The notes under the pieces: model-generated | Databases searched by the model: none | What the model was told of the DNA's origin: nothing | What the model saw: the letters and a program-made list of their open reading frames with translations, nothing else | Assembly (NCBI RefSeq): GCF_040938485.1 | Contig: NW_027271251.1 | Location: forward strand, 1,426,001-1,490,000 | DNA: 64,000 bases | Direction: 5' to 3' | From: Diadema antillarum | Taxonomy: Eukaryota | Translations under genes and position numbers: made by a program | Shown: piece after piece, positions 1 through 64,000 of the stretch | Layout of the letters: each line of letters starts with the position of its first letter | How positions within the stretch are numbered: position 1 is the stretch's first letter

Positions 1-1812
1 AAAAGACGCAACACGGGGAACCACAAACTTCGTTTCCAACTAACAAGCAAAAAATCTTTGCTTCATGGACAAAGTCAAAGACAGTTTAACTGCGTTGAGT
101 CTTTCTTCCCCACTTTCTGTCTGTTGAAAGTTTCTTTCTTTTTAAAGTGGCAAGTGCGAAGAATGCGTAGAATGTGGATATTAGGGGCCAAAAGTATGCA
201 GGCTTTTGGATCGCATTACTTGCTCTAGATAGATGTCTAAAGGGAAGAAAGGGATTAAAAGTTTGGTTGGGTGTAGTTTTAGGGGACCAAGAGGTCCATC
301 CAAAAGAAGGGAACATGCAGATTATCTCCTGCACGGGATACCACGAATATCTGCGTCTTTGATTTGGAGACCTGAAGCGTAGCAGTGAAAGAAAATACTA
401 CCGGAGTTGAGTAAGGTGTGTGGTTTGTTCTCTTTTGCTCTCTACCCCCTCCCTCTCTCCTTTCTCCCACTCGCGGTTTTCTTTAGTTGATGTTGTTTTT
501 ATATAAGTTTATATTTTACTGGAGTAGTTCAGGGATCTGGCTGACTGAATGTGAATAGAGCTGTCAGACCCGTCAGTTGAGCCTACGCAGGATCTGGTGT
601 TCCTCCCGCACAGCACTGGCGCATACGCAGAGCGCCCATTGCAATTAGTGTAGAGGAGCATATGCTGGCTTCGGCAGAGTCGCGTGTAACTCGTCAGCTG
701 ATCGGTAAAAATTAGGAAACAGTGGCGCAAACATTGCCAAGAGAGTTCAGAATCTTGGGGCTGCTGCCTATTTGAAAGGTATGTCTTTTGCATTTGATCT
801 CTATATAAGGTAGTAAGACATTTAACGTTGTTGAAGTCACTGTTTGGTAGAGATCCCTGATGCTAGTGTCTGGTCAAAAATAGGTAGTAATACCATACAA
901 CATTGCAACATACAGTCAGAATCTGATGTGGCGCACCATCTTGTGTGAGATGGATGAAACATTCAAAAGGCATTCTTTATTCATTCTTTACGTGAAATGA
1001 CAGGCTTGACGTTCGTTGAATCCCAAACAGTGCTAGGCATAATAGGCATGTGTATGTATTTCAGTGGGATATGGCCAACTAACTTGATACAGTTCCAGCT
1101 TGACTATAAACATGGAGGCGTGGTACAAAATGCATTATGTAGGTAAGTTGCCCTTGTTGGGCGATATCGTGTCAGTAGCATTCGTGTTATAACCGATACA
1201 TGTTTCAATCCTCGCTCAATGTTGACTGGGGTGTGTGAGAAGACAAGGAAATACTCTGTGAAAGGTGTGGTGGAGTGTGTATTAAGCGAACGTGACTTTG
1301 TGACGAACATCACCTTTTTGAAAGGCGTAGGTGACAAATGGACGATATGTCTGTCACTACCTGGAGCCTGTCACACGCATTCGAAGCAATGCTTTCCATG
1401 GCGCACAGTTCGTGTCTACCCCTCTCTCCTCCACCTCCCTGACTATATTAAATCAACGAATCACACTTCATGTATTTTATAGAATCTATATAATTATGTA
1501 TGTCTGTTGTGTTTGGAGAAAAGTTTTGAAGTCTTTGATTTTGCATAGACTCATACTATTATACTCAGTTAAGTAGTGTGTTACGTATCCTGCTTATGCG
1601 TATACGTCAAGAAGGCAGAAGAGACAGAGAGAGAGAGAGGAAAAAACGAAATATGTAAAGGGACGATAAATGCTGTTTCTCGTGTCGTCGTCTTATTGAA
1701 ATCAACCCCCATGACAAGATACACAGACGAGCAATACCGCAAACGAAGGGCAACTATATACCATGTAGTAAATGAAATAACAAGCCGAGAGAAGAACACT
1801 GAAGACGCGCGC

Positions 1813-1848
1813 GCACACACACAACACACACACACACACACACACACA
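1813..1848. repeat. (CA)n microsatellite
   Basis: Read directly from the sequence. Confidence 0.9.
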
Positions 1849-4800
1849 TTCATCACCTCTTCACCACAAATGAATAGAGTCTACTGTCGAGGTATGAGTT
1901 CAATACAGATGGGTAACGGTTGAGTTAGTACGACATTTGACTTCTTTCACTGACGGAAGTCCTCATTAACGTTTATTTTACTCATTATTAGGATTGTCTT
2001 TGTTGTTTCTAAGGCTTAAGTGAAAAAGTTTCAAGCACAAAATTTCGAAAGAACAAAACTGAATCTGAATGAACGATTACGTAATTTTCCCAGGATAATC
2101 TTCATCTTCTAGACTGGTAAATTAAATAAAAAACGAAACAAAACAATATGAACAGAAAAGAAAACACTTGCTGAAGACTTGTTGATGACTTGCTAAATTT
2201 GTTCGTGGTGTAGGGTAGTTCTTTCAAAATAATGGAAATTATGTAGGGCAATGACACTTCTCCATCGAAATTAGCCAACCCCCCCCCCCAAAAAAAAAAA
2301 AAAAAAAAAAAAAAGAAAAGAAAAAAAAAGTGGAAGGCCAAACCAATTTGAGTCCTTCCTCAGTGTATTCGTCAATGGAGGAAGTCGTTATAAAATGGGT
2401 ATTATCACTCAATAAGGGCAACAGTAGCAGTTGTTTTTGGAAACCGTATCCCACGGAATGTCAGCATTGTTATAGGTTGCCTGCTAAATATTGTGTCTAG
2501 ATCACCATCTCTCCGTCATACCTTTGATTCATTGTGTGCTGAGAATTGAAATCAACCCGCTCTAAGCGTTTTGATCACAGCTATATCAACGACATAAAAG
2601 TAAAAACAGACAATGCCACTTCGTGCTCTCTCCATGTCCCCCTTCGTTATAGCTCCGGTAAAGATTATTGTCCCATCGCACAAGCAGTGATATGCCGAGT
2701 CTCGATATAGCACGAGGATTACTGATGAAAAACATCGATATCAAAATCAAGACACCACATCTGAAAATGAAACTTCACACCCTCCTTTGTCGCTATCTAG
2801 AGCTTCTGTTAAGCCTAAGCTAAAAAAAAAAATAGCAACAAAATTTATGTGATTAAACGGACATCCAGGCACGGCACGCTGAATTGTATGGCAAACAGAC
2901 TTGGACCTCCAGAGAACGCATTAATGTTTATCCACCAGAATTCAAAGGAATGATAAAGTTGGCAGGGAGCGGCACCACGTCGACAAAGTATAAGATGGTG
3001 GCCTAGCCAGCACTCCTTTTGGTCTCCCAAACAATCAGTGCACAGGCAAATAAAAGGATCTAGGTATTAAAGGAAAGGACGTCTAGTTTTCTCATTCTCA
3101 TTCTCAAATCAAGCAATGTAAAAGGTGATTCTCAGTCTGAATGTGGACAATAGTCTTGCTGGAATGGCTGGTAAGAAGTTAGACTCTGTAGCAAAGATTT
3201 CTTACACTGATATATCCTCAATGAACATCACCAGCCTATGAGCCTATGTAGTCAAAGTGAAAATGATCGGCAACCACGCCCACTCTTCACACCCCCTCTT
3301 AATTTTACACACCACAACATGTCTTTCTGTGAATATTTTCAGCCAGAACAAACTCCTATGAAGTGGTGAAATCATTTTAATTATCTAACTATTCTTCTTT
3401 AGAGTTTGATTGGTCAAATAGATAACAACAGCACACCCTGATGATACAAATAGATGATACAAATAGATGTAAAGCAAATAACGTGAGCTTTTCTGTGGTA
3501 CTCCTACACGCGCATAATCTAATTATTATACAAGACATACGTATATACACGCAAGGAAAGTGCAGTGCCCCCTAGTTTAAAATTGACTTTATTAAACAGA
3601 ATGAAGAAAATAGTTGTGGTTTTATCAGAAGTGTGCATGTATACGTTTTTTTTATGTTGTAGTTTTGCATGTCTTGACTGACTAACTAACAGTGATATTG
3701 ATTGCAACGGCTTAATGAAATTGAATGAAGTGCATAATGCCATCACCTCCAAACTCTCCCATTGCTTCAAAAAAATTTTAAAAAGCATATTTTCGTCGAT
3801 AATCTAACAGCTGCAATCCGTCCCTATCTTAATATCATTATTACAATAATAATTTAATGCGAAGGGATATATATGTATTTTTTTTTTTCATAAACGAAGG
3901 AACTTTATATTTTTCTCCAGACTGGCGACTTGTGAAGTGATGATATTGTTACTTCATGTAATATGCATGAATTATGTGGTTTGTGACCAACATTGATTGT
4001 CTCGTGAAAACACGTAAAACTCTTTAATTTCATAACTTTCTTGTTTTATACCCACTTTAGATGAATCTCCAAGTAATATGCTTATATTAGATTTATTCTA
4101 TTCATTACTACCAAGACTTGTAAACGTTGCTCTTTAAAAGTTCAACTGAGCAGAACTTCGCTCCAGGAAAGAGGGAAGGTCCAATGCATTCTGAGAAAGG
4201 TACGAAATGATCAATTAATTCTTTGGGAAGGCCGATCCCACTGTCACGGTGTATTTAACAAGCTTAAAATACTGTTTGTAAGCGAAGCCAAAGTCGATCT
4301 TCTCTTCCCAAGACCGCTCCACCGAGCCTAACGGGTAAATCTCATACCAATAGCTTCGATTCTATACCCACACTTTCTGTCTATCACCCATGACTGAATT
4401 TTATTTGATCTTCGCCTCCCGATTCACCCTTGATTGGACCTTGACAGTGCTTTCATGTCAGAGTCAGTCACAATTGCAATCGCCATGTACAGTTCCTTTG
4501 TTGAGATTCACGTTACCACGAACTTAAATTATAGCGGCCATTTGCACATATACCGCCAGACGATCCACTATTGAGTCGAAGGAGATTGAAATGAATGTAA
4601 AGAGGGTGTGTTTCTTTAATTTGGAAGCTTGCCGACGTGTTCGTCGATTATCAAAACAGAGTGCCTCTACACTTGAAATTGACAAAATTATCCCTCACAT
4701 TTGTAAAACGTCAACAAACAGAGCAGCACGCAACATTTTTTTACGGCATTTCATGGAGCGTCTGTAATTCGCATGTAGCTTATTATGACCTAATTGTTGC

Positions 4801-7800
4801 ACGATGAGCCCGAAGGGATAATTATACATTTGGGCTCAATGTTGTATAACGGGTGGGTTACATGATCCACGTCAACCTGCTGTCCTTGTTGAAATGGACA
4901 AATAAGGAAAAGCTGTTAGGACAGCCATTATCAAATTATGATGATCACCACGATAAACTCGATTATCTTCCTAGTCTGTTCAAGAAGTACCCAGGAAGCG
5001 TCCCCTAACAAGTGTTTCTCTCGCTTTGTCTTGTGCCCATGGAATAGTGTAGACTACAGGCTCATTTCATAGAGCGGTTGACAATATCATTGTTACATGA
5101 CTACAGTTTGCATCGCAACAGATTAGTGTTGAGCTTTTTTTTGTGTGTTTTTTTCCCAGCTATTGTCATTGTAACTGCAACAATAAACCTGTTGAAACAG
5201 AGTTTTAAGTAAATGGATGAAAATCGTGCGCTTTGCAAATACGAGCTTTTATATATGATAACTGGTTGACAATGATTATTATCACAGAATAATTCGTATT
5301 CACTAACAAAAAGACATGCCAGGATATACAGTCGTGTTAGAGGTAGAACCCCGGCGGTCATTGACCTGTTCAACCTTCTCCTCAGCTGTGCTATTGTTTA
5401 CTCTATATGCGAGTATTGATTTTGCTGTTTTCCTCAGTATTACAACCTTTACTGACATCGCTTAAAGAAACGTAACAGAGTCCTTCATCTTCCCTTCAAC
5501 ACAAGCCGATTAAAGTGCCCTGCTTTCTACTTTCCGTGGCAATGGCCGTCTTCGTAAGATCCACGGCTGAAAAGGTCATGAATATGATGTGAGTGTCGAC
5601 ATCATTGTAGGCCTACATAATGGCAGTGTTTGATATTTTATTGATGTCGTCGAAGAATAGTATTACGTTCTGTCCACAAGTGGGAAATTCAACTCTTTAT
5701 TCGTTGGATTTACATGATGTGATGTGAGCATTGTAATTTTTTACCACTGCCATTTTCAACCATCTCCAGCTTTCTGCATTTTTCCCTTCTGACTTCCCTT
5801 CCACACGACTGCTTTCCCGTTCTCGAAGTCTTAGTAATGTCTCTTTCGCCGACTTTCCCCGTCTGTCTTCTCTCTCTTTGAACAAGTTCTTTTTCTTCTC
5901 TTTTTTTTTTTTCTCTCCGATCCTTTTTTCTTGTCACATGGGCGTGGAATCGTCCTTCGTCTGCACTCGCTATTCATTTCCATTGGTTTGTATTTTGGAG
6001 ACAGACGAAACCTTGTATGTCAACAGAGACGATGTTGTCGTTTGATCGCACCTGAATCCTACTCCAAATCGTGCCTGATGTATACCCGAAGAATAGGTAT
6101 ACAGACATGATTTTATTTCGATTTGAGACTGTGCTGTTGAGTGAAATATGAACGCTCGCCACATGCAACATATGTCAAGGGAGGAAAATCAATATTTGTT
6201 CCACTTTTTCTTTCCCTTCGGCAAATAACACGCTAATTGGAATTACGAGTATTCAAATGGGTTTGTCTTTGTAGAATAGGATTGGAAGAAATTTTCAGGA
6301 AGAAAAGTAATGAAATTCAATAATATGGTGTTGAGTAATGGTATGATTATGATTTAGAGTCTAAAGCACGGGTTATAAAGCAGAAGAACGTGTGTCTCGG
6401 ATATGTAAGGACATACTGCAGTGTGCGGGTGATGGGTTCCATGTACCGTTGATTAGTATATTCAATGAAGAGTGTCCTGAGGGGAAAGATCATACGAGAG
6501 TACTTCTGTCAGACACAAGATATGGACTAGAAAAGAGCGCTAGCAGGGGCAAGCTGCAATCGGTGCTCTGATCGTGGGCCATTAGCGGGTCCCCTAGTCT
6601 TGCTCGGCTTAACTATCTCTTTAATTCGTATCTCGTGCCCTCTGGTTCCTCATAAACATCATCGTTATGCAATGCAAATAATGATAAAAACAACAACTGC
6701 GGTTTCTTATGGCCTCGTGAAGATGATCTGACTGGCTGTGTGCGATGTTAACCTTCAGGAAGCGGCGTTCCGTGCCCCGACGTAGGTCTTCAAGGAGTGA
6801 AAAGAGGAGGGGAAAGCTTTCAAAACTTTCTGCCAGTATTCTTTGGCTATCGTTAATCCAAATCTGAAGGGCATTTTTCGTCTGAGAAGAGACAACACGA
6901 AGGGCGATTTTCTAAGAGCACGGACAATTCGCAAAGGACCCTTTGAGTGCTTGTAAATGTGCTCCAGGGACATACAGACACTATTTCTTGATGTGCACAG
7001 TATTCCCGGTATTATGTAGCATGTTGTTTGTCCGTCTATACTTGAGTCTTTTGTGGTTATGTGATGCCAGCAATGGTTTCTTTCCTCCAGTGTTATCATG
7101 CAAGGTCTACATGAGACAGAAATCATGAATCAACTCCCACCTCCATTATTGTTGGTCTGTGGAATGGTCTTACAGCTGAGGCGGTCACAACTTCTGAGAG
7201 GTCTTCGCGCATTGGTCTCGAATCATTGCACTCCCGAAGTTCTGCTAGCAACGGATTCGAAGCAATCACTGCTCATAATCTGAAAGTTGGTATCTGTACA
7301 TGCCTATGTGTAGAAGACAAGACGCAATATTTCACTGAAATCGAAAGAACTGCTATTTTCCTCGATTTGGCAGCGTGCCGGAGGAAGTGACAAACTTTAT
7401 TTGTGTGGCATGATGTAAATTTTCACAGCCGAGCAAATACAATACGTGCTCGGGTCATCTTGGAACGGCCTGACGGGTAGAAGTATCATACGACCCGAGG
7501 AAAAGAGAATACATTCTACATTCCTGGTTGTGCTGCTTCTTTTCGAGTATTTTGATGTCTTGTGACAGTTGTTTCTTTCGAACTGAGAGAAAAAGAGGAA
7601 TAGTTGACCCCTGAAAATTGTGCTCAGTGTGAGCTTAGTCGGCCCACGGTCAACCTCATGCTCGTTCAGTAGTAGGCCCATACCGAGGTATTCGCACTAA
7701 ACTCGGCAACTCGGGAACAGCTATAACACACGGACACGCCCAGCCTCTGTCAAATGACATGGAAACGGCTGATATTCAGGTACATCTCAACACCTACCAC

Positions 7801-10800
7801 TTTTTCTCTCCTAACCTCCTCCTCCTCCTCCTCCTCCTCTTCCGTTTCCTTTCTCTCTCAAGCATACTCGCGAGGATAGAATTCCACAACAGATGATGAT
7901 CTATTATCTCTGGGTCTATCCTGAATAATTGTGATTAAATATAAATTGATAAATGATCAGCGAAACGACAAGTCAAGAAACCCATCACCTCTCGCAGGCC
8001 TGTCGGCGTTTTGGTGCGTCACATTTCTAAACCCCTTAGTACGAGAGTCTGCAGTATATTTTGAACAAGCAAAGGAAAATTTGTTGTTTGACCAACACTT
8101 CCGTTATCCCATAATGAAATGCATTTTTTATAATGGTGTGAATAGATGAAGAAAAAGAAAAGGACTCGAACTTAGAGACAGGGCGTGTATGGTATGTGTT
8201 TTCTTTTTCTAAAGTCATCAAACAAGAAGCCAAAAAAGTACAAATATTTGTCGTGGCAAAATATTGTGCAAACATCGCAGAGTTCATGATAATGAAGATC
8301 TCTGAATTTACACTGAATGGCGTTACATATTTGTATTGTCCAAGAGGGTACTAAAGGCAAAAAAATGGTAATGATAACATAATCTGATACTGTCGACGAC
8401 ATGGCAGCGAGTTTGAAGAGTAGACACTTATCCTTACCTTTGGAATACGTGCAGGTCTGTCTGGGAAACGAAGTTATTTCGCGGATGCATGTAGGCAGAA
8501 ATGTTTGGTAAAGTTCAAAAGTTGATGTTGTTTTTCGTCGTTCTTGCGGGAGACAAGGGTATTGTCAGTCATCCGGAAGCAAATTCAGCACAAAGTCGGC
8601 ACCCTGATGAGTCTTGAATGTCATTGAATAATTGTACAATGCCAGTCTTTGTGTGGGTCTATTGTCTATATGTGTGTATGCTATGCGTACGCGTGTGTGG
8701 GCGCTGAATAGGCCACAGTTTTAGGATAACCTTTGTGATGACATAAATGATAGTATGTTACATCCTCTATATGACAGTAGCTTACATGCATGTGGTCAGA
8801 TTTGTTAAAGCGGATCGTCACGGGCGATGAACAACAAATTTTCTGATTGCGCTGATGAAAGGGAACCGTATCACGATACATCTAAAGTGTATTGTATTAC
8901 TGCCACTGAGCTTTGTGGTGACAACGACGTCATTTCTAAATGATCGTATCTTTGCCATAGTTTCTGAAACTTCCGCGTCGAAAAAAAGGCATCCACGCAA
9001 CTAAATTCAATATAATATCGTGAGGAAAGTACACACGAATCTACAGCCTAGTTGTGAAATGCAATAATTCTGAGGCATGTGGCTTCGGGCGTGGCGGGGT
9101 GAAAGTGCACCGACTGAGGGGTAGGCTCCTACTCGTTTCTTTAAGGTATCCCTGCTCTCCGTTTTACAACACTATGGTGGAGATCACTTTGCTTTGACGA
9201 AATGAAAATGAAACCAAAAAAATGTGAACAGGAAATGTAACTGTTCATATATCACCTTTGAAGATATAAACTCCGTCGAGTACTAGTAGTTGCATTCGTG
9301 CTGAGGGGCTACGTCACTATTTGCAGTGTGTGCAGGGCTGTTAAGTGTAAATCGAAAGGAGTATGTTGTGGAGTTTGTGTATCTGTTTTCACATGATACA
9401 CGTTGGATGTGGGTTGAGTCCGCACGTCCCACCGATTAGGTGGATTTACGCACAAATCACTCTCTTCTGACACATAATGCTTTAAAGGACACACTATATC
9501 CAAACGCTGCGGTTGGCAAAATAGATACATTTCACCGACATAACATTTTTTCGATAACATCCATTCAGCTAATGACATCAACTTTTCCATGGCCGTTATC
9601 AACTGCTGTAGGGCATAAAAACGATCAGCCCATGCTAACATGTGGCATAGAATATACGTCACCGCAAAAGTATGCAGGGCTTTTCGGCGTGTGTTCACTG
9701 GTCTGCAGAAGATTCATGTAACTTGCATTGGTATAAGATGGTGACTCCAAGAATAAGATGACTATTGAAGTGTCAGACATCTCGACTAAATTTCCTATCT
9801 CCCGCTAGACATGTAGGATGCACTCCTACACAGATTACTATCATCATGTCGATTTTTTTTTCTCGATAATACAATGAAGCGAGATATGGACAAACCCCAC
9901 TGAAACAAGTTTGTACCCACACTAAACCAAAGTGACCAACCTCTATCAAAATGCTTACAACATCGATTTACGTACCTCCGTAGTTCTGAGGGCGGCATCC
10001 TCTTCATTATGCTCATCGGGTTCCTATACTTGGAAAACTCTTCATTTTCTCTGTCGTGTATCCTCATTATGATGTCTCCATAAATGATCTCTCCTGATGT
10101 TTTCTTGTAAACATTTTGTTGTTTTGTTTGGTAGAATGCTCTTTTTGTCATCTGTTTCACTTTAAGGAGAGTTTGTTATCGTGCCTTCTACTTTCATCGC
10201 ATATTTATTGGCTTTCACTTTAGAAAAAAAAAACTTTCTTCGTACTTGCTCTTTTGCGTCACTCACGAGTCACCTTGTCACTGGTGTTGCCGATAATGCT
10301 AAAAGTAGGTACGTTATATGAGTGACCGTTGAGTTACATGAGTTACGTAATATACCTTTCCAAACTGGACTACCCAGTTGATCCGAACATGGAACTGCTA
10401 GTAGCTCCACAATCTGAAGATGTAGCCTGCTTTAACACGTTCTTGGTGTTGGTGAAATATAGCTGGAGTGGTGGCCAAGGGGAAGGATGGCTGGTGTCCT
10501 CCTCTTTCTTGCAATTGTTGCATCATGAAGGAGGTTTGCACCACCGCGAGTGTGATTGGCACAAAACTGCATTTAACATCGGTTCGGATTGCTGCTCCCT
10601 GTACCCACAAACTACATACATTACCATTACTTTTTGTGGTATGAATGGTAATTATGGTTACATTTCACGCCTACGCCATCTAGCCCACGTTCGTGGTCTC
10701 ACACATCTTCATTGGGGTTGGTTTGTGCGCGAGGAGAAGTAAACATACATCACGAACTCATAAAGCTGGAGGTTGAAAAGATATGACCTTTGCTCCCAAG

Positions 10801-13719
10801 AGGGAGAGAGGGAGAGAAACAGACAGACAGACAGACAGAGGGAAAGAGAGAGAGAGATGAATGGGGAATGGAGTTGGAGGAAGATGTATTCTCATTCTCA
10901 ACTCACGTTACGACGGACTCTGAAAGGAGAAGGAAATACAGTTAATGTGGCATCAGAGCGTCATAACAAGTGATACCTGGCACGGACTACATGAATCAGT
11001 CCCAAGCCCATGCAGAGATGATGCATTGCATGATGTGCAAACTATCAACGTTCAAACGAGAACCGTCAAATTGCTGTGTAAAACATGATACAAGGTTGTC
11101 AGCCTCATCTTCTTGTTTGTTTGTTTGTTTGTTTGTGTGTGTAAGTGTGTGTGTGTGTGTGTGTGAGGGAGAGAGGGAAAGAATTATTTCGCATTTCGCT
11201 GCAAAGTCATAAGTACGAGAGCATCAGGATCTCTGGTTGGGTTAATGAACGATGTGAAATAATTTGCTATCAATTAGGCCAATCTTTGAGAATATGGGAA
11301 TGAAGATGTTTGATATGCACTTGTCGAATGTTCTGTCATTCTAAAAACTGATGCCGTCTGAAAGAGATGAGAGCACTGTCATGATTTTTGTTCTTTCTTT
11401 TTGCATGTTTGTCCTGGGGATTGAGAGAACAGGCTGAGCAAATGTTTGTCTTGTGTGGTTCTGTTTGCTCGGTCGCGATCTCGGATGAAATCCTGTTTGA
11501 GAGTCGAGATCTTGTTTGAAAATTATATAGGTGACAACGATTGTAAACACAACACAAGAGGCCCCTTTTCTTTCTCCTCATACATAGCCCTCCTCTCACA
11601 CAGCATCTTAATGTAGAAATGTGAAAACACATGTACGGTCATGATGAAACACATTCAACACCAAGGAAGTCATTGATTCAGGACACGCCCCTCCGCTACA
11701 GGTCATCTCACAGAAATACACAGACTAAGCAAGGGACAACTGCATTAATTATTTACTTTAGTTTGTTGTCTTTTCATTAGTGCGGACTTCATAATGCACA
11801 CCGTGTCTGACCGTGGTTCTCTTTTCATTGTCTGTTGGGGGAAAAAACAGATGTGAAACAAGTTTTAGAGCACATCTATGATATGAATTACATTATCATA
11901 ACCCCAGCTTGTCATTGGTTTGTTGTTGTTGTTGTTTTTTTATTTATATAACCACTTAAAAAAGCATGTACCAAACCAGTACCAAAGTACCAAACAAGTC
12001 TGCTTAATAAGTGATAGGCTTGATTATTTTATCAAATTTCACATTTTTCGTTTCGCCCTTTTTTTTTTAGTGTAAACGTCATCCCATTTGGCAAACTACC
12101 TTGCAAATATGCGACATGCAAAGAATCACAAACTACAGGACGAAAACGGTCATACCTAGAGGCCGAAATATGGCCACGCAATGAATCGTTTTCTGACTTT
12201 ATTTACATATATTCTTTTCCATAATATCTGAATTTGGGTGAGCAGTAAATCTGCTCACTTTCTCCTGATTTATTCCCCATTGATCAATTGCTTGCGGCAA
12301 TAGACGTTTTCGAAGATTTTTCCGACACTTTCATCAGCCGAAAATAATGATAAGCTAAGGAGTGAATGAAGAGGCAGGTCCCTACTTTAATTCGTGGCTC
12401 ATTATCCCAACCTAATTTTTGTAACATTGAGCGTTTCCTGTATGTGGGGTTGTTTTGTCACGCTTGTCCATGCCTCGCTGCTGTTAAATGTGTGTGGGTG
12501 TGTGTGTTTGTGTGTGGATTCGTGTGTTTGTGTGTGTAATCTTGAGCAGTTGTTTGGGGCACATGCATTCATGACGCCAGACAGCGTGCAGACATGTTCG
12601 AGGTGTCCCGCTGTGAGGGCTCATCCTTGTTTCACGTGTGCCTGTGCCTCTTCTCTTTCTTTCCCCTACGCCTTACTCATATTCTGTTGTCATGGAAACG
12701 GCATCGACTCGCTGGCCAAAACAGATATTGACTTCGCCATGTTGAGTTTTAAAGAATTTGGAACTTAAACAAGCTTTGGTTGTTGATTAATCATGTCACT
12801 ATAGTTACCCAAATGAGCAATGCAGACCCACATTGTATTACATGGAGACAAAGCTCTGAGAAAGAGGTGACAATTTTCTATGGTAACATCCCTCGATATA
12901 GGCTTTTGTAGATGTTCAGATACTCGGAAGAGGTTTTTACACTCGTCAGTGCGAATTAACACTTCTACACGTTTGATATGGATATGGTAGGGAAGCAGTG
13001 ATCACATTGGGTTCTTTTTCGTTCGACATGCACCTTACTCCATTTTAGTTGGTGCTTGTTTGACGGACGTCTAGCAATGCCATTAAAGTCGTGAAGTTTT
13101 ATACGTCTGCATTGAGTCGATCTATTGTTGGAGTGTGTAAACAAAGGCTAGTCATCGCAGCTCTCCGTGTTTCTTCCTCTCTATCTATCCCCCCGTTTCT
13201 CCGTGCTGCATTGTCTTCAATGTTTGATTTCTGCTTAGTCTGTATGTTGGCTGCACAAGGAAGTGCAGCTCCAACGCCTTGTCTGCCAGAAAGGTTGAGG
13301 TTCACGTGTGAGATCTTCCGCGTCTGTGTCTGTGGGATGCAGCTCAAGCTCCTCTTGTGATCCGGGATGTTGAGTTTTGTGAATCGTTTTGTCGCGCTCT
13401 ATTGTCGGATGGATTGTCTGCATGATCAAAATCTAGACACTGAGTAGCAAAATGTTCACGATTTCAGAAGTTTGGTAAGTTTGTAAAAGTTTTGAACTGT
13501 CGAGTGTATACATGCACTAATATGCGTATGTGCATAAAGGTGTGTGAAGTATGGCAATTTGCTTGTGGTTGCGATATGTTTTTGTGTAGTGAACTGAGAA
13601 CATTTTACTCGTATATAAGATATCTAGCTGTAGCGGTATTTGAGTTTGGCTAGCCAAACTGGGATTGAATTGACTCTGGCGAGGTCGCCTGCCTCGCACC
13701 AATACATTTTCTATTGAAT

Positions 13720-14103
13720 GTGCATTGTGAAAGGAGCCCCCTCGAAACGATTTGAATGCCTATTGTTTGTGCGCACAGGCTTGCTCAGTGGGCTTAGCGA
13801 TGCCCCTCCTTGCTCGCTCTGGCCCGTTTTCCTCTCCCCCGCACTAACCTCGCTTCTCTCGTTTGTTCTACGCACTATTGGCAGGTCTACGAGGGCTGTG
13901 AAAACTCGCGGTAGTCCCGCTCAGTCCTGATCGCACTCTCACTCGACTTTTCCACCGAGAGTCACTCGATTTGCAACAAAGTGCCAAGGACACTGACAGA
14001 CACACGAACACATCTTCACCCACCATTGGACGCCAGGGCGACTCGGGAAGTCACTCATCAAGAGTTCTACATGCTGTAAGTTTGGAACAGCCAACCGCAC
14101 AGC
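13720..14103 (+). promoter_or_regulatory. Candidate promoter and 5' UTR of the AHNAK-like gene
   Basis: CpG-rich stretch before exon 1, with a reverse CCAAT (ATTGG 13877-13881) and an Inr-like TCAGTC (13921-13926). These motifs are short and could occur by chance. Confidence 0.3.
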
Positions 14104-14401
14104 ATGGGGAATAAGGCCTCTGCCTCGGCGAGCATAAGCGTCGAGGCATCGGCTGAGGCCGATGTGGCGGCGGGGGAGCCAGTGAAGAAGAAGAGGCGCC
14201 TCAGTTTCAACCGCGTCCTCAATGCCTCATTCCGTCGATCAGGCCGGGGTCGACGGAGTAAGCGCAAAGCAGGACGCAGTGACGAAGGGGGCGCTAAAAT
14301 CAGCGTTGGAGCCGAGGCACCGAAAGTCGACATGGACATCGGAACGCCAGACAGCACTAAAATCGGAGTGGGCGGCAACCTCGGTTTGGGGGCAAATGCT
14401 G
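14104..14401 (+). CDS. Coding exon 1 of the AHNAK-like gene (MGNKASASAS...LGANAG), with an N-myristoylation signal and a basic cluster
   Basis: ATG is in good context (AGCATGG), with an in-frame stop upstream at 14077-14079. The region is CpG-rich. The peptide (EAPKVDMDIG, GVGGNLGLGANAG) matches the composition of the giant exon. The donor G|gtaagc at 14402 is phase 1. Confidence 0.75.
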
Positions 14402-17400
14402 GTAAGCCATCTTCTACTTTGTTTATCACATTTTGTGTGTATTTTATATCTTATATTGTCATGTAAATAAAAAGACACAAGAAAAGTTTTATGTGCGTGG
14501 CATCGCGAGAGCTGCGCTACGAGTGGCCAGCGAGGGCCACTCCAAGTCCGCGAAAGAAAGTCGACACAATTAACGTGCCCAATTCACAGGGGTGCTCGGG
14601 TGGGCTCGCTCCGCTTCACACAACAAAAAAGTCGATTTTACTGGTAAGGAAACTTGCGCGCTTTGTGTAATTAAGTCCGGAGTGGCGTATAGTCGAGTAG
14701 TTTGAAGGAATGTGGCGACGAGGCGAAGATCGACGAGGCGGATTAGCCCAGCCCATCCTAGCGATGTGACGCTCACTCCTATAAGATCATTTTTCGAGCA
14801 GTCCCTCTCCTGGACGCCAATATGCAGTGCTGCCGTGGCTCCCTGACATCTTCTATACGATTAGGTATGTTTTTTCTCCATCTTTGCTCTCCAATCAGAT
14901 TTTCTAATTTTGCTCTCTAAAACTTTCTATGAAGTTGGTTCTTTGGATATACTGTATGTCTGAAGCGCTTATTGCAATGTGAGGTCTGTACAACATTAAT
15001 ATGTTGTATGTGATAGGTGAGTTAAGAGCGTGCTCCTCCTCCCTTCACCATTTAAGGATTCTACTTATAACCGTAACCCGAGGGTACAATTTTTTTTCGC
15101 GCCTTTCCGATATCAATAGTTTTGCGAAGGATTTTGTTTAGTGACCCTAATATCATAATGCGCAGCAATGGCGCCCATTTTTGTCCTTGGTTGTGCTGTA
15201 TAGAATGGCAATACTGTTTTTTTTTTCTTCCCAGTCCCATTATAGTCTTGGTAGTTTGTGAGCGATCCATTCTTCGCGGTTACTGAAGAAGAATGGATGT
15301 TATCCATCGATGTAAGCACGCGGGTCGATACTACTTTGCCCCAGGTACAAGCACGCCATGTACACTTTACCAGCGCACTACCGCGTCCACCGAAGTTGGC
15401 GGTAGTCAGCGCATTCATGTCAGAATATGCCAACATTTAGCAGATCTGATGTGAGGACTGTGTTATTTAAATGTTCTGATCAACCCACGAGGGAATTGTC
15501 TGTCACATTGCTCGAAACAGGGGTTGTTGACTCTTCTTCCTCTGTAAAACTTTTACCCATGTATTTTGCCCTCCCCCCGATGAAGTGGTATGTTCCATTG
15601 ACACGCCCTGCTACTTGTTGCACGCTGTCAAGTTTTGTACAAGCGAAGTTACCCGCGGTGTGCATGGCGTGTTTGTAAGGGCGAGGAAACTACATGCATG
15701 TTGGTGTACTGAATGGCAGCTCTGTTTTCGCTTTGGATCAGAACTACCACGAAGGGTTCTCTCAAAATACACTTGAGTAGAGATGAATCAAGTAGGGCTA
15801 CTTGGCGCTCTTAGCTTGTATATTTTATGCTCTTCTGTTGCTCGATTTTCAGTCTTTTTTCAGAGTTTTAGCGAGTATAATAAAAGTCGGTGAATGGTGA
15901 CGAGAAGCTGCAACTTGGTGAAAATCGGGAGGTAAAATTCATATCCTCTCATTGGGTTCCCTTTGAGACTTTCGGATAGAGTTGTAATAACTCTACATGT
16001 AATATTCCATTTTCCCCATTCCCGATGACACGATCGCATCACGGCAAAAATGTCTTCCAAAATGTCATCTACTCTGCAAATTACCTTTCCAGTTTGTAAG
16101 TAGCTCTTATAAAGGGATGGTATTAGTATTAGTTGAGGTGAGGATTCAGCTTTTAACTTTTTGCGACTCCATGAAATCTTAAAGAGCATGCAATTCTACG
16201 AGGAATTCAAAGTATATTTGATGAAAATTGGTTTTGAAATGGCTGAGATATCCAAAAACAAAGTAAAACAAAGTAATCCTAATAAATGGTCGGTCCCACC
16301 TTTTATTAGAATCACTTTATTTTGGATATCTCAGCCATTTCAAACCCAATTTTCCTTAAAAATATTAACCAACAAACTTTGAATTCCTGTTAGAATTATG
16401 TGCTCTTTCATATGTCGTGATAGATTTAATCGACGTGAAGGACACAACATCCATTAGTTGAAAAAGAAAATCTGCATGACCAAACAAACCGTCTCTGGGA
16501 TGACTTTAAATTCAGTGTTACTCATGTCGTTTACTCGTTGGTATTCCACCGTTTATTAACAAAATCGACAATCGATGTTCATGAGGTCGGTCTGACGATC
16601 ACAAGGAATACAATTTGTGCAATATTAATTTTAACCATTATGATTTTATTCTGATATTAGGTCCTGTCATGAAGAATAAACACAAGTCTTTGGTACCAAG
16701 CAGTTGCATTCATAGTTTTGTCGAGTCGACATGACTCTGTCTTGAGTAAACCCCCTGCTGAAGTGTTGGCCCCATTTTGCTAACTCGATGTGGAGGTCAT
16801 AATTCTGAGACCATAACGCGCGGGTGTATTACACCTCAACCCCCTCAAATTCACTAATATCCCTGATGAGAGAAGTAGGAAAAAACAACAGGAACAACAA
16901 CCAAACAAAAGAAAATAATGTGTGACTGGCTTCACAAATTCTGCGATATTAAAAGTTAAAGCTCCCTATTCGCGGGATTGAATCCTCTGCAGCGATATGA
17001 AGTATAAATACGTCTAGAAGGGTTATTGATCCATGAGGCGATATGGATCCGTAAACGTCACGTTATCCTAAATGACTTATCTTTGTATAAGATAAACAGA
17101 CAAGTAAACAAAACATGCACACATTGGATGTGCCGTGCCATCACAGTGGAAAAAGGAGATACATTTACACGTTCTACCTCCCTTTCCATTACGCCAACCT
17201 TCAGCCCTCTCTTGTAACTTGTAAGGGACATTGAGACCTCAATAATTCACTTTTCGAATCTGAAGCTACTAAGTGTGTGTTCGTTAAATAGTGATGCATC
17301 ACACAAACGTGTCTGCCATCATGTTGGAATGCCTACTAGGTATGAAATCTGGAAATGTCCCTCAATCTGATTTCGTTTATTAAGGTCTTTTCCATCAAAA

Positions 17401-20400
17401 AAGATCAAAATAAAAACTCGGATATTTTCTATTGATTAGTTTCGTTGGACTCATGTCACATCGTTTCACGCATCAGTTGTTTATAGTAAAATGTTGGCAA
17501 TGCATGACAATATATCGTGTTTTTTTTTATTAAAATGACGTATAGATTGAATCAATATCTGATGTGATTGAACGTGAAACGTAATTCCACTGCAAGTATC
17601 CATGGAGTGTCTTAATGGTTACCATCGAGGCTATTTGAATTTACCCCTGGGATATCAACGTTATGTAAATGATAATAAAAGTGATTGATAATGATAATTG
17701 TATTGCATTTGCACAAAAGAAAAATTCTGCTTCAACTGTTATGGTGATCTTTGTGTGTGTAATGGGGGAGGGGATATCTAAGGGGGCTACTATAGTCATT
17801 CTTAGCTTCATACATCAATACAAGTGGAAACCATATCAATCTATGATAAATGTTTGATGGTTGACGTCGATATAAAGAGTAGGCCTACTCTATTCTTCCT
17901 TCGGTATCTATTGGGACAAGAATGAAAATCGTATCATCTTTTTTTTGACGTATAAGGAGAGATACTGACAGTCCGATTAGATATAGTACAGCAAACTTTT
18001 TTTTTTCGACTTTGACCTCCGGTTCAATCCTGTTTCCTATACTTCCATGTCACGCCCTTTCCTTGCCGTTTTAATATCACACCCATGACTAGAATATTTG
18101 ATTCTCCATCCTGCTGTGTTTTGTTAGTACCGTGTAGTCTGACATTCGAACCTGCCCGTATGCAGTCGTGTCTCTTTCTACTGTATAAAAAGCGTTTTTA
18201 AACGCTCCTAATCTATAGTAAATGGGAGCTTAATTATACCTGTGAATACCCACTGATTTTTCCGTTGGCCGTCAACTTGCTCTATCAACTACTAGTAGTA
18301 CATGTACTTTTTGAAGATTTGTATTTTTAAAGAGAAGAGAAAAGTCATGGCAGCAGATCCACGCGGTGCATGGAGGGATAAAAGGGCATCTCCCCCCTTG
18401 AGACGAAACAACAATATTTTGATTATAAAGGCTAGGGCGTTCGCTGAAAGATAACATCATAAATATGTCATTCTTTACCACCCAAAAGTTAGTGACTAGT
18501 ATGTAGGACCCTACACACGAGTTACCGACACACCCAGTGCAATGCGACATTCGCTTCTACCAGGGAGGTGACTGCGTTGCCTCGGAGGTCTCGTGCAACA
18601 TGGACGTCAGCGCCCTAACTGTCATAACTGAAATTATTATCCCATACTGGCACTTATCCACTGTAATCCGACTTCTTGCGTGAACTTAAATTTGATTGTA
18701 GAATTTAAGTATAAACGGGAAAGCGATTACTCATCATCTCGATTGCTACTTGTAAAAAATTGAGGTCAAACTTGTCAGTAGTGACTTAAAATATGTATTT
18801 TCCCAATGTCTGTTTGGCGAGGATGGTGTTACCACAATGTGGTACTCTCATCGTTTAGATTGTGATGACGAACCATGTCAAGGTCGATCATCGGAACGGG
18901 TCTGTACTAGATGTGCGATGTGTTTGATGCACGCAACAGTCATTTGGAGAACCAATATAGGATACGAAATGCCGAGAAGCAAGTGTCTTTCTTACACTGC
19001 AAATTAGAGCTCGAAAATCAGTTGGGTCTTCACCTCTCTGAAATGCGCACGACATCGCCTGCTAACAAGTTTCAATTTTGAGGAATTCCAGGGTCGTGGG
19101 TTCGAGGTCAAAAGGACCAGACGGATGAGTTCGCTGCAATCACTCGGCACTTCATCCACATCGTCCTCAGCGGGCTGGCGATGCAACCTCTGACCGGAGA
19201 TTATCCCCAAGCCTGCTATTTCACCCGTCGGATGTGATGTACAACCCGCAAGTCTCCGTCCCCTTTCGTGTACTAGTACAATGCTTCATACAAATACCAC
19301 GAGCGCTGCAATGGTGAAAATCATATTTTTTTAAATCACATGCTTATGGGCGTGAGGGAGGGGGGGGGGGTGTGTGGAAGGGGTGAGTGAACCCTTGATC
19401 AAGAGCCAATTATGCAAGACAAGATGCCACAAAGACCAATTCATTTTGCATGAACGTAGTGAGACAAAGAAACCACCAATGGAGAGGAATAAGAATTATT
19501 GAAGAAAAAAAAAAGGAAAAAGAATATCACGTGTGAGACAGCAGAAAATACTTTGATGAAACTCATGCTATCTTAATTTTTTTTTTGCCATTGAACCGCT
19601 CTCACTCCTCCCACACACAAAAAATGTTGTGTATAGCTGCAATGTCGCTTGCTCATTACTCTTTCGTCCATTAGCCTTTTGTGTTTTTATGTCTGTTTGA
19701 AATGTCACGAATATCACATTTAGGGGTTCTACTTGTCATACATGTATTACACTGTGATGTATCATAAATCACACCAATTCCGCTGCAGAAAAACTAAACC
19801 TAACGAAGATTTATTCTTATGAACTGGTGATCAATCATTTGCCGTTTTCCATAAAAGAAAAATTGTGTTTACGTGCATGTGTGAATATACCAAAAACTAC
19901 ATTTCTGTAAATAGTTTAAATTTCGGATCACCCGAACGATACTTGATGTCCATATTGACAGTCAAACTGCCGGTATAATCAACTTCTGTTAAACTGGTTT
20001 GTTGGATTTCGCATGAACTTTTGCTGGCTTGTGTCTGTGTTACGATAAGGTTCACAATAAAGTTAAAAGAAATCAGCTGATATTTATGTGGTAACTAGAA
20101 TGTCAATATGTTTATGTTCCAAATAAATTTGACATAGATTTCGGGCAAAAATTATTAGACATGTTTTGTGTCATAAAACATAAGAAATGTATAGGAATTT
20201 ATTGATTTAAGGCGGAGCGCAGCCCCAGAACAAAGTAAAACAAACAAAAACTGATTAACAATAAGCTAATCACCGCTTGAAACCAAGTAGTTTTCTATAA
20301 CGCGTAAATTGTTTAAGTTCCTGCAAAGTATAGTATATTTTTTTCCTATACTTTTTTATGATATGACACGAGGGTAAGAAGCAGGTAGCAATAATTAGTG

Positions 20401-23400
20401 GTCAGTGGTTTGGGAGAGCTTCAGGCCGTTAGATGCCAAGTTTTGGCTGACCATTGAGCCAACAAAAAATTCTCGAATGACCACAAAACAAATATGTGCG
20501 TTTTAAGTAAGAAACCAGCACCTCCATTGCGCCACCGAAATGTTTGGAGCAGATGCAAAACTCGATCAGAGGTACAGGCGTGTCAGCGCCCCTGACGTAA
20601 AAGTTCTTTTAAATGAGAAGCTCTGGTTCTGAATAGCCCACGGGTCTCGAGATATTTACTAGCAGCCAGGAAAAAGAACATGCGGCTGCAACGGGACTCG
20701 CTCTTGACCTCGCTCGACCGCGTCACTGGAAGCACACGGCCAATGTTTGCTACTTTTGTGGTTTCCGAATTCCAGCCATCGCTTGTTTGTGAAAAAAAAT
20801 GAAATAAAAGTAAAAGAGAGAGGGAGAGAAAAATAGAGGAAAAGAAGGGGGTGATGAGGAGGAAAAAAAAACGATTGCTCGAGGGTTACTATTGGTTGAT
20901 GAAGGATGTCGACTTCGCTCAGAAAAGAGAGACGGAGAGGAGAAGTTGTTGAGAGGAAATCTGACTGGCAGTGGAGCTGATTGCCATGGTATACAGGCAA
21001 ACCTTGAGTACATAAGTGGAAGAATCAGAGCAAGGGGAAGAGTGCAAACACGTTCCGCTCCATCTACAGGTGGGGAGGGGTGAGGAGCGTCGGTTGTACG
21101 ACACGCCATTGCACTGAATATGGGTTTGTCGTAGTTTGATTTCTTCTGATAATCGTTAGCCCTGCAGTGAGTGCACATTAAGCGTAAAAAGGGTAAAAAA
21201 GGGCTTGCCTTAACACAGAACAAAGACACCACACAAAAGAAAGCCAGATTTACCTTAAAGATATGATAGAAATGTAGAGAAGGTTATAAACTTTTTAAAG
21301 TTTTAAGTATAATGCTCATGTTCGATTCATGTAGGGCCTACATATGATAGTCTTGATGGTAACAGCTTGAGTTTCGTCCACTGTTTTACTGTTGATCTTG
21401 GTGATACGGCCGGATTGCTTCAACTAGCAACCTTACGTAATATCATCAAAGAGAAAGGAAAATTGCAGAAAATAGCATTTAGACGAAAAGAAATGCCAGC
21501 ATCGGCTGAGACGTATGGACTTCGCTGGATTATTCTAAGTGCACCAAAGTACAGTATTATTTTTTATCCAGAAATCAAGTTGTCGAAACTTTGATCATGT
21601 ATATTATGCAGTCCTAACTTTACATGCTTGTCTTTGAAAGTTCAAACCTCATCGAGCCGACGGTATGACCGTTTCACTGCAGCAGTCAGGACATTGATCG
21701 CCGAGGAAACTTATCAATGTGTAGTCACGTGACAAACAGTGACACGACTCTTGCTGTTTGCAGTCAATTGAGTCATGACGCTCAAGCTGTTTAACCACCG
21801 GAAACAATTTTCCGTGAAGATCCGAAAAGAGGTCGTGAAGTACAGTACTCATCATAGTACCATGGTCGGTCCATGATAGTACGAACCCGATGCCAGGGAG
21901 AGAAACTCATTTATTTTTGGCGGTTTCTACATTTTACTGTTGTCATGATGAACAAATGCCAATCCTTATACTTGAGCAGGGAGGTGTTGGAGACCTGAGT
22001 AGTTTTGACAGATATCTTGACCAGATAATCTAATTGGCGCACCGCTGACCCACATCAGACGTGCTCAATCAAAACAAAGACCAAAATAGGAGGGTAAAAG
22101 ACAGTGGGGGAATACCCAGGGTAGCGCGAGAAAGGGTATTTCCCTTTCAGCGAAGGCTTTGACTATTTCCGGTTTCCAGGCCCCAGAGGTGCCCTCGTTG
22201 TTGATGGTTGGGCTGGCTGTTAGAGCGTCAATAGAAAGATGAGTAGAGAAGAGTTACATAAAAGACAGCAGACCCTAACTGTTTCACCAGTCAGCACAGA
22301 AAGAGACTTTCGCTCTCGTGAAATCAAATCCCCCATCTAAGTAAAAGTAAAGCAAAACTAAACAAAAGCAAAAACACACAAAAACAATCCCGAAATGTAC
22401 ACAGTATAAATATCAAACTGTCTGCTGTTTTCAGGACCCTATTTCAGAGAGTAAATTAAATGCAAATTATGACAATGACAATTACCGTTCTGGCAACTTT
22501 CAACCACTTGCGAGCGGAAGTTGCCTACATTGGCATTGCCTGAATTATATCAGGTCGTAGGTCGCAACAATCTTCATTAACTGTCCGCTACTTAAAATTG
22601 CTATATTTGAGATTCCCCTTCTTTGCCTGAATGCGTGTACAAGTTAACGGTACGAGGGTACCTGGCGATGCTATAAGGGGTAATGATAATAGTGGCAGAG
22701 CGCGTGTAGGTTTAATTGCTGTAACGCTGATGAAGACTAAATTGTTCTTCATTTCACTATTGGGCATGGATTTTTTTGTTAATCTGAACTATTTAGAACT
22801 CTTAGAAGGGAGGGCATTTCATTCGATGACGGTCTGAAACCCAGCTGGAGTTACAATCGTCATGTCATGTCAATTTTCCTGTCAATCATTTTAGTAATCT
22901 GTCAATGTCAGAAGAAATCACGTGGCTTCAAAGAACGATGAAAGAACGGCATTTACTTAGTGAAATGACATGTATTCATTTACCGGAACGACAACTTGTA
23001 GGAATTCAGATGCAATCATTTTCTTCCAAGTTCAACCCTCAAATTTCCCCCAAAATATGAGCCCTAAGCTACACGGGTCCATTTACTATACGATGTGCCA
23101 CGTTTATCTGCTTTATGGCTCGTGTCCACCAACAAAGCCTGTATTTACACGTTTCTTTTTCTCCATGATTAAAGCCGTGTCTCCTAAATTACACCAGCGA
23201 GATAAGGAAAATCAACTTTGCTCTTTTCGGCAGTCCCATTGATGTTTTCAGTGGGTGTAGTAAAACAGGATAATCATCCAGTTTGGCTGTGTTTTTTTTT
23301 TTATACCCAGGGTTTTACTGATTGGACTAACACCACCTGATAACATGGCAAACTATGAATGGAAGCAAATACCATAGGTAGGATGGTATTTTGCTCTGCC

Positions 23401-23596
23401 AATAAGCTAGCTTGGGGTTAGCTCATGTGCGCATGTGTACAAAATACGACCTTCCTTTTTTTTCTCACGTTGTTAGGCACTTCACTCGAATTAAAAGCGA
23501 TAAATGCAATTTGCTTGTCCGACGTAACATTTATGGAATTCATTAGCCATGTTCAAACAAAGGATAAACTTGCTTGTACCAGATGGCCAGAATGGT

Positions 23597-23664
23597 CCAT
23601 CCCTTTTCTGTTGATATTGTCAATTACCACCATCCTTTTTCTGTTGATATTGTCAATTACCACC
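23597..23664. repeat. 33-bp direct tandem duplication
   Basis: ccatcc(c/t)ttttctgttgatattgtcaattacca occurs twice, head to tail. Confidence 0.85.
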
Positions 23665-23812
23665 TTTGCTGTCAGGTGGATGTGCTAGCAAGCATCATTT
23701 ATAAAGATTTACTTGGATAACCATGAATGAATTTGTAAACCAGCATAAATGACCCTTTTCTGCCTATGCGCAAAGCGGCACCCCGAATTGACTTTCACTG
23801 GGGAGACGTTAA

Positions 23813-24258
23813 GGCTGCGTTCACATAGAAGTATACTATTCGGGTATTCGGGCTCGTTTTTCGAGGGCACGCGAATAGCTTGAATCGAACGATAGGATTT
23901 CCTCACACCGGTTCACATAAGAGGGCACTATTCGAAAGTACGAATAGCTGCGAAAAGTATAGCAAAGTGGGAATCGAGCTTGTTCGATTTTCTTGCAGCG
24001 TATACCGTCTCTCGTTTATGAAATAATGACACTTTTGGTCTGGATTTGCCCTTTAGCAAAAATAAGCATGTAGACTGACATTCTGATGCAGTTTAGAAAT
24101 TGTTAATAAGATTTGTTGGGATGTAGGAGGAAGAAATCCTCACTGCATGGGATGGTGAGTTGACGGTGCGGGTGGCGGTGTATTCGGTGCCCGAATACCG
24201 AATAGCGAGTACCGAATACCGAATACCGAATACCGAATACTTCTATGTGAACGCAGCC
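23813..24258. mobile_element. 446-bp non-autonomous DNA transposon (MITE), PIF/Harbinger (Tourist)-type, in intron 1
   Basis: Perfect 21-bp terminal inverted repeats GGCTGCGTTCACATAGAAGTA (23813-23833) and its complement (24238-24258). TAA flanks both sides (23810-23812, 24259-24261). Subterminal GTATTCG/CGAATAC repeats are in inverted orientation. No transposase ORF. Confidence 0.85.
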
Positions 24259-24631
24259 TAACAGAAATTCTTCTGGCGTGTCCACGATGCGGTTTCAAGG
24301 GTTTTCGTCATATGAACGGAGAATTAACACATTATTCATATAAATATGTCTGTGTTGTGGGGAGGGGGTGGGTGGGGGAGGGGCTTTTTAGAGGCTTTTT
24401 AGAGCGGTAACTAAATCCAATGCACCATTTAAACATACACAGGATAAAACAATCTGCTAGCGCTTTTGGGAGTAGCAGCTGTTTTACGTCGGGACCATCA
24501 GCTTGCCGATGGTCATGAATGGGTTTATTAGAAACTTTTTTAATTCCCTTGTTGAATGTTTCAGTTGATTCCTCTTTTTAGAGTTTGAGTGAGTGTGTAT
24601 GTGACTGTGTGCATGCATGTGTGTGTATGTA

Positions 24632-24635
<4 letters not shown>

Positions 24636-24674
<39 letters not shown>
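24636..24674. repeat. (TG)n microsatellite
   Basis: Read directly from the sequence. Confidence 0.9.
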
Positions 24675-24676
<2 letters not shown>

Positions 24677-27600
24677 AGTGTGTGCCGCGAATGACGACTC
24701 TCCTGCACCCTTACTGTTAAGCAATCATCAAGCGTTGTACTTGTAGCGTTAATTTATCTATGGAGAATTTCTCATTTCACCATGTTAGAATATAGATATG
24801 TCCAGGAATTTGAATTTTATGTTTTCCTTCCTTCCTATATATTGACTGGCCTGGCACGAATGTATGTAATAATGGATGGATGATTGAGGCAGTTTAGTAT
24901 TGTCGCTTGCGTCTCATAACACGCTTCCAGCCCCGCAGTATGGTACACGGGTAATGCTAGAAAAGGTACCGACGCATTGTGCCCGTGGAAGGGACAGTAT
25001 TCTTTGAAAGGGCAATCGATAACCCAATACCGTGGTCATTGTGTGTTTGTTAGCTTGAAGGTCTACAATAACAGACTCATTTTTTTTTTAGTTCTGTGTG
25101 GCAGTCAATAGGTTCGGCAAGTACAATGCTGAGCTGACGGGTCACCACCTCCTCTAGACTGGTCAGTGCAGTAAGACGGGTGTGCCTCTTCTAACCCACG
25201 CCAGCGTGCGATGGATAGTGATTTACTACTATAGAAGACAAGAGAATCGGGGAGTGGGAGTTTATGCTAAATGGGGGAGGGGATGTGTGTGGGGTAAATG
25301 CGCCTTGCTCCACTGAACACATTCACTTTGTTACGGTAAGCATCACGCGGTTACATAAGCAGTCGGCGCCACGTTTGCAGTTTCTTCTTCAGTTTCCACC
25401 TAAAATGGCGGATAATCTTTAGTAGGTCCAAGGAGGTACAGGTTGAAGAAATCATGCATGAGAGCAAGAGTAAAAACTTGCTCTACTCCACTACTGGCTC
25501 ATGACGTATGTGCGTTCGAAAATAAATCGCCTATTTCGTTTCTTGTCTGGAGGGTTTTTAAGCGTAAAGTATATTTGTGTTTGTGTAAGTTATATATAAT
25601 GTGTGTGTATATTTGTATATTTGTGTATTTGTGTGTTTACATGTATGTGTGCTTGTGTTTTTACATGTATGTGTGTTTGTGTTTGTAATGTAAGCAGTCG
25701 ACAATTTCAAAATGGATCTTTTTTTTTCATCATAATGAATACTGAGTATATAGACAGGTCAGCAGTTTAGCATAATGCCTACGAAAAATAATGAAGAATA
25801 CAATTGCCATTGCCACTTTCTGTCGTGTAAAGCCGTTTTCCAATTTTGTGACACGCGCTGCAGCTTGACCGACCACTTACAAAGTTAATGAAATTGATTA
25901 GCTGCAGAGAATGACACACCATATCATTTAGCATTGTTTAGTGGGTACAAGTTCTCGGGAGGTTATTATATACGGAGTGTCCCCTGTGGATGGAGATGAG
26001 TTGTTAGCTTCTAAATATTCACTGCTACTTCTGCTGCAGAGTGAAAACGTGTGGTATTTTAATACAGACGTAAATGCCCCTCGAAAGTGATTTCATAGTC
26101 TCATTTTCATTAGAAGACAAATGCATTTCATATATAACGTTGAAGAGCAAACGCGTCTTTGCACTTTTGGAGTTTTCAGTCCAAACGGCAAATTCAGAGG
26201 GACTGAACACGCAACATTACTAGTTAGTGTTATTCGTACAAAAACAAACTGCTCTTTGCTCTATGTGAACAATATTGTACAAAATCGTAGGCTCGTAGAG
26301 AGAAAGAAACCGTTAGAACTTAAGAAAATGACTAGAGTTCCACAAACAACGAGACACATTGGCAACATAAACACGCACGATTTTTTTACTGTATCATCTC
26401 TAACGCTATTTGACACTTCCAATGTTTTTGATGGCTCGACAGAAAACATCATTTTAAGAACACAGGGTGTCAAAATGTCCCCAAAGATGTGGGTTACGAA
26501 CAACACAATGGAATCTTTCCAAGGTCACGTCCTTTTACATTATTGCTCTTCCACAGTAGTTACAGCCACTTGTCAGCCTCTGAATATCTATCTACAAAAA
26601 TAAGTTAATAAGCCAGTTCCTGACTTTATATTATGTCTTGCGTTTTTTCTAACTTTTTACGTTTTATAATCATGATCTTCGGAATAGAGTGAAAAAGGCA
26701 GTGGATAATGGATATTTTGGAGGTGTTATTTTATGAAACTCAACGCTGCCTCGTACGACAGTTGTGATGAGAATACTGCCACATAAGTTATACACCCAGT
26801 CAATGGTGATTATCTGCCAGATGATTTTTAGATGATCTAGAGAACGGGCACAAACTTAAATTTCGCACTATTTCGGGAGACATATCAGTCTGATATCGAA
26901 CAAGTCAAAATTCAGCGAAGTGCAACCACTCGAGTTGGTATGATTTGGAAAATTGGACACATAGGCCCTATACTCACACACGAACAGCACACGCACACTC
27001 AGAAACAAAACACACATACACACACACAAACAGCGCAAAATTTCATATCTCTATGAAGACTTTGGTTGTTCAATTATTACAATGTACGCGATGCTTCCGT
27101 TTGGTTCTGTAGTCAATCATAGCAAGACATAGACTGTATTTCTTATTTATTCATTTATTTTTTTTTAGAGGAGAATGTTTGCTCGGGTGTAGATCTATAG
27201 ATGATGAGAAAGCAGAGGAGTTCAAGTCCGATATTATTCCTGTGTGTGTATGTGTGTATGTGTGTATGTGTGTAAAGAGGTGTTACGTACCCATACAAGT
27301 TAAACAAGACATTTCCTGGCATAGGGTATGACATGTGTTGAATACCATGGTAACCACAGTCATGCAAAATGCTTTACTACACGAGACCGCAAGGCAGAGA
27401 GATGTACAAGTATAACACGTATAGTAGCCGATTATTCACGACGAGCTCCGTGTGTGCCTTGTCAATTCCGCCTTACTTAGTTCGCTGACACCAGATTTTC
27501 TTGTCGATGTTATGCACGGCTAAATCAATCATCTAGTATTGAGTAGGACAAAGTGAGCTGTCAAAAATTCTACCAATAATTGGATTCGTTTCACAGATAG

Positions 27601-29594
27601 CATATCTACTTGAGAAGTGCGATAAGAAGTTTCTCCCTTTCCTCTCATCCCTTTCTCCTTCCCCTTTCTCTGTGCTTTACCAAGCAAATCGTCCTCTCTC
27701 GTGTTTGTGCCTGGAATGGTATTGCTGAAAAACCTGTGAAGGCCTTAGCCTACCATAAATAAAAGGACGATACACTCTGTCTGTACTAGCACTATGGCCA
27801 TAGGATGCGCATAAAGTCGGGAACAAACTTTGTGGATTAGCCGAGGAGGCCATTCATATCCACAGACCCTGGTATGCAAGGCATGTAGTGCGATTTGGAA
27901 GAAAGGGGGTGAGAATCGCGCTTGACTAAACACCAGCTTCAGAGCAACTCTTTTGTGGTAAAAGCTCTTTTATTATCATGCGCAGTAGCCAACGGAGAGG
28001 GATTGTGTGCAAGGCGAGTTCTGCTAAACACGATGAAAACGCCCTTGCGTGCAGAAGTGGACCGCCACCACTGCGTCTGACGGGCGTGGAAGCTGTCGCT
28101 ACCGTCTGAGCCGCTACGAACTTTTTGCACATTTCGCGCAGACCTGCGACTTTCAAGGTGGTTCCGAGCAATAAGGCTCAGCAGTGACAAAGTTAAGGAC
28201 GGACGACAGGGTGCGTGCATGATCGTGTTCAAGTTCGTTCCCATGATATGAGCTCTTGCGGATCTCTCGGACTCCGGAAGACGCGGGTTGCTTTTGTTGT
28301 TTTGTTTTCCGTGGATTGGAGTTACGCGAGCCAACAGCTCAGTTGGTGTTCGAAGGTGTCGGTCTTAGCGGATTCAAACGGAGATAAACATTAGTACCGC
28401 ATCTTCGTGCAAAGGCAAGTTGTAAAACCGTTCACATATTATTTCCGTAGTCTAGTTAGCTCCGGGCATGCAGAACGGAGTTTAAAGTGCAGCTCTATAA
28501 CTTACTTCGAAGCTCTTTTTCTTTACTCGTCATCGGTTATTTACAGCACTGCCACTGGCAGACCCCTGGCTTCACAACGTACTTCTTGTTCAGAGCATAT
28601 TACGCGAGGCCGAGGCGAGCGAACGCGAGGACAAAGGCAGTGCATATTGGGTTGATGCCACAAAGCGCTCACCGAGATTTAAATCCCATCTCTTGTGTGA
28701 GGCTCGCTTACAATAAACAGTATTACCCCACCATCTCATTTTGTACACTGCGCTTTGTGTTGAGAATGGTACGTTCTCGGCGTACCTTGCATGGTTAACG
28801 TAGTGAGTGATAAGGAAGATTCCGTTTTGCGGAGAACAAAAAATAAAATGAAGGATGTAAATGTTCTGTCGTTAAAGTGGACGTGATGTAATGATAAGAT
28901 TATAATACAGTGCAAATATGGCGGCACCCATTTGACAATTGACAAGTTATGCGTTGAGCTTTAATAAATGGTCATGGTTCAGTGTACTTTCATCTTCCAT
29001 TTGTTCACGTAGAACTCCGCGCGTGGACCCCTTAGACTCAAGAGCAAAAGGGGATCATGGTTCGCGTGAATAGCATATTCTCTCCTTGAAGAATTCAGAG
29101 CAGTAAACATGCTACTTTCTAATGGAGATATTTCAGTAACGCTTCATAGAGTTAACGCTTTTTTCTCTCACAGGTGCGGCCCACATTTTTCTTTTTCTGA
29201 AATAACTTTACATAAGGAAGAGGACAAAAAATCGCTAGGCTCCAAGATGACGCAATGACGTACAAAGATGGCATTAAGTTATGCCATTCTTCATCAGTGT
29301 TTACTACTTAGAACCCCCAATGAATGAAACCGAAATCCCTATAATGATTGCGCCCTCTTCCCCTCTCTAATCCGCTTAATGTTATAATGCCAATAATTGG
29401 GAAATGCAAAAATAGATGATTGTTGTTGTGCAGCAAGGCGCATAGCAAGTTAAGTGTTTTCGCTTTGGTTATTGTTTTCCTCTCAAAAAGTCGTCAATAT
29501 GGAGGTTTTAGCTGTCATGGCTCAAATTACTTCGCTTTTAAATAAGGGCGGGTCACCCGTCTCTCCTTATAGAAAAAAAAAGCAGCAACCCCCA

Positions 29595-29612
29595 CACACT
29601 CACACACTCACA

Positions 29613-29647
<35 letters not shown>

Positions 29648-29664
29648 CAAAAAAAAAAAAAAAA
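29595..29664. repeat. (CA)n microsatellite followed by a poly(A) run
   Basis: Read directly from the sequence. Confidence 0.85.
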
Positions 29665-32147
29665 ACACTAGTCACAATCATGTACTAGTATTCACGGGGA
29701 TCATGTATCATGTTATGACTAAGTATCAGACCTTGCTGCTGTTCGTAACACAAGTAGTCATGAGTTATTTTTGTTCCTTTTTTTTTCTCATCAGTTGCAA
29801 GTGCAAGACGTGGGACACAATGGTGTGGGAATAATTTTTGTCTTGTTTACGCGTAGTTGCCATGGGACAATGATGACATTGACCCATGCACTGGCCACAG
29901 CTGTACGAACGGCCATACTTTTATAGTGATGGCTTCTGTACTCATATTAATTATATTAACCCCATCAACCTTCGGGATTTTACTGCAGCTTTCGTGTAAA
30001 GATGAGTATTATAATATTGAATGAACAACGGTATGAAATGCTGGATGGAATAGTTTAGGTGCAAAAAAGTAAGAACGACATTCTTTTTTTTTTGGTTAAT
30101 CGCTTCTTATGGAATCATACGGCAAAATGTTTATGGAAAACGGGAGATCATGCGTATCGACCAGACGATGCGAGGTCGTCTGAACCGCCGCAATATTAGG
30201 AGTTAAGATATCATTGCGTGTTTTCATTCCTATTACAATGTACTATCATTTCAAGGCATAATTTTTAAAATCATTCATTCATCATTCCTTTGCCTTGCGA
30301 TTTGATTTAAGAACGGGATTTCACCGGAGGACAACTTTTACAGGCTGTAATGATCGAATCTGTCGTCTCTGCGTGGAAGACATACAGTCGATAGTGAAAC
30401 CATATAGGACATGGAGACTACCAGTATCAAGCATGTTAAGCGAATTACCGATCCTAACACATTTGTATGGTTATTTGCAGTATTTTTAGCGTCAAGGGAC
30501 AACGAAGATATTGCGTAACACACAGACTGTATTTGATACAACGGCACTGTATGTATGATATAGTCCAATCAAAATAATGTATGCAAGTGAGAGCAGATAT
30601 TGAATTGAATAATTACGATTGTTCAGCATAAGACGTTGTGATGACCGGCAATTCTAAATGAGTCCCTGCAATGGTCAGGATAACTGTAATGTTATCAGCG
30701 TTATACTCAGCTTTGTTGAAGGAATTTTCATCGCACCTTGATTAATATTCATCGGGATACCTCAAAGGCAAAGGAGCTAAGACACCATTAAAACCAAGCA
30801 ATGTTTTTGTTTATAATTTGTGCAAATAGTTTCCTTGAAACCCCCCCCCCACAAAACTTCACATTTGAGTTATGCGGGAAGATGATCAACAGAAGTGTGC
30901 GACATCCTTCTCCCATTTAAATTATCAAATTCACCTTGTACTGGTGTATGTAAAACTGAGGAAATGTGCAGCAATTCAAGTTTTGAGTGTATTCAAATGT
31001 CAAAGTCGCTCTTTATTTCGATTTGGTGAGTACTTTGCTTCGCTCAATAAATAAATCCTTCGATGTTTGGAGTATTAGGTAAACACTCAACGCAAACGCA
31101 AACTCCCAAACCCCCGTCACCGATGTTAGTCGCATAAAAGTTATGTCGAGGCACACTCAAGTACTATTATAGTATATCACCTACGTTATATAAAGAGATC
31201 GAGATCTGCTTTCGAATAAACTTGCGACGGTCGTATACGTTTTATAGCTCGAAAGAATTTTATTTTTGAAAGAGATGAAGAGAATTTTTGCGCTGAACAT
31301 TATCGAGTCACCACTGGATATCACGTGGAGGAATATCAGCCCTGAAGATAGCGCACGCAGTCACCCCTTTATTTAAATGCTTTATTCTATCATCAGTTTT
31401 TTATCGATTTATTTTGTGCTCGCTGCGATTCAATGGCGTCATCGATGCTTGCCGCAGTGGATCAGATCATGAGTTGGATAGACTCCATGAGTGATTACAA
31501 CATCGATGGTTTGTAGTCCTTCAAAAGTTACGTCTTTTATACAAGGGATGTCGTGCACATAGCGGTTGTCCTGCGCAACAGCAGCACATCACAAACGAGG
31601 ACATATACACATTATTTCCTGTTAAATGCATTCATGTAAAATGTGTGCGCCTACAGGCAAGCAGATGCCGCAACCGATACCTCGCTTGATCCACAGACGG
31701 ATAATGATATATGTATGTGTGTTTGTCGTACGTGTGTTTGTCTTTTTTAGAAGTTTTTGAAGCCATGACTCCACCTCTAAACGCCTGCAATAGTTTTGTA
31801 CATGTGTTTAAACTTTATATTGATTGTATTCATACCTGTTATGAATGAGATGAAATACCTTTTAAAAAATAAATGCTTGAATGTAAAGATAGGTTGTAAT
31901 TTTATACTTGTATTCTTAACAATTAGTTACCAGACTGGAGTTCAACACTAACAGGAGGATTTTTCCCCTTCATAAATGTTTCTCGCGTTTATTTAGTTTT
32001 TGGAAGAAGGAGAGAAAAAAAAAAAACCCAACGTACCATAGACTGCATCATCAAGATTTTAGATTTACATGTTCCAACCTCTCCCAGTGTATCTTCAGGA
32101 ACGTTTCATTCCAAGTAAGTTTCTTCTTGTATATCGCTTCTGTTTAG

Positions 32148-32321
32148 GTGCCGGAGCAAGTGCAAGTGGCGGAGTTGGTGTTGGAGCTGGAGGTGGTGTT
32201 GGAGCTGGGGCGGGAGCCGCAGCCAGGGTAGGAGTCGGTGGTGGGGCCGGTGGCGTAGGCAAGGCGCCTCTGGCCATTGACGAGACAGCGCAAGTTCAGC
32301 CAGACCTCGATACTGACGCAA
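32148..32321 (+). CDS. Coding exon 2 (174 nt, phase 1-1), Gly/Ala/Val-rich: GAGASASGGVGVGAGGG...PDLDTDA
   Basis: Acceptor cttctgtttag at 32147 and donor A|gtaagt at 32322. The exon is a GC-rich open frame embedded in AT-rich intron. Confidence 0.85.
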
Positions 32322-35256
32322 GTAAGTCTACATACCAAATGTTTACACGTTACTCTTCCTGAAGGTTTCCTTTCTGATACGCTGTTCTCGAGTTTAATGC
32401 ATAATCATCTGTTCGCAGACTTGACAAGATTGTGGATCAGTTTGTAGATCACGTAGGACATATCTATGGAGATGTGGCTTTAATATGTCTAGTCATGATT
32501 CAACGCCGAGTGAAATGGTATTTATGGCTGCTGCAGACACAAGTGCATGAAAAATATGTGTGATGCACTCTTTTGTCAAGCTTTGTTAGTCGGAACAACT
32601 CTGTGTAGTTTCCTCCTCCTAGACACCTCCCTCAGATAAATAAAGAAATCCTTGGCAGTGACCCGGGCAGCGACTGAAAACTGAAAACATTTGTATCTGT
32701 TAAAATGCTGAAACGGTGCTAAACTGCAGAACTTAACTTTACTGAGGAATTTAAGCAAGGTTTTGATATCTTCTTGCACTTAATGCCTTTAGCTTGTCCT
32801 TATTTTTAAACTGGACTAGTGCATCTTTGTGTGAAGTTTTCTTTTTTTTTTTAATATCAGGATTGCTTCTGGAATACTACTTCAGTGAACAAGAGATCTC
32901 TTCACAGCTAGTCTAAGATAATATATGGTGCTAAAATGTTACCATCTTATCAGAGAATATAAAATGTAATAAGCCAGCAGCCTATAAGACCGATGGCTAA
33001 ATGCTTGCTTTCCACTCGCAATGTAGTATTTAATTTGGAGATCTTTCCCATAACATCTAACATGTCACCAATATAAAAGTCAGATGCACAGATTGTTATT
33101 CCAAAGACATGATTGTAAAGTCCATGTGTATATTGTGACCTGAGAGTTTTGATGTGGTGTCATGGACTCATTTAATACTTGGGTAAACCACAACTCTTTA
33201 TATGAATCATTGCCGTACCCTAGGCTTAAGGTGACACACAATTTAATTTTAAAGGTTTAGATACAACCAGCACTTATTGAAGTTGGACACAAATTTTTAA
33301 AGAATGAGAATGCACTATTTAAAGCATTCTCATTGTTCTGGTTTGAAGCATACTTCATGCACGCTTTCATGTAATTGCATAGATCGACATGAGATGCACA
33401 GATGGACACAAGTGCTTCTGCATGCATAAGAGCACATTTAGCCCCTTGACCAGTGACTAACAATGACAATAAGGGACATTTCATGAAAGGTCAGCTTTCG
33501 CTAGGATGTAGATAGGACCTTTAAGGTCACCCATTTAATTAACAGTCCTGGTACGATTCCCAAGTTCGGAGACATTAAAAAGAAATGTTCAGTTGATAGC
33601 TGTGTGTAGTCTTTAATGGTGAGTGGGTTACATTGATATGAAATTATGACCAGATTTCCCTTTTTCTAGTTCCTTGAAACAAAAATAGAAGTTTGCCACC
33701 AAAACATATTCTATCAGGTGGAATGATACAAGATCCTTATTGATATGACATAATCTCCTGCTGAATCATTTTACCAGAGAAAAATAAATCAAGAGTGAGG
33801 TTATATTTTCTAGAGCAGAAGCCCTTACAGACACAAAAAGATAATTTCTCTTGTATTAGGATATTGTCTTAGGATATCAGATTAGATCAACACTTTTTGA
33901 TATATAAACGGATGAAGTGAATAGTAATTGAATACATAATGAAGATGGGTTTTTTGACTCTTTCCTGATGAGGTCAGCTCCCATTACACCAAGGGGGTGG
34001 GGTTGATAGTGGCTCCAAATCCAGAGTATTGTCAGCATGACAAGTTTCATCCACAGTGATGCATTGGGCATTTTGTGTCCATATTTACCTTGTGTCCATA
34101 TTTACAATGCAAATACTTTGGCAAAAATTTACTACAAAGAATTTCAAAACTATGTGGGAATAGACTGGGGAGGCAAGAGACCAACCCATGCTATGGAATG
34201 TCAGATTGTCTGTGGTCTATTAACTGCCGTCTTTGTGGATGAATCTTGTGAAAGTTAGGGATATCGTAGAAGTAAAAGCTATGAAGCTATTTTATAACTC
34301 CGGGAACATTTTTTTTTAACGTTTTGGTTAATCATGGTGAAGGATTTCTAGCGAGGTACAGCTGGCTAAATACAAATCTAATATCATACTTTTAAATTAC
34401 AGAATATTGTAATATCATAATTCAACAGTGAATGTTGCATGCAAAAAGCTACACCTTTGTAGAATGGAATAATGGAATGATATATTTACAACAAGCTGCA
34501 AATACTAGTAGTTTGTTACCCACCGCCATGACCACACATGAAAAAGTAAAGTGATTGGAATTTATAGAGGAAAATATCTGCATATGAGTTCTGATTTTTT
34601 TCTAAAGTGAAAATGACACACAGTCTGTGTCACTAGAAACTGCTGAAAGTTGTCTCAAAATCAATCTAAAATATATTTTTTTGACAGTCTCAGTAAGGAA
34701 CAACAAAAATCAATATCAATTCTTGTAAACATCGTCATAGTTTTCACTTTAAAATCATTGACTTTGTTAATCTGTCCCCTCAAATCAAAGTAGTGCTTGA
34801 CTGAGCACTTCTAAACCTCACAGCTAATATATGTTCTTTAAAATGCCTATCTGGGAGCCAGCTGTATTACTAATACTGCTGTAGAATCGTGTGGATGAAG
34901 AGAAGAATAATTATGTATCCTAGGACGGCATGAAATATGTTTTAGTTACTTGTGAAGTTATGTTAGGAAGGGTCACATTTGTGGTTTTGTTTTGCTGGTC
35001 CCCAATCCTGGAGATTCATGTCCGGCTCTCACAATACTTGGACGAAGACTTTTCTTTGTTTGTTTGTTCTGTAACACTGTTTATCTCCACTTACAAATGT
35101 TTGAAAGATACTTTATGTTTTGCATCACATAGAATGTTTCATCATTTTCTTGTTACATCCAGCAGGACTCGATTTGCTGAAGATAGGGATCTATTTTGCT
35201 GTAATTTAATGCGACAAAGTAAAACTTGCCTATTTTATTTATTTATTTTTCTGTAG

Positions 35257-35348
35257 GTGCCGGAATGTCAGCAGAGGGGTCAATTGGTGGCGCTTTGCCT
35301 TCAGCTTCTGCCAGCTTTGGATTGCCATCGGCATCGCTCTCCGTCGGG
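35257..35348 (+). CDS. Coding exon 3 (92 nt, phase 1-0): SAGMSAEGSIGGALPSASASFGLPSASLSVG
   Basis: Acceptor tttttctgtag at 35256 and donor GGG|gtaaga at 35349. The LPSAS motifs recur in the giant exon. Confidence 0.8.
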
Positions 35349-36429
35349 GTAAGATTTTCCCAACATGTTTCCCTTGTCAGTCGACTGAAGTTTTGTTGGG
35401 AGGAAATAATTTGCAATTTTGTTACCTTTTTGCTTGAGGGAACAATCCTCTGAGAGTTTTGTTAACTATGGATATTTTCGAAGAGAAATATACTACTCGA
35501 GACCTTGTTTATTAAAGATATGAATTACTGGTTCAGGGTTAATCGCAGCACTGATTTGCAATACAAAATAAAATATTTTGAATTCATTCTGGGGTCCTGC
35601 TCTGAGAAAAGTACTCTGTCAGACAAAGAAAAAATGTGTGTTGGGAAAATGAATGCACACGTAGAGCTAAAGATATGTCCTTTGGCCCCTTCAGTAAGGT
35701 ATTGATGATGAACCTTACCACATTCATCTATTGTAAACTAGAAGTATGGTGGGAGAAAAAAAGAATCCCTGTACTGTTCAATGAATGCATACTTTTTTTT
35801 TCAATATGCTCATTGATATACTAGAAACCACAACCATCAGTGCTGCCTCCTACACCAGTGAAAAAAGGGCATCATGATAGGGTATCTTGTTTTTCACAGA
35901 TAGGTGCATTCATTGGTTATTTGAGTCTAGTTTGGCTTGATGGAGTATTGTTAAATCCTTGAGATTCATCTCGATATATATTTAGTTGATTCCCCTGCTC
36001 TCTACACAGCTGATCTTAAACATTTGTAGAGCTAAGTAGTGCAAAATTGTGCATGCCAATCAGAAATTCAAAGTTCAGAGATATCAAAACATTTTTATGT
36101 ATTAGTATATATGTCAAATATAGGACGGGCAATTTGTTTCTCCACTGATATCAGCTTCTTAGCCTGCTGATATTTTTACATTTAGTGTTGATATGTCTGT
36201 GAGTACACTCAACAGGATCTTCAGCTTTTCAGAAGCCTCCATATCCCTTTTCAAGAATTTGATTTTGTGAGGTCATATGTAATGATATTTATTATACAGC
36301 CCAATTTTGAAAACATCCCACTTCAATCAGGTACCAAAATTCTATGGGCTGATGGTCTGTCTGAGGATACAGGATGTAATTGTAATTCAAATGTGATGTA
36401 CCTTTTGTGTTGTACCTTTTCTGTTGCAG

Positions 36430-38805
36430 GGGGGAGCAGATGCTGATGCAGACCTGTCGGCTGGAGCAGGCATCGGTGTCAGTGGAGATGCTCCATCAGC
36501 CAAAGTTGACCTGGGAGGTGCACAAGATGTTAATGTAAACGTCGGTGCTGCTGTGGATGCCGATGTCAAAGCACCAAAATTGAGTGGTGGAAAAAAGAAG
36601 AAAGGTTCACTGCCACGAGGATTTTTCAAGAAAGGTGGAGATGCCAAAGTAGAAGGGGACATTGATGCCAATGCTTCAGCAGCCCTACCTGATACAAATG
36701 CTGATGTCTCACTTGAATTGGGTGGCAAAGCCAAACCTCGCAAAAGGAAACGGCCAGGATTTTTTGCAAGATTAGGTTTTGGAGGGGACTCATCATCATC
36801 TTCATCTTCATCTTCGTCAAGTGACTCTTCTGATGAGGAGGGTGCAGGGAAGGTCAAAGTCAGAGGGCCTGCACTTTCTGGTGGTATTGGAGGAAATGCC
36901 AGAGGAAGTGGAGGATATTCATTACAAGGACCAGATGTTGGTGCATCAGGAACCATTGATATGCCAGGAGCTGCCACTGGTGGACTTAATGTAAATGCTC
37001 CAGATGTTGACATTGATGCATCCATGAGCAAACCAGAAGCGGATGCTTCCATTGGAATGGGAAAAACAAAGAAACCAAAAGGAGGAAGATTTGGATTCTC
37101 TATGCCAAAGTTTAAGTTTGGTGGCGCAGGTGGAGGAGACATTGACACTGGTGTAAAAGCTGATGTTCCAAGTGCTGATGTCAGAGTCGGTGGGGATAGG
37201 AATATTGCTGGCTCTAAAGATATTGGAGTTGTAGTTCCTGGTGGAGCAGGACAAATTTCAGGAGATGTTGATGTCAAACAAGCACAAGGAGATGCAGACA
37301 TAGGTGGGGATGTGAAGGGAGGGCTAAAATTTGGAGTGAAGCTCCCATCTTTTTCTGCAGACAAACCCAACGTTTCAGGAGATCTAGATTCACATCTACA
37401 AGCAGGCAATATTAATGTCAAAGGAGATATTCCTTCAGGAGGAATTGATGGAGGTATCGATGCAAGTAGCAAATTGCCATCTGCCGATGTTCAGGGGGGA
37501 GATGTAGACATTCCATCAGCTGACATGAAAGGTGGCTTAAAAATTGGGGGAGGAGATGGCGTTGGACTTGATGTGAATGCTCCAAAAGGCAGCATTGGAC
37601 TTGCTGGTGATGCTAACCTTGATGTTGGAGGGAGGGGTGCTGGAGTAGATGTACCCTCAGGAGATCTTGATGGAAGCATATCAGGTGGTGTGAAAATGCC
37701 GTCTGGAGATTTTGACATCAGTGGAGGAATCAAAGCTCCTAAAGGTGACCTTGATTTTGGAAGAGGGGGAGACATTGGAGGTGTAGTAGCCACTGGAGGA
37801 TCTGGAAATGCAAACTTGCCATCAGTAGGTGCAACAGGAGGTATAGGTGCATCAGTTTCAGGCTTGCCTGCAGGTGGAGGTGGAGTTGAGATATCTGGAC
37901 CCAAATTTGGCATTGGTGGTGCTGGAGGAATGGACATGGATATCCCTTCTGGAAAAGTGCAGGGTGATGCTGGTATAGATGTGAAAAGGCCAGATCTGAA
38001 AGGTGAAATTGATTTACCAGATGCCTCTTTACCTTCAGGGGGAGTAAAAGTTGATGCACCAAGTGCTGGTTTTGGAGTTTCTGGTCCTCACGTTGGTGGG
38101 CATGTAAGGCCTGCTGAGGTTGATGTTGATGGAGAGATGGACGTTGATATCAAGCCAAAGAAAAAAAAGAAGCGAGGAGGCTTCAGTTTCAAGTTTCCAA
38201 AGTTCAACTTTAACTTTGGAGGAAGTGGGGATGGAGATGGTGGTGCTGGTGCAAAGATGGATGTTGATGCTGACATGAAAGTTAAGGGCAGAAGTGCTGG
38301 TGATGTTGACATTGGTGTTGCCAAGCCAGAAGTGGATGTTGGTGTAAAAGCTGCAAAACCAAGCATTCATGCTGGAGGTGACATAAGTGGAGGCCTGGCA
38401 GTCGGGGGCCCAGATGCCAGTTTACCAAGTGGAGATGCTGATATTTCTGTGAACAGACCTGACATCGGAGCTGATGGGGAAAAGAAAGGAGGAATTGGCT
38501 TTGGTCTCAAAATGCCAAAGTTCAAAGGTCCTCACTTTGGTGGAGGAGGACATGGCAGTGGTGATATCGATGTGGATGCAAACATCAAAAAACCTGATGT
38601 TGATGTTGAAGGTGATGTCAAGCTTCCCTCTGGTGGCATTGAAGGAGGTGTAGACATAAATGCCAAAGGACCAGATGCTGATCTGTCTTTGGGTGGACCT
38701 GACGTAGACATGTCTGGGGGAGGAGACATCGATGCGAAAGGTAGTGGTAAGAGCAAAGGAGGCTTTGGCTTTGACCTGAAAATGCCCAAGATAAAGGGAC
38801 CCTAA
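36430..38805 (+). CDS. AHNAK-like: Giant exon, 5' segment (791 aa): AHNAK-like low-complexity region plus the first repeat unit, ending at a premature TAA caused by one extra base
   Basis: Acceptor ccttttctgttgcag at 36429 (phase 0). This is the long ORF 36424-38805 of the track. It ends mid-repeat at KMPKIKGP-stop. Confidence 0.9.
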   Translation, partial: GGADADADLSAGAGIGVSGDAPSAKVDLGGAQDVNVNVGAAVDADVKAPKLSGGKKKKGSLPRGFFKKGGDAKVEGDIDANASAALPDTNADVSLELGGKAKPRKRKRPGFFARLGFGGDSSSSSSSSSSSDSSDEEGAGKVKVRGPALSGGIGGNARGSGGYSLQGPDVGASGTIDMPGAATGGLNVNAPDVDIDASMSKPEADASIGMGKTKKPKGGRFGFSMPKFKFGGAGGGDIDTGVKADVPSADVRVGGDRNIAGSKDIGVVVPGGAGQISGDVDVKQAQGDADIGGDVKGGLKFGVKLPSFSADKPNVSGDLDSHLQAGNINVKGDIPSGGIDGGIDASSKLPSADVQGGDVDIPSADMKGGLKIGGGDGVGLDVNAPKGSIGLAGDANLDVGGRGAGVDVPSGDLDGSISGGVKMPSGDFDISGGIKAPKGDLDFGRGGDIGGVVATGGSGNANLPSVGATGGIGASVSGLPAGGGGVEISGPKFGIGGAGGMDMDIPSGKVQGDAGIDVKRPDLKGEIDLPDASLPSGGVKVDAPSAGFGVSGPHVGGHVRPAEVDVDGEMDVDIKPKKKKKRGGFSFKFPKFNFNFGGSGDGDGGAGAKMDVDADMKVKGRSAGDVDIGVAKPEVDVGVKAAKPSIHAGGDISGGLAVGGPDASLPSGDADISVNRPDIGADGEKKGGIGFGLKMPKFKGPHFGGGGHGSGDIDVDANIKKPDVDVEGDVKLPSGGIEGGVDINAKGPDADLSLGGPDVDMSGGGDIDAKGSGKSKGGFGFDLKMPKIKGP

Positions 38806-41800
38806 CTTTGGAGGAGGAGGACGTGGGGGTGGTGATATTGATGTGGATGCAAACATCAAAAAACCTGATGTTGATATAGAAGGTGATGTTAAACTTCCCT
38901 CTGGTGGCGTCGAGGGAGGTATAGACGTAGATGCCAAAGGACCAGATGCTGATCTGTCTGTGGATGGACCGAACTTGGATGTGTCCGGCGGAGGAGATAT
39001 TGATGTGAAAGGCAGTGGCAAAAGCAAAGGAGGGTTTGGCTTCGGCCTGAAAATGCCAAAATTTAAGGGACCCAACTTTGGAGGTGGAGGACATGGCAGT
39101 GGTGATATTGATGTGGATGCAAATATAAGAAAGCCTGATGTCGATGCAGATATTGCCAAGCCAGAAGTTGATGTGAATGTCAAGACGGCCAAACCTGACC
39201 TAGATGTAGGGGGAGGAGTCGCACTACATGCTGGTGGGGACATGGATGTGAAAGGGCCAGATGTTAGTGCCTCTGTGGATGGTCCAGACATGGATTTTGA
39301 CGGAAAGGGAAAAAAGAAGGGAGGATTTTCCTTTGGTGTCAAAATGCCCAAGTTCAAAGGCCCTAATTTTGGTGGAGGAGGACGTGGCGATATCGATGTA
39401 GATGCAAGCATAAAAAAACCTGATGTTGATGTTGAGGGTGATGTCAAGCTTCCCTCTGGTGGCATTCAAGGAGATGTAGACATAAATGCCAAAGGACCAG
39501 ATGCTGATCTGTCTGTGGATGGACCTGACTTAGATGTGTCTGGAGGAGGAGATGTTGACATAAAAGGCAAAGGGAAAAAGAAAGGAGGGTTTGGCTTCAG
39601 CTGGAAAATGCCCAAGTTCAAAGGGTTCAACTTCGGTGGAGGAGCTGATGCTGATATTGATGTAGATGCAGATGTCAAGAAACCAGACATGGACATCAAG
39701 ACAGATGCCAACCTTCCATCTGGTGGCATTGAAGGAGGTGTAGACGTAGATGTCAAAAGACCAGATCCTGATTTATCTGTAGATGGTCCTGATGCAAAAA
39801 TTTCTGGTGGAAGAGATGTTGACATAAAAGGCAGTGGCAAAAGCAAAGGAGGCTTTGGATTTGGCCTGAAAATGCCCAAGTTTAAGGGACCCCACTTTGG
39901 CGGAGGAGGACATGGCAGTGGTGACATCGATATGGATGCAAACATAAAAAAACCTGATGTTGATGTTGAAGGTGATGTCAAGCTTCCCTCTGGTGGCATT
40001 GAAGGAGGTATAGACATAGATGCCAAAGGACCAGATGCAGATCTGTCTGTGGATGGACCTGACTTGGATGTGTCAGGTGGAGGGGACATCGATGTGAAAG
40101 GCAGTGGTAAAGGCAAAGGAGGCTTTGGATTTGGCCTGAAAATGCCCAAGTTCAAGGGACCTCATTTTGGAGGAGGAGGACATGGCAGCGCTGATTTGGA
40201 TGTCAATGCGGATATTGCAAAGCCAGAAGTTGATGTGAATGTCAAAACAGCCAAACCAGACCTAGATGTAGGGGGAGATGTAAAACTACCATCTGGAGGA
40301 CTTTCACTAGATGCTGGTGGGGATATTGATGTGAAAGGGCCAGACGTTGATGCTTCTCTAGATGGTCCAGACATGGATGTCTCTGGTGGTGTGGACATGG
40401 ATGTTGATGGAAGTGGGAAAAAGAAAGGAGGAATTGGCTTTGGTCTCAAAATGCCTAAGTTCAAAGGTCCTCACTTTGGTGGAGGAGGTCATGGCAGTGG
40501 CGATATCGATGTGGATGCCAACATCAAAAAACCTGATGTTGATGTTGAGGGTGATGTCAAGCTTCCCTCTGGTGGTATTGAAGGAGGTGTAGACATAAAT
40601 GCCAAAGGACCAGATGCTGATCTGTCTATTGATGGACCTGACTTGGATGTGTCTGGTGGAGGTGACATTGACATGAAAGGCAATGGTAAAAGCAAAGGAG
40701 GTTTTGGTTTCGACCTGAAAATGCCAAAGTTCAAAGGACCCAACTTTGGCGGGGGAGGACATGGCAGTGCTGATTTGGATGTTGATGCGGATATTGCCAA
40801 GCCGGAAGTTGATGTGAATGTCAAGACGGCCAAACCTGACTTAGATGTAGGGGGAGATGTAAAACTACCATCTGGAGGACTTGCACTTGATGCTGGTGGA
40901 GACATTGATGTGAAAGGGCCAGACGTCGATCTATCTGTGGATGGACCCGACTTGGATTTGTCTGGCGGAGGGGACATCGATATGAAAGGCAGTGGTAAAG
41001 GTAAAGGAGGGTTTGGCTTCGACCTGAAAATGCCAAAGTTCAAGGGACCCAACTTTGGCGGGGGAGGACATGGCAGTGCTGATTTGGATATCGATGCAGA
41101 TATTGCCAAGCCGGAAGTTGATGTGAATGTCAAGACGGCCAAACCTGACTTAGATGTAGGGGGAGATGTAAAACTACCATCTGGAGGACTTGCACTAGAT
41201 GCTGGTGGGGACATTGATTTGAAAGGGCCAGACATTGATGCTTCTCTAGATGGTCCAGACATGGATGTCTCTGGTGGCGTGGACATGGATGTTGATGGAA
41301 GTGGGAAAAAGAAAGGAGGGTTTTCATTTGGCGTTAAAATGCCAAAGTTCAAAGGTCCCCACTTTGGAGGAGGAGGACGTGGTGACATCGATGTGGATGC
41401 AGACATTAAAAAACCTGACATTGATGTTGAGGGAGATGTCAAGCTTCCCTCTGGTGGCATTGAAGGAGATGTAGACATAAATGCCAAGGGACCAGATGCT
41501 GATCTGTCTATTGATGGACCTGACTTGGATGTATCCGGTGGAGGAGATGTTGACATTAAGGGCAGAGGAAAAAAGAAAGGAGGGTTTGGTTTTGGCCTGA
41601 AAATGCCAAAGTTCAAAGGACCTCACATTGGAGGAGGATTACATGGGAGTGGTGATGTCGATGTGGATGCAAACATAAAAAAACCTGATGTTGACGTTGA
41701 GGGTGATGTAAAGCTTCCCTCCGGTGGCATTGAAGGAGGTATAGACGTAGATGCCAAAGGACCAGATGCTGATCTGTCTGTGGGTGGACCTGACTTGGAT

Positions 41801-44800
41801 GTGTCTGGTGGAGGAGATATTGATCTGAAAGGCAGTGGTAAAAAAAGGAAAGGATTCAGTTTTAAACTGCCAAAGTTCAAGTTTCCTCACTTTGGAGGGC
41901 ATGGCAGTGCTGACATTGATGTGGATGGGAAAGTAAAACAGCCAGACGTTGATATTGAGGGTGACGCCAACCTTCCCTCTGGTGGCATTAAAGGAGGTAT
42001 AGACGTAGATGCCAAAGGACCAGATGCTGATCTGTCTGTGGGTGGACCTGACTTGGATGTGTCTGGTGGAGGAGATATTGATGTAAAAGGCAGTGGCAAA
42101 AGCAAAGGAGGCTTTGGATTTGGCCTGAAAATGCCCAAGTTTAAGGGACCCAACTTTGGAGGAGGAGGACATGGAGGTGCTGACATCGATATGGATGCAA
42201 ACATCAAAAAACCTGATGTTGATGTTGAGGGTGATGTCAAGCTTCCCTCTGGTGGCATTGAAGGAGGTGTAGACATAAATGCCAAAGGACCAGATGCCGA
42301 TCTGTCTGTGGATGGACCTGACTTGGATGTGTCTGGTGGAGGGGACATTGATAGGAAAGGCAGTGGTAAAGGTAAAGGAGGTTTTGGCTTTGGCCTGAAA
42401 ATGCCCAAGTTTAAGGGACCCAACTTTGGAGGAGGAGGACATGGAGGTGCTGACATCGATATGGATGCCAACATCAAAAAACCTGACGTTGATGTTGAGG
42501 GTGATGTCAAGCTTCCCTCTGGTGGCATTGAAGGAGGTGTAGACATAAATGCCAAAGGACCAGATGCCGATCTGTCTGTGGATGGACCTGACTTGGATGT
42601 GTCTGGTGGAGGAGATATTGATGTGAAAGGCAGTGGCAAAAGCAAAGGAGGCTTTGGATTTGGCCTGAAAATGCCCAAGTTTAAGGGACCCAACTTTGGA
42701 GGAGGAGGACATGGCAGTGCTGATTTGGATGTCGATGCGGATATTGCCAAGCCAGAAGTTGATGTGAATGTCAAAACGGCCAAACCTGACCTAGATTTAG
42801 GGGGAGATGCAAAGCTACCATCTGGGGACATTGATGTGAAAGGGCCAGATGTTAGTGCCTCTTTGGATGGTCCAGACATGGATTTGAATGGAAAGGGGAA
42901 AAAGAAGGGTGGATTTTCATTTGGTGTCAAAATGCCCAAGTTCAAAGGCCCTAATTTTGGTGGAGGAGGACATGGCGATGTTGATGTCGATGCAAACATC
43001 CGAAAACCTGATGTTGATGTTGAAGGTGATGTCAAGCTTCCATCTGGTGGCATCGAAGGAGGTGTAGACATAAATGCAAAAGGACCAGATGCCGATCTGT
43101 CTGTGGATGGACCTGACTTGGATGTGTCTGGTGGAGGGGACATTGATAGGAAAGGCAGTGGTAAAGGTAAAGGAGGTTTTGGCTTTGGCCTGAAAATGCC
43201 CAAATTTAAGGGACCCCACTTTGGAGGAGGAGGACATGGAGGTGCTGACATCGATGTGGATGCCAACATCAAAAAACCTGACGTTGATGTTGAGGGTGAT
43301 GTCAAGCTTCCCTCTGGTGGCATTGAAGGAGGTGTAGACATAAATGCCAAAGGACCAGATGCCGATCTGTCTGTGGGTGGACCTGACTTGGATGTGTCTG
43401 GTGGAGGGGACATTGATAGGAAAGGCAGTGGTAAAGGTAAAGGAGGTTTTGGCTTTGGCCTGAAAATGCCCAAATTTAAGGGACCCCACTTTGGAGGAGG
43501 AGGACATGGAGGTGCTGACATCGATGTGGATGCCAACATAAAAAAACCTGACGTTGATGTTGAGGGTGATGTCAAGCTTCCCTCTGGTGGCATTGAAGGA
43601 GGTGTAGACATAAATGCCAAAGGACCAGATGCCGATCTGTCTGTGGATGGACCTGACTTGGATGTGTCTGGTGGAGGAGATATTGATGTGAAAGGCAGTG
43701 GCAAAAGCAAAGGAGGCTTTGGCTTTGGCCTCAAAATGCCCAAATTTAGGGGACCCCACTTTGGAGGAAGAGGACATGGGAGTGGTGATATTGATGTGGA
43801 TGCAGACATAAAAAAACCTGATGTTGATGTAGAGGGTGATGTCAAGCTTCCATCTGGTGGCATCGAAGGAGGTGTAGACATAAATGCCAAAGGACCAGAT
43901 GCCGATCTGTCTGTGGATGGACCTGACTTGGATGTGTCTGGTGGAGGGGACATTGATAGGAAAGGCAGTGGTAAAGGTAAAGGAGGTTTTGGCTTTGGCC
44001 TGAAAATGCCCAAATTTAAGGGACCCCACTTTGGAGGAGGAGGACATGGAGGTGCTGACATCGACGTGGATGCCAACATCAAAAAACCTGACGTTGATGT
44101 TGAGGGTGATGTCAAGCTTCCCTCTGGTGGCATTGAAGGAGGTGTAGACATAAATGCCAAAGGACCAGATGCCGATTTGTCTGTGGATGGACCTGACTTA
44201 GATGTGTCTGGTGGAGGAGATATTGATGTGAAAGGCAGTGGCAAAAGCAAAGGAGGCTTTGGATTTGGCCTGAAGATGCCCAAGATTAAGGGACCTCACT
44301 TTGGAGGAGGAGGACATGGAGGTGCTGACATCGATGTGGATGCCAACATCAAAAAACCTGACGTTGATGTTGAGGGTGATGTCAAGCTTCCCTCTGGTGG
44401 CATTGAAGGAGGTGTAGACATAAATGCCAAAGGACCAGATGCCGATCTGTCTGTGGATGGACCTGACTTGGATGTGTCAGGTGGAGGAGACATTGACATG
44501 AAAGGAAGTGGTAAAGGTAAAGGAGGGTTTGGCTTTGACCTAAAAATGCCAAAGTTCAAGGGACCCAACTTTGGCGGGGGAGGACATGGCAATGCTGATT
44601 TGGATATCGATGCAGATATTGCAAAGCCAGAAGTTGATGTGAATGTCAAGACGGCCAAACCTGACTTAGATGTAGGGGGAGATGTAAAACTACCGTCTGG
44701 AGGTGTTGCACTAGATGCTGGTGGGGACATTGATGTGAAAGGGCCAGATGTTGACACTTCTCTGGATGGTCCAGACATGGATGTCTCTGGTGGTGTGGAT

Positions 44801-45420
44801 GTAGATGTTGATGGAAGTGGGAAGAAGAAAGGTGGATTTTCATTTGGTGTCAAAATGCCAAAGTTCAAAGGCCCTCACTTTGGAGGAGGAGGACGTGGTG
44901 ACATCGATGTGGATGCAGACATTAAAAAACCTGACGTTGATGTTGAGGGTGATGTCAAGCTTCCCTCTGGTGGCATTGAAGGAGGTGTAGACATCAATGC
45001 CAAAGGACCAGATGCTGATCTGTCTGTGGATGGACCCGACTTGGATGTGTCTGGAGGAGGAGACATTAATGCAAAAGGCAGTGGTAAAAGCAAAGGAGGA
45101 TTTGGCTTCGGCCTGAAAATGCCCAAGTTTAAGGGACCCCACTTTGGAGGAGGAGGACATGGAGGTGGTGACATTGATGTGGATGCAGACGTCAAAAAAC
45201 CTGACATTGATGCAGAAGGTGATATCAAGCTTCCCTCTGGTGGCATTGAAGGCAGTGTAGATATAAATGCCAAGGGTCCAGATGCTGATCTGTCTGTCGA
45301 TGGACCTGACTTGGATGTTTCTGGTGAAGGAGATATTGATTTGAAAGGGCCAAAACTGAAAGGACGTGGAAGTGGCAAAAAGAAGGGCAAATTTGGCTTT
45401 GGACTAAAAATGCCTCACTT
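38485..45420 (+). repeat. Coding tandem array 1: about 26 AHNAK-like units. The main unit is 270 nt/90 aa, with ~88-aa and ~103-aa variants.
   Basis: tggcctgaaaatgccc recurs at 42121, 42391 and 42661 (270-nt spacing). I count 26 KMPK/KLPK/KMPH anchors by hand from 38511 to ~45410. Confidence 0.95.
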
Positions 45421-48400
45421 TGGATTCGGTGGGAATGGTGATGCAGAGATTGATGGGGACAAGCTAGATATCGATGCCAGTGTTAAAAAGCCGGTTGTCA
45501 ATGTTGGAGGCAACTTAGACCTTCCAAAGGCTGAAGGAGATATATCTGGACCTAATCTGAATGTTGATGGCCCCGATGGAAAAGTCAATATTACAGGTAA
45601 CATTGGAGGAGACGCTGACATCAACATAAAGCCAGAAACTGACATTAGCATCAAAGCTGAAAAACCAGACCTAGACATTGGAGGTAAGGGTAGTCTTGGA
45701 GGAGAAGTGTTGACAGGCAATGTAGGAGCTGATCTTGATGGCCCCGATGCTGATTTGGAAGCAGATTTTAAGGGAACCAAAGGGAAGAAAGGAAGCAAAG
45801 GAAAAGGAAAATTCAAATTTGGATTGAACCTTGGGACACCTAGCTTCAAACTTGGTGGTAAAGGACATGAACCAGATGCAAATCTGTCAGGAGGAGCTGA
45901 TGTAGATGGTCCAGATGTACATATTTCAGCCCATGGAAAAGCAGATGGCCCAGACATATCGCCTCGTGGAGATTCAAACTTGCCTTCTGCTTCAGTTTCA
46001 GGCTCTGTAGATGCTCCAGATTCAGGCTGGGGTTTTGGAAAGAAAAAGAAGTACAAAATTTCTGGAGGTAGCAAGAAAGATAAAGGGTTTGGCATAGGAG
46101 GCAAATTCAAAGTAGGAGGTGATGGAAGTGGAGATGCATCTCTCCATGCACCAGACGTAAACATAGGTGGAAATGTGGATGGTGATGGATCCATCACTGT
46201 TGATGGGAAAAAAGACATCAGTGCACCAGATGCAGACATAAAGTTAGGTGTGAAAGGAGGCAAGAAAAAGAAGAAAAAGGGCAAAAAATTCAGATTAGGA
46301 GGCTTCAAACTCGGGTTTGGTGGCAGTGATGAACACACTTCATCATCAGAGTCCAGTTCCAGTTCCAGTTCTGATGAAGGAGATGGCAAGGGTGGGTTTG
46401 GATTTGGATTCGGAGGTCGAAAAGGAGCAGGTGACATTGGTGCTGGGCTGTCTGTAGATGTCAAAGGACCTGATGTTGACGCAAGTGGAAATGTTCCACA
46501 AGGGAAGGGAGGATTGTCCGTGGACAAACCAGATGTTAGCATAGGAGGAGGAGGCATAAGTGGTGGTTTTGGACTTGGAGGAAATGTGGACATTGACAAA
46601 CCTGATGTTGATGTAGATGGCAATCTGCGTGGACCATCTGCTGGGCTATCTGTAAATGCCCCTGATATTGCCGGCGGAATTGGAAAAGCTGGTCTGGGAG
46701 GTGTACTCCCATCAGGAAGTCTTTCCCTTGGTGGAGGTGATGTAAGTGGGCCTGAAGTCAATATTGAAGGCAAAGGAGATCTGAGTGGTGGCATTGGAGG
46801 AATAGGAGGCATTGGAGTTGGCATGGGCGGTGCTGCATCATTACCTGATGGCAGCGCTTCCTTGCCCAGTGCTGACTTGGGTGCTGGAGGTAAAGCAGGG
46901 CTAGAGATTGGAGGTGGTGGCCTTGATGGTGCTGGAGCTGGACTTGATGCAGATATTGCTATTCCAAAAGGAAATCTTTCTTTTGGAACTAGTGGAGGAA
47001 TAGCTGCACCCGCGGGAGATCTGTCAGTGGAAAAACCAGAATTTGACATTGGTGGAAAAGCTAGTCATGACTTGGATGTTGATATCAAAAAGCCAGACGG
47101 TCCAGACGCGCAGGTAAACCTGGGTGGAGGTGGCTTTTCACTAGGTTCTGCAAAGCTAGAGGCAGGGTTAGATGTAGTGAAGCCAGAAGCTGATATCAAT
47201 ATCAAGTCAAGCCGACCTGATATAGGTGTTGATGGGAATGATGGTGTTAATGTAGAAGCTCCTGATGTGGACTTAGATATTGAAAAGCCAAAAGCTGATA
47301 TTGGATTTGGCATTGGTATTGGTGGCAAGAAGAAGGGCTCTGGCAAGAAAGGCAAAGGTGGAGGCTTTCACTTTGGCAAAATGAAATTAGGTGGTGGAGG
47401 AAAAGGACATGTTAACGGTGATGCAGAACTACCTGACCCAAGTGTATCTGGGAAGATTGCTGCACCCGATGTATCTGGTGACCTGGAAGGAGATGCCAAT
47501 CTGAAAGCAACCACAGAAGTACCAGGTTTAAATGTGACAGTTGATGTACCAGATAAGGATATTGATGTAAAAGGACCAGAACTAGATACACCATCAGGTG
47601 GTATTGGATTTGGCTTTGGAAAAAGAAGTAAAAAGGGAGGATCTGGAAAGAAAGACAAGAAAGGGAAATTCAAAATCGGTGGCAAACTAGGCTTTGGTGG
47701 CTCTGGTAGTGCAGATGTTGACCCTGAAGCAGATATCAGCTTGCCATCAGGAGAAGTAAGTGCTGACATAGATACATCTGCTAAACTGGAGGGTGACTTG
47801 GATATCAAGACAGCCAAGCCAAGCATCGGAGGTGAGGCAGAACTCAAAGCACCAAATATCTCACTTGATGGTGGAGCTGATGGTAACCTAGACATGCCTT
47901 CAGATGGAGTGAAAATTGGATCAGGTGGCAAAATTAAGGGCAAGGGCAAAAAGAAAGGTAAAGGAGGCTTTGGCCTTGGAGGCCTGAAGATTGGCTTTGG
48001 AGGCAAAGATACATCTTCTGACTCCAGTGATGAAGGGAAAACAGGACTTAACATTGGACTCAAGGGACCAGATGTAAACCTTGATGATGTAAATGTAAAT
48101 GGGGACAGTGGACTAAAAGTAGGTGGAGATATTAATGCTCCATCTACAGATGTTAATATTGGAGGTGGTCTTGACATGGGTGGAGGAGCTGATGTATCTG
48201 TAAAGCCTAGTGCTGACATAAATGTGCGCTCCAACAAGCCAGAGATGAATATTGGAGGTGCTATCCTGGGTGGAGATGTGAAAGAACCTGATATGGATGT
48301 AAAAGGCCCAGAAATTGACATTCCATCTGGTGGAATTGGCTTTGGAATTGGAAAGAAAGGAAAAACGGGATCTGGCAAAAAGGACAAGAAGGGCAAATTC

Positions 48401-51400
48401 AAAGTAGGTGGCAAGTTTGGATTTGGCTCTGGAGAGGCAGATGTAACTCCTCCATCAGTGGACATTGAAGGTGATATTGATGCCGATGGTAAAGGGGGTG
48501 CAGTTCCTGAGGTAGATGCTCCTGAAGGTGGCTTTGGCCTGAAGTTTGGGAAGAAAAAAGGAAAGAAAGATGGATCTGGAAAGAAGGACAAGAGTGGCAA
48601 GTTCAAGATAGGAGGAAAACTTGGATTTGGTGCTTCAGGAGGTAACAACATAGATGTAAAGGAACCTGAAGGAGCCGTCTCTCTACCATCAGCAAAAATT
48701 GACATTGGCGGGACAGATGCAGATGCTGGGCTACATATAAAACCTGAAGTTGATGCCACCATTAGATCCAGCAAACCAGATGTTGATGGGGATGTTGACA
48801 TCAAACTACCGGAGAAACCAGACATTAATATTGGAGGTGTTGGCAAACTTGATGGGGGTAGGGGTATAGATGTCAATGTTGGAGGAGTCGGCATGGATTT
48901 TGACAAAGCAAACATGGCAATTGATGGAAAAGGTGGCCTTGAAAGCAATGTTGGACTTGGTGGAGTGGATGTTTCTGCAGATGGTGGCAAACAGGATTTT
49001 AATCTTGGTGGAGTAAGTGGTATAGATGTCAATATGCCTGATGTGAAAGTGGGAAAAATTGAAGGAGGACTTGGGGTGGGTGGTGATGTGGATCTGAATG
49101 TTGATGGGGCTGTGACTGGACCCGATATCAAGGAAGAGGCAGATGGCAAGGGGAAATTTGGCTTCGGATTTGGATTTGGAAAATCAAAGGACAAATCAAG
49201 CACTTCATCAAGCAGCAGCAGTAGTAGTAGTAGTAGTTCAGACTCCAGTGATTCCGAAGGCAAGAAGAAACACAAAAGACACAAAAAGAAAAAGAAAGGC
49301 AAAAAAGGATTTGGATTTGGATTTGGATTTGGAGGGAGTGGGGATGCTGAGAAGGAGATTGATATTGGAGGCGGAGTTGATTCCTCTGGAAAAGGAAGCA
49401 TAAAGCCTGGTTTTGAAATTGATATGGAAAAACCAGATTTTAAACCAGAAGGAGGGATGAGTGTTGATTTTGGCGGTGGAGTGGATGTTCCCAGTGCAAA
49501 GATAGATGGTGAAAAATCAAATTCACAGATAGGTGGCTTTGGCGTAAATATTGGAGGAGGAGTAGGAGGTTTAGGCTTTGATGTCAAACCAAATGTTGAA
49601 GTTGGAGAGCATGAGGGAAAGGGTACAGGAATTGGAGGAGATGCTGGAATGGACTTCAATGCTGGATCTGGAATGAGGGTGGATAGTGACAAGCCAGATG
49701 TGAGCATTGGCAAACCTGAAGGTAGCATTGGTGGCAACTTGGGAGCAGGCTTTGGAGGAGGTCTTGGCGGAAGCACTGGTGGTAGTCTTGGAGGTGCTGG
49801 AGTGAGCTTAGATATTGACAAGCCAGATGTCAACATTGGCAAACCTGAAGGTAGCATTGGTGGAAACTTTGGAGCAGGCATTGGAGGAGGCCTTGGCGGA
49901 GGTGCTGGAGTGAGCTTAGATATTGACAAGCCAGATGTCAACATTGGCAAACCTGAAGGTAGCATCGATGGAAACTTGAGAGCAGGCATTGGAGAAGGTC
50001 TTGGTGGAGGTGTTGGAGTGAGCTTAGATATTGACAAGCCAGATGTCAACATTGGCAAACCTGAAGGTAGCATTGCTGGCAACTTGGGAGCAGGTTTTGG
50101 AGGAGGTCTTGGCGGAAGCACTGGTGTTAGTCTTGGAGAAGGCGCTGGAGGGAGCTTAGATATTGACAAGCCAAAAGTCAACATAGGCAAACCTGAAGGT
50201 AGCATTGGTGGAAACTTGGGAGCAGGCTTTGGAGGAGGTCTTGGTGGAAGCACTGGTGTTAGTCTTGGAGAAGGCACTGGAATGAGCTTAGATATTCAGA
50301 AGCCAGATGTCAACATTGGCAAACCTGAAGGAAGCATTGGTGGAGACCTTGGAGCAGGCATTGGAGGAGGTCTTGGCGGAGGTGCTGGAGTGAGCTTAGA
50401 TATTGAGAAGCCAGATGTCAACATTGGCAAACCTGGAGGTAGCATTGGTGGAAACTTGGGAGCAGGCTTTGGAGGCGGTCTTGGTGGAGGCACTGGTATA
50501 AGTCTTGGAGAAGGCGCTGGAGGGAGCTTAGATATTGACAAGCCAGATGTCAATATTGGCAAACCTGAAGGTAGCATTGGTGGAAACTTTGGAGGAGGCA
50601 TTGGAGGAGGTCTTGGCGGAAGTGCCGGAGCGAGCTTAGATATTGACAAGCCAGATGTCAATATTGGCAAACCTGAAGGAAGCATTGGTGGAAACTTGGG
50701 AGCAGGCTTTGGGGGAGGTCTTGGTGGAAGCACTGGTGTTGGTCTTGGAGAAGGCGCTGGAGTAAGCTTAGATATTGACAAGCCTGATGTCAACATTGGC
50801 AAACCTGAAGGAAGCATTGGTGGAGACCTTGGAGCAGGTATTGGAGGAGGTCTTGGCGGAGGTGCTGGAGTGAGCTTAGATATTGACAAGCCAGATGTCA
50901 ACATTGGCAAACCTGAAGGTAGCATTGGTGGAGACCTTGGAGCAGATATTGGAGGAGGTCTTGGAGGAGGTGCTGGAGTGAGCTTAGATATTGACAAGCC
51001 AGATGTCAGCATTGGCAAACCTGAAGGTAGCATTGGTGGAAACTTGGGAGCAGGCTTTGGAGGAGGTCTTGGTGGAGGCACTGGTGTTGGTCTTGGAGAA
51101 GGCGTTGGAGTGAACTTGGATATTGACAAGCCTGATGTCAACGTTGGCAAACCCGAAGGTAGCATTGGTGGCAACTTTGGAGCAGGCATTGGTGGAGGTC
51201 TTGGCGGAGGTGCTGGAGTGAGCGTAGATATTGACAAACCAGATGTCAACATTGGCAAACCTGATGGTAGCATTGGTGGAAACCTTGGAGCAAGCATTGG
51301 CGGAGGTCTTGGCATTGGCACTGGAGCTGGTCTTGGAGAAAGCGGTGGAGTGAGCTTAGATGTTGACAAGCCAGATGTCAACATTGGCAAACCTGAAGGA

Positions 51401-54400
51401 AGTGTTGACGGGAACTTTGGAGCAGGCTTTGGAGGAGGTCTTGGCGGTGCAGATGTCAACATGCCAGATATCAATGCTGGAGGTGTCTTTTCTGGTCTTG
51501 GAGGTGTTGGAGTGAATGTTGATTCTGTCAAGCCAGAGTCTGATATCAGTGTGAAAGCTCCATCACTGTCAGGAGATGGAGATGCCAATGTCAGCTTAGG
51601 TGGTGGTATCTCTGCAGATAAGGATTTTTCTTCCAACATTCCATCAGCATCCATTGGTGGCAGAGATGGAGCTGCTAATGTAGACATTGGAGGTGGCATA
51701 GGCTTTAGCATAGGCGGAGTAGGTAGTGCTGATGTGGCAGGTGATGCTGGTGCAGATGCAGGTGCTGCTTTCAAATTAGGAGTACCAGAAGGCAATATTA
51801 GTGTGGGAGGAAGCACAGGAATTGAAAAAGATGCAAAGCACAAGAAACACAAGAAGGGGAAAAAACAACATAAAAAAGATAAGGACAAGAAGGAGAAGAA
51901 AGAAAAGAAGGAGAAGAAAGAAAAGAAGGAGAAAAAGAAAGGATTTAGTCTTCTTGGAGCTGTCGGCATTGGAGATGATTCATCAAGCTCTTCCTCCTCA
52001 TCATCATCATCTTCTGACTCAGATGACGGCTTCTTCTCGAAGATCAAAAGTGCTGTTGGACTCTCTTCTGATTCTGATAAAGAAGACAACCCTAACTCAA
52101 ACAACAACAATAGCAACCTCTGCAATGTCAACAACAACAATTCCGAGGATGGTCCAGAAGAAGAAAATTATAACAACAATGCCAATGATGATGAAGCTGG
52201 AGCTGTTGGTGGAGACAACAAACATTCGAAACTCGATGGGAAGCATAAAAAGGAGTCTACCGACAAGGTTAAGAGGCGAGGTTTTGGAAAGCTCTTTGGA
52301 GGCAAGAAGAGGTCACGCGATGTCATGCTGGAAATTCCAGATCAATCAGCAGATGGAAGACCTAGTGACGAGCAGAGGAGACCTCTAGCAGAAATTCAGG
52401 AAAGCACAGAGAAATTGCAATCACAGCCAGTGGCTGCAGAACCTCCACAGTACTCAAAAGCAGAATTTCTTGCACACTCCAATGCACCAGAAGTGGAAGT
52501 GCCCAAATATAAAAATAAGAAAAGGAGAGCACCTCAACCCCCTTCTGAAAGACCTGCCACAGTAGAAGACTCCATATCAGAGGGTTCCTGGCCATCAACA
52601 GCTTCCTTAGAATCAATGTCATCAGCAGCATCGAAAATAAGAACATCCCTAACTTCTCAGCAGCTTCAAGACAGGAAAATACTAACAAGAGAGTCTTCAG
52701 TGTCTTCAGATGTAATGGTAAGTTCTTCCTATGGTGAAGTTGCGTGTGAACACCCTCATCCTGCACAACCCTCCCCAGTGGTAGAAAATGCACATGTGTT
52801 GTCTGTCGAGTCTGTTCCAGTCACTTGCCCCAGTGTCACCTCCCCCTTGCTGACAACTGGTCATAAAGACGAGCAAAGCAAGCATGGCAGCAATATGCAT
52901 GAAATTTATGAAGTTGTCAAGAGTATGCCCCTTCCCTTTGGTGCACCACCCCCTAAACCAAAACGTGTGCATGTTTCTGCTGAAACTGACCCCCTTGATG
53001 AAAGTACTGCTGTGTGTGATATGTTAGATAAGTCTTTTGCAGTGCCTGAACAAATACCTTCTAGTCAGTCTGTTGTAGAAGAATCATCTCTTCCAGGTAT
53101 GGATATACATGCAGCTGCAAACCAACCCAAACCAACAAGTGGACTCCATTTGAAACCTGACAAATGGCAATCAAATTCCCGTGATTCTCTTCTTGGCGAG
53201 ATCCTCTTTGAATACTCCAGTGGAAATGTGTCTTCCCCATCAGAAACTGTGAATGTGTTCCCATCAGAGGATGTGGGCATCTCTCCAGTGCACTTGCCTG
53301 AGGTTGTGAAAATGCCTAACATCCCAAAGGAGGAGATAAAGAGTGAACTGCCTTCCATCACCATGGAGGAAGCATCTCCAAATGAATTGCAGCCAAGTGA
53401 GACTACCAAGCTCACAGGGGAAATAAGCACCATAGATGACGATGTTGACTTGCCTTGTCCTGAAAATCAGGAAGAGGTTAATGAGATACAAGATGGTGAT
53501 TCTCAGCCTACTATCCGGCGAAAGTCAATATCCCTAAAGAGTCATGATAGGGAAACAGAAGGAATATCTCTTGCTGTGCAAATGGCTCGAGGAGCTGCTG
53601 TACTGAAACGTGACCGCACAGCTGACAACAGGAGATTGCTTCGGGAGGGACTGTCTCAGTTGATGGGTGCTCCAATGGACATGGTTGGTTTCAAACCAAA
53701 AGCAGATTTTGAGCCTGTGAATGATGTTGGAAATGATAATGAAGGACTGAAAGTCTCACGAGAAGTTGCACAAAACAGTATTGCAAGTAATCATAACAAC
53801 CAGAAGAACCCACAGGAAGTTGCACAAGACAGTGTTCTGAGTGATCATGGAAAACAGGAGAGCTCACAGGTAGTTGCAGAAGATATTGTCATGAGTGATC
53901 TTGGAAAACAGGAAAGCTCACAGGAAGTTGCACAAGACAATGTTGAGAGTGGTCATGAAGAACAGAGGGGCTCACAAGTTGTCGAACAGGACCATGTTGC
54001 AAGTGATCATGAAGAACTGAACGACACACAAGATGAAGCAACTGGTAACATGAAGGTTAAGTCACAGCTATATTTTTCTGAAGAGAAAAGACTTTCAACT
54101 GAATGTGGAGAGTTGTCAAAAAGAAGCAAGCATAATGGAGAGAAAGTTGCAAAAATCATGGTAGATGATCGTGAAAACAAAGATGGTCTAGATGTCATCA
54201 CAAGTTCAGATGTGCTGAAAACACAAGGAACAGAAGAGCAAGAATGCAGGCAACCTGATTCACTAGATCAGACACAATCACCCTCACCTGCTCCCAAGAA
54301 AAGTGCATGGGACATTGTTCGAAGTAAATACAGCAGTGACTTCACTTCAAAACGTGATGTTGATCAAGGATCCACTGGAAGAGGAAAGCATTTGACGCAG

Positions 54401-56755
54401 GATCAAAAAGAACTAGCCAACTTAGCTAGACGCAGTGTGGTGAAAAGCACCTTAAACATGTTTGGTAGTGACAAAGTAAAGACTGATCGTGCTAGTAGTA
54501 CAAGCAAATTACCCGAAAACAGAGATGACATATCTGCTTCACAGATAGCTCAAACCAAAAGTGAAGAGAAGAAAAGGGGTCAGTCCAGTATGAAGGAAAG
54601 TGACAAAATTCATCTTGCTGCAAACAAAGATGTGAACCCTTGGAAGGATGTTCTGAAAAAAAGGAATGTGACTGAGAAAAAGTCTGACAGAGAAAGAACC
54701 AATCCCATGCCAGATGTTTGGTGGAAAGAATCACTAGTAAAGCGGAAAAGTTCCAAAGTTAAGAAAGAAGTGAAAGAGGAACTCCAGGCAGAAGAAAACA
54801 AAAGTGCTATTTCAAATGTAGCAGAAAACAAGATCGGCAGTCCGAAATCACCAAACCTAGATCCAGTGCCATTATCCAACCAAAAAGAGCCAAGTGATTT
54901 TTTGAAAAAAACTGTTGACAGGAAAGAGGAAAGTGAAGAGAGTGAATATTCTAAGGTTCCAGATAAATCACAGGTCATTCCCTGGAAAGAAGCTCTTAAA
55001 AAGAAGAAAGCTGAAGCAGAAGTAAAGAGAAAATCGTATGTTGATCCTCGAAGGAGGGCAGAAGAAGAGCACGAAGAGGAGCATTTTAACTTGATTATGC
55101 AGGCACGGAAAAATATCCGACGCTTTTCCAGGAATACAAGTGATGTTACCTCTCCAGCTGTAGATATTTCCACAGATGTTGTCATTCAAAAGAACACTGG
55201 TATTTCTTCCCCAGTTGAAGACCCCATCCCTCCAGCGGCTAAAGTAGCTGTTGCCACCGGAGATAGTAATGAAAATAGCACAAAACACAACATAGAACTT
55301 CCCGCAGTAGATATGGGTGATGATGATATCACAGACAGTCAGAAGAGCAAACTCCTTAAGAAGCCAGAAGATGACATGAAGCTGGACACTTCTGAAATCC
55401 TGTCAGATCAGTCTACAGACGACACAAAGGAAAAGGCTCAAAGGTTGCAGAGCATGAAGCAGAATGTAGCAGCATCGAGTGTTGAGAGAGCAAATAATAT
55501 GGATGACTCGCAGCATCTAAGTCGCTACCGTCAGATTCATCAGCGAACTCAGAGTATCTTATCAGTCATCAGGGCACAGCAGTCACTTGCCAATGTGCGG
55601 TCAAACCATCCAGGAAGCCAGAGTGAGATGCCAAAGACTGGAGATGATTCTACTATCACCCTGAGAGACAATGAGGCACGGATGAGATTGCGTGAAAAGA
55701 GAAGAAAAGCGAGATCCAGTCCAAACATTGATTTTGATATGACAGCCTTGAGAAACCTCATGAATGAAAAGGAGCGCAAAGCAGAAGAGACTGATGCTAC
55801 GCTCACAGATGCTTCAACAGTGGGAACCAAATGGAGTGGATCTCAAAGCCTTTCATCTCAACAGAGGTTTGTGCGGAAGCAGAAGAAAAAAACATATGGA
55901 ATGAGAAGAGGAATTCCCCTTGGCAGCTCAACAGAAGATTTGTCAGACAGAGATAGTTCATCAGAAAATGACATGTCTGATGTCTCGACAACAACAGTTG
56001 TTCCAAGAGTGCAAGATTCTGGATTTTCTGATATTTCATCCTCTGTTGAGCCAGACTCATTAATTTCAAGCACCAAACTTTCCCAGAGGGTATATGGCAA
56101 TACCAGAGAAAGCACTGTGACACTGGAAGAAAAGCTGTTTGGCAAAGTTAAAGGAAAGGGCAAGACCCTTGGCTCAGATAGAGTTGGCCGAGCTCCGTCA
56201 TTGAAGGAATCTGCAACTATGTCTGCCTCTCTTACCAACCTAGCTACCCAGCATTCTGCTAGTGACGAGTCCCTCCCAGATGATGTGAAGGAATTCATGG
56301 CCATGGACAGGGCAGATCTCCAGCAACTACTTCTGCAACAACAACAAGAGATGCGACTCCTGCGCCAGCAGATGCAAGCAGTACAACTCCAGGCTGTCCA
56401 GACTCCAACCAACCCACCTTCTGTCACCTCTAACATCCCTACCCAACCTACACAGACTACTGTCCCAGGCCTTCCTTACATGTTCCCCCATCCTAGCATG
56501 GTCATTGCTCCCACCACCTCTGGAATGGTCCCTCCTGTACAGCAGCCCATGTTCTATGTCCACCCTCGCATGCCACACAGTATGCAAATGCCTAGTATGT
56601 ACCAAATGGGCAACTTTCAGCCATATCCTCCTGTACCTTTTCCTATGCAGGGTCACCCTATCACACAAGCCATCCCAGGCAGTCTGCAGCCTGTTCCAGT
56701 CCCACCAGGGTCCACTATCTCTCCGGGGACGCCTGAACAAAGACTAAGTGAATGA
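38804..56755 (+). CDS. AHNAK-like: Giant exon, 3' segment (~5,980 aa): AHNAK-like repeat arrays plus a unique C-terminal region
   Basis: The frame is open from AAC at 38804 (NFGGGGRGGGDIDVDANIKKP...) to TGA at 56755. It continues the interrupted repeat unit exactly. The track's start at 38843 is an internal GTG (Val). Confidence 0.95.
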   Translation, partial: NFGGGGRGGGDIDVDANIKKPDVDIEGDVKLPSGGVEGGIDVDAKGPDADLSVDGPNLDVSGGGDIDVKGSGKSKGGFGFGLKMPKFKGPNFGGGGHGSGDIDVDANIRKPDVDADIAKPEVDVNVKTAKPDLDVGGGVALHAGGDMDVKGPDVSASVDGPDMDFDGKGKKKGGFSFGVKMPKFKGPNFGGGGRGDIDVDASIKKPDVDVEGDVKLPSGGIQGDVDINAKGPDADLSVDGPDLDVSGGGDVDIKGKGKKKGGFGFSWKMPKFKGFNFGGGADADIDVDADVKKPDMDIKTDANLPSGGIEGGVDVDVKRPDPDLSVDGPDAKISGGRDVDIKGSGKSKGGFGFGLKMPKFKGPHFGGGGHGSGDIDMDANIKKPDVDVEGDVKLPSGGIEGGIDIDAKGPDADLSVDGPDLDVSGGGDIDVKGSGKGKGGFGFGLKMPKFKGPHFGGGGHGSADLDVNADIAKPEVDVNVKTAKPDLDVGGDVKLPSGGLSLDAGGDIDVKGPDVDASLDGPDMDVSGGVDMDVDGSGKKKGGIGFGLKMPKFKGPHFGGGGHGSGDIDVDANIKKPDVDVEGDVKLPSGGIEGGVDINAKGPDADLSIDGPDLDVSGGGDIDMKGNGKSKGGFGFDLKMPKFKGPNFGGGGHGSADLDVDADIAKPEVDVNVKTAKPDLDVGGDVKLPSGGLALDAGGDIDVKGPDVDLSVDGPDLDLSGGGDIDMKGSGKGKGGFGFDLKMPKFKGPNFGGGGHGSADLDIDADIAKPEVDVNVKTAKPDLDVGGDVKLPSGGLALDAGGDIDLKGPDIDASLDGPDMDVSGGVDMDVDGSGKKKGGFSFGVKMPKFKGPHFGGGGRGDIDVDADIKKPDIDVEGDVKLPSGGIEGDVDINAKGPDADLSIDGPDLDVSGGGDVDIKGRGKKKGGFGFGLKMPKFKGPHIGGGLHGSGDVDVDANIKKPDVDVEGDVKLPSGGIEGGIDVDAKGPDADLSVGGPDLDVSGGGDIDLKGSGKKRKGFSFKLPKFKFPHFGGHGSADIDVDGKVKQPDVDIEGDANLPSGGIKGGIDVDAKGPDADLSVGGPDLDVSGGGDIDVKGSGKSKGGFGFGLKMPKFKGPNFGGGGHGGADIDMDANIKKPDVDVEGDVKLPSGGIEGGVDINAKGPDADLSVDGPDLDVSGGGDIDRKGSGKGKGGFGFGLKMPKFKGPNFGGGGHGGADIDMDANIKKPDVDVEGDVKLPSGGIEGGVDINAKGPDADLSVDGPDLDVSGGGDIDVKGSGKSKGGFGFGLKMPKFKGPNFGGGGHGSADLDVDADIAKPEVDVNVKTAKPDLDLGGDAKLPSGDIDVKGPDVSASLDGPDMDLNGKGKKKGGFSFGVKMPKFKGPNFGGGGHGDVDVDANIRKPDVDVEGDVKLPSGGIEGGVDINAKGPDADLSVDGPDLDVSGGGDIDRKGSGKGKGGFGFGLKMPKFKGPHFGGGGHGGADIDVDANIKKPDVDVEGDVKLPSGGIEGGVDINAKGPDADLSVGGPDLDVSGGGDIDRKGSGKGKGGFGFGLKMPKFKGPHFGGGGHGGADIDVDANIKKPDVDVEGDVKLPSGGIEGGVDINAKGPDADLSVDGPDLDVSGGGDIDVKGSGKSKGGFGFGLKMPKFRGPHFGGRGHGSGDIDVDADIKKPDVDVEGDVKLPSGGIEGGVDINAKGPDADLSVDGPDLDVSGGGDIDRKGSGKGKGGFGFGLKMPKFKGPHFGGGGHGGADIDVDANIKKPDVDVEGDVKLPSGGIEGGVDINAKGPDADLSVDGPDLDVSGGGDIDVKGSGKSKGGFGFGLKMPKIKGPHFGGGGHGGADIDVDANIKKPDVDVEGDVKLPSGGIEGGVDINAKGPDADLSVDGPDLDVSGGGDIDMKGSGKGKGGFGFDLKMPKFKGPNFGGGGHGNADLDIDADIAKPEVDVNVKTAKPDLDVGGDVKLPSGGVALDAGGDIDVKGPDVDTSLDGPDMDVSGGVDVDVDGSGKKKGGFSFGVKMPKFKGPHFGGGGRGDIDVDADIKKPDVDVEGDVKLPSGGIEGGVDINAKGPDADLSVDGPDLDVSGGGDINAKGSGKSKGGFGFGLKMPKFKGPHFGGGGHGGGDIDVDADVKKPDIDAEGDIKLPSGGIEGSVDINAKGPDADLSVDGPDLDVSGEGDIDLKGPKLKGRGSGKKKGKFGFGLKMPHFGFGGNGDAEIDGDKLDIDASVKKPVVNVGGNLDLPKAEGDISGPNLNVDGPDGKVNITGNIGGDADINIKPETDISIKAEKPDLDIGGKGSLGGEVLTGNVGADLDGPDADLEADFKGTKGKKGSKGKGKFKFGLNLGTPSFKLGGKGHEPDANLSGGADVDGPDVHISAHGKADGPDISPRGDSNLPSASVSGSVDAPDSGWGFGKKKKYKISGGSKKDKGFGIGGKFKVGGDGSGDASLHAPDVNIGGNVDGDGSITVDGKKDISAPDADIKLGVKGGKKKKKKGKKFRLGGFKLGFGGSDEHTSSSESSSSSSSDEGDGKGGFGFGFGGRKGAGDIGAGLSVDVKGPDVDASGNVPQGKGGLSVDKPDVSIGGGGISGGFGLGGNVDIDKPDVDVDGNLRGPSAGLSVNAPDIAGGIGKAGLGGVLPSGSLSLGGGDVSGPEVNIEGKGDLSGGIGGIGGIGVGMGGAASLPDGSASLPSADLGAGGKAGLEIGGGGLDGAGAGLDADIAIPKGNLSFGTSGGIAAPAGDLSVEKPEFDIGGKASHDLDVDIKKPDGPDAQVNLGGGGFSLGSAKLEAGLDVVKPEADINIKSSRPDIGVDGNDGVNVEAPDVDLDIEKPKADIGFGIGIGGKKKGSGKKGKGGGFHFGKMKLGGGGKGHVNGDAELPDPSVSGKIAAPDVSGDLEGDANLKATTEVPGLNVTVDVPDKDIDVKGPELDTPSGGIGFGFGKRSKKGGSGKKDKKGKFKIGGKLGFGGSGSADVDPEADISLPSGEVSADIDTSAKLEGDLDIKTAKPSIGGEAELKAPNISLDGGADGNLDMPSDGVKIGSGGKIKGKGKKKGKGGFGLGGLKIGFGGKDTSSDSSDEGKTGLNIGLKGPDVNLDDVNVNGDSGLKVGGDINAPSTDVNIGGGLDMGGGADVSVKPSADINVRSNKPEMNIGGAILGGDVKEPDMDVKGPEIDIPSGGIGFGIGKKGKTGSGKKDKKGKFKVGGKFGFGSGEADVTPPSVDIEGDIDADGKGGAVPEVDAPEGGFGLKFGKKKGKKDGSGKKDKSGKFKIGGKLGFGASGGNNIDVKEPEGAVSLPSAKIDIGGTDADAGLHIKPEVDATIRSSKPDVDGDVDIKLPEKPDINIGGVGKLDGGRGIDVNVGGVGMDFDKANMAIDGKGGLESNVGLGGVDVSADGGKQDFNLGGVSGIDVNMPDVKVGKIEGGLGVGGDVDLNVDGAVTGPDIKEEADGKGKFGFGFGFGKSKDKSSTSSSSSSSSSSSSDSSDSEGKKKHKRHKKKKKGKKGFGFGFGFGGSGDAEKEIDIGGGVDSSGKGSIKPGFEIDMEKPDFKPEGGMSVDFGGGVDVPSAKIDGEKSNSQIGGFGVNIGGGVGGLGFDVKPNVEVGEHEGKGTGIGGDAGMDFNAGSGMRVDSDKPDVSIGKPEGSIGGNLGAGFGGGLGGSTGGSLGGAGVSLDIDKPDVNIGKPEGSIGGNFGAGIGGGLGGGAGVSLDIDKPDVNIGKPEGSIDGNLRAGIGEGLGGGVGVSLDIDKPDVNIGKPEGSIAGNLGAGFGGGLGGSTGVSLGEGAGGSLDIDKPKVNIGKPEGSIGGNLGAGFGGGLGGSTGVSLGEGTGMSLDIQKPDVNIGKPEGSIGGDLGAGIGGGLGGGAGVSLDIEKPDVNIGKPGGSIGGNLGAGFGGGLGGGTGISLGEGAGGSLDIDKPDVNIGKPEGSIGGNFGGGIGGGLGGSAGASLDIDKPDVNIGKPEGSIGGNLGAGFGGGLGGSTGVGLGEGAGVSLDIDKPDVNIGKPEGSIGGDLGAGIGGGLGGGAGVSLDIDKPDVNIGKPEGSIGGDLGADIGGGLGGGAGVSLDIDKPDVSIGKPEGSIGGNLGAGFGGGLGGGTGVGLGEGVGVNLDIDKPDVNVGKPEGSIGGNFGAGIGGGLGGGAGVSVDIDKPDVNIGKPDGSIGGNLGASIGGGLGIGTGAGLGESGGVSLDVDKPDVNIGKPEGSVDGNFGAGFGGGLGGADVNMPDINAGGVFSGLGGVGVNVDSVKPESDISVKAPSLSGDGDANVSLGGGISADKDFSSNIPSASIGGRDGAANVDIGGGIGFSIGGVGSADVAGDAGADAGAAFKLGVPEGNISVGGSTGIEKDAKHKKHKKGKKQHKKDKDKKEKKEKKEKKEKKEKKKGFSLLGAVGIGDDSSSSSSSSSSSSDSDDGFFSKIKSAVGLSSDSDKEDNPNSNNNNSNLCNVNNNNSEDGPEEENYNNNANDDEAGAVGGDNKHSKLDGKHKKESTDKVKRRGFGKLFGGKKRSRDVMLEIPDQSADGRPSDEQRRPLAEIQESTEKLQSQPVAAEPPQYSKAEFLAHSNAPEVEVPKYKNKKRRAPQPPSERPATVEDSISEGSWPSTASLESMSSAASKIRTSLTSQQLQDRKILTRESSVSSDVMVSSSYGEVACEHPHPAQPSPVVENAHVLSVESVPVTCPSVTSPLLTTGHKDEQSKHGSNMHEIYEVVKSMPLPFGAPPPKPKRVHVSAETDPLDESTAVCDMLDKSFAVPEQIPSSQSVVEESSLPGMDIHAAANQPKPTSGLHLKPDKWQSNSRDSLLGEILFEYSSGNVSSPSETVNVFPSEDVGISPVHLPEVVKMPNIPKEEIKSELPSITMEEASPNELQPSETTKLTGEISTIDDDVDLPCPENQEEVNEIQDGDSQPTIRRKSISLKSHDRETEGISLAVQMARGAAVLKRDRTADNRRLLREGLSQLMGAPMDMVGFKPKADFEPVNDVGNDNEGLKVSREVAQNSIASNHNNQKNPQEVAQDSVLSDHGKQESSQVVAEDIVMSDLGKQESSQEVAQDNVESGHEEQRGSQVVEQDHVASDHEELNDTQDEATGNMKVKSQLYFSEEKRLSTECGELSKRSKHNGEKVAKIMVDDRENKDGLDVITSSDVLKTQGTEEQECRQPDSLDQTQSPSPAPKKSAWDIVRSKYSSDFTSKRDVDQGSTGRGKHLTQDQKELANLARRSVVKSTLNMFGSDKVKTDRASSTSKLPENRDDISASQIAQTKSEEKKRGQSSMKESDKIHLAANKDVNPWKDVLKKRNVTEKKSDRERTNPMPDVWWKESLVKRKSSKVKKEVKEELQAEENKSAISNVAENKIGSPKSPNLDPVPLSNQKEPSDFLKKTVDRKEESEESEYSKVPDKSQVIPWKEALKKKKAEAEVKRKSYVDPRRRAEEEHEEEHFNLIMQARKNIRRFSRNTSDVTSPAVDISTDVVIQKNTGISSPVEDPIPPAAKVAVATGDSNENSTKHNIELPAVDMGDDDITDSQKSKLLKKPEDDMKLDTSEILSDQSTDDTKEKAQRLQSMKQNVAASSVERANNMDDSQHLSRYRQIHQRTQSILSVIRAQQSLANVRSNHPGSQSEMPKTGDDSTITLRDNEARMRLREKRRKARSSPNIDFDMTALRNLMNEKERKAEETDATLTDASTVGTKWSGSQSLSSQQRFVRKQKKKTYGMRRGIPLGSSTEDLSDRDSSSENDMSDVSTTTVVPRVQDSGFSDISSSVEPDSLISSTKLSQRVYGNTRESTVTLEEKLFGKVKGKGKTLGSDRVGRAPSLKESATMSASLTNLATQHSASDESLPDDVKEFMAMDRADLQQLLLQQQQEMRLLRQQMQAVQLQAVQTPTNPPSVTSNIPTQPTQTTVPGLPYMFPHPSMVIAPTTSGMVPPVQQPMFYVHPRMPHSMQMPSMYQMGNFQPYPPVPFPMQGHPITQAIPGSLQPVPVPPGSTISPGTPEQRLSE
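49679..51449 (+). repeat. Coding tandem array 2: 15 Gly-rich units of mostly 36 or 44 aa (SLDIDKPDVNIGKPEGSIGG...GGGLGG)
   Basis: agcttagatattgacaagccagatgtcaacattggcaaacctgaagg recurs at 108-nt or 132-nt spacing. Confidence 0.95.
53759..54025 (+). repeat. Coding array 3: five degenerate 18-aa units (QEVAQDSVLSDHGKQESS type)
   Basis: caggaagttgcacaagac recurs 108 nt apart (two 54-nt units). The five units align by eye. Confidence 0.8.
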
Positions 56756-57355
56756 ACATCCATCGCCAAGCAGTGAAATGGATAGGTAAATGTAAAGTGA
56801 GAACTGGCTGCAGAAATATCTATGTTCTATTGGAAAGGCATGTTCTGTACAGATTATTTTGTTGGAATCCAGAAGTGTAACAAAGTTAATGTGCTTTTCA
56901 AAAAAAAAATATCTTTCAAATGGTTATTCCTCAAGGTTCATTGGTAGTTCTCTTATTTGTATGATCATATTGTTTGTGTCATGTATGTTCTACCTAATTA
57001 TGATTTAGAAAAGTTCTTCAATATTATTGTTTATTCCCTGATGCTATATTGTCGCTACTTTATTTTCAATATCTTATTGACTGAGGAAAAATTTTCCCAT
57101 TCTTAGTATTCAGCAGATAAAGCCGAATTAGGACCAATATACTTGTAGCATTATGTGTAAAATCTAAGATCCCACATTGAAATAAGTCCAATTTGAAAAT
57201 CACAAGTCTCCATTTCTTTTGAACTTTAGAGGTTCATTTTATGATTACATGAATAAGCAGCAGCTGTGCTATTATATCAATATTAATCTTAAAAGGAGTT
57301 CTGTCAATTGGAGACATTTAATGAATTGTGGCATTTTGTTTAGTTCTATGCCAGA

Positions 57356-57361
57356 AATAAA
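57356..57361 (+). promoter_or_regulatory. Candidate polyadenylation signal AATAAA, ~600 nt after the stop codon
   Basis: First AATAAA I found downstream of TGA 56755, followed by T-rich sequence. More distal hexamers also exist. Confidence 0.35.
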
Positions 57362-59995
57362 AATTGATTAGTAATTTTACGCAAGCTGAGGTGCAGGTAC
57401 TCATTACTGTACAAGTGAAAATATTCGCTAACTCCAGCATAAGGCTAGTGTGTAGCCTATGTGGTATGCATTTTGCAAGCTCTTTTTATAATTTATCAAA
57501 ACAACTTCTAATTTACACAGTGCTCCTTATGCAACAGATCATGTGATATCTGGATTAATTTTGATTTCTTTCACATGAAACACTAAACAGGTGATTAGTC
57601 CTTTGAATCAAAGTTGATTTGATGTGTTGAGGGATTTTTTTTTTTCGTTGTAATTGCACTGTTCATTGATGTTGTATGATATTCTACTTGTACACTTGTA
57701 AATGTTTTTTTTCTCTATGAAAAGTTAAAAAAAGAGTGCCTTACACAGTTGATATACCTTTACCTATTGTTTATATGTATGAATAATGAACAGGGTTAGA
57801 GCTAATTTCAGGTGCCTGAAAGTGGGCATTGAATTCAAAACTTTTTAGGAGGAAATGGGCGTGTGTGTATATTTCCAGTTTACCCAGAAAATGAGTATGT
57901 GCCAGTTGTGCATGTGCTTCTGTAAACTGTGGAAATATATATTTTGTTACTTCACCACATTTGCTAACACATGTCTCGACGATTGAGGCTCTTCCCTTTT
58001 ATATATATATATATATTTTCTTTCCACATGACAAAGAGGCATGATAAGTTCTTATCATTGGCTTTGTTGAACAAATTTAAATGCGTGAAGTAGTGGAGGA
58101 ATAGATATTTAGACACTAGCAAGAGAAGAGAATGAATTCTAATGTATGTACACTTTGCATAGATGGTCTTGATAGCTTCAACCCCCGACATAATATGAAG
58201 AGCATCTCTGCAAACTGTACTACAAGATGTTTTGAGTAGAACACATGACCGGAAATTGAAATGTTCACGATGAATTTATTTATGAATGCAAAACTTCTGT
58301 AGTTAAGGCCTCTCTCAAAAGTAGGATCAGAATCAAGTAGATAAATGTTTACTTTTACAAATTGGCATTTCATGTACCTTTAAATCAGTTTGTTACTTCT
58401 TCATGTAACTTATAGTATATGTTGTATTGATGGATTGAAAAAAAGTGTGTATAGTTGTAAACATGTGTTGTTCGTAGGGAAGGCAAACATGTGAGAATGA
58501 ACATTTAGACTAAATCTCTCCGTAAGAGGAATACTTCGATCCGGGAACGGACCATCATGCTTATTCCGGCCAAGACTTTGGTCCATTCCTAGATCTTTCA
58601 TGGCTACCCTCATGGATGCAGAATTCTGGTAATGTTTCTGAATTATAACACATTTCACTTCAATAGATGGAAACAACAAAATTGGCTATATTTTTATTGT
58701 AAATATAACTTGTGTACCACGTATGATAGATATTACATGCCCATTTATTGTATTAGAGAAACACAAAATGTTACCCTTGCTATCTTATCTTTCATCTGAC
58801 TGTATTTATAACAATTAAGGACACTTTTGAGCCTGCAGATATTTGACAAGTTATGTGCTCAACTAAATGATCATAACACAAGGTTATTTGCCCAAAACAT
58901 TTGTTCTATACTTCTTGGAGCAATAATACTTAACATTAAAACTAAGCTGAGTTCCTGTTTTTAAATCAAAATCAGAAATACAATAGCTGATAAGATTATT
59001 ATAGCTGTGCCTTAGATATACTCATGTCCCTCTCATTAAAGGGATCCACCATGAAATAACTAACAACAAAAACAAAAGCACCTACTCATTGAAACTGAAT
59101 CTGTTGATACAAAACAACTTTGCATTTCATTTCTCGAGCTTGTGCGGGCAAAGTTGTGAAAACCATAGAGGCAGTCATGAATTTTCATATAAAAATGCAT
59201 GGCAAAATGTTACATGCACATGAATCAAGATGAGAAGAGGAGAATACAATAATGAGAAGAAGAAATTGGTAATGTGCAATTGTGAAAAAGGACGTGTATG
59301 CCTCCCAATGGGGAACATGTGTGAATTTGAACCTGAGTTTTAACTGAGTTTGCACACGCCTCATTTAAGTGGGACATAAGCAGACGAGTACCTATCTTTA
59401 TTTCTCCCAGCATTGCAAGACTGCCAAAGTATCTATTGTATGTATATTTGGGGAGATCAAAAATAATATCTCAAGTGACCTAACTGTTGGCTGGTGGATC
59501 CCTACTAGACTAATTTTCTACTCTCAAACTTCTCAGATTTGTTGGGTTTATTTCTTTTGTTGCAAAAAAAGTTTTGCTGTTTCAGAAAGACTTCATGGTT
59601 CATTGGTTTTTGCATGTAGTGTGTCTTCATGTTTGTGTACATTGAACATGTAGTGAACCCTTGAGGATGTTATGCCTTTATGTTGTATCTTTGGTTTTTC
59701 CATCAATTAAAAACTGAGTTAACTGAAGAACTGAATAAACGAATTCCTGCATTTTCTTTGCAGTTGTAGGATTGTCTGTATCTCTGACGTCACCATGATG
59801 TCACCCATTTTGTAAGATTTGCAGTAGACTATAATAGCATAGGCCAAGAAACATGTGATCAGATATATGCAAATTTTTGCCTCAGTTGCTGAAATACATG
59901 TACTAATAAACACATGAAATCGGCCTTGTTGAGCTGATATTATAAACAGATAAGTAAATATGGGGCATATATACACATATAAGTATATACACACA

Positions 59996-59997
<2 letters not shown>

Positions 59998-60049
<52 letters not shown>
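59998..60049. repeat. (TA)n microsatellite just before an assembly gap
   Basis: Read directly from the sequence. Confidence 0.9.
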
Positions 60050-60051
<2 letters not shown>

Positions 60052-60068
60052 TGTGTGTATATACTTAT

Positions 60069-60220
60069 NNNNNNNNNNNNNNNNNNNNNNNNNNNNNNNN
60101 NNNNNNNNNNNNNNNNNNNNNNNNNNNNNNNNNNNNNNNNNNNNNNNNNNNNNNNNNNNNNNNNNNNNNNNNNNNNNNNNNNNNNNNNNNNNNNNNNNNN
60201 NNNNNNNNNNNNNNNNNNNN
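60069..60220. other. Assembly gap (152 N)
   Basis: Run of n. Confidence 0.99.
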
Positions 60221-60960
60221 TCAAATATAGCAGAGTCACATCAGAACCAAGGGGTGTGCTTTCATAACGAGTCCTGTTGAAGAAAAATCAGCATACATTT
60301 ATGAATGTATATGGGAAATGCAATACATGTATTCATTCAGACATGACGAAAAAAAAAACCAATATATCGGGTAAGCAAGGTTGATGAGAACATTACACAT
60401 CTATTTGGAGCTGATTATGAATATATAGTAAATATGTATTATATTTATATTGAGATTTGTGATTGGATGATTTGGTACCATTGGACAGGGAACCTTGTGA
60501 AATCATTCACAACAAATAAGAATAATGGTAAGAATATCTAGCCAATACAAAGTTTGTGAATACATTATTTTCTATAACAAATGGTTTATAAATAGCCCTT
60601 GTGCAATTGTATTTTACTTTGGCCTTCAGCCTCTGTGAATCAAAACTGCACTTGGGCTAGTTATGCATTTGTTGTGCTAGTTATGCATTTGTTGTGCATA
60701 TAATCCATTTAGAGTGCATTCAAGATATATATATGAATAGTTTGTTTGCAAAAACCGATAAGTCCATTTTTGAAGATTTTGAAGTACGATCTCTGTCAAA
60801 AAGTACAAAACAATACCTTTTAAATGATATATTGGTCACTACATATAAAAGTATATTTTTGAAATTATGGTCAAAAGAAGCATAGTTTTTCTTATTATTC
60901 TCTTTATTTTTCTTGAACTTTAATTGCAAATATCTCCATTTGGCAAATATGGACTTATCG

Positions 60961-61102
60961 NNNNNNNNNNNNNNNNNNNNNNNNNNNNNNNNNNNNNNNN
61001 NNNNNNNNNNNNNNNNNNNNNNNNNNNNNNNNNNNNNNNNNNNNNNNNNNNNNNNNNNNNNNNNNNNNNNNNNNNNNNNNNNNNNNNNNNNNNNNNNNNN
61101 NN
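60961..61102. other. Assembly gap (142 N)
   Basis: Run of n. Confidence 0.99.
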
Positions 61103-62989
61103 TGTAGTGCTTTGTGTGCATGAAACACTTCATCAACACCAGCAACATTTTTTAAAAGGAAAGAATTACATGAGCATGAAAGCACTATACAATCATTGTT
61201 AGTAATATTACCCCACAGAGCATAAATAATTATCTATATGCCGGACAATGCATATTATGCACAAATAGCAAAATCTAGAATGAAATGTTATTATTTTATT
61301 GAATGATTTCAAAATTAGGTGCTGTCTCAATTCTTTAAAGGCTAAAGTTTGGTTGGGGAAAGACAGAAATGTGCATGACATGGGTACAAGGAAGAACCAT
61401 ATACAGCATAATAAGTCAATATTTCTTCTTTTTTTGTTCAAAATCAAAATTACTGACAGTAATGTTTGTTATAGCAAAAAGTTATAACCTAATGTTACAC
61501 ATACGAGGGAGGTTGCTTGGGGTATGCATGATCTCCAACTTGTTTTGAAGTTGGCAAGTCCATTTACCACTAATCAAGAACTGGTATGCTTCACAAGCAA
61601 GACAAAATTTGCGTACACGAACTATGTCTCAAGAGGAATTTGATATTCTGTGCTATGAACCCTGTGGTGTGTATGTTTCACTGGGACTCATGTGGTCAAT
61701 ACAACAAACAGTTAAAACTGAAAGGGATTTTCTGCTCCACTTGGGATGTATGCAGGACCACACCATTCCTATTATTAATCTATACCTTTTGCTCAGTGTC
61801 AGCAATACATGGTATGCTAATACGAAATAATAGCAGCTTCCAGAATCCTTTATACAGTGGTTGGTTTTAACCTTATTATTGCATACATCTTGCATGAGTC
61901 AACTCTTCTTTTTTTTCTGCTCTTCTTCTTTCCCTCTGATACCTCAGCTGATACCATGCTGGGAAATGGTTGGCTGCATGACAAACATACGGTACATGCT
62001 GTTTATGACAAAACACAATAGATACTGTTTGTCTGGTTGAATGTGGGTGAATATAAAAAAGATGGATCATGATAAAGCACAAATAAGAACGTGGCCATGG
62101 ATAAATATGTGTGTATATTTGGCATGTTCAAGAGGAAAAAAAGTTGGGACATATTTGCAGAAACTGGCAAGGTACACAATGAATAAAACTATTCTGCAAA
62201 CTAAAATTGCAAGCAAAGGCTTGCTTGTGTGATTGTGTAAATATGTGTATGTGTGTGGGGGAGAGGGTGGGTGGATGGGTGGGTAAATCCACTGATAGAC
62301 ACCAAGACATTGCACAATGTCACTACATTTCTCCCACCAACCCGAGAAGTGTGCTGCTTTTATACACCCTATCGTGAAATGAAGGAGTCACGCTTATATT
62401 TAAAAGAATATTGAGCTGTGACATGATTTTCAAGAGTCATTACAGAAGCATGTTGAGAATCACAATTCCATGACTTAACACAGCTCTCATCATTCAACAT
62501 TGTATTATGTCACACAACAGCATCATGCGCAAAAACAAGCATTTTTACAATTTGCACAATCAAATGCTTTCTGATCAAATTTATTCAATACAAAATATGA
62601 TTCAATGAGTTGCATGAACAATCAATGGGAAATATCAAATTTGATAAATTTATGTTACATACACAACATACTTTGTACAAATGGATTTCATATTCCACTG
62701 TGCATGAATATTATGTAATAATTTGAGAACAAGATATGACACTTATAATAGAACAGGTATTCACTATCAAACAAGAATATGTAGGATTCTTTCACATGAA
62801 GTACTTTGTTGTTTATGTAAAAATTAAAACATAATAAAAATTCTTATGACCATTTTCCATGATCCAAGTCTTCTTCCTGCCTTCACATGCAACATGAAAA
62901 AAAAAAATGTGTGTCAGAGGAGGGATCAAACTAAATATTTCAATTATTGGGTTTGACGATTACAATTCGTTACTCCTATGGTTCAATGC

Positions 62990-63385
62990 AAAAATGAAAT
63001 AATATCCAGGTTTGCTATTCCAAAAATGAAATAAGGTTTGTAATTCAGAAGGTTCATTAGCAAGCACAGTTTTCACTTTTCCAGAAAAATGAACCTTCAC
63101 TCATTTTCGGATTGATTAACCTTTGGAATAACGAAGCTTATTTCATTTTCAAAATTAACTTATCTTTGGAAAAACAAACCTTACCTTATTTCAAGATTAA
63201 TGACTCTTTGGTATAACAACCCTTATTTCATTTTCAGAATAACAACCCTTTAGAATAACAAACCTTAGGAATAATGCCACAAATTATCAGATTAACAAAC
63301 CATTTTCTCATTATTGGATTAAGGAACCACTAGATATAGGGAATTTATGCATTTTGAAATAACAGACCTTCAGAATAATGACATG
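62990..63385. repeat. Degenerate element with inverted sub-repeats, possibly an old MITE-like element
   Basis: 63009-63055 (ggtttgctattccaaaaatgaaataaggtttg...) is the reverse complement of motifs repeated at 63121-63150, 63206-63274 and 63352-63382 (aataacaaacc, ccttatttcattttc). Termini and TSD are not resolved. Confidence 0.55.
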
Positions 63386-64000
63386 CCACTTAAGGAGGTG
63401 ATCAAAAGCTAAGGGACTATCATTTCCCTCAAAATAGTATTTCAGACCCCAAAATTAAGAACATTCCTTACATCCTACATATAATAAGATAGGCCTACAT
63501 ATTGATATAAACATATTGATTCATTTTCACTTTGTGTGATGGGCTTTTTGTCATATTTTACAGCTTTACTCAAATGAAAGTTTTTCTCTCTGATTTCCCT
63601 CCCAGTACCCCAGTACTTGTGACAATGGCCTATTTTTACTCCAAGGCATTTATACAAACATTTACTGTACAACCAGGAATGTTTGTGTGCATTTTGATTT
63701 GGCAAATTGTGCAAGAGCCGAGATTTGCACAAATTGAAATGCACAAAAAACTTATTAGCAAAACTGAATGCTTTGAATGTCAGTGACAATACACAAAACT
63801 TTCATGCTTTACAGCGTACTATTGGTTAAAATTATCAATGTTTTGTGTGTAAGATGAGAAACAATACTCTTTCTTATCCCTAAATGATTCAAACGATACT
63901 GACTCTCTACTCAAATAATGACACTTGTATCAACATCTTCTTAGAGCCTGTAAACAAGCAGTCAGCAGTTTTTCCTTATAATTCAAATCAAATTTGATAT

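What the first reader, a model, noticed from the sequence alone, without database searches (positions are those of the whole stretch)
14104..56755. ~7,000-aa AHNAK-like scaffold built as myristoyl anchor + two repeat arrays + unique C-terminal tail, from three small exons and a 20.3-kb exon
Seen: the phase-compatible four-exon model, a 20,326-nt last coding exon, and motifs matching AHNAK central repeats. Established: vertebrate AHNAK, AHNAK2 and periaxin share the layout of small 5' exons plus one giant exon, but they begin with a PDZ-like domain. Inference: this is an AHNAK-type cortical scaffold with a different design, using lipid anchoring instead of PDZ and adding a second array and a ~1,500-aa tail I cannot match to AHNAK. 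An ORF caller sees only disconnected pieces and misses the N-terminus 22 kb upstream.
Basis: partly seen in the sequence, partly recalled or inferred. Interest (0 to 1): 0.75.

Follow-up and report, generated by a model that had tools for sequence, protein, structure and literature searches.

The report
Sea-urchin lipid-anchored AHNAK-like giant protein
This is a real, spliced sea-urchin gene for a roughly 6,960-residue, mostly disordered repeat protein whose repeats resemble those of the vertebrate giant scaffold AHNAK, but which starts with a conserved fatty-acid-anchor signal instead of AHNAK's PDZ domain and ends in a tail found only in echinoderms.

Summary
The four-exon model is real. 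All splice sites are canonical. One spliced contig from a related species joins 32321 to 35257 and 35348 to 36430, and its loose 5' end equals the last 30 bases of exon 1.

The 20.3-kb exon is not one ORF in this assembly. An extra T at 38803 splits it into 979 plus 5,983 codons. The same scan noted this break separately.

Both repeat arrays and the 1,500-aa tail exist. A profile of the 90-aa unit hits vertebrate, Nematostella and arthropod AHNAK proteins strongly, and hits no shuffled or reversed control.

Two AHNAK features fail. The window holds no PDZ exon, and the repeats lack the lag-7 periodicity that vertebrate AHNAK repeats show.

The start MGNKAS plus KKRRLSF..SFRRSGRGRR recurs in two other assemblies. 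The tail has relatives only in echinoderms, and the Strongylocentrotus purpuratus model XP_011671119.1 is a tail-only fragment of the orthologue.

Verdict: a new variant of a known kind. It is most likely a membrane-tethered, disordered cortical scaffold; that function is inferred, not shown. Interest is moderate.

The parts
14104..14401 (+). Exon 1, 99 codons + 1 nt. It starts MGNKASAS (N-myristoylation pattern), followed by a basic cluster KKKRRLSF..SFRRSGRGRRSKRK.
   Evidence: ATG has A at -3 and G at +4. An in-frame TAA lies at 14077 and the donor is GTAAGC. The PROSITE-type pattern matches; residues 25-60 hold 15 K/R against 2 D/E. The motif recurs in P0085 and L003. The loose end of the X1 spliced contig equals 14371-14400.
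14402..32147 (+). Intron 1, 17.7 kb.
   Evidence: GT..AG ends. Its two ORFs of 160 aa have no Pfam hit. tblastn finds no PDZ-like coding there.
32148..32321 (+). Exon 2, 174 nt, Gly/Ala-rich.
   Evidence: The spliced contig covers 32147-32321 and joins 32321 to 35257, GT..AG.
35257..35348 (+). Exon 3, 92 nt.
   Evidence: The spliced contig covers 35257-35347 and joins to 36429/30, GT..AG.
36430..38802 (+). Exon 4, part before the frame break, 791 codons. It holds degenerate AHNAK-like motifs, a poly-Ser/acidic cluster at 36787-36840, and the first units of array 1 from about 38290.
   Evidence: Frame 1 is open over 36397-38802. Translation. Differences from organism A fall at third codon positions in 23 of 35 listed cases, p = 9e-5.
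38803..38803 (+). Extra T that shifts the frame (cccTaac) and creates TAA in frame 1.
   Evidence: Sister units read cccaac or cctcac. The 5,983 codons downstream stay open in frame 2.
38290..45480 (+). Repeat array 1: about 25 units of 88-103 aa (KMPKFKGPxFGGGGHGSGDIDVDAxIKKPDVDVEGDVKLPSGGIEGGVDINAKGPDADLSVDGPDLDVSGGGDIDVKGSGKSKGGFGFGL).
   Evidence: TRF period 264-309 nt. Unit alignment. The unit HMM scores 470-540 bits against AHNAKs and nothing against shuffled or reversed controls. AF2 gives pLDDT 34 for three units.
45481..49650 (+). Middle region: degenerate Gly/Lys/Asp modules (GFGFGKKxKxGSGKKDKKGKFKIGGKLGFG) with poly-Ser/acidic clusters at 46340 and 49205.
49668..51482 (+). Repeat array 2: about 14 units of 36 or 44 aa (DIDKPDVNIGKPEGSIGGNLGAGFGGGLGG...), 35% Gly.
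   Evidence: TRF periods 108/132/240/480 nt. Anchors spaced 36/44 aa apart. A similar Gly-rich array lies upstream of the tail in L002.
51812..52144 (+). Linker: a Lys/Glu-rich run (KKEKKEKK...), a poly-Ser/acidic cluster and an Asn-rich stretch.
   Evidence: Conserved in S. purpuratus P0084 and in L002.
52145..56755 (+). C-terminal tail of about 1,540 aa plus the stop codon. Non-repetitive and mostly disordered, with conserved blocks: RRAPQPP (52517-52549), LPFGAPPPKPKR (52928-52966), DSGFSD (56015-56032), helix 55505-55603, helix 56279-56395, and a Pro/Met/Gln-rich end.
   Evidence: No Pfam hit. Only six representative relatives among 1.84 billion; of the two that carry a source name, both are echinoderm. 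Conserved blocks. AF2 gives two helices at pLDDT about 90 and the rest below 50.

Best explanation
The window holds one gene of a sea urchin. Three small exons and a giant exon of about 20.3 kb encode a protein of about 6,960 aa with no signal peptide and no transmembrane segment.

Shown:
- The splicing pattern of all four exons.
- Purifying selection on the reading frame.
- Motif-level similarity of the repeats to AHNAK repeats from cnidarians to vertebrates.
- No PDZ-coding sequence anywhere in the window.
- Recurrence of the MGNK[AT]SAS start and its basic cluster in two other assemblies.
- Conservation of the tail, and of its position after the repeats, in other echinoderms.

Inferred mechanism:
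- The N-terminal glycine is myristoylated during translation. Together with the adjacent basic cluster (KKKRRLSF..SFRRSGRGRR, which carries RRxS-type phosphorylation sites) it holds the protein on the inner face of the plasma membrane. Phosphorylation could release it, as in a MARCKS- or Src-type myristoyl-electrostatic switch.
- From that anchor, about 5,000 residues of acidic/Gly-rich disordered repeats extend as a long flexible cortical spacer. They are punctuated by basic-hydrophobic KMPKFKGP and GFGFGL motifs and by poly-Ser/acidic clusters.
- The echinoderm-specific tail would recruit partners through short motifs: two SH3-type PxxP sites, a DSGFSD site, two isolated helices (one coiled-coil-like) and a Pro/Met/Gln-rich end.

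The single-base frame break at 38803 is most likely an assembly error or a very young allele, because about 6,000 codons stay open after it.
For: - Exon junctions: canonical sites; the spliced contig of a related species joins exons 2-3-4, and its loose end equals the end of exon 1.
- Coding constraint: 23 of 35 listed differences from organism A fall at third codon positions (p = 9e-5); organism B has an in-frame 84-nt deletion; 5,983 codons stay open after the break.
- AHNAK-like repeats: 77 hits, nearly all named AHNAK or AHNAK2. The unit HMM scores 470-540 bits against shark, frog, medaka and Nematostella proteins and nothing against globally shuffled, locally shuffled or reversed controls. 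The block KMPKFKGPxFGGxGxSGDIDV is shared with Nematostella.
- No PDZ: Pfam finds nothing in any piece, and tblastn with five PDZ domains finds nothing in the 64 kb.
- Anchor: the pattern MG[^EDRKHPFYW]xx[STAGCN][^P] is met, 15 of 36 following residues are basic, and the maximum hydrophobicity is too low for a transmembrane helix. The start recurs in P0085 and L003, with an in-frame stop just upstream in L003.
- Tail: the S. purpuratus XP_011671119.1 and Apostichopus proteins are relatives; L002 shows a Gly-rich array, linker and tail in the same order.
- Disorder.
Against: - Myristoylation, membrane location and every partner are predictions from sequence motifs. No tool here tests them.
- The supporting transcript comes from a related species, in a run whose RNA nature is only a guess. 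No RNA run of the window's own species was found.
- The contig carries about 880 nt upstream of the ATG that I could not read, so an upstream coding exon is not strictly excluded.
- The exon-1 homologues in other assemblies are not linked to repeats within 10 kb.
- The repeats lack the lag-7 periodicity of vertebrate AHNAK repeats, so the similarity could be partly convergent.
- As assembled, the gene ends after 979 aa.
Confidence: 0.6

Rival explanations
1. The resemblance to AHNAK is convergent. This would be an echinoderm-specific disordered repeat protein that arrived independently at D-x-D-x/Pro/Gly/Lys-rich repeats and a KMPKFK-like motif, with no common ancestry with AHNAK.
For: Neither PDZ, nor the N-terminus, nor the tail is shared with AHNAK. 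The lag-7 hydrophobic periodicity of shark and frog AHNAK repeats is absent. Single-unit scores against vertebrate AHNAK are modest at 16-23 bits. HMMER bias terms are very large.
Against: Reversed and locally shuffled controls with the same composition score nothing. Alignments span 60-70 of the 90 unit positions. A block of about 20 residues is nearly identical to the Nematostella unit, at 31.7 bits per unit. The layout of small exons plus one giant exon is the same as for AHNAK and AHNAK2 (PMC10682155).
Confidence: 0.2
2. The gene is a pseudogene or null allele in this individual. The frame break at 38803 would be real, so only a 979-aa N-terminal product, or none, is made from this haplotype.
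For: The assembly shows TAA at 38803 in the frame set by exons 1-3. The extra base is not a simple homopolymer-length change.
Against: 5,983 codons remain open after the break, which is impossible for an old lesion. The tail is conserved as far as S. purpuratus and more distant echinoderms. At most this is a recent allele, not loss of the gene in the species.
Confidence: 0.12
3. Two genes rather than one. The repeats and the tail would be separate proteins, as in the S. purpuratus annotation, where the tail stands alone as a 1,728-aa model.
For: XP_011671119.1 and four other database proteins of 1,146-1,524 aa hold only the tail. In L001 and L002 the tail sits in its own exon.
Against: In the window the frame runs without a stop from array 1 through array 2 and the linker into the tail. 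P0084 begins inside the Gly-rich region and linker, so it is a truncated model. L002 has the array, linker and tail in the same order and strand, 1.2 kb apart. The short proteins come from ORF callers or fragmented assemblies.
Confidence: 0.05
4. A secreted acidic, Gly-rich matrix protein, for example for skeleton formation, rather than a cytoplasmic scaffold.
For: The composition (24% Gly, 17% Asp in array 1) recalls acidic biomineralisation proteins. This is a resemblance recalled from general knowledge, not tested here.
Against: There is no signal peptide and no hydrophobic segment anywhere; the maximum 19-residue Kyte-Doolittle mean is 1.17. The N-terminus is a conserved MGNKAS start followed by a basic cluster.
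Confidence: 0.03

Closest known systems
Vertebrate AHNAK / AHNAK2 (and periaxin)
   Same: A giant, mostly disordered protein encoded by a few small 5' exons plus one exon of 17-20 kb. It has a central array of roughly 100-aa units rich in D-x-D-x, Pro, Gly and Lys, with the M-P-K-F/L/M-K motif. A unit profile from this gene matches AHNAK proteins at 470-540 bits (PMC10682155).
   Different: No PDZ domain. Units are 88-103 aa rather than 128 or 165 aa. The lag-7 periodicity is absent. The N-terminus is a myristoylation signal plus a basic cluster. There is a second, Gly-rich array. The C-terminal 1,540 aa are unrelated to the AHNAK C-terminus.
Invertebrate proteins auto-named 'AHNAK' or 'AHNAK-like' in NCBI annotation: Nematostella vectensis P0019, Daphnia P0052/P0058/P0062, Armadillidium P0054/P0071, Dermatophagoides P0047
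   Same: The closest repeat match is to Nematostella, at 36% identity over the array, 31.7 bits per unit and the shared block KMPKFKGPxFGGxGxSGDIDV. These proteins also appear built to sit on a membrane. Nematostella and Daphnia start with a signal peptide plus a transmembrane helix, and the isopod protein starts MGNVES.
   Different: The Nematostella and Daphnia proteins carry PDZ domains after the transmembrane helix; this one has none. No N-terminal or tail similarity was found to the Nematostella protein, the only one of these compared directly.
S. purpuratus XP_011671119.1 (uncharacterized LOC105441578) and other echinoderm tail-only models (Apostichopus PIK61489.1; P0079-P0083)
   Same: Orthologous or homologous to the linker and tail: 53% identity overall and 70% over the last 420 aa to the S. 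purpuratus protein, with the same C-terminal residues.
   Different: Those database entries lack the N-terminal exons and both arrays. They appear to be truncated models, or ORF calls on fragmented assemblies, of the same kind of gene.
MARCKS / Src-type myristoyl-electrostatic switch
   Same: An N-terminal MGxxxS signal followed by a Lys/Arg cluster with Ser residues flanked by Phe (KKKRRLSF..SFRRSGRGRR). This is an analogy in mechanism only.
   Different: No sequence homology was tested or claimed. In MARCKS the basic effector domain lies mid-protein and the protein is small.

Membership tests
AHNAK family (AHNAK, AHNAK2; periaxin as relative) | N-terminal PDZ domain | tested here: not met
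   Pfam finds PDZ in shark, ray, Nematostella and Daphnia AHNAKs but in no piece of this gene. tblastn with five PDZ domains finds nothing in the 64-kb window. The spliced contig shows no extra exon between exons 1-4.
AHNAK family (AHNAK, AHNAK2; periaxin as relative) | Central array of about 128-aa (AHNAK) or 165-aa (AHNAK2) units with sequence similarity to the AHNAK repeat | tested here: inconclusive
   Similarity is met: E = 0 to shark AHNAK and 26-36% identity; the unit HMM scores 470-540 bits and controls score nothing. Unit length differs, at 88-103 aa.
AHNAK family (AHNAK, AHNAK2; periaxin as relative) | Seven-residue periodicity of hydrophobic and Pro positions within the repeats. That this defines the family is recalled knowledge; the periodicity itself was measured here in two AHNAKs. 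| tested here: not met
   Hydrophobic autocorrelation at lag 7 is +0.28 (shark) and +0.45 (frog), against -0.01 in array 1. Only the lag-2 alternation (+0.27) is shared.
AHNAK family (AHNAK, AHNAK2; periaxin as relative) | Gene layout of several small 5' exons plus one giant exon that encodes the repeats and the C-terminus | tested here: met
   Three small exons plus a 20.3-kb exon. The layout of AHNAK and AHNAK2 is taken from PMC10682155.
AHNAK family (AHNAK, AHNAK2; periaxin as relative) | AHNAK-type C-terminal domain of about 1,000 aa with its interaction sites | tested here: not met
   The tail finds no protein of 3,300-10,500 aa, the range that holds the AHNAKs. An exhaustive search of its last 1,200 aa gives six relatives, none an AHNAK; of the two that carry a source name, both are echinoderm.
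N-myristoylated proteins | Initiator Met followed by Gly2 in the pattern G-{EDRKHPFYW}-x(2)-[STAGCN]-{P} | tested here: met
   MGNKASA matches. MGNKASAS and MGNKTSAS stand in two other assemblies. In-frame stops lie upstream, in the window at 14077 and in L003.
N-myristoylated proteins | Covalent myristate on Gly2 in vivo | not testable with these tools
   Needs metabolic labelling, mass spectrometry or an NMT assay.
Echinoderm 'tail' family (S. purpuratus LOC105441578-like) | Conserved blocks FGKLFGGKK, YSPAEFLP, KKRRAPxPP, LPLPxGAPPPKPKR, RERTQSIL, STPNID, DSGFSD, LQxxxLQQQQEMRLLRQQMQ and a Pro/Met/Gln-rich end | tested here: met
   Alignments A2 and A3 of six to seven proteins. The E-value is 1e-121 to P0084 over the first 700 aa.

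The most novel reading that the evidence does not exclude
AHNAK-like repeat proteins would be an ancient family, predating the cnidarian-bilaterian split, of giant disordered scaffolds that are permanently tethered to the membrane. Only the repeat body would be conserved, while the tether was exchanged several times: signal peptide, transmembrane helix and PDZ in Nematostella and Daphnia; a myristoyl-plus-basic switch in echinoderms and an isopod; PDZ alone in vertebrate AHNAK. Echinoderms would in addition have fused the body to a lineage-specific, motif-rich tail. That would make membrane tethering, not PDZ dimerisation, the ancestral core of AHNAK function.
Probability: 0.3. Interest if true: 0.6.

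Novelty: new variant of a known kind. Interest (0 to 1): 0.45.

Why it matters
AHNAK proteins are studied almost only in vertebrates, and their mechanism is still unclear. The review read here treats the family as two members (PMC10682155).

An echinoderm relative that keeps the repeat body but swaps the PDZ head for a conserved lipid-anchor signal, and the tail for a different motif-rich one, suggests which part is the functional core. Sea-urchin embryos would let membrane tethering of such a scaffold be tested with simple reporters.

Practically, the gene is badly annotated. The word search found no full-length model in the protein database, and the S. purpuratus entry is a tail-only fragment. 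Expression and proteomic studies in echinoderms therefore probably split or miss this gene.

Tried and rejected
- Pfam on all coding pieces: no hit.
- Sequence search of the repeats and of a tail profile against solved structures: nothing usable.
- Word search of the tail among proteins of 3,300-10,500 aa: blank.
- BLAST of exon 1 and of the tail against the Nematostella AHNAK: only chance matches.
- AF2 on three units of array 1: pLDDT 34, so no fold search was run.
- AF2 on the last 420 aa: only two helices, so no fold search was run.
- Search for exons 2-4 downstream of the exon-1 homologue in L003: none within 10 kb.
- Other genes in the window: none found upstream, in intron 1 or downstream. 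The many long minus-strand ORFs over the giant exon are shadows of its skewed codon usage.
- RNA runs of the same species: none listed.
- Literature: no paper on an echinoderm or other invertebrate AHNAK-like gene structure. There is only a holothurian single-cell study that names an 'AHNK' transcript as an epithelial marker.
- Rejected readings: a secreted matrix protein (no signal peptide), two separate genes (continuous frame), and an old pseudogene (about 6,000 open codons after the break).
Every search used single exons, or the two pieces of exon 4, by reference.

Full report
**Observation**

The window contains one long gene on the + strand.
- The four proposed exons have canonical signals. 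Exon 1 (14104-14401) begins at an ATG with A at -3 and G at +4, has an in-frame TAA 27 nt upstream, and ends at a GTAAGC donor.
- Exons 2 (32148-32321), 3 (35257-35348) and 4 (from 36430) follow pyrimidine-rich AG acceptors. The three junctions keep the frame.
- The claimed 20,326-nt exon is not one ORF. Frame 1 is open from 36397 to 38802 and stops at TAA 38803. Frame 2 is open from 38795 to the stop at 56753.
- Comparison with sister repeat units shows one extra T (gggacccTaacttt against gggacccaacttt). The four exons add up to 20,890 nt, which is 3n+1.
- Without that base the product would be 979 + 5,983 = 6,962 aa.
- The same scan had noted this break as a separate finding on this window (s1-229858).

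**Transcript evidence**

No RNA run of the same species was listed. I laid four related runs on 32000-37900.
- Run X1 (organism A) matches at the 90-95% level. It holds a 2,261-nt contig that covers exon 2, exon 3 and the first 819 nt of exon 4. The contig skips exactly 32321 to 35257 and 35347/8 to 36429/30, both GT..AG.
- The loose end of that contig before 32147 is 30 of 30 identical to window 14371-14400, the end of exon 1. All three junctions are therefore seen in one molecule, with no exon in between.
- Runs X2-X4 (organism B) cover the introns as well, so they are DNA. They carry an in-frame 84-nt deletion in exon 4.
- Of the 35 listed differences between the window and organism A in exon 4, 23 fall at third codon positions (p = 9e-5). 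That shows purifying selection on this frame.
- Caveats: the RNA nature of X1 is the tool's guess, though intron-less GT..AG joints argue for it. The contig also extends about 880 nt upstream of the ATG, which I could not read.

**Anatomy of the protein**
- Exon 1 gives MGNKASAS, then a Ser/Ala stretch, then a strongly basic segment KKKRRLSFNRVLNASFRRSGRGRRSKRK, with 15 K/R against 2 D/E in 36 residues.
- Exons 2 and 3 are Gly/Ala-rich.
- Exon 4 starts with degenerate motifs and a poly-Ser/acidic cluster.
- Array 1 follows (about 38290-45480), with about 25 units of 88-103 aa in two subtypes.
- Next comes a middle region of degenerate Lys/Gly modules with two more poly-Ser/acidic clusters.
- Array 2 (49668-51482) has about 14 units of 36/44 aa and is 35% Gly.
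- A Lys/Glu-rich, poly-Ser and Asn-rich linker leads into a non-repetitive tail of about 1,540 aa.
- No 19-residue stretch is hydrophobic enough for a signal peptide or membrane helix; the maximum Kyte-Doolittle mean is 1.17.
- AlphaFold2 predicts three units of array 1 as fully disordered (pLDDT 34). The last 420 aa are predicted disordered except for two helices at pLDDT about 90. Both alignments were shallow, so this is weak evidence.

**Relation to AHNAK**
- A word-indexed search with array 1 returned 77 proteins of 3,300-7,500 aa, nearly all named AHNAK, AHNAK-like or AHNAK2. They come from sharks, rays, frogs and fishes, and also from Nematostella, Daphnia, an isopod and a mite.
- To separate order from composition, I built an HMM of the 90-aa unit. 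I searched twelve of these proteins together with their globally shuffled, 30-residue locally shuffled and reversed versions.
- The real proteins scored up to 542 bits, and none of the 36 controls gave a meaningful hit.
- Alignments span 60-70 of the 90 positions. The Nematostella unit shares the block KMPKFKGPxFGGxGxSGDIDV, at 31.7 bits per unit. The similarity is real at motif level.
- Three features of vertebrate AHNAK were tested and failed:
  - There is no PDZ domain in any piece or anywhere in the 64 kb, whereas Pfam finds it in the vertebrate, Nematostella and Daphnia proteins.
  - The hydrophobic autocorrelation at lag 7 is +0.28 and +0.45 in shark and frog AHNAK but -0.01 here.
  - The tail is unrelated to AHNAK.
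- The gene layout of small exons plus one giant exon agrees with the layout described for AHNAK and AHNAK2 (PMC10682155).
- I therefore call it AHNAK-like: a relative or parallel of the repeat body, not an AHNAK orthologue.

**The N-terminus**
- MGNKASA fits the N-myristoylation pattern.
- A word search with exon 1 alone found two ORFs from other assemblies. P0085 reads MGNKASASMDVS...AAKKRRLSFKGLRNSFRRSGRGRRS. The L003 locus reads MGNKTSAS, has an in-frame TAA two codons upstream and a GT donor at the equivalent exon end.
- Gly2, Ser6, KKRRLSF and SFRRSGRGR are invariant at 50% overall identity.
- I could not link those exons to repeats, because nothing lies within 10 kb downstream. That is unsurprising, since intron 1 here is 17.7 kb.
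- The pairing of a myristoylation signal with a Ser-containing basic cluster is the design of myristoyl-electrostatic switches such as MARCKS and Src. This rests on general knowledge and is an analogy only.
- In the database, the Nematostella and Daphnia AHNAK-like proteins begin with a signal peptide and a hydrophobic helix before their PDZ domains. The isopod protein begins MGNVES. A built-in membrane tether seems common among invertebrate members.

**The tail and the organism**
- An exhaustive HMMER search of the last 1,200 aa against 1.84 billion representatives gave only six proteins.
- One cluster contains S. purpuratus XP_011671119.1 (1,728 aa, uncharacterized LOC105441578), and another is from Apostichopus japonicus.
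- The S. purpuratus protein aligns from the Gly-rich region before the linker to the very last residues (...GTPEQRLSE). Identity is 53% overall and 70% over the last 420 aa. It is a truncated model of the orthologue.
- In a more distant assembly (L002), a Gly-rich array, a Lys-rich stretch, a poly-Ser cluster and an Asn-rich linker precede the tail by 1.2 kb on the same strand. The fusion of repeats and tail is therefore shared by the echinoderm assemblies examined.
- The window thus comes from a sea urchin other than S. purpuratus.
- Conserved tail blocks include two PxxP motifs (KKRRAPxPP and LPLPxGAPPPKPKR), DSGFSD, two helices (RERTQSIL... and PDDVKEFM...LQQQQEMRLLRQQMQ) and a Pro/Met/Gln-rich end.
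- There is no Pfam family and no solved relative.

**Explanation and rivals**
- The best reading is a cytoplasmic, lipid-anchored, mostly disordered giant scaffold of the cell cortex. The anchor and the partners are inferred.
- Convergence of the repeats (0.2) is not excluded.
- A real null allele at 38803 (0.12) would not change what the gene is.
- Two separate genes (0.05) and a secreted matrix protein (0.03) are contradicted by the continuous frame and by the lack of a signal peptide.

**Novelty**
- Vertebrate AHNAKs are well known, and invertebrate 'AHNAK-like' names exist only as automatic annotation.
- I found no paper on their architecture. The only mention is an 'AHNK' epithelial marker in a holothurian single-cell study.
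- The word search returned no full-length model of this gene in the protein collection.
- This is a new variant of a known kind, of moderate interest.

All searches used single exons, or the two pieces of exon 4, by reference. The N runs at 60069-60220 and 60961-61102 were left alone.

Noticed in passing
window 38797-38812: A single extra T (cccTaac) breaks the giant ORF into 979 and 5,983 codons. The same scan already lists it as a separate finding (s1-229858).
   Followed up: partly
window 37377-37462: The DNA contigs of related organism B (runs X2-X4) lack 84 nt here, which is 28 codons and in frame. This is a length polymorphism or divergence inside the coding exon that respects the frame.
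   Followed up: no
P0019, P0052, P0058, P0062, P0054, P0071 (database proteins): Invertebrate proteins auto-named AHNAK start with membrane-tether signals. Nematostella and Daphnia have a signal peptide plus a hydrophobic helix before their PDZ domains. The isopod protein starts MGNVES. Fish AHNAK-like and AHNAK2 proteins start MCDCFHL.
   Followed up: partly
P0084 (S. purpuratus XP_011671119.1): This public model of 1,728 aa is only the linker and tail of the orthologous giant gene. It begins inside the Gly-rich region.
   Followed up: yes
L001 427-5100; L002 2-1453 and 2669-7150: In a more distant echinoderm lineage the tail lies in its own exon. It is preceded by an acceptor-like ...TVTVQ junction and separated by about 1.2 kb from the exon with the Gly-rich array and linker.
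   Followed up: partly
window 36787-36840 (also 46340, 49205, 51974): Four poly-Ser/acidic clusters (S10-12 followed by D/E), each next to a Lys-rich run, divide the protein into modules. The first one attracts very deep 31-nt contigs in all runs, as a simple repeat would.
   Followed up: no
window 14071-14079: A minimal upstream ORF (atg ctg taa) lies 33 nt before the main ATG. Its stop is the in-frame stop that closes the frame upstream of the start.
   Followed up: no
window 36387-52140, minus strand: More than a dozen long minus-strand ORFs (up to 969 aa, 47368-50277) overlap the giant exon. They are shadows of its skewed codon usage (GC skew +0.3 to +0.4), not genes.
   Followed up: partly
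window 60069-60220 and 60961-61102: Two runs of N (152 and 142 bases) lie in the AT-rich region downstream of the gene.
   Followed up: no

What the first reader, a model, noticed from the sequence alone, without database searches (positions are those of the whole stretch)
38797..38812. Single +1 frame break in the giant exon at CCC-TAA-C: error, null allele or slippery-stop switch between 979-aa and ~6,960-aa products
Seen: GGA CCC TAA CTT TGG A, where sister units read GGA CCC AAC TTT GGA or GGA CCT CAC. Removing one base restores G-P-N-F and fuses the two ORFs. It is the only break in 20 kb. Established: +1 ribosomal frameshifting often occurs at a codon followed by a stop (antizyme UCC-UGA), and a tRNA-Pro on CCC can re-pair on the overlapping CCU. 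Inference: a +1 shift here would regenerate the consensus repeat and give short and giant isoforms. The simplest explanation remains one extra C in a short homopolymer, in a gapped assembly of a repetitive exon.
Basis: partly seen in the sequence, partly recalled or inferred. Interest (0 to 1): 0.7.

Follow-up and report, generated by a model that had tools for sequence, protein, structure and literature searches.

The report
Assembly slip in giant sea-urchin gene
The single frame break in this 20-kb AHNAK-like exon of the sea urchin Diadema antillarum is private to one contig of a draft assembly that keeps both haplotypes. The other haplotype and another animal's reads are in frame there, so it is most likely a consensus error and not a frameshift switch.

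Summary
At 38797-38808 the window reads GGA CCC TAA CTT, and this is the only break between an 802-codon and a 5,986-codon open frame.

It is not a property of the gene:
- A second copy in the same assembly (contig C456, 99.07% identical over 38 kb) is the other haplotype. It is in frame here (K-F-K-G-P-N-F-G).
- A contig from a conspecific sequencing run (X1) covers this very unit. It is 99% identical, while paralogous units reach at most 88.6%. It reads CCC CAC (G-P-H-F), with one C where the window has TA.
- The two odd letters equal the other haplotype's letters in the same two columns, which suggests haplotype cross-talk during consensus or polishing.
- The genome is D. antillarum GCA_040938485.1. 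It was built from HiFi reads at about 11x per copy, polished with Racon, with both haplotypes kept. The published QV of 44.5 means about one error per 28 kb, or about 0.7 errors expected per copy of this exon.
- The exon is under clear coding constraint on both sides of the break.

Verdict: assembly error about 0.75; private null allele about 0.2; programmed +1 frameshift 0.02 or less. The source animal's own reads over the site could not be obtained.

The parts
38803..38804 (+). The lesion: TA in the window where the in-frame form of the same unit has one C (CCC TAA C against CCC CAC). It creates the TAA stop and a +1 frame change.
   Evidence: an X1 contig of 209 nt covers 38660-38869 and differs only by 38803 left out and 38804 A>C; paralogous units are at most 88.6% identical to that stretch.
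38791..38989 (+). A 200-nt patch where the two haplotigs differ at 34 positions, although they are 100% identical just upstream. The window carries the unit's own sequence. The other haplotype carries a gene-conversion copy of the unit at 39347-39550.
   Evidence: the C456 patch is 98% identical to 39347-39550, while the window patch is at most 88% identical to any other unit; an X4 contig over 38941-39033 differs from the window at five places, as many as C456 does there; the two that one search lists (38971, 38972) carry C456's letters.
36430..56755 (+). Giant last coding exon of an AHNAK-like gene. It holds about 24 units of 270 nt (38.2-45.3 kb), then 108/132-nt units (49.7-51.5 kb), then a non-repeat tail. 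It is broken once, at 38803.
   Evidence: E 3.8e-292 to 1e-170 against annotated AHNAK/AHNAK2, 31-35% identity; coding constraint.
14104..14401 (+). Predicted exon 1. It starts MGNKAS and holds a KKKRR basic patch; the donor is GTAAGC.
   Evidence: Sequence signals only; no RNA evidence.
32148..32321 (+). Predicted exon 2.
   Evidence: for the splice signals; the S. purpuratus protein P0135 carries matching residues.
35257..35348 (+). Predicted exon 3.
   Evidence: P0135 carries the matching stretch ending LPSASLSVG.
38119..38124 (+). In-frame tandem duplication GTTGAT, private to the window's haplotig.
   Evidence: absent from X1, X3 and X4; absent from C456.
49804..49831 (+). 28 nt present here but missing from the other haplotig. 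This is that copy's own single frame break.
   Evidence: C456 is open for 4,493 codons through the 38803 site, then changes frame..

Best explanation
The break is most likely a base-level consensus or polishing error in contig C363 of the uncollapsed Diadema antillarum draft assembly GCA_040938485.1. The real gene is one continuous AHNAK-like reading frame of about 6,960 codons. At this unit it reads K-M-P-K-I-K-G-P-H-F-G-G-G-G (GGA CCC CAC TTT).

The error sits 13 nt inside a 200-nt tract where the animal's two haplotypes suddenly differ by 15%, because the other haplotype carries a gene-conversion copy of a neighbouring unit. The two wrong letters, T and A, are the other haplotype's letters in those same two columns (CCT AAT). 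This fits reads of one haplotype leaking into the consensus of the other.

Shown: the lesion is absent from the sister haplotig and from a conspecific run, the exon is under coding constraint, and the expected error rate matches. Inferred: that the lesion arose in assembly or polishing rather than in the animal.
For: 1. The sister haplotig (C456, 99.07% identical over 38 kb including non-coding DNA) is open through the site for 4,493 codons.

2. The X1 contig (209 nt, depth 294 against 293 for the unique flank) matches the window's unit exactly, except that 38803 is deleted and 38804 is A>C, giving CCC CAC in frame. Paralogous units are at most 88.6% identical, so it is this unit.

3. The assembly is identified by its exact size of 1,754,659,819 bp. 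It was made with hifiasm from HiFi reads at a modal 11x per retained copy, patched with RagTag using ONT reads, and polished with Racon using MiSeq reads. BUSCO shows 84.4% duplicated genes. The QV of 44.5 means about one error per 28 kb, which predicts about 0.7 errors in a 20.3-kb exon copy. One break is seen per haplotig, at different places.

4. Coding constraint. Between the haplotigs there are 42 indels in 17.7 kb of non-coding DNA, 33 of them not multiples of 3. The 20.3-kb exon has only 5, three of which are 6 nt. Downstream there are 16 synonymous and 16 non-synonymous differences over 4,163 and 13,795 sites, so pN/pS is about 0.30. This holds only in frame 2.

5. The T and A at 38803-38804 equal the C456 letters in the homologous columns.
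Against: The source animal's own reads over the site were not seen. Run X3, probably the source sample, had no contig on 38684-38911, and only one reads call was allowed.

X1 is probably a different animal. It therefore shows that the normal allele is in frame, not that this contig is wrong.

The window's haplotig carries another private variant that looks real, the GTTGAT duplication at 38119, so it may be a genuinely distinct haplotype.

A substitution next to an insertion is not the classic HiFi homopolymer error.
Confidence: 0.75

Rival explanations
1. The lesion is a real, private or rare frameshift allele on one haplotype of the sequenced male. It would truncate the protein at 979 aa and probably expose the mRNA to nonsense-mediated decay.
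For: The window haplotig has a second private variant that looks real, the GTTGAT duplication absent from C456, X1, X3 and X4. The species has 2.52% heterozygosity. A 20-kb repetitive exon is a large mutational target. No source-individual read was seen that contradicts the base.
Against: The other haplotig also has a single frame break, a 28-nt deletion. If both were real, the animal would have no intact copy of a gene that shows strong purifying selection. The published error rate alone predicts about one error per exon copy. The odd letters match the other haplotype's letters.
Confidence: 0.2
2. The site is a programmed +1 ribosomal frameshift at CCC-UAA-C. tRNA-Pro would re-pair on CCU, giving a 979-aa product and a ~6,960-aa product.
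For: The heptamer has the formal look of a +1 site: a P-site codon that can re-pair in +1, followed by a 0-frame stop. The downstream frame is intact and constrained.
Against: The site is not conserved even within the species. The sister haplotype and run X1 read straight through in frame with no stop. None of the other 23 unit junctions listed has it. The 120 nt downstream fold no better than shuffles (z -1.08). An intact downstream frame is equally expected from an error or a recent mutation.
Confidence: 0.02
3. The break is real but bypassed by splicing inside the exon (an exitron). GGTAAG donor-like sites recur in every unit (K-G-S-G-K-S-K).
For: Donor-like GGTAAG lies at 38746-38751, just upstream of the break.
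Against: No GT..AG joint over the site appeared in any run. The two joints seen were a 21-nt-sided AA..AT contig chimera and a paralogous unit of another species. None of the runs laid is known to be RNA.
Confidence: 0.01

Closest known systems
Consensus or polishing errors in uncollapsed, highly heterozygous long-read assemblies (short-read Racon polishing of repeats)
   Same: A single-base-scale lesion, private to one contig. It sits in a tandem repeat at the edge of a haplotype-divergent tract. Its frequency matches the published QV. The wrong letters match the other haplotype.
   Different: Not proven with the source animal's reads. The change is a substitution plus an insertion rather than a plain homopolymer length error.
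Programmed +1 frameshift sites (antizyme UCC-UGA, bacterial RF2 CUU-UGA-C, Euplotes AAA-UAA); established knowledge
   Same: The form of the heptamer: a re-pairable P-site codon followed by a 0-frame stop.
   Different: Known sites are conserved across species and usually have stimulatory elements or a regulatory logic. This one is absent from the sister haplotype and from a conspecific animal, and has no evident stimulator.
AHNAK / AHNAK2 giant-exon proteins of vertebrates, and 'AHNAK-like' proteins annotated in Nematostella, Daphnia, mites and Schistosoma
   Same: One giant coding exon of tandem units with K-M-P-K-F-K and G-P-D-V-D motifs. Hits are 31-35% identical, with E values down to 3.8e-292.
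   Different: The units are 90 aa, whereas vertebrate AHNAK has 128-aa units (from memory). No PDZ domain was found in the window. The predicted start, MGNKAS plus a basic patch, looks like a myristoylation signal. The scores are inflated by repetition.

Membership tests
Programmed +1 ribosomal frameshift site | Shift site conserved among alleles and orthologues | tested here: not met
   The sister haplotig reads GGC CCT AAT TTT in frame. The conspecific run X1 reads GGA CCC CAC TTT in frame on the same unit.
Programmed +1 ribosomal frameshift site | P-site codon able to re-pair in +1, followed by a 0-frame stop or a slow codon | tested here: met
   CCC UAA C at 38800-38806. This is by inspection only; such heptamers arise by chance from any one-base insertion.
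Programmed +1 ribosomal frameshift site | Stimulatory RNA element near the site | tested here: not met
   The 120 nt downstream fold at -28.6 kcal/mol, z -1.08, and 23 of 200 shuffles fold as well. Upstream elements were not examined.
Programmed +1 ribosomal frameshift site | Both protein products made | not testable with these tools
   No proteomic or ribosome-profiling data were within reach.
Assembly consensus error | Reads of the assembled individual contradict the base | tested here: inconclusive
X3, probably the source sample (depth 23.7), has no contig on 38684-38911.
Assembly consensus error | Lesion private to the contig and absent from other copies and individuals | tested here: met
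Assembly consensus error | Frequency compatible with the measured assembly accuracy | tested here: met
   QV 44.5 means about one error per 28 kb (PMC13511894). One frame break per 20.3-kb exon copy is seen.
AHNAK family | Giant single exon of tandem repeat units with K-M-P-K-F-K-type motifs, and significant similarity to annotated AHNAK proteins | tested here: met
AHNAK family | N-terminal PDZ domain | tested here: not met
   tblastn with the first 400 and last 500 residues of six AHNAK proteins found nothing outside the repeat exon. Pfam found nothing in predicted exons 1-3. A PDZ exon outside the window is not excluded.

The most novel reading that the evidence does not exclude
The TA-for-C lesion is a true allele in the sequenced male, and ribosomes shift +1 at CCC-UAA-C often enough to rescue the giant AHNAK-like protein. 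That would be a newly arisen frameshift tolerated through incidental +1 slippage, not an evolved switch.
Probability: 0.02. Interest if true: 0.55.

Novelty: not a real feature. Interest (0 to 1): 0.1.

Why it matters
The main value is as a caution. This public D. antillarum draft keeps both haplotypes and has about one base error per 28 kb, so a single frame break in a long exon is expected and should not be read as recoding or as a pseudogene. Comparing the two haplotigs is a quick in-assembly control.

The gene itself is a 6,960-codon AHNAK-like protein with no PDZ domain found in the window and a myristoylation-like start. It is poorly modelled in sea urchins: the S. purpuratus model is a 319-aa fragment named 'vesicle-associated protein-like'. 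It deserves proper annotation.

Tried and rejected
- **Run X5 (another species).** A loose end reads ...GGGACCCC before 38805, which would also give CCC CAC. Paralogous units reach 92.4% identity over that 66-nt stretch, so the contig may be a paralogue. I count it as weak evidence only.
- **X5 joint 38702->39008 with 34 letters between.** It joins frame 1 to frame 2 in phase. However, its letters (..A-K-I-S-G-A-R-D-A-D-I..) match the unit type seen near 39800. It is a paralogous unit laid on both sides, not evidence.
- **X1 contig over 39245-39361 with 7 differences.** I tested whether it was the C456-type junction. It is not.
- **Protein searches for Diadema or other urchin orthologues crossing the site**. 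None are held. The best echinoderm hit is a truncated S. purpuratus model covering only the N-terminus.
- **Pfam** on every part of the protein found no family.
- **Earlier scan notes.** Nothing exists near this place. Other notes supplied the species name.
Full report
**What is there.** The window reads GGA CCC TAA CTT TGG at 38797-38811. Frame 1 is open from 36397 to 38802. Frame 2 is open from 38795 to 56752. No other stop interrupts the 20.3-kb stretch. The upstream frame ends K-M-P-K-I-K-G-P-stop, and the downstream frame continues N-F-G-G-G-G-R-G-G-G-D. Of the 24 unit junctions listed, most read K-M-P-K-F-K-G-P-(N/H)-F-G-G-G-G, and this is the only one with a stop. Read through, it gives 6,962 aa.

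**What the gene is.** The exon holds about 24 units of 270 nt (38.2-45.3 kb), a zone of 108/132-nt units (49.7-51.5 kb) and a non-repeat tail. It has no Pfam family. It matches annotated AHNAK/AHNAK2 and 'AHNAK-like' proteins from sharks to Nematostella at 31-35% identity, with E values down to 3.8e-292 (the scores are inflated by repetition). The only echinoderm relative held is a 319-aa S. purpuratus model, XP_011671108.1, named 'vesicle-associated protein-like'. It is 58% identical to the start of the protein. No PDZ domain was found in the window.

**Which genome.** Earlier scan notes name Diadema antillarum. I checked this: G000 has 1,754,659,819 bases, which is exactly the size given for GCA_040938485.1 (PMC13511894). 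That assembly was made with hifiasm from HiFi reads of one male's sperm. It was patched with RagTag using Nanopore reads of two other animals and polished with Racon using MiSeq reads. Its authors later concluded that it retains both haplotypes: 84.4% of BUSCO genes are duplicated, the modal HiFi depth is 11x on the uncollapsed assembly, and heterozygosity is 2.52%. [quoted passage not shown] They state that the assembly has no gaps, so the N runs at 60069-60220 and 60961-61102 are masked. I left them alone.

**The other haplotype.** The same assembly holds a second copy on contig C456, 99.07% identical over 38 kb including introns and flanks. That copy is open from the exon start through the site for 4,493 codons. 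It reads AAG TTC AAA GGC CCT AAT TTT, in frame. It has its own single break elsewhere: 28 nt missing at the place of window 49804-49831. So each haplotig is intact where the other is broken.

**Coding constraint.** Between the two haplotigs, non-coding DNA shows 42 indels in 17.7 kb, 33 of them not multiples of three. The 20.3-kb exon shows only five, three of which are 6 nt. Downstream of the break, substitutions give pN/pS of about 0.30 in frame 2, with no such signal in the other two frames. The whole exon is therefore a constrained coding sequence on both sides of the break.

**A conversion tract beside the site.** The two haplotigs are identical for hundreds of bases up to 38790. They then differ at 34 positions in 200 nt (38791-38989) and are nearly identical again afterwards. 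The C456 version of this patch is 98% identical to the unit at 39347-39550, so it is a gene-conversion copy of a neighbour. The window's version is at most 88% identical to any other unit, so it is the unit's own sequence. Both versions occur in other animals. Run X1 carries the window type. A contig of run X4 over 38941-39033 has five differences from the window, the number by which C456 differs there, and the two that one search lists (38971 T, 38972 G) are C456's letters. The donor unit itself differs at 14 of 93 positions.

**Reads.** One reads call was allowed. A 209-nt contig of run X1 (same species label, different study from the probable source) lies on 38660-38869. It is identical to the window except that 38803 is missing and 38804 is C. 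This gives GGA CCC CAC TTT, which is G-P-H-F in frame. Its depth (294) equals that of the unique flank (293). Paralogous units are at most 88.6% identical to that stretch, so the contig is this unit. Runs X3 (probably the source sample) and X4 have no contig over 38684-38911, which proves nothing. Run X5 (another species) has a loose end that also implies CCC CAC. Paralogues reach 92.4% over that short stretch, so I give it little weight. A joint in X5 that links the two frames in phase turned out to be a paralogous unit.

**Interpretation.** The lesion is TA in place of one C. The letters T and A are what the other haplotype has in those same two columns (CCT AAT against CCC CAC). The lesion lies 13 nt inside the boundary where the haplotypes diverge. 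Reads of the other haplotype would still map across that boundary onto the identical left flank. This fits cross-talk during consensus or short-read polishing of an uncollapsed assembly. That step is inferred, not shown.

The published error rate predicts about 0.7 errors per exon copy, and one frame break per copy is seen. If both breaks were real, the animal would lack any intact copy of a clearly constrained gene. I therefore put an assembly error at about 0.75 and a real private null allele at about 0.2. The latter is kept alive by the window haplotig's other private variant, the in-frame GTTGAT duplication at 38119-38124, and by the lack of source-animal reads.

A programmed +1 shift is refuted as a feature of the gene. 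The site is missing from the sister haplotype and from a conspecific animal. No other unit has it, and no structure follows it (z -1.08). I leave 0.02 for incidental slippage on a real allele.

**Novelty and interest.** The frame break is not a biological feature worth pursuing beyond a read check. The gene, a PDZ-less and possibly myristoylated AHNAK-like giant, is a new member of a known kind and is badly annotated in echinoderms.

Noticed in passing
window 49804-49831 (C456 about 1702290): The other haplotig lacks 28 nt inside the 108/132-nt repeat zone, giving it its own single frame break. It could be an error or a real allele.
   Followed up: partly
window 38791-38989 against 39347-39550: A 200-nt gene-conversion tract between units 555 nt apart. 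It is present on the C456 haplotype and in run X4, and absent from the window and run X1, so it is a segregating conversion allele inside the repeat array.
   Followed up: yes
window 38119-38124: An in-frame GTTGAT tandem duplication (adds V-D), private to this haplotig. It is absent from C456, X1, X3 and X4.
   Followed up: partly
window 14104-14401: The predicted first exon begins MGNKAS followed by KKKRR, which resembles an N-myristoylation signal plus a basic membrane patch. No PDZ domain was found anywhere in the window, unlike vertebrate AHNAK.
   Followed up: partly
window 36387-52140, minus strand: Long antisense ORFs (up to 969 aa at 47368-50277) overlie the repeat exon. They are by-products of its skewed composition (GC skew about +0.35), not genes.
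   Followed up: no
window 60069-60220 and 60961-61102: N runs are present although the assembly's authors report zero gap length, so they are masked stretches. I did not touch them.
   Followed up: no
P0135 (S. purpuratus XP_011671108.1): The purple-urchin orthologue is annotated as a 319-aa 'vesicle-associated protein-like' fragment that ends in non-homologous residues. The giant exon is probably missed in that annotation.
   Followed up: no
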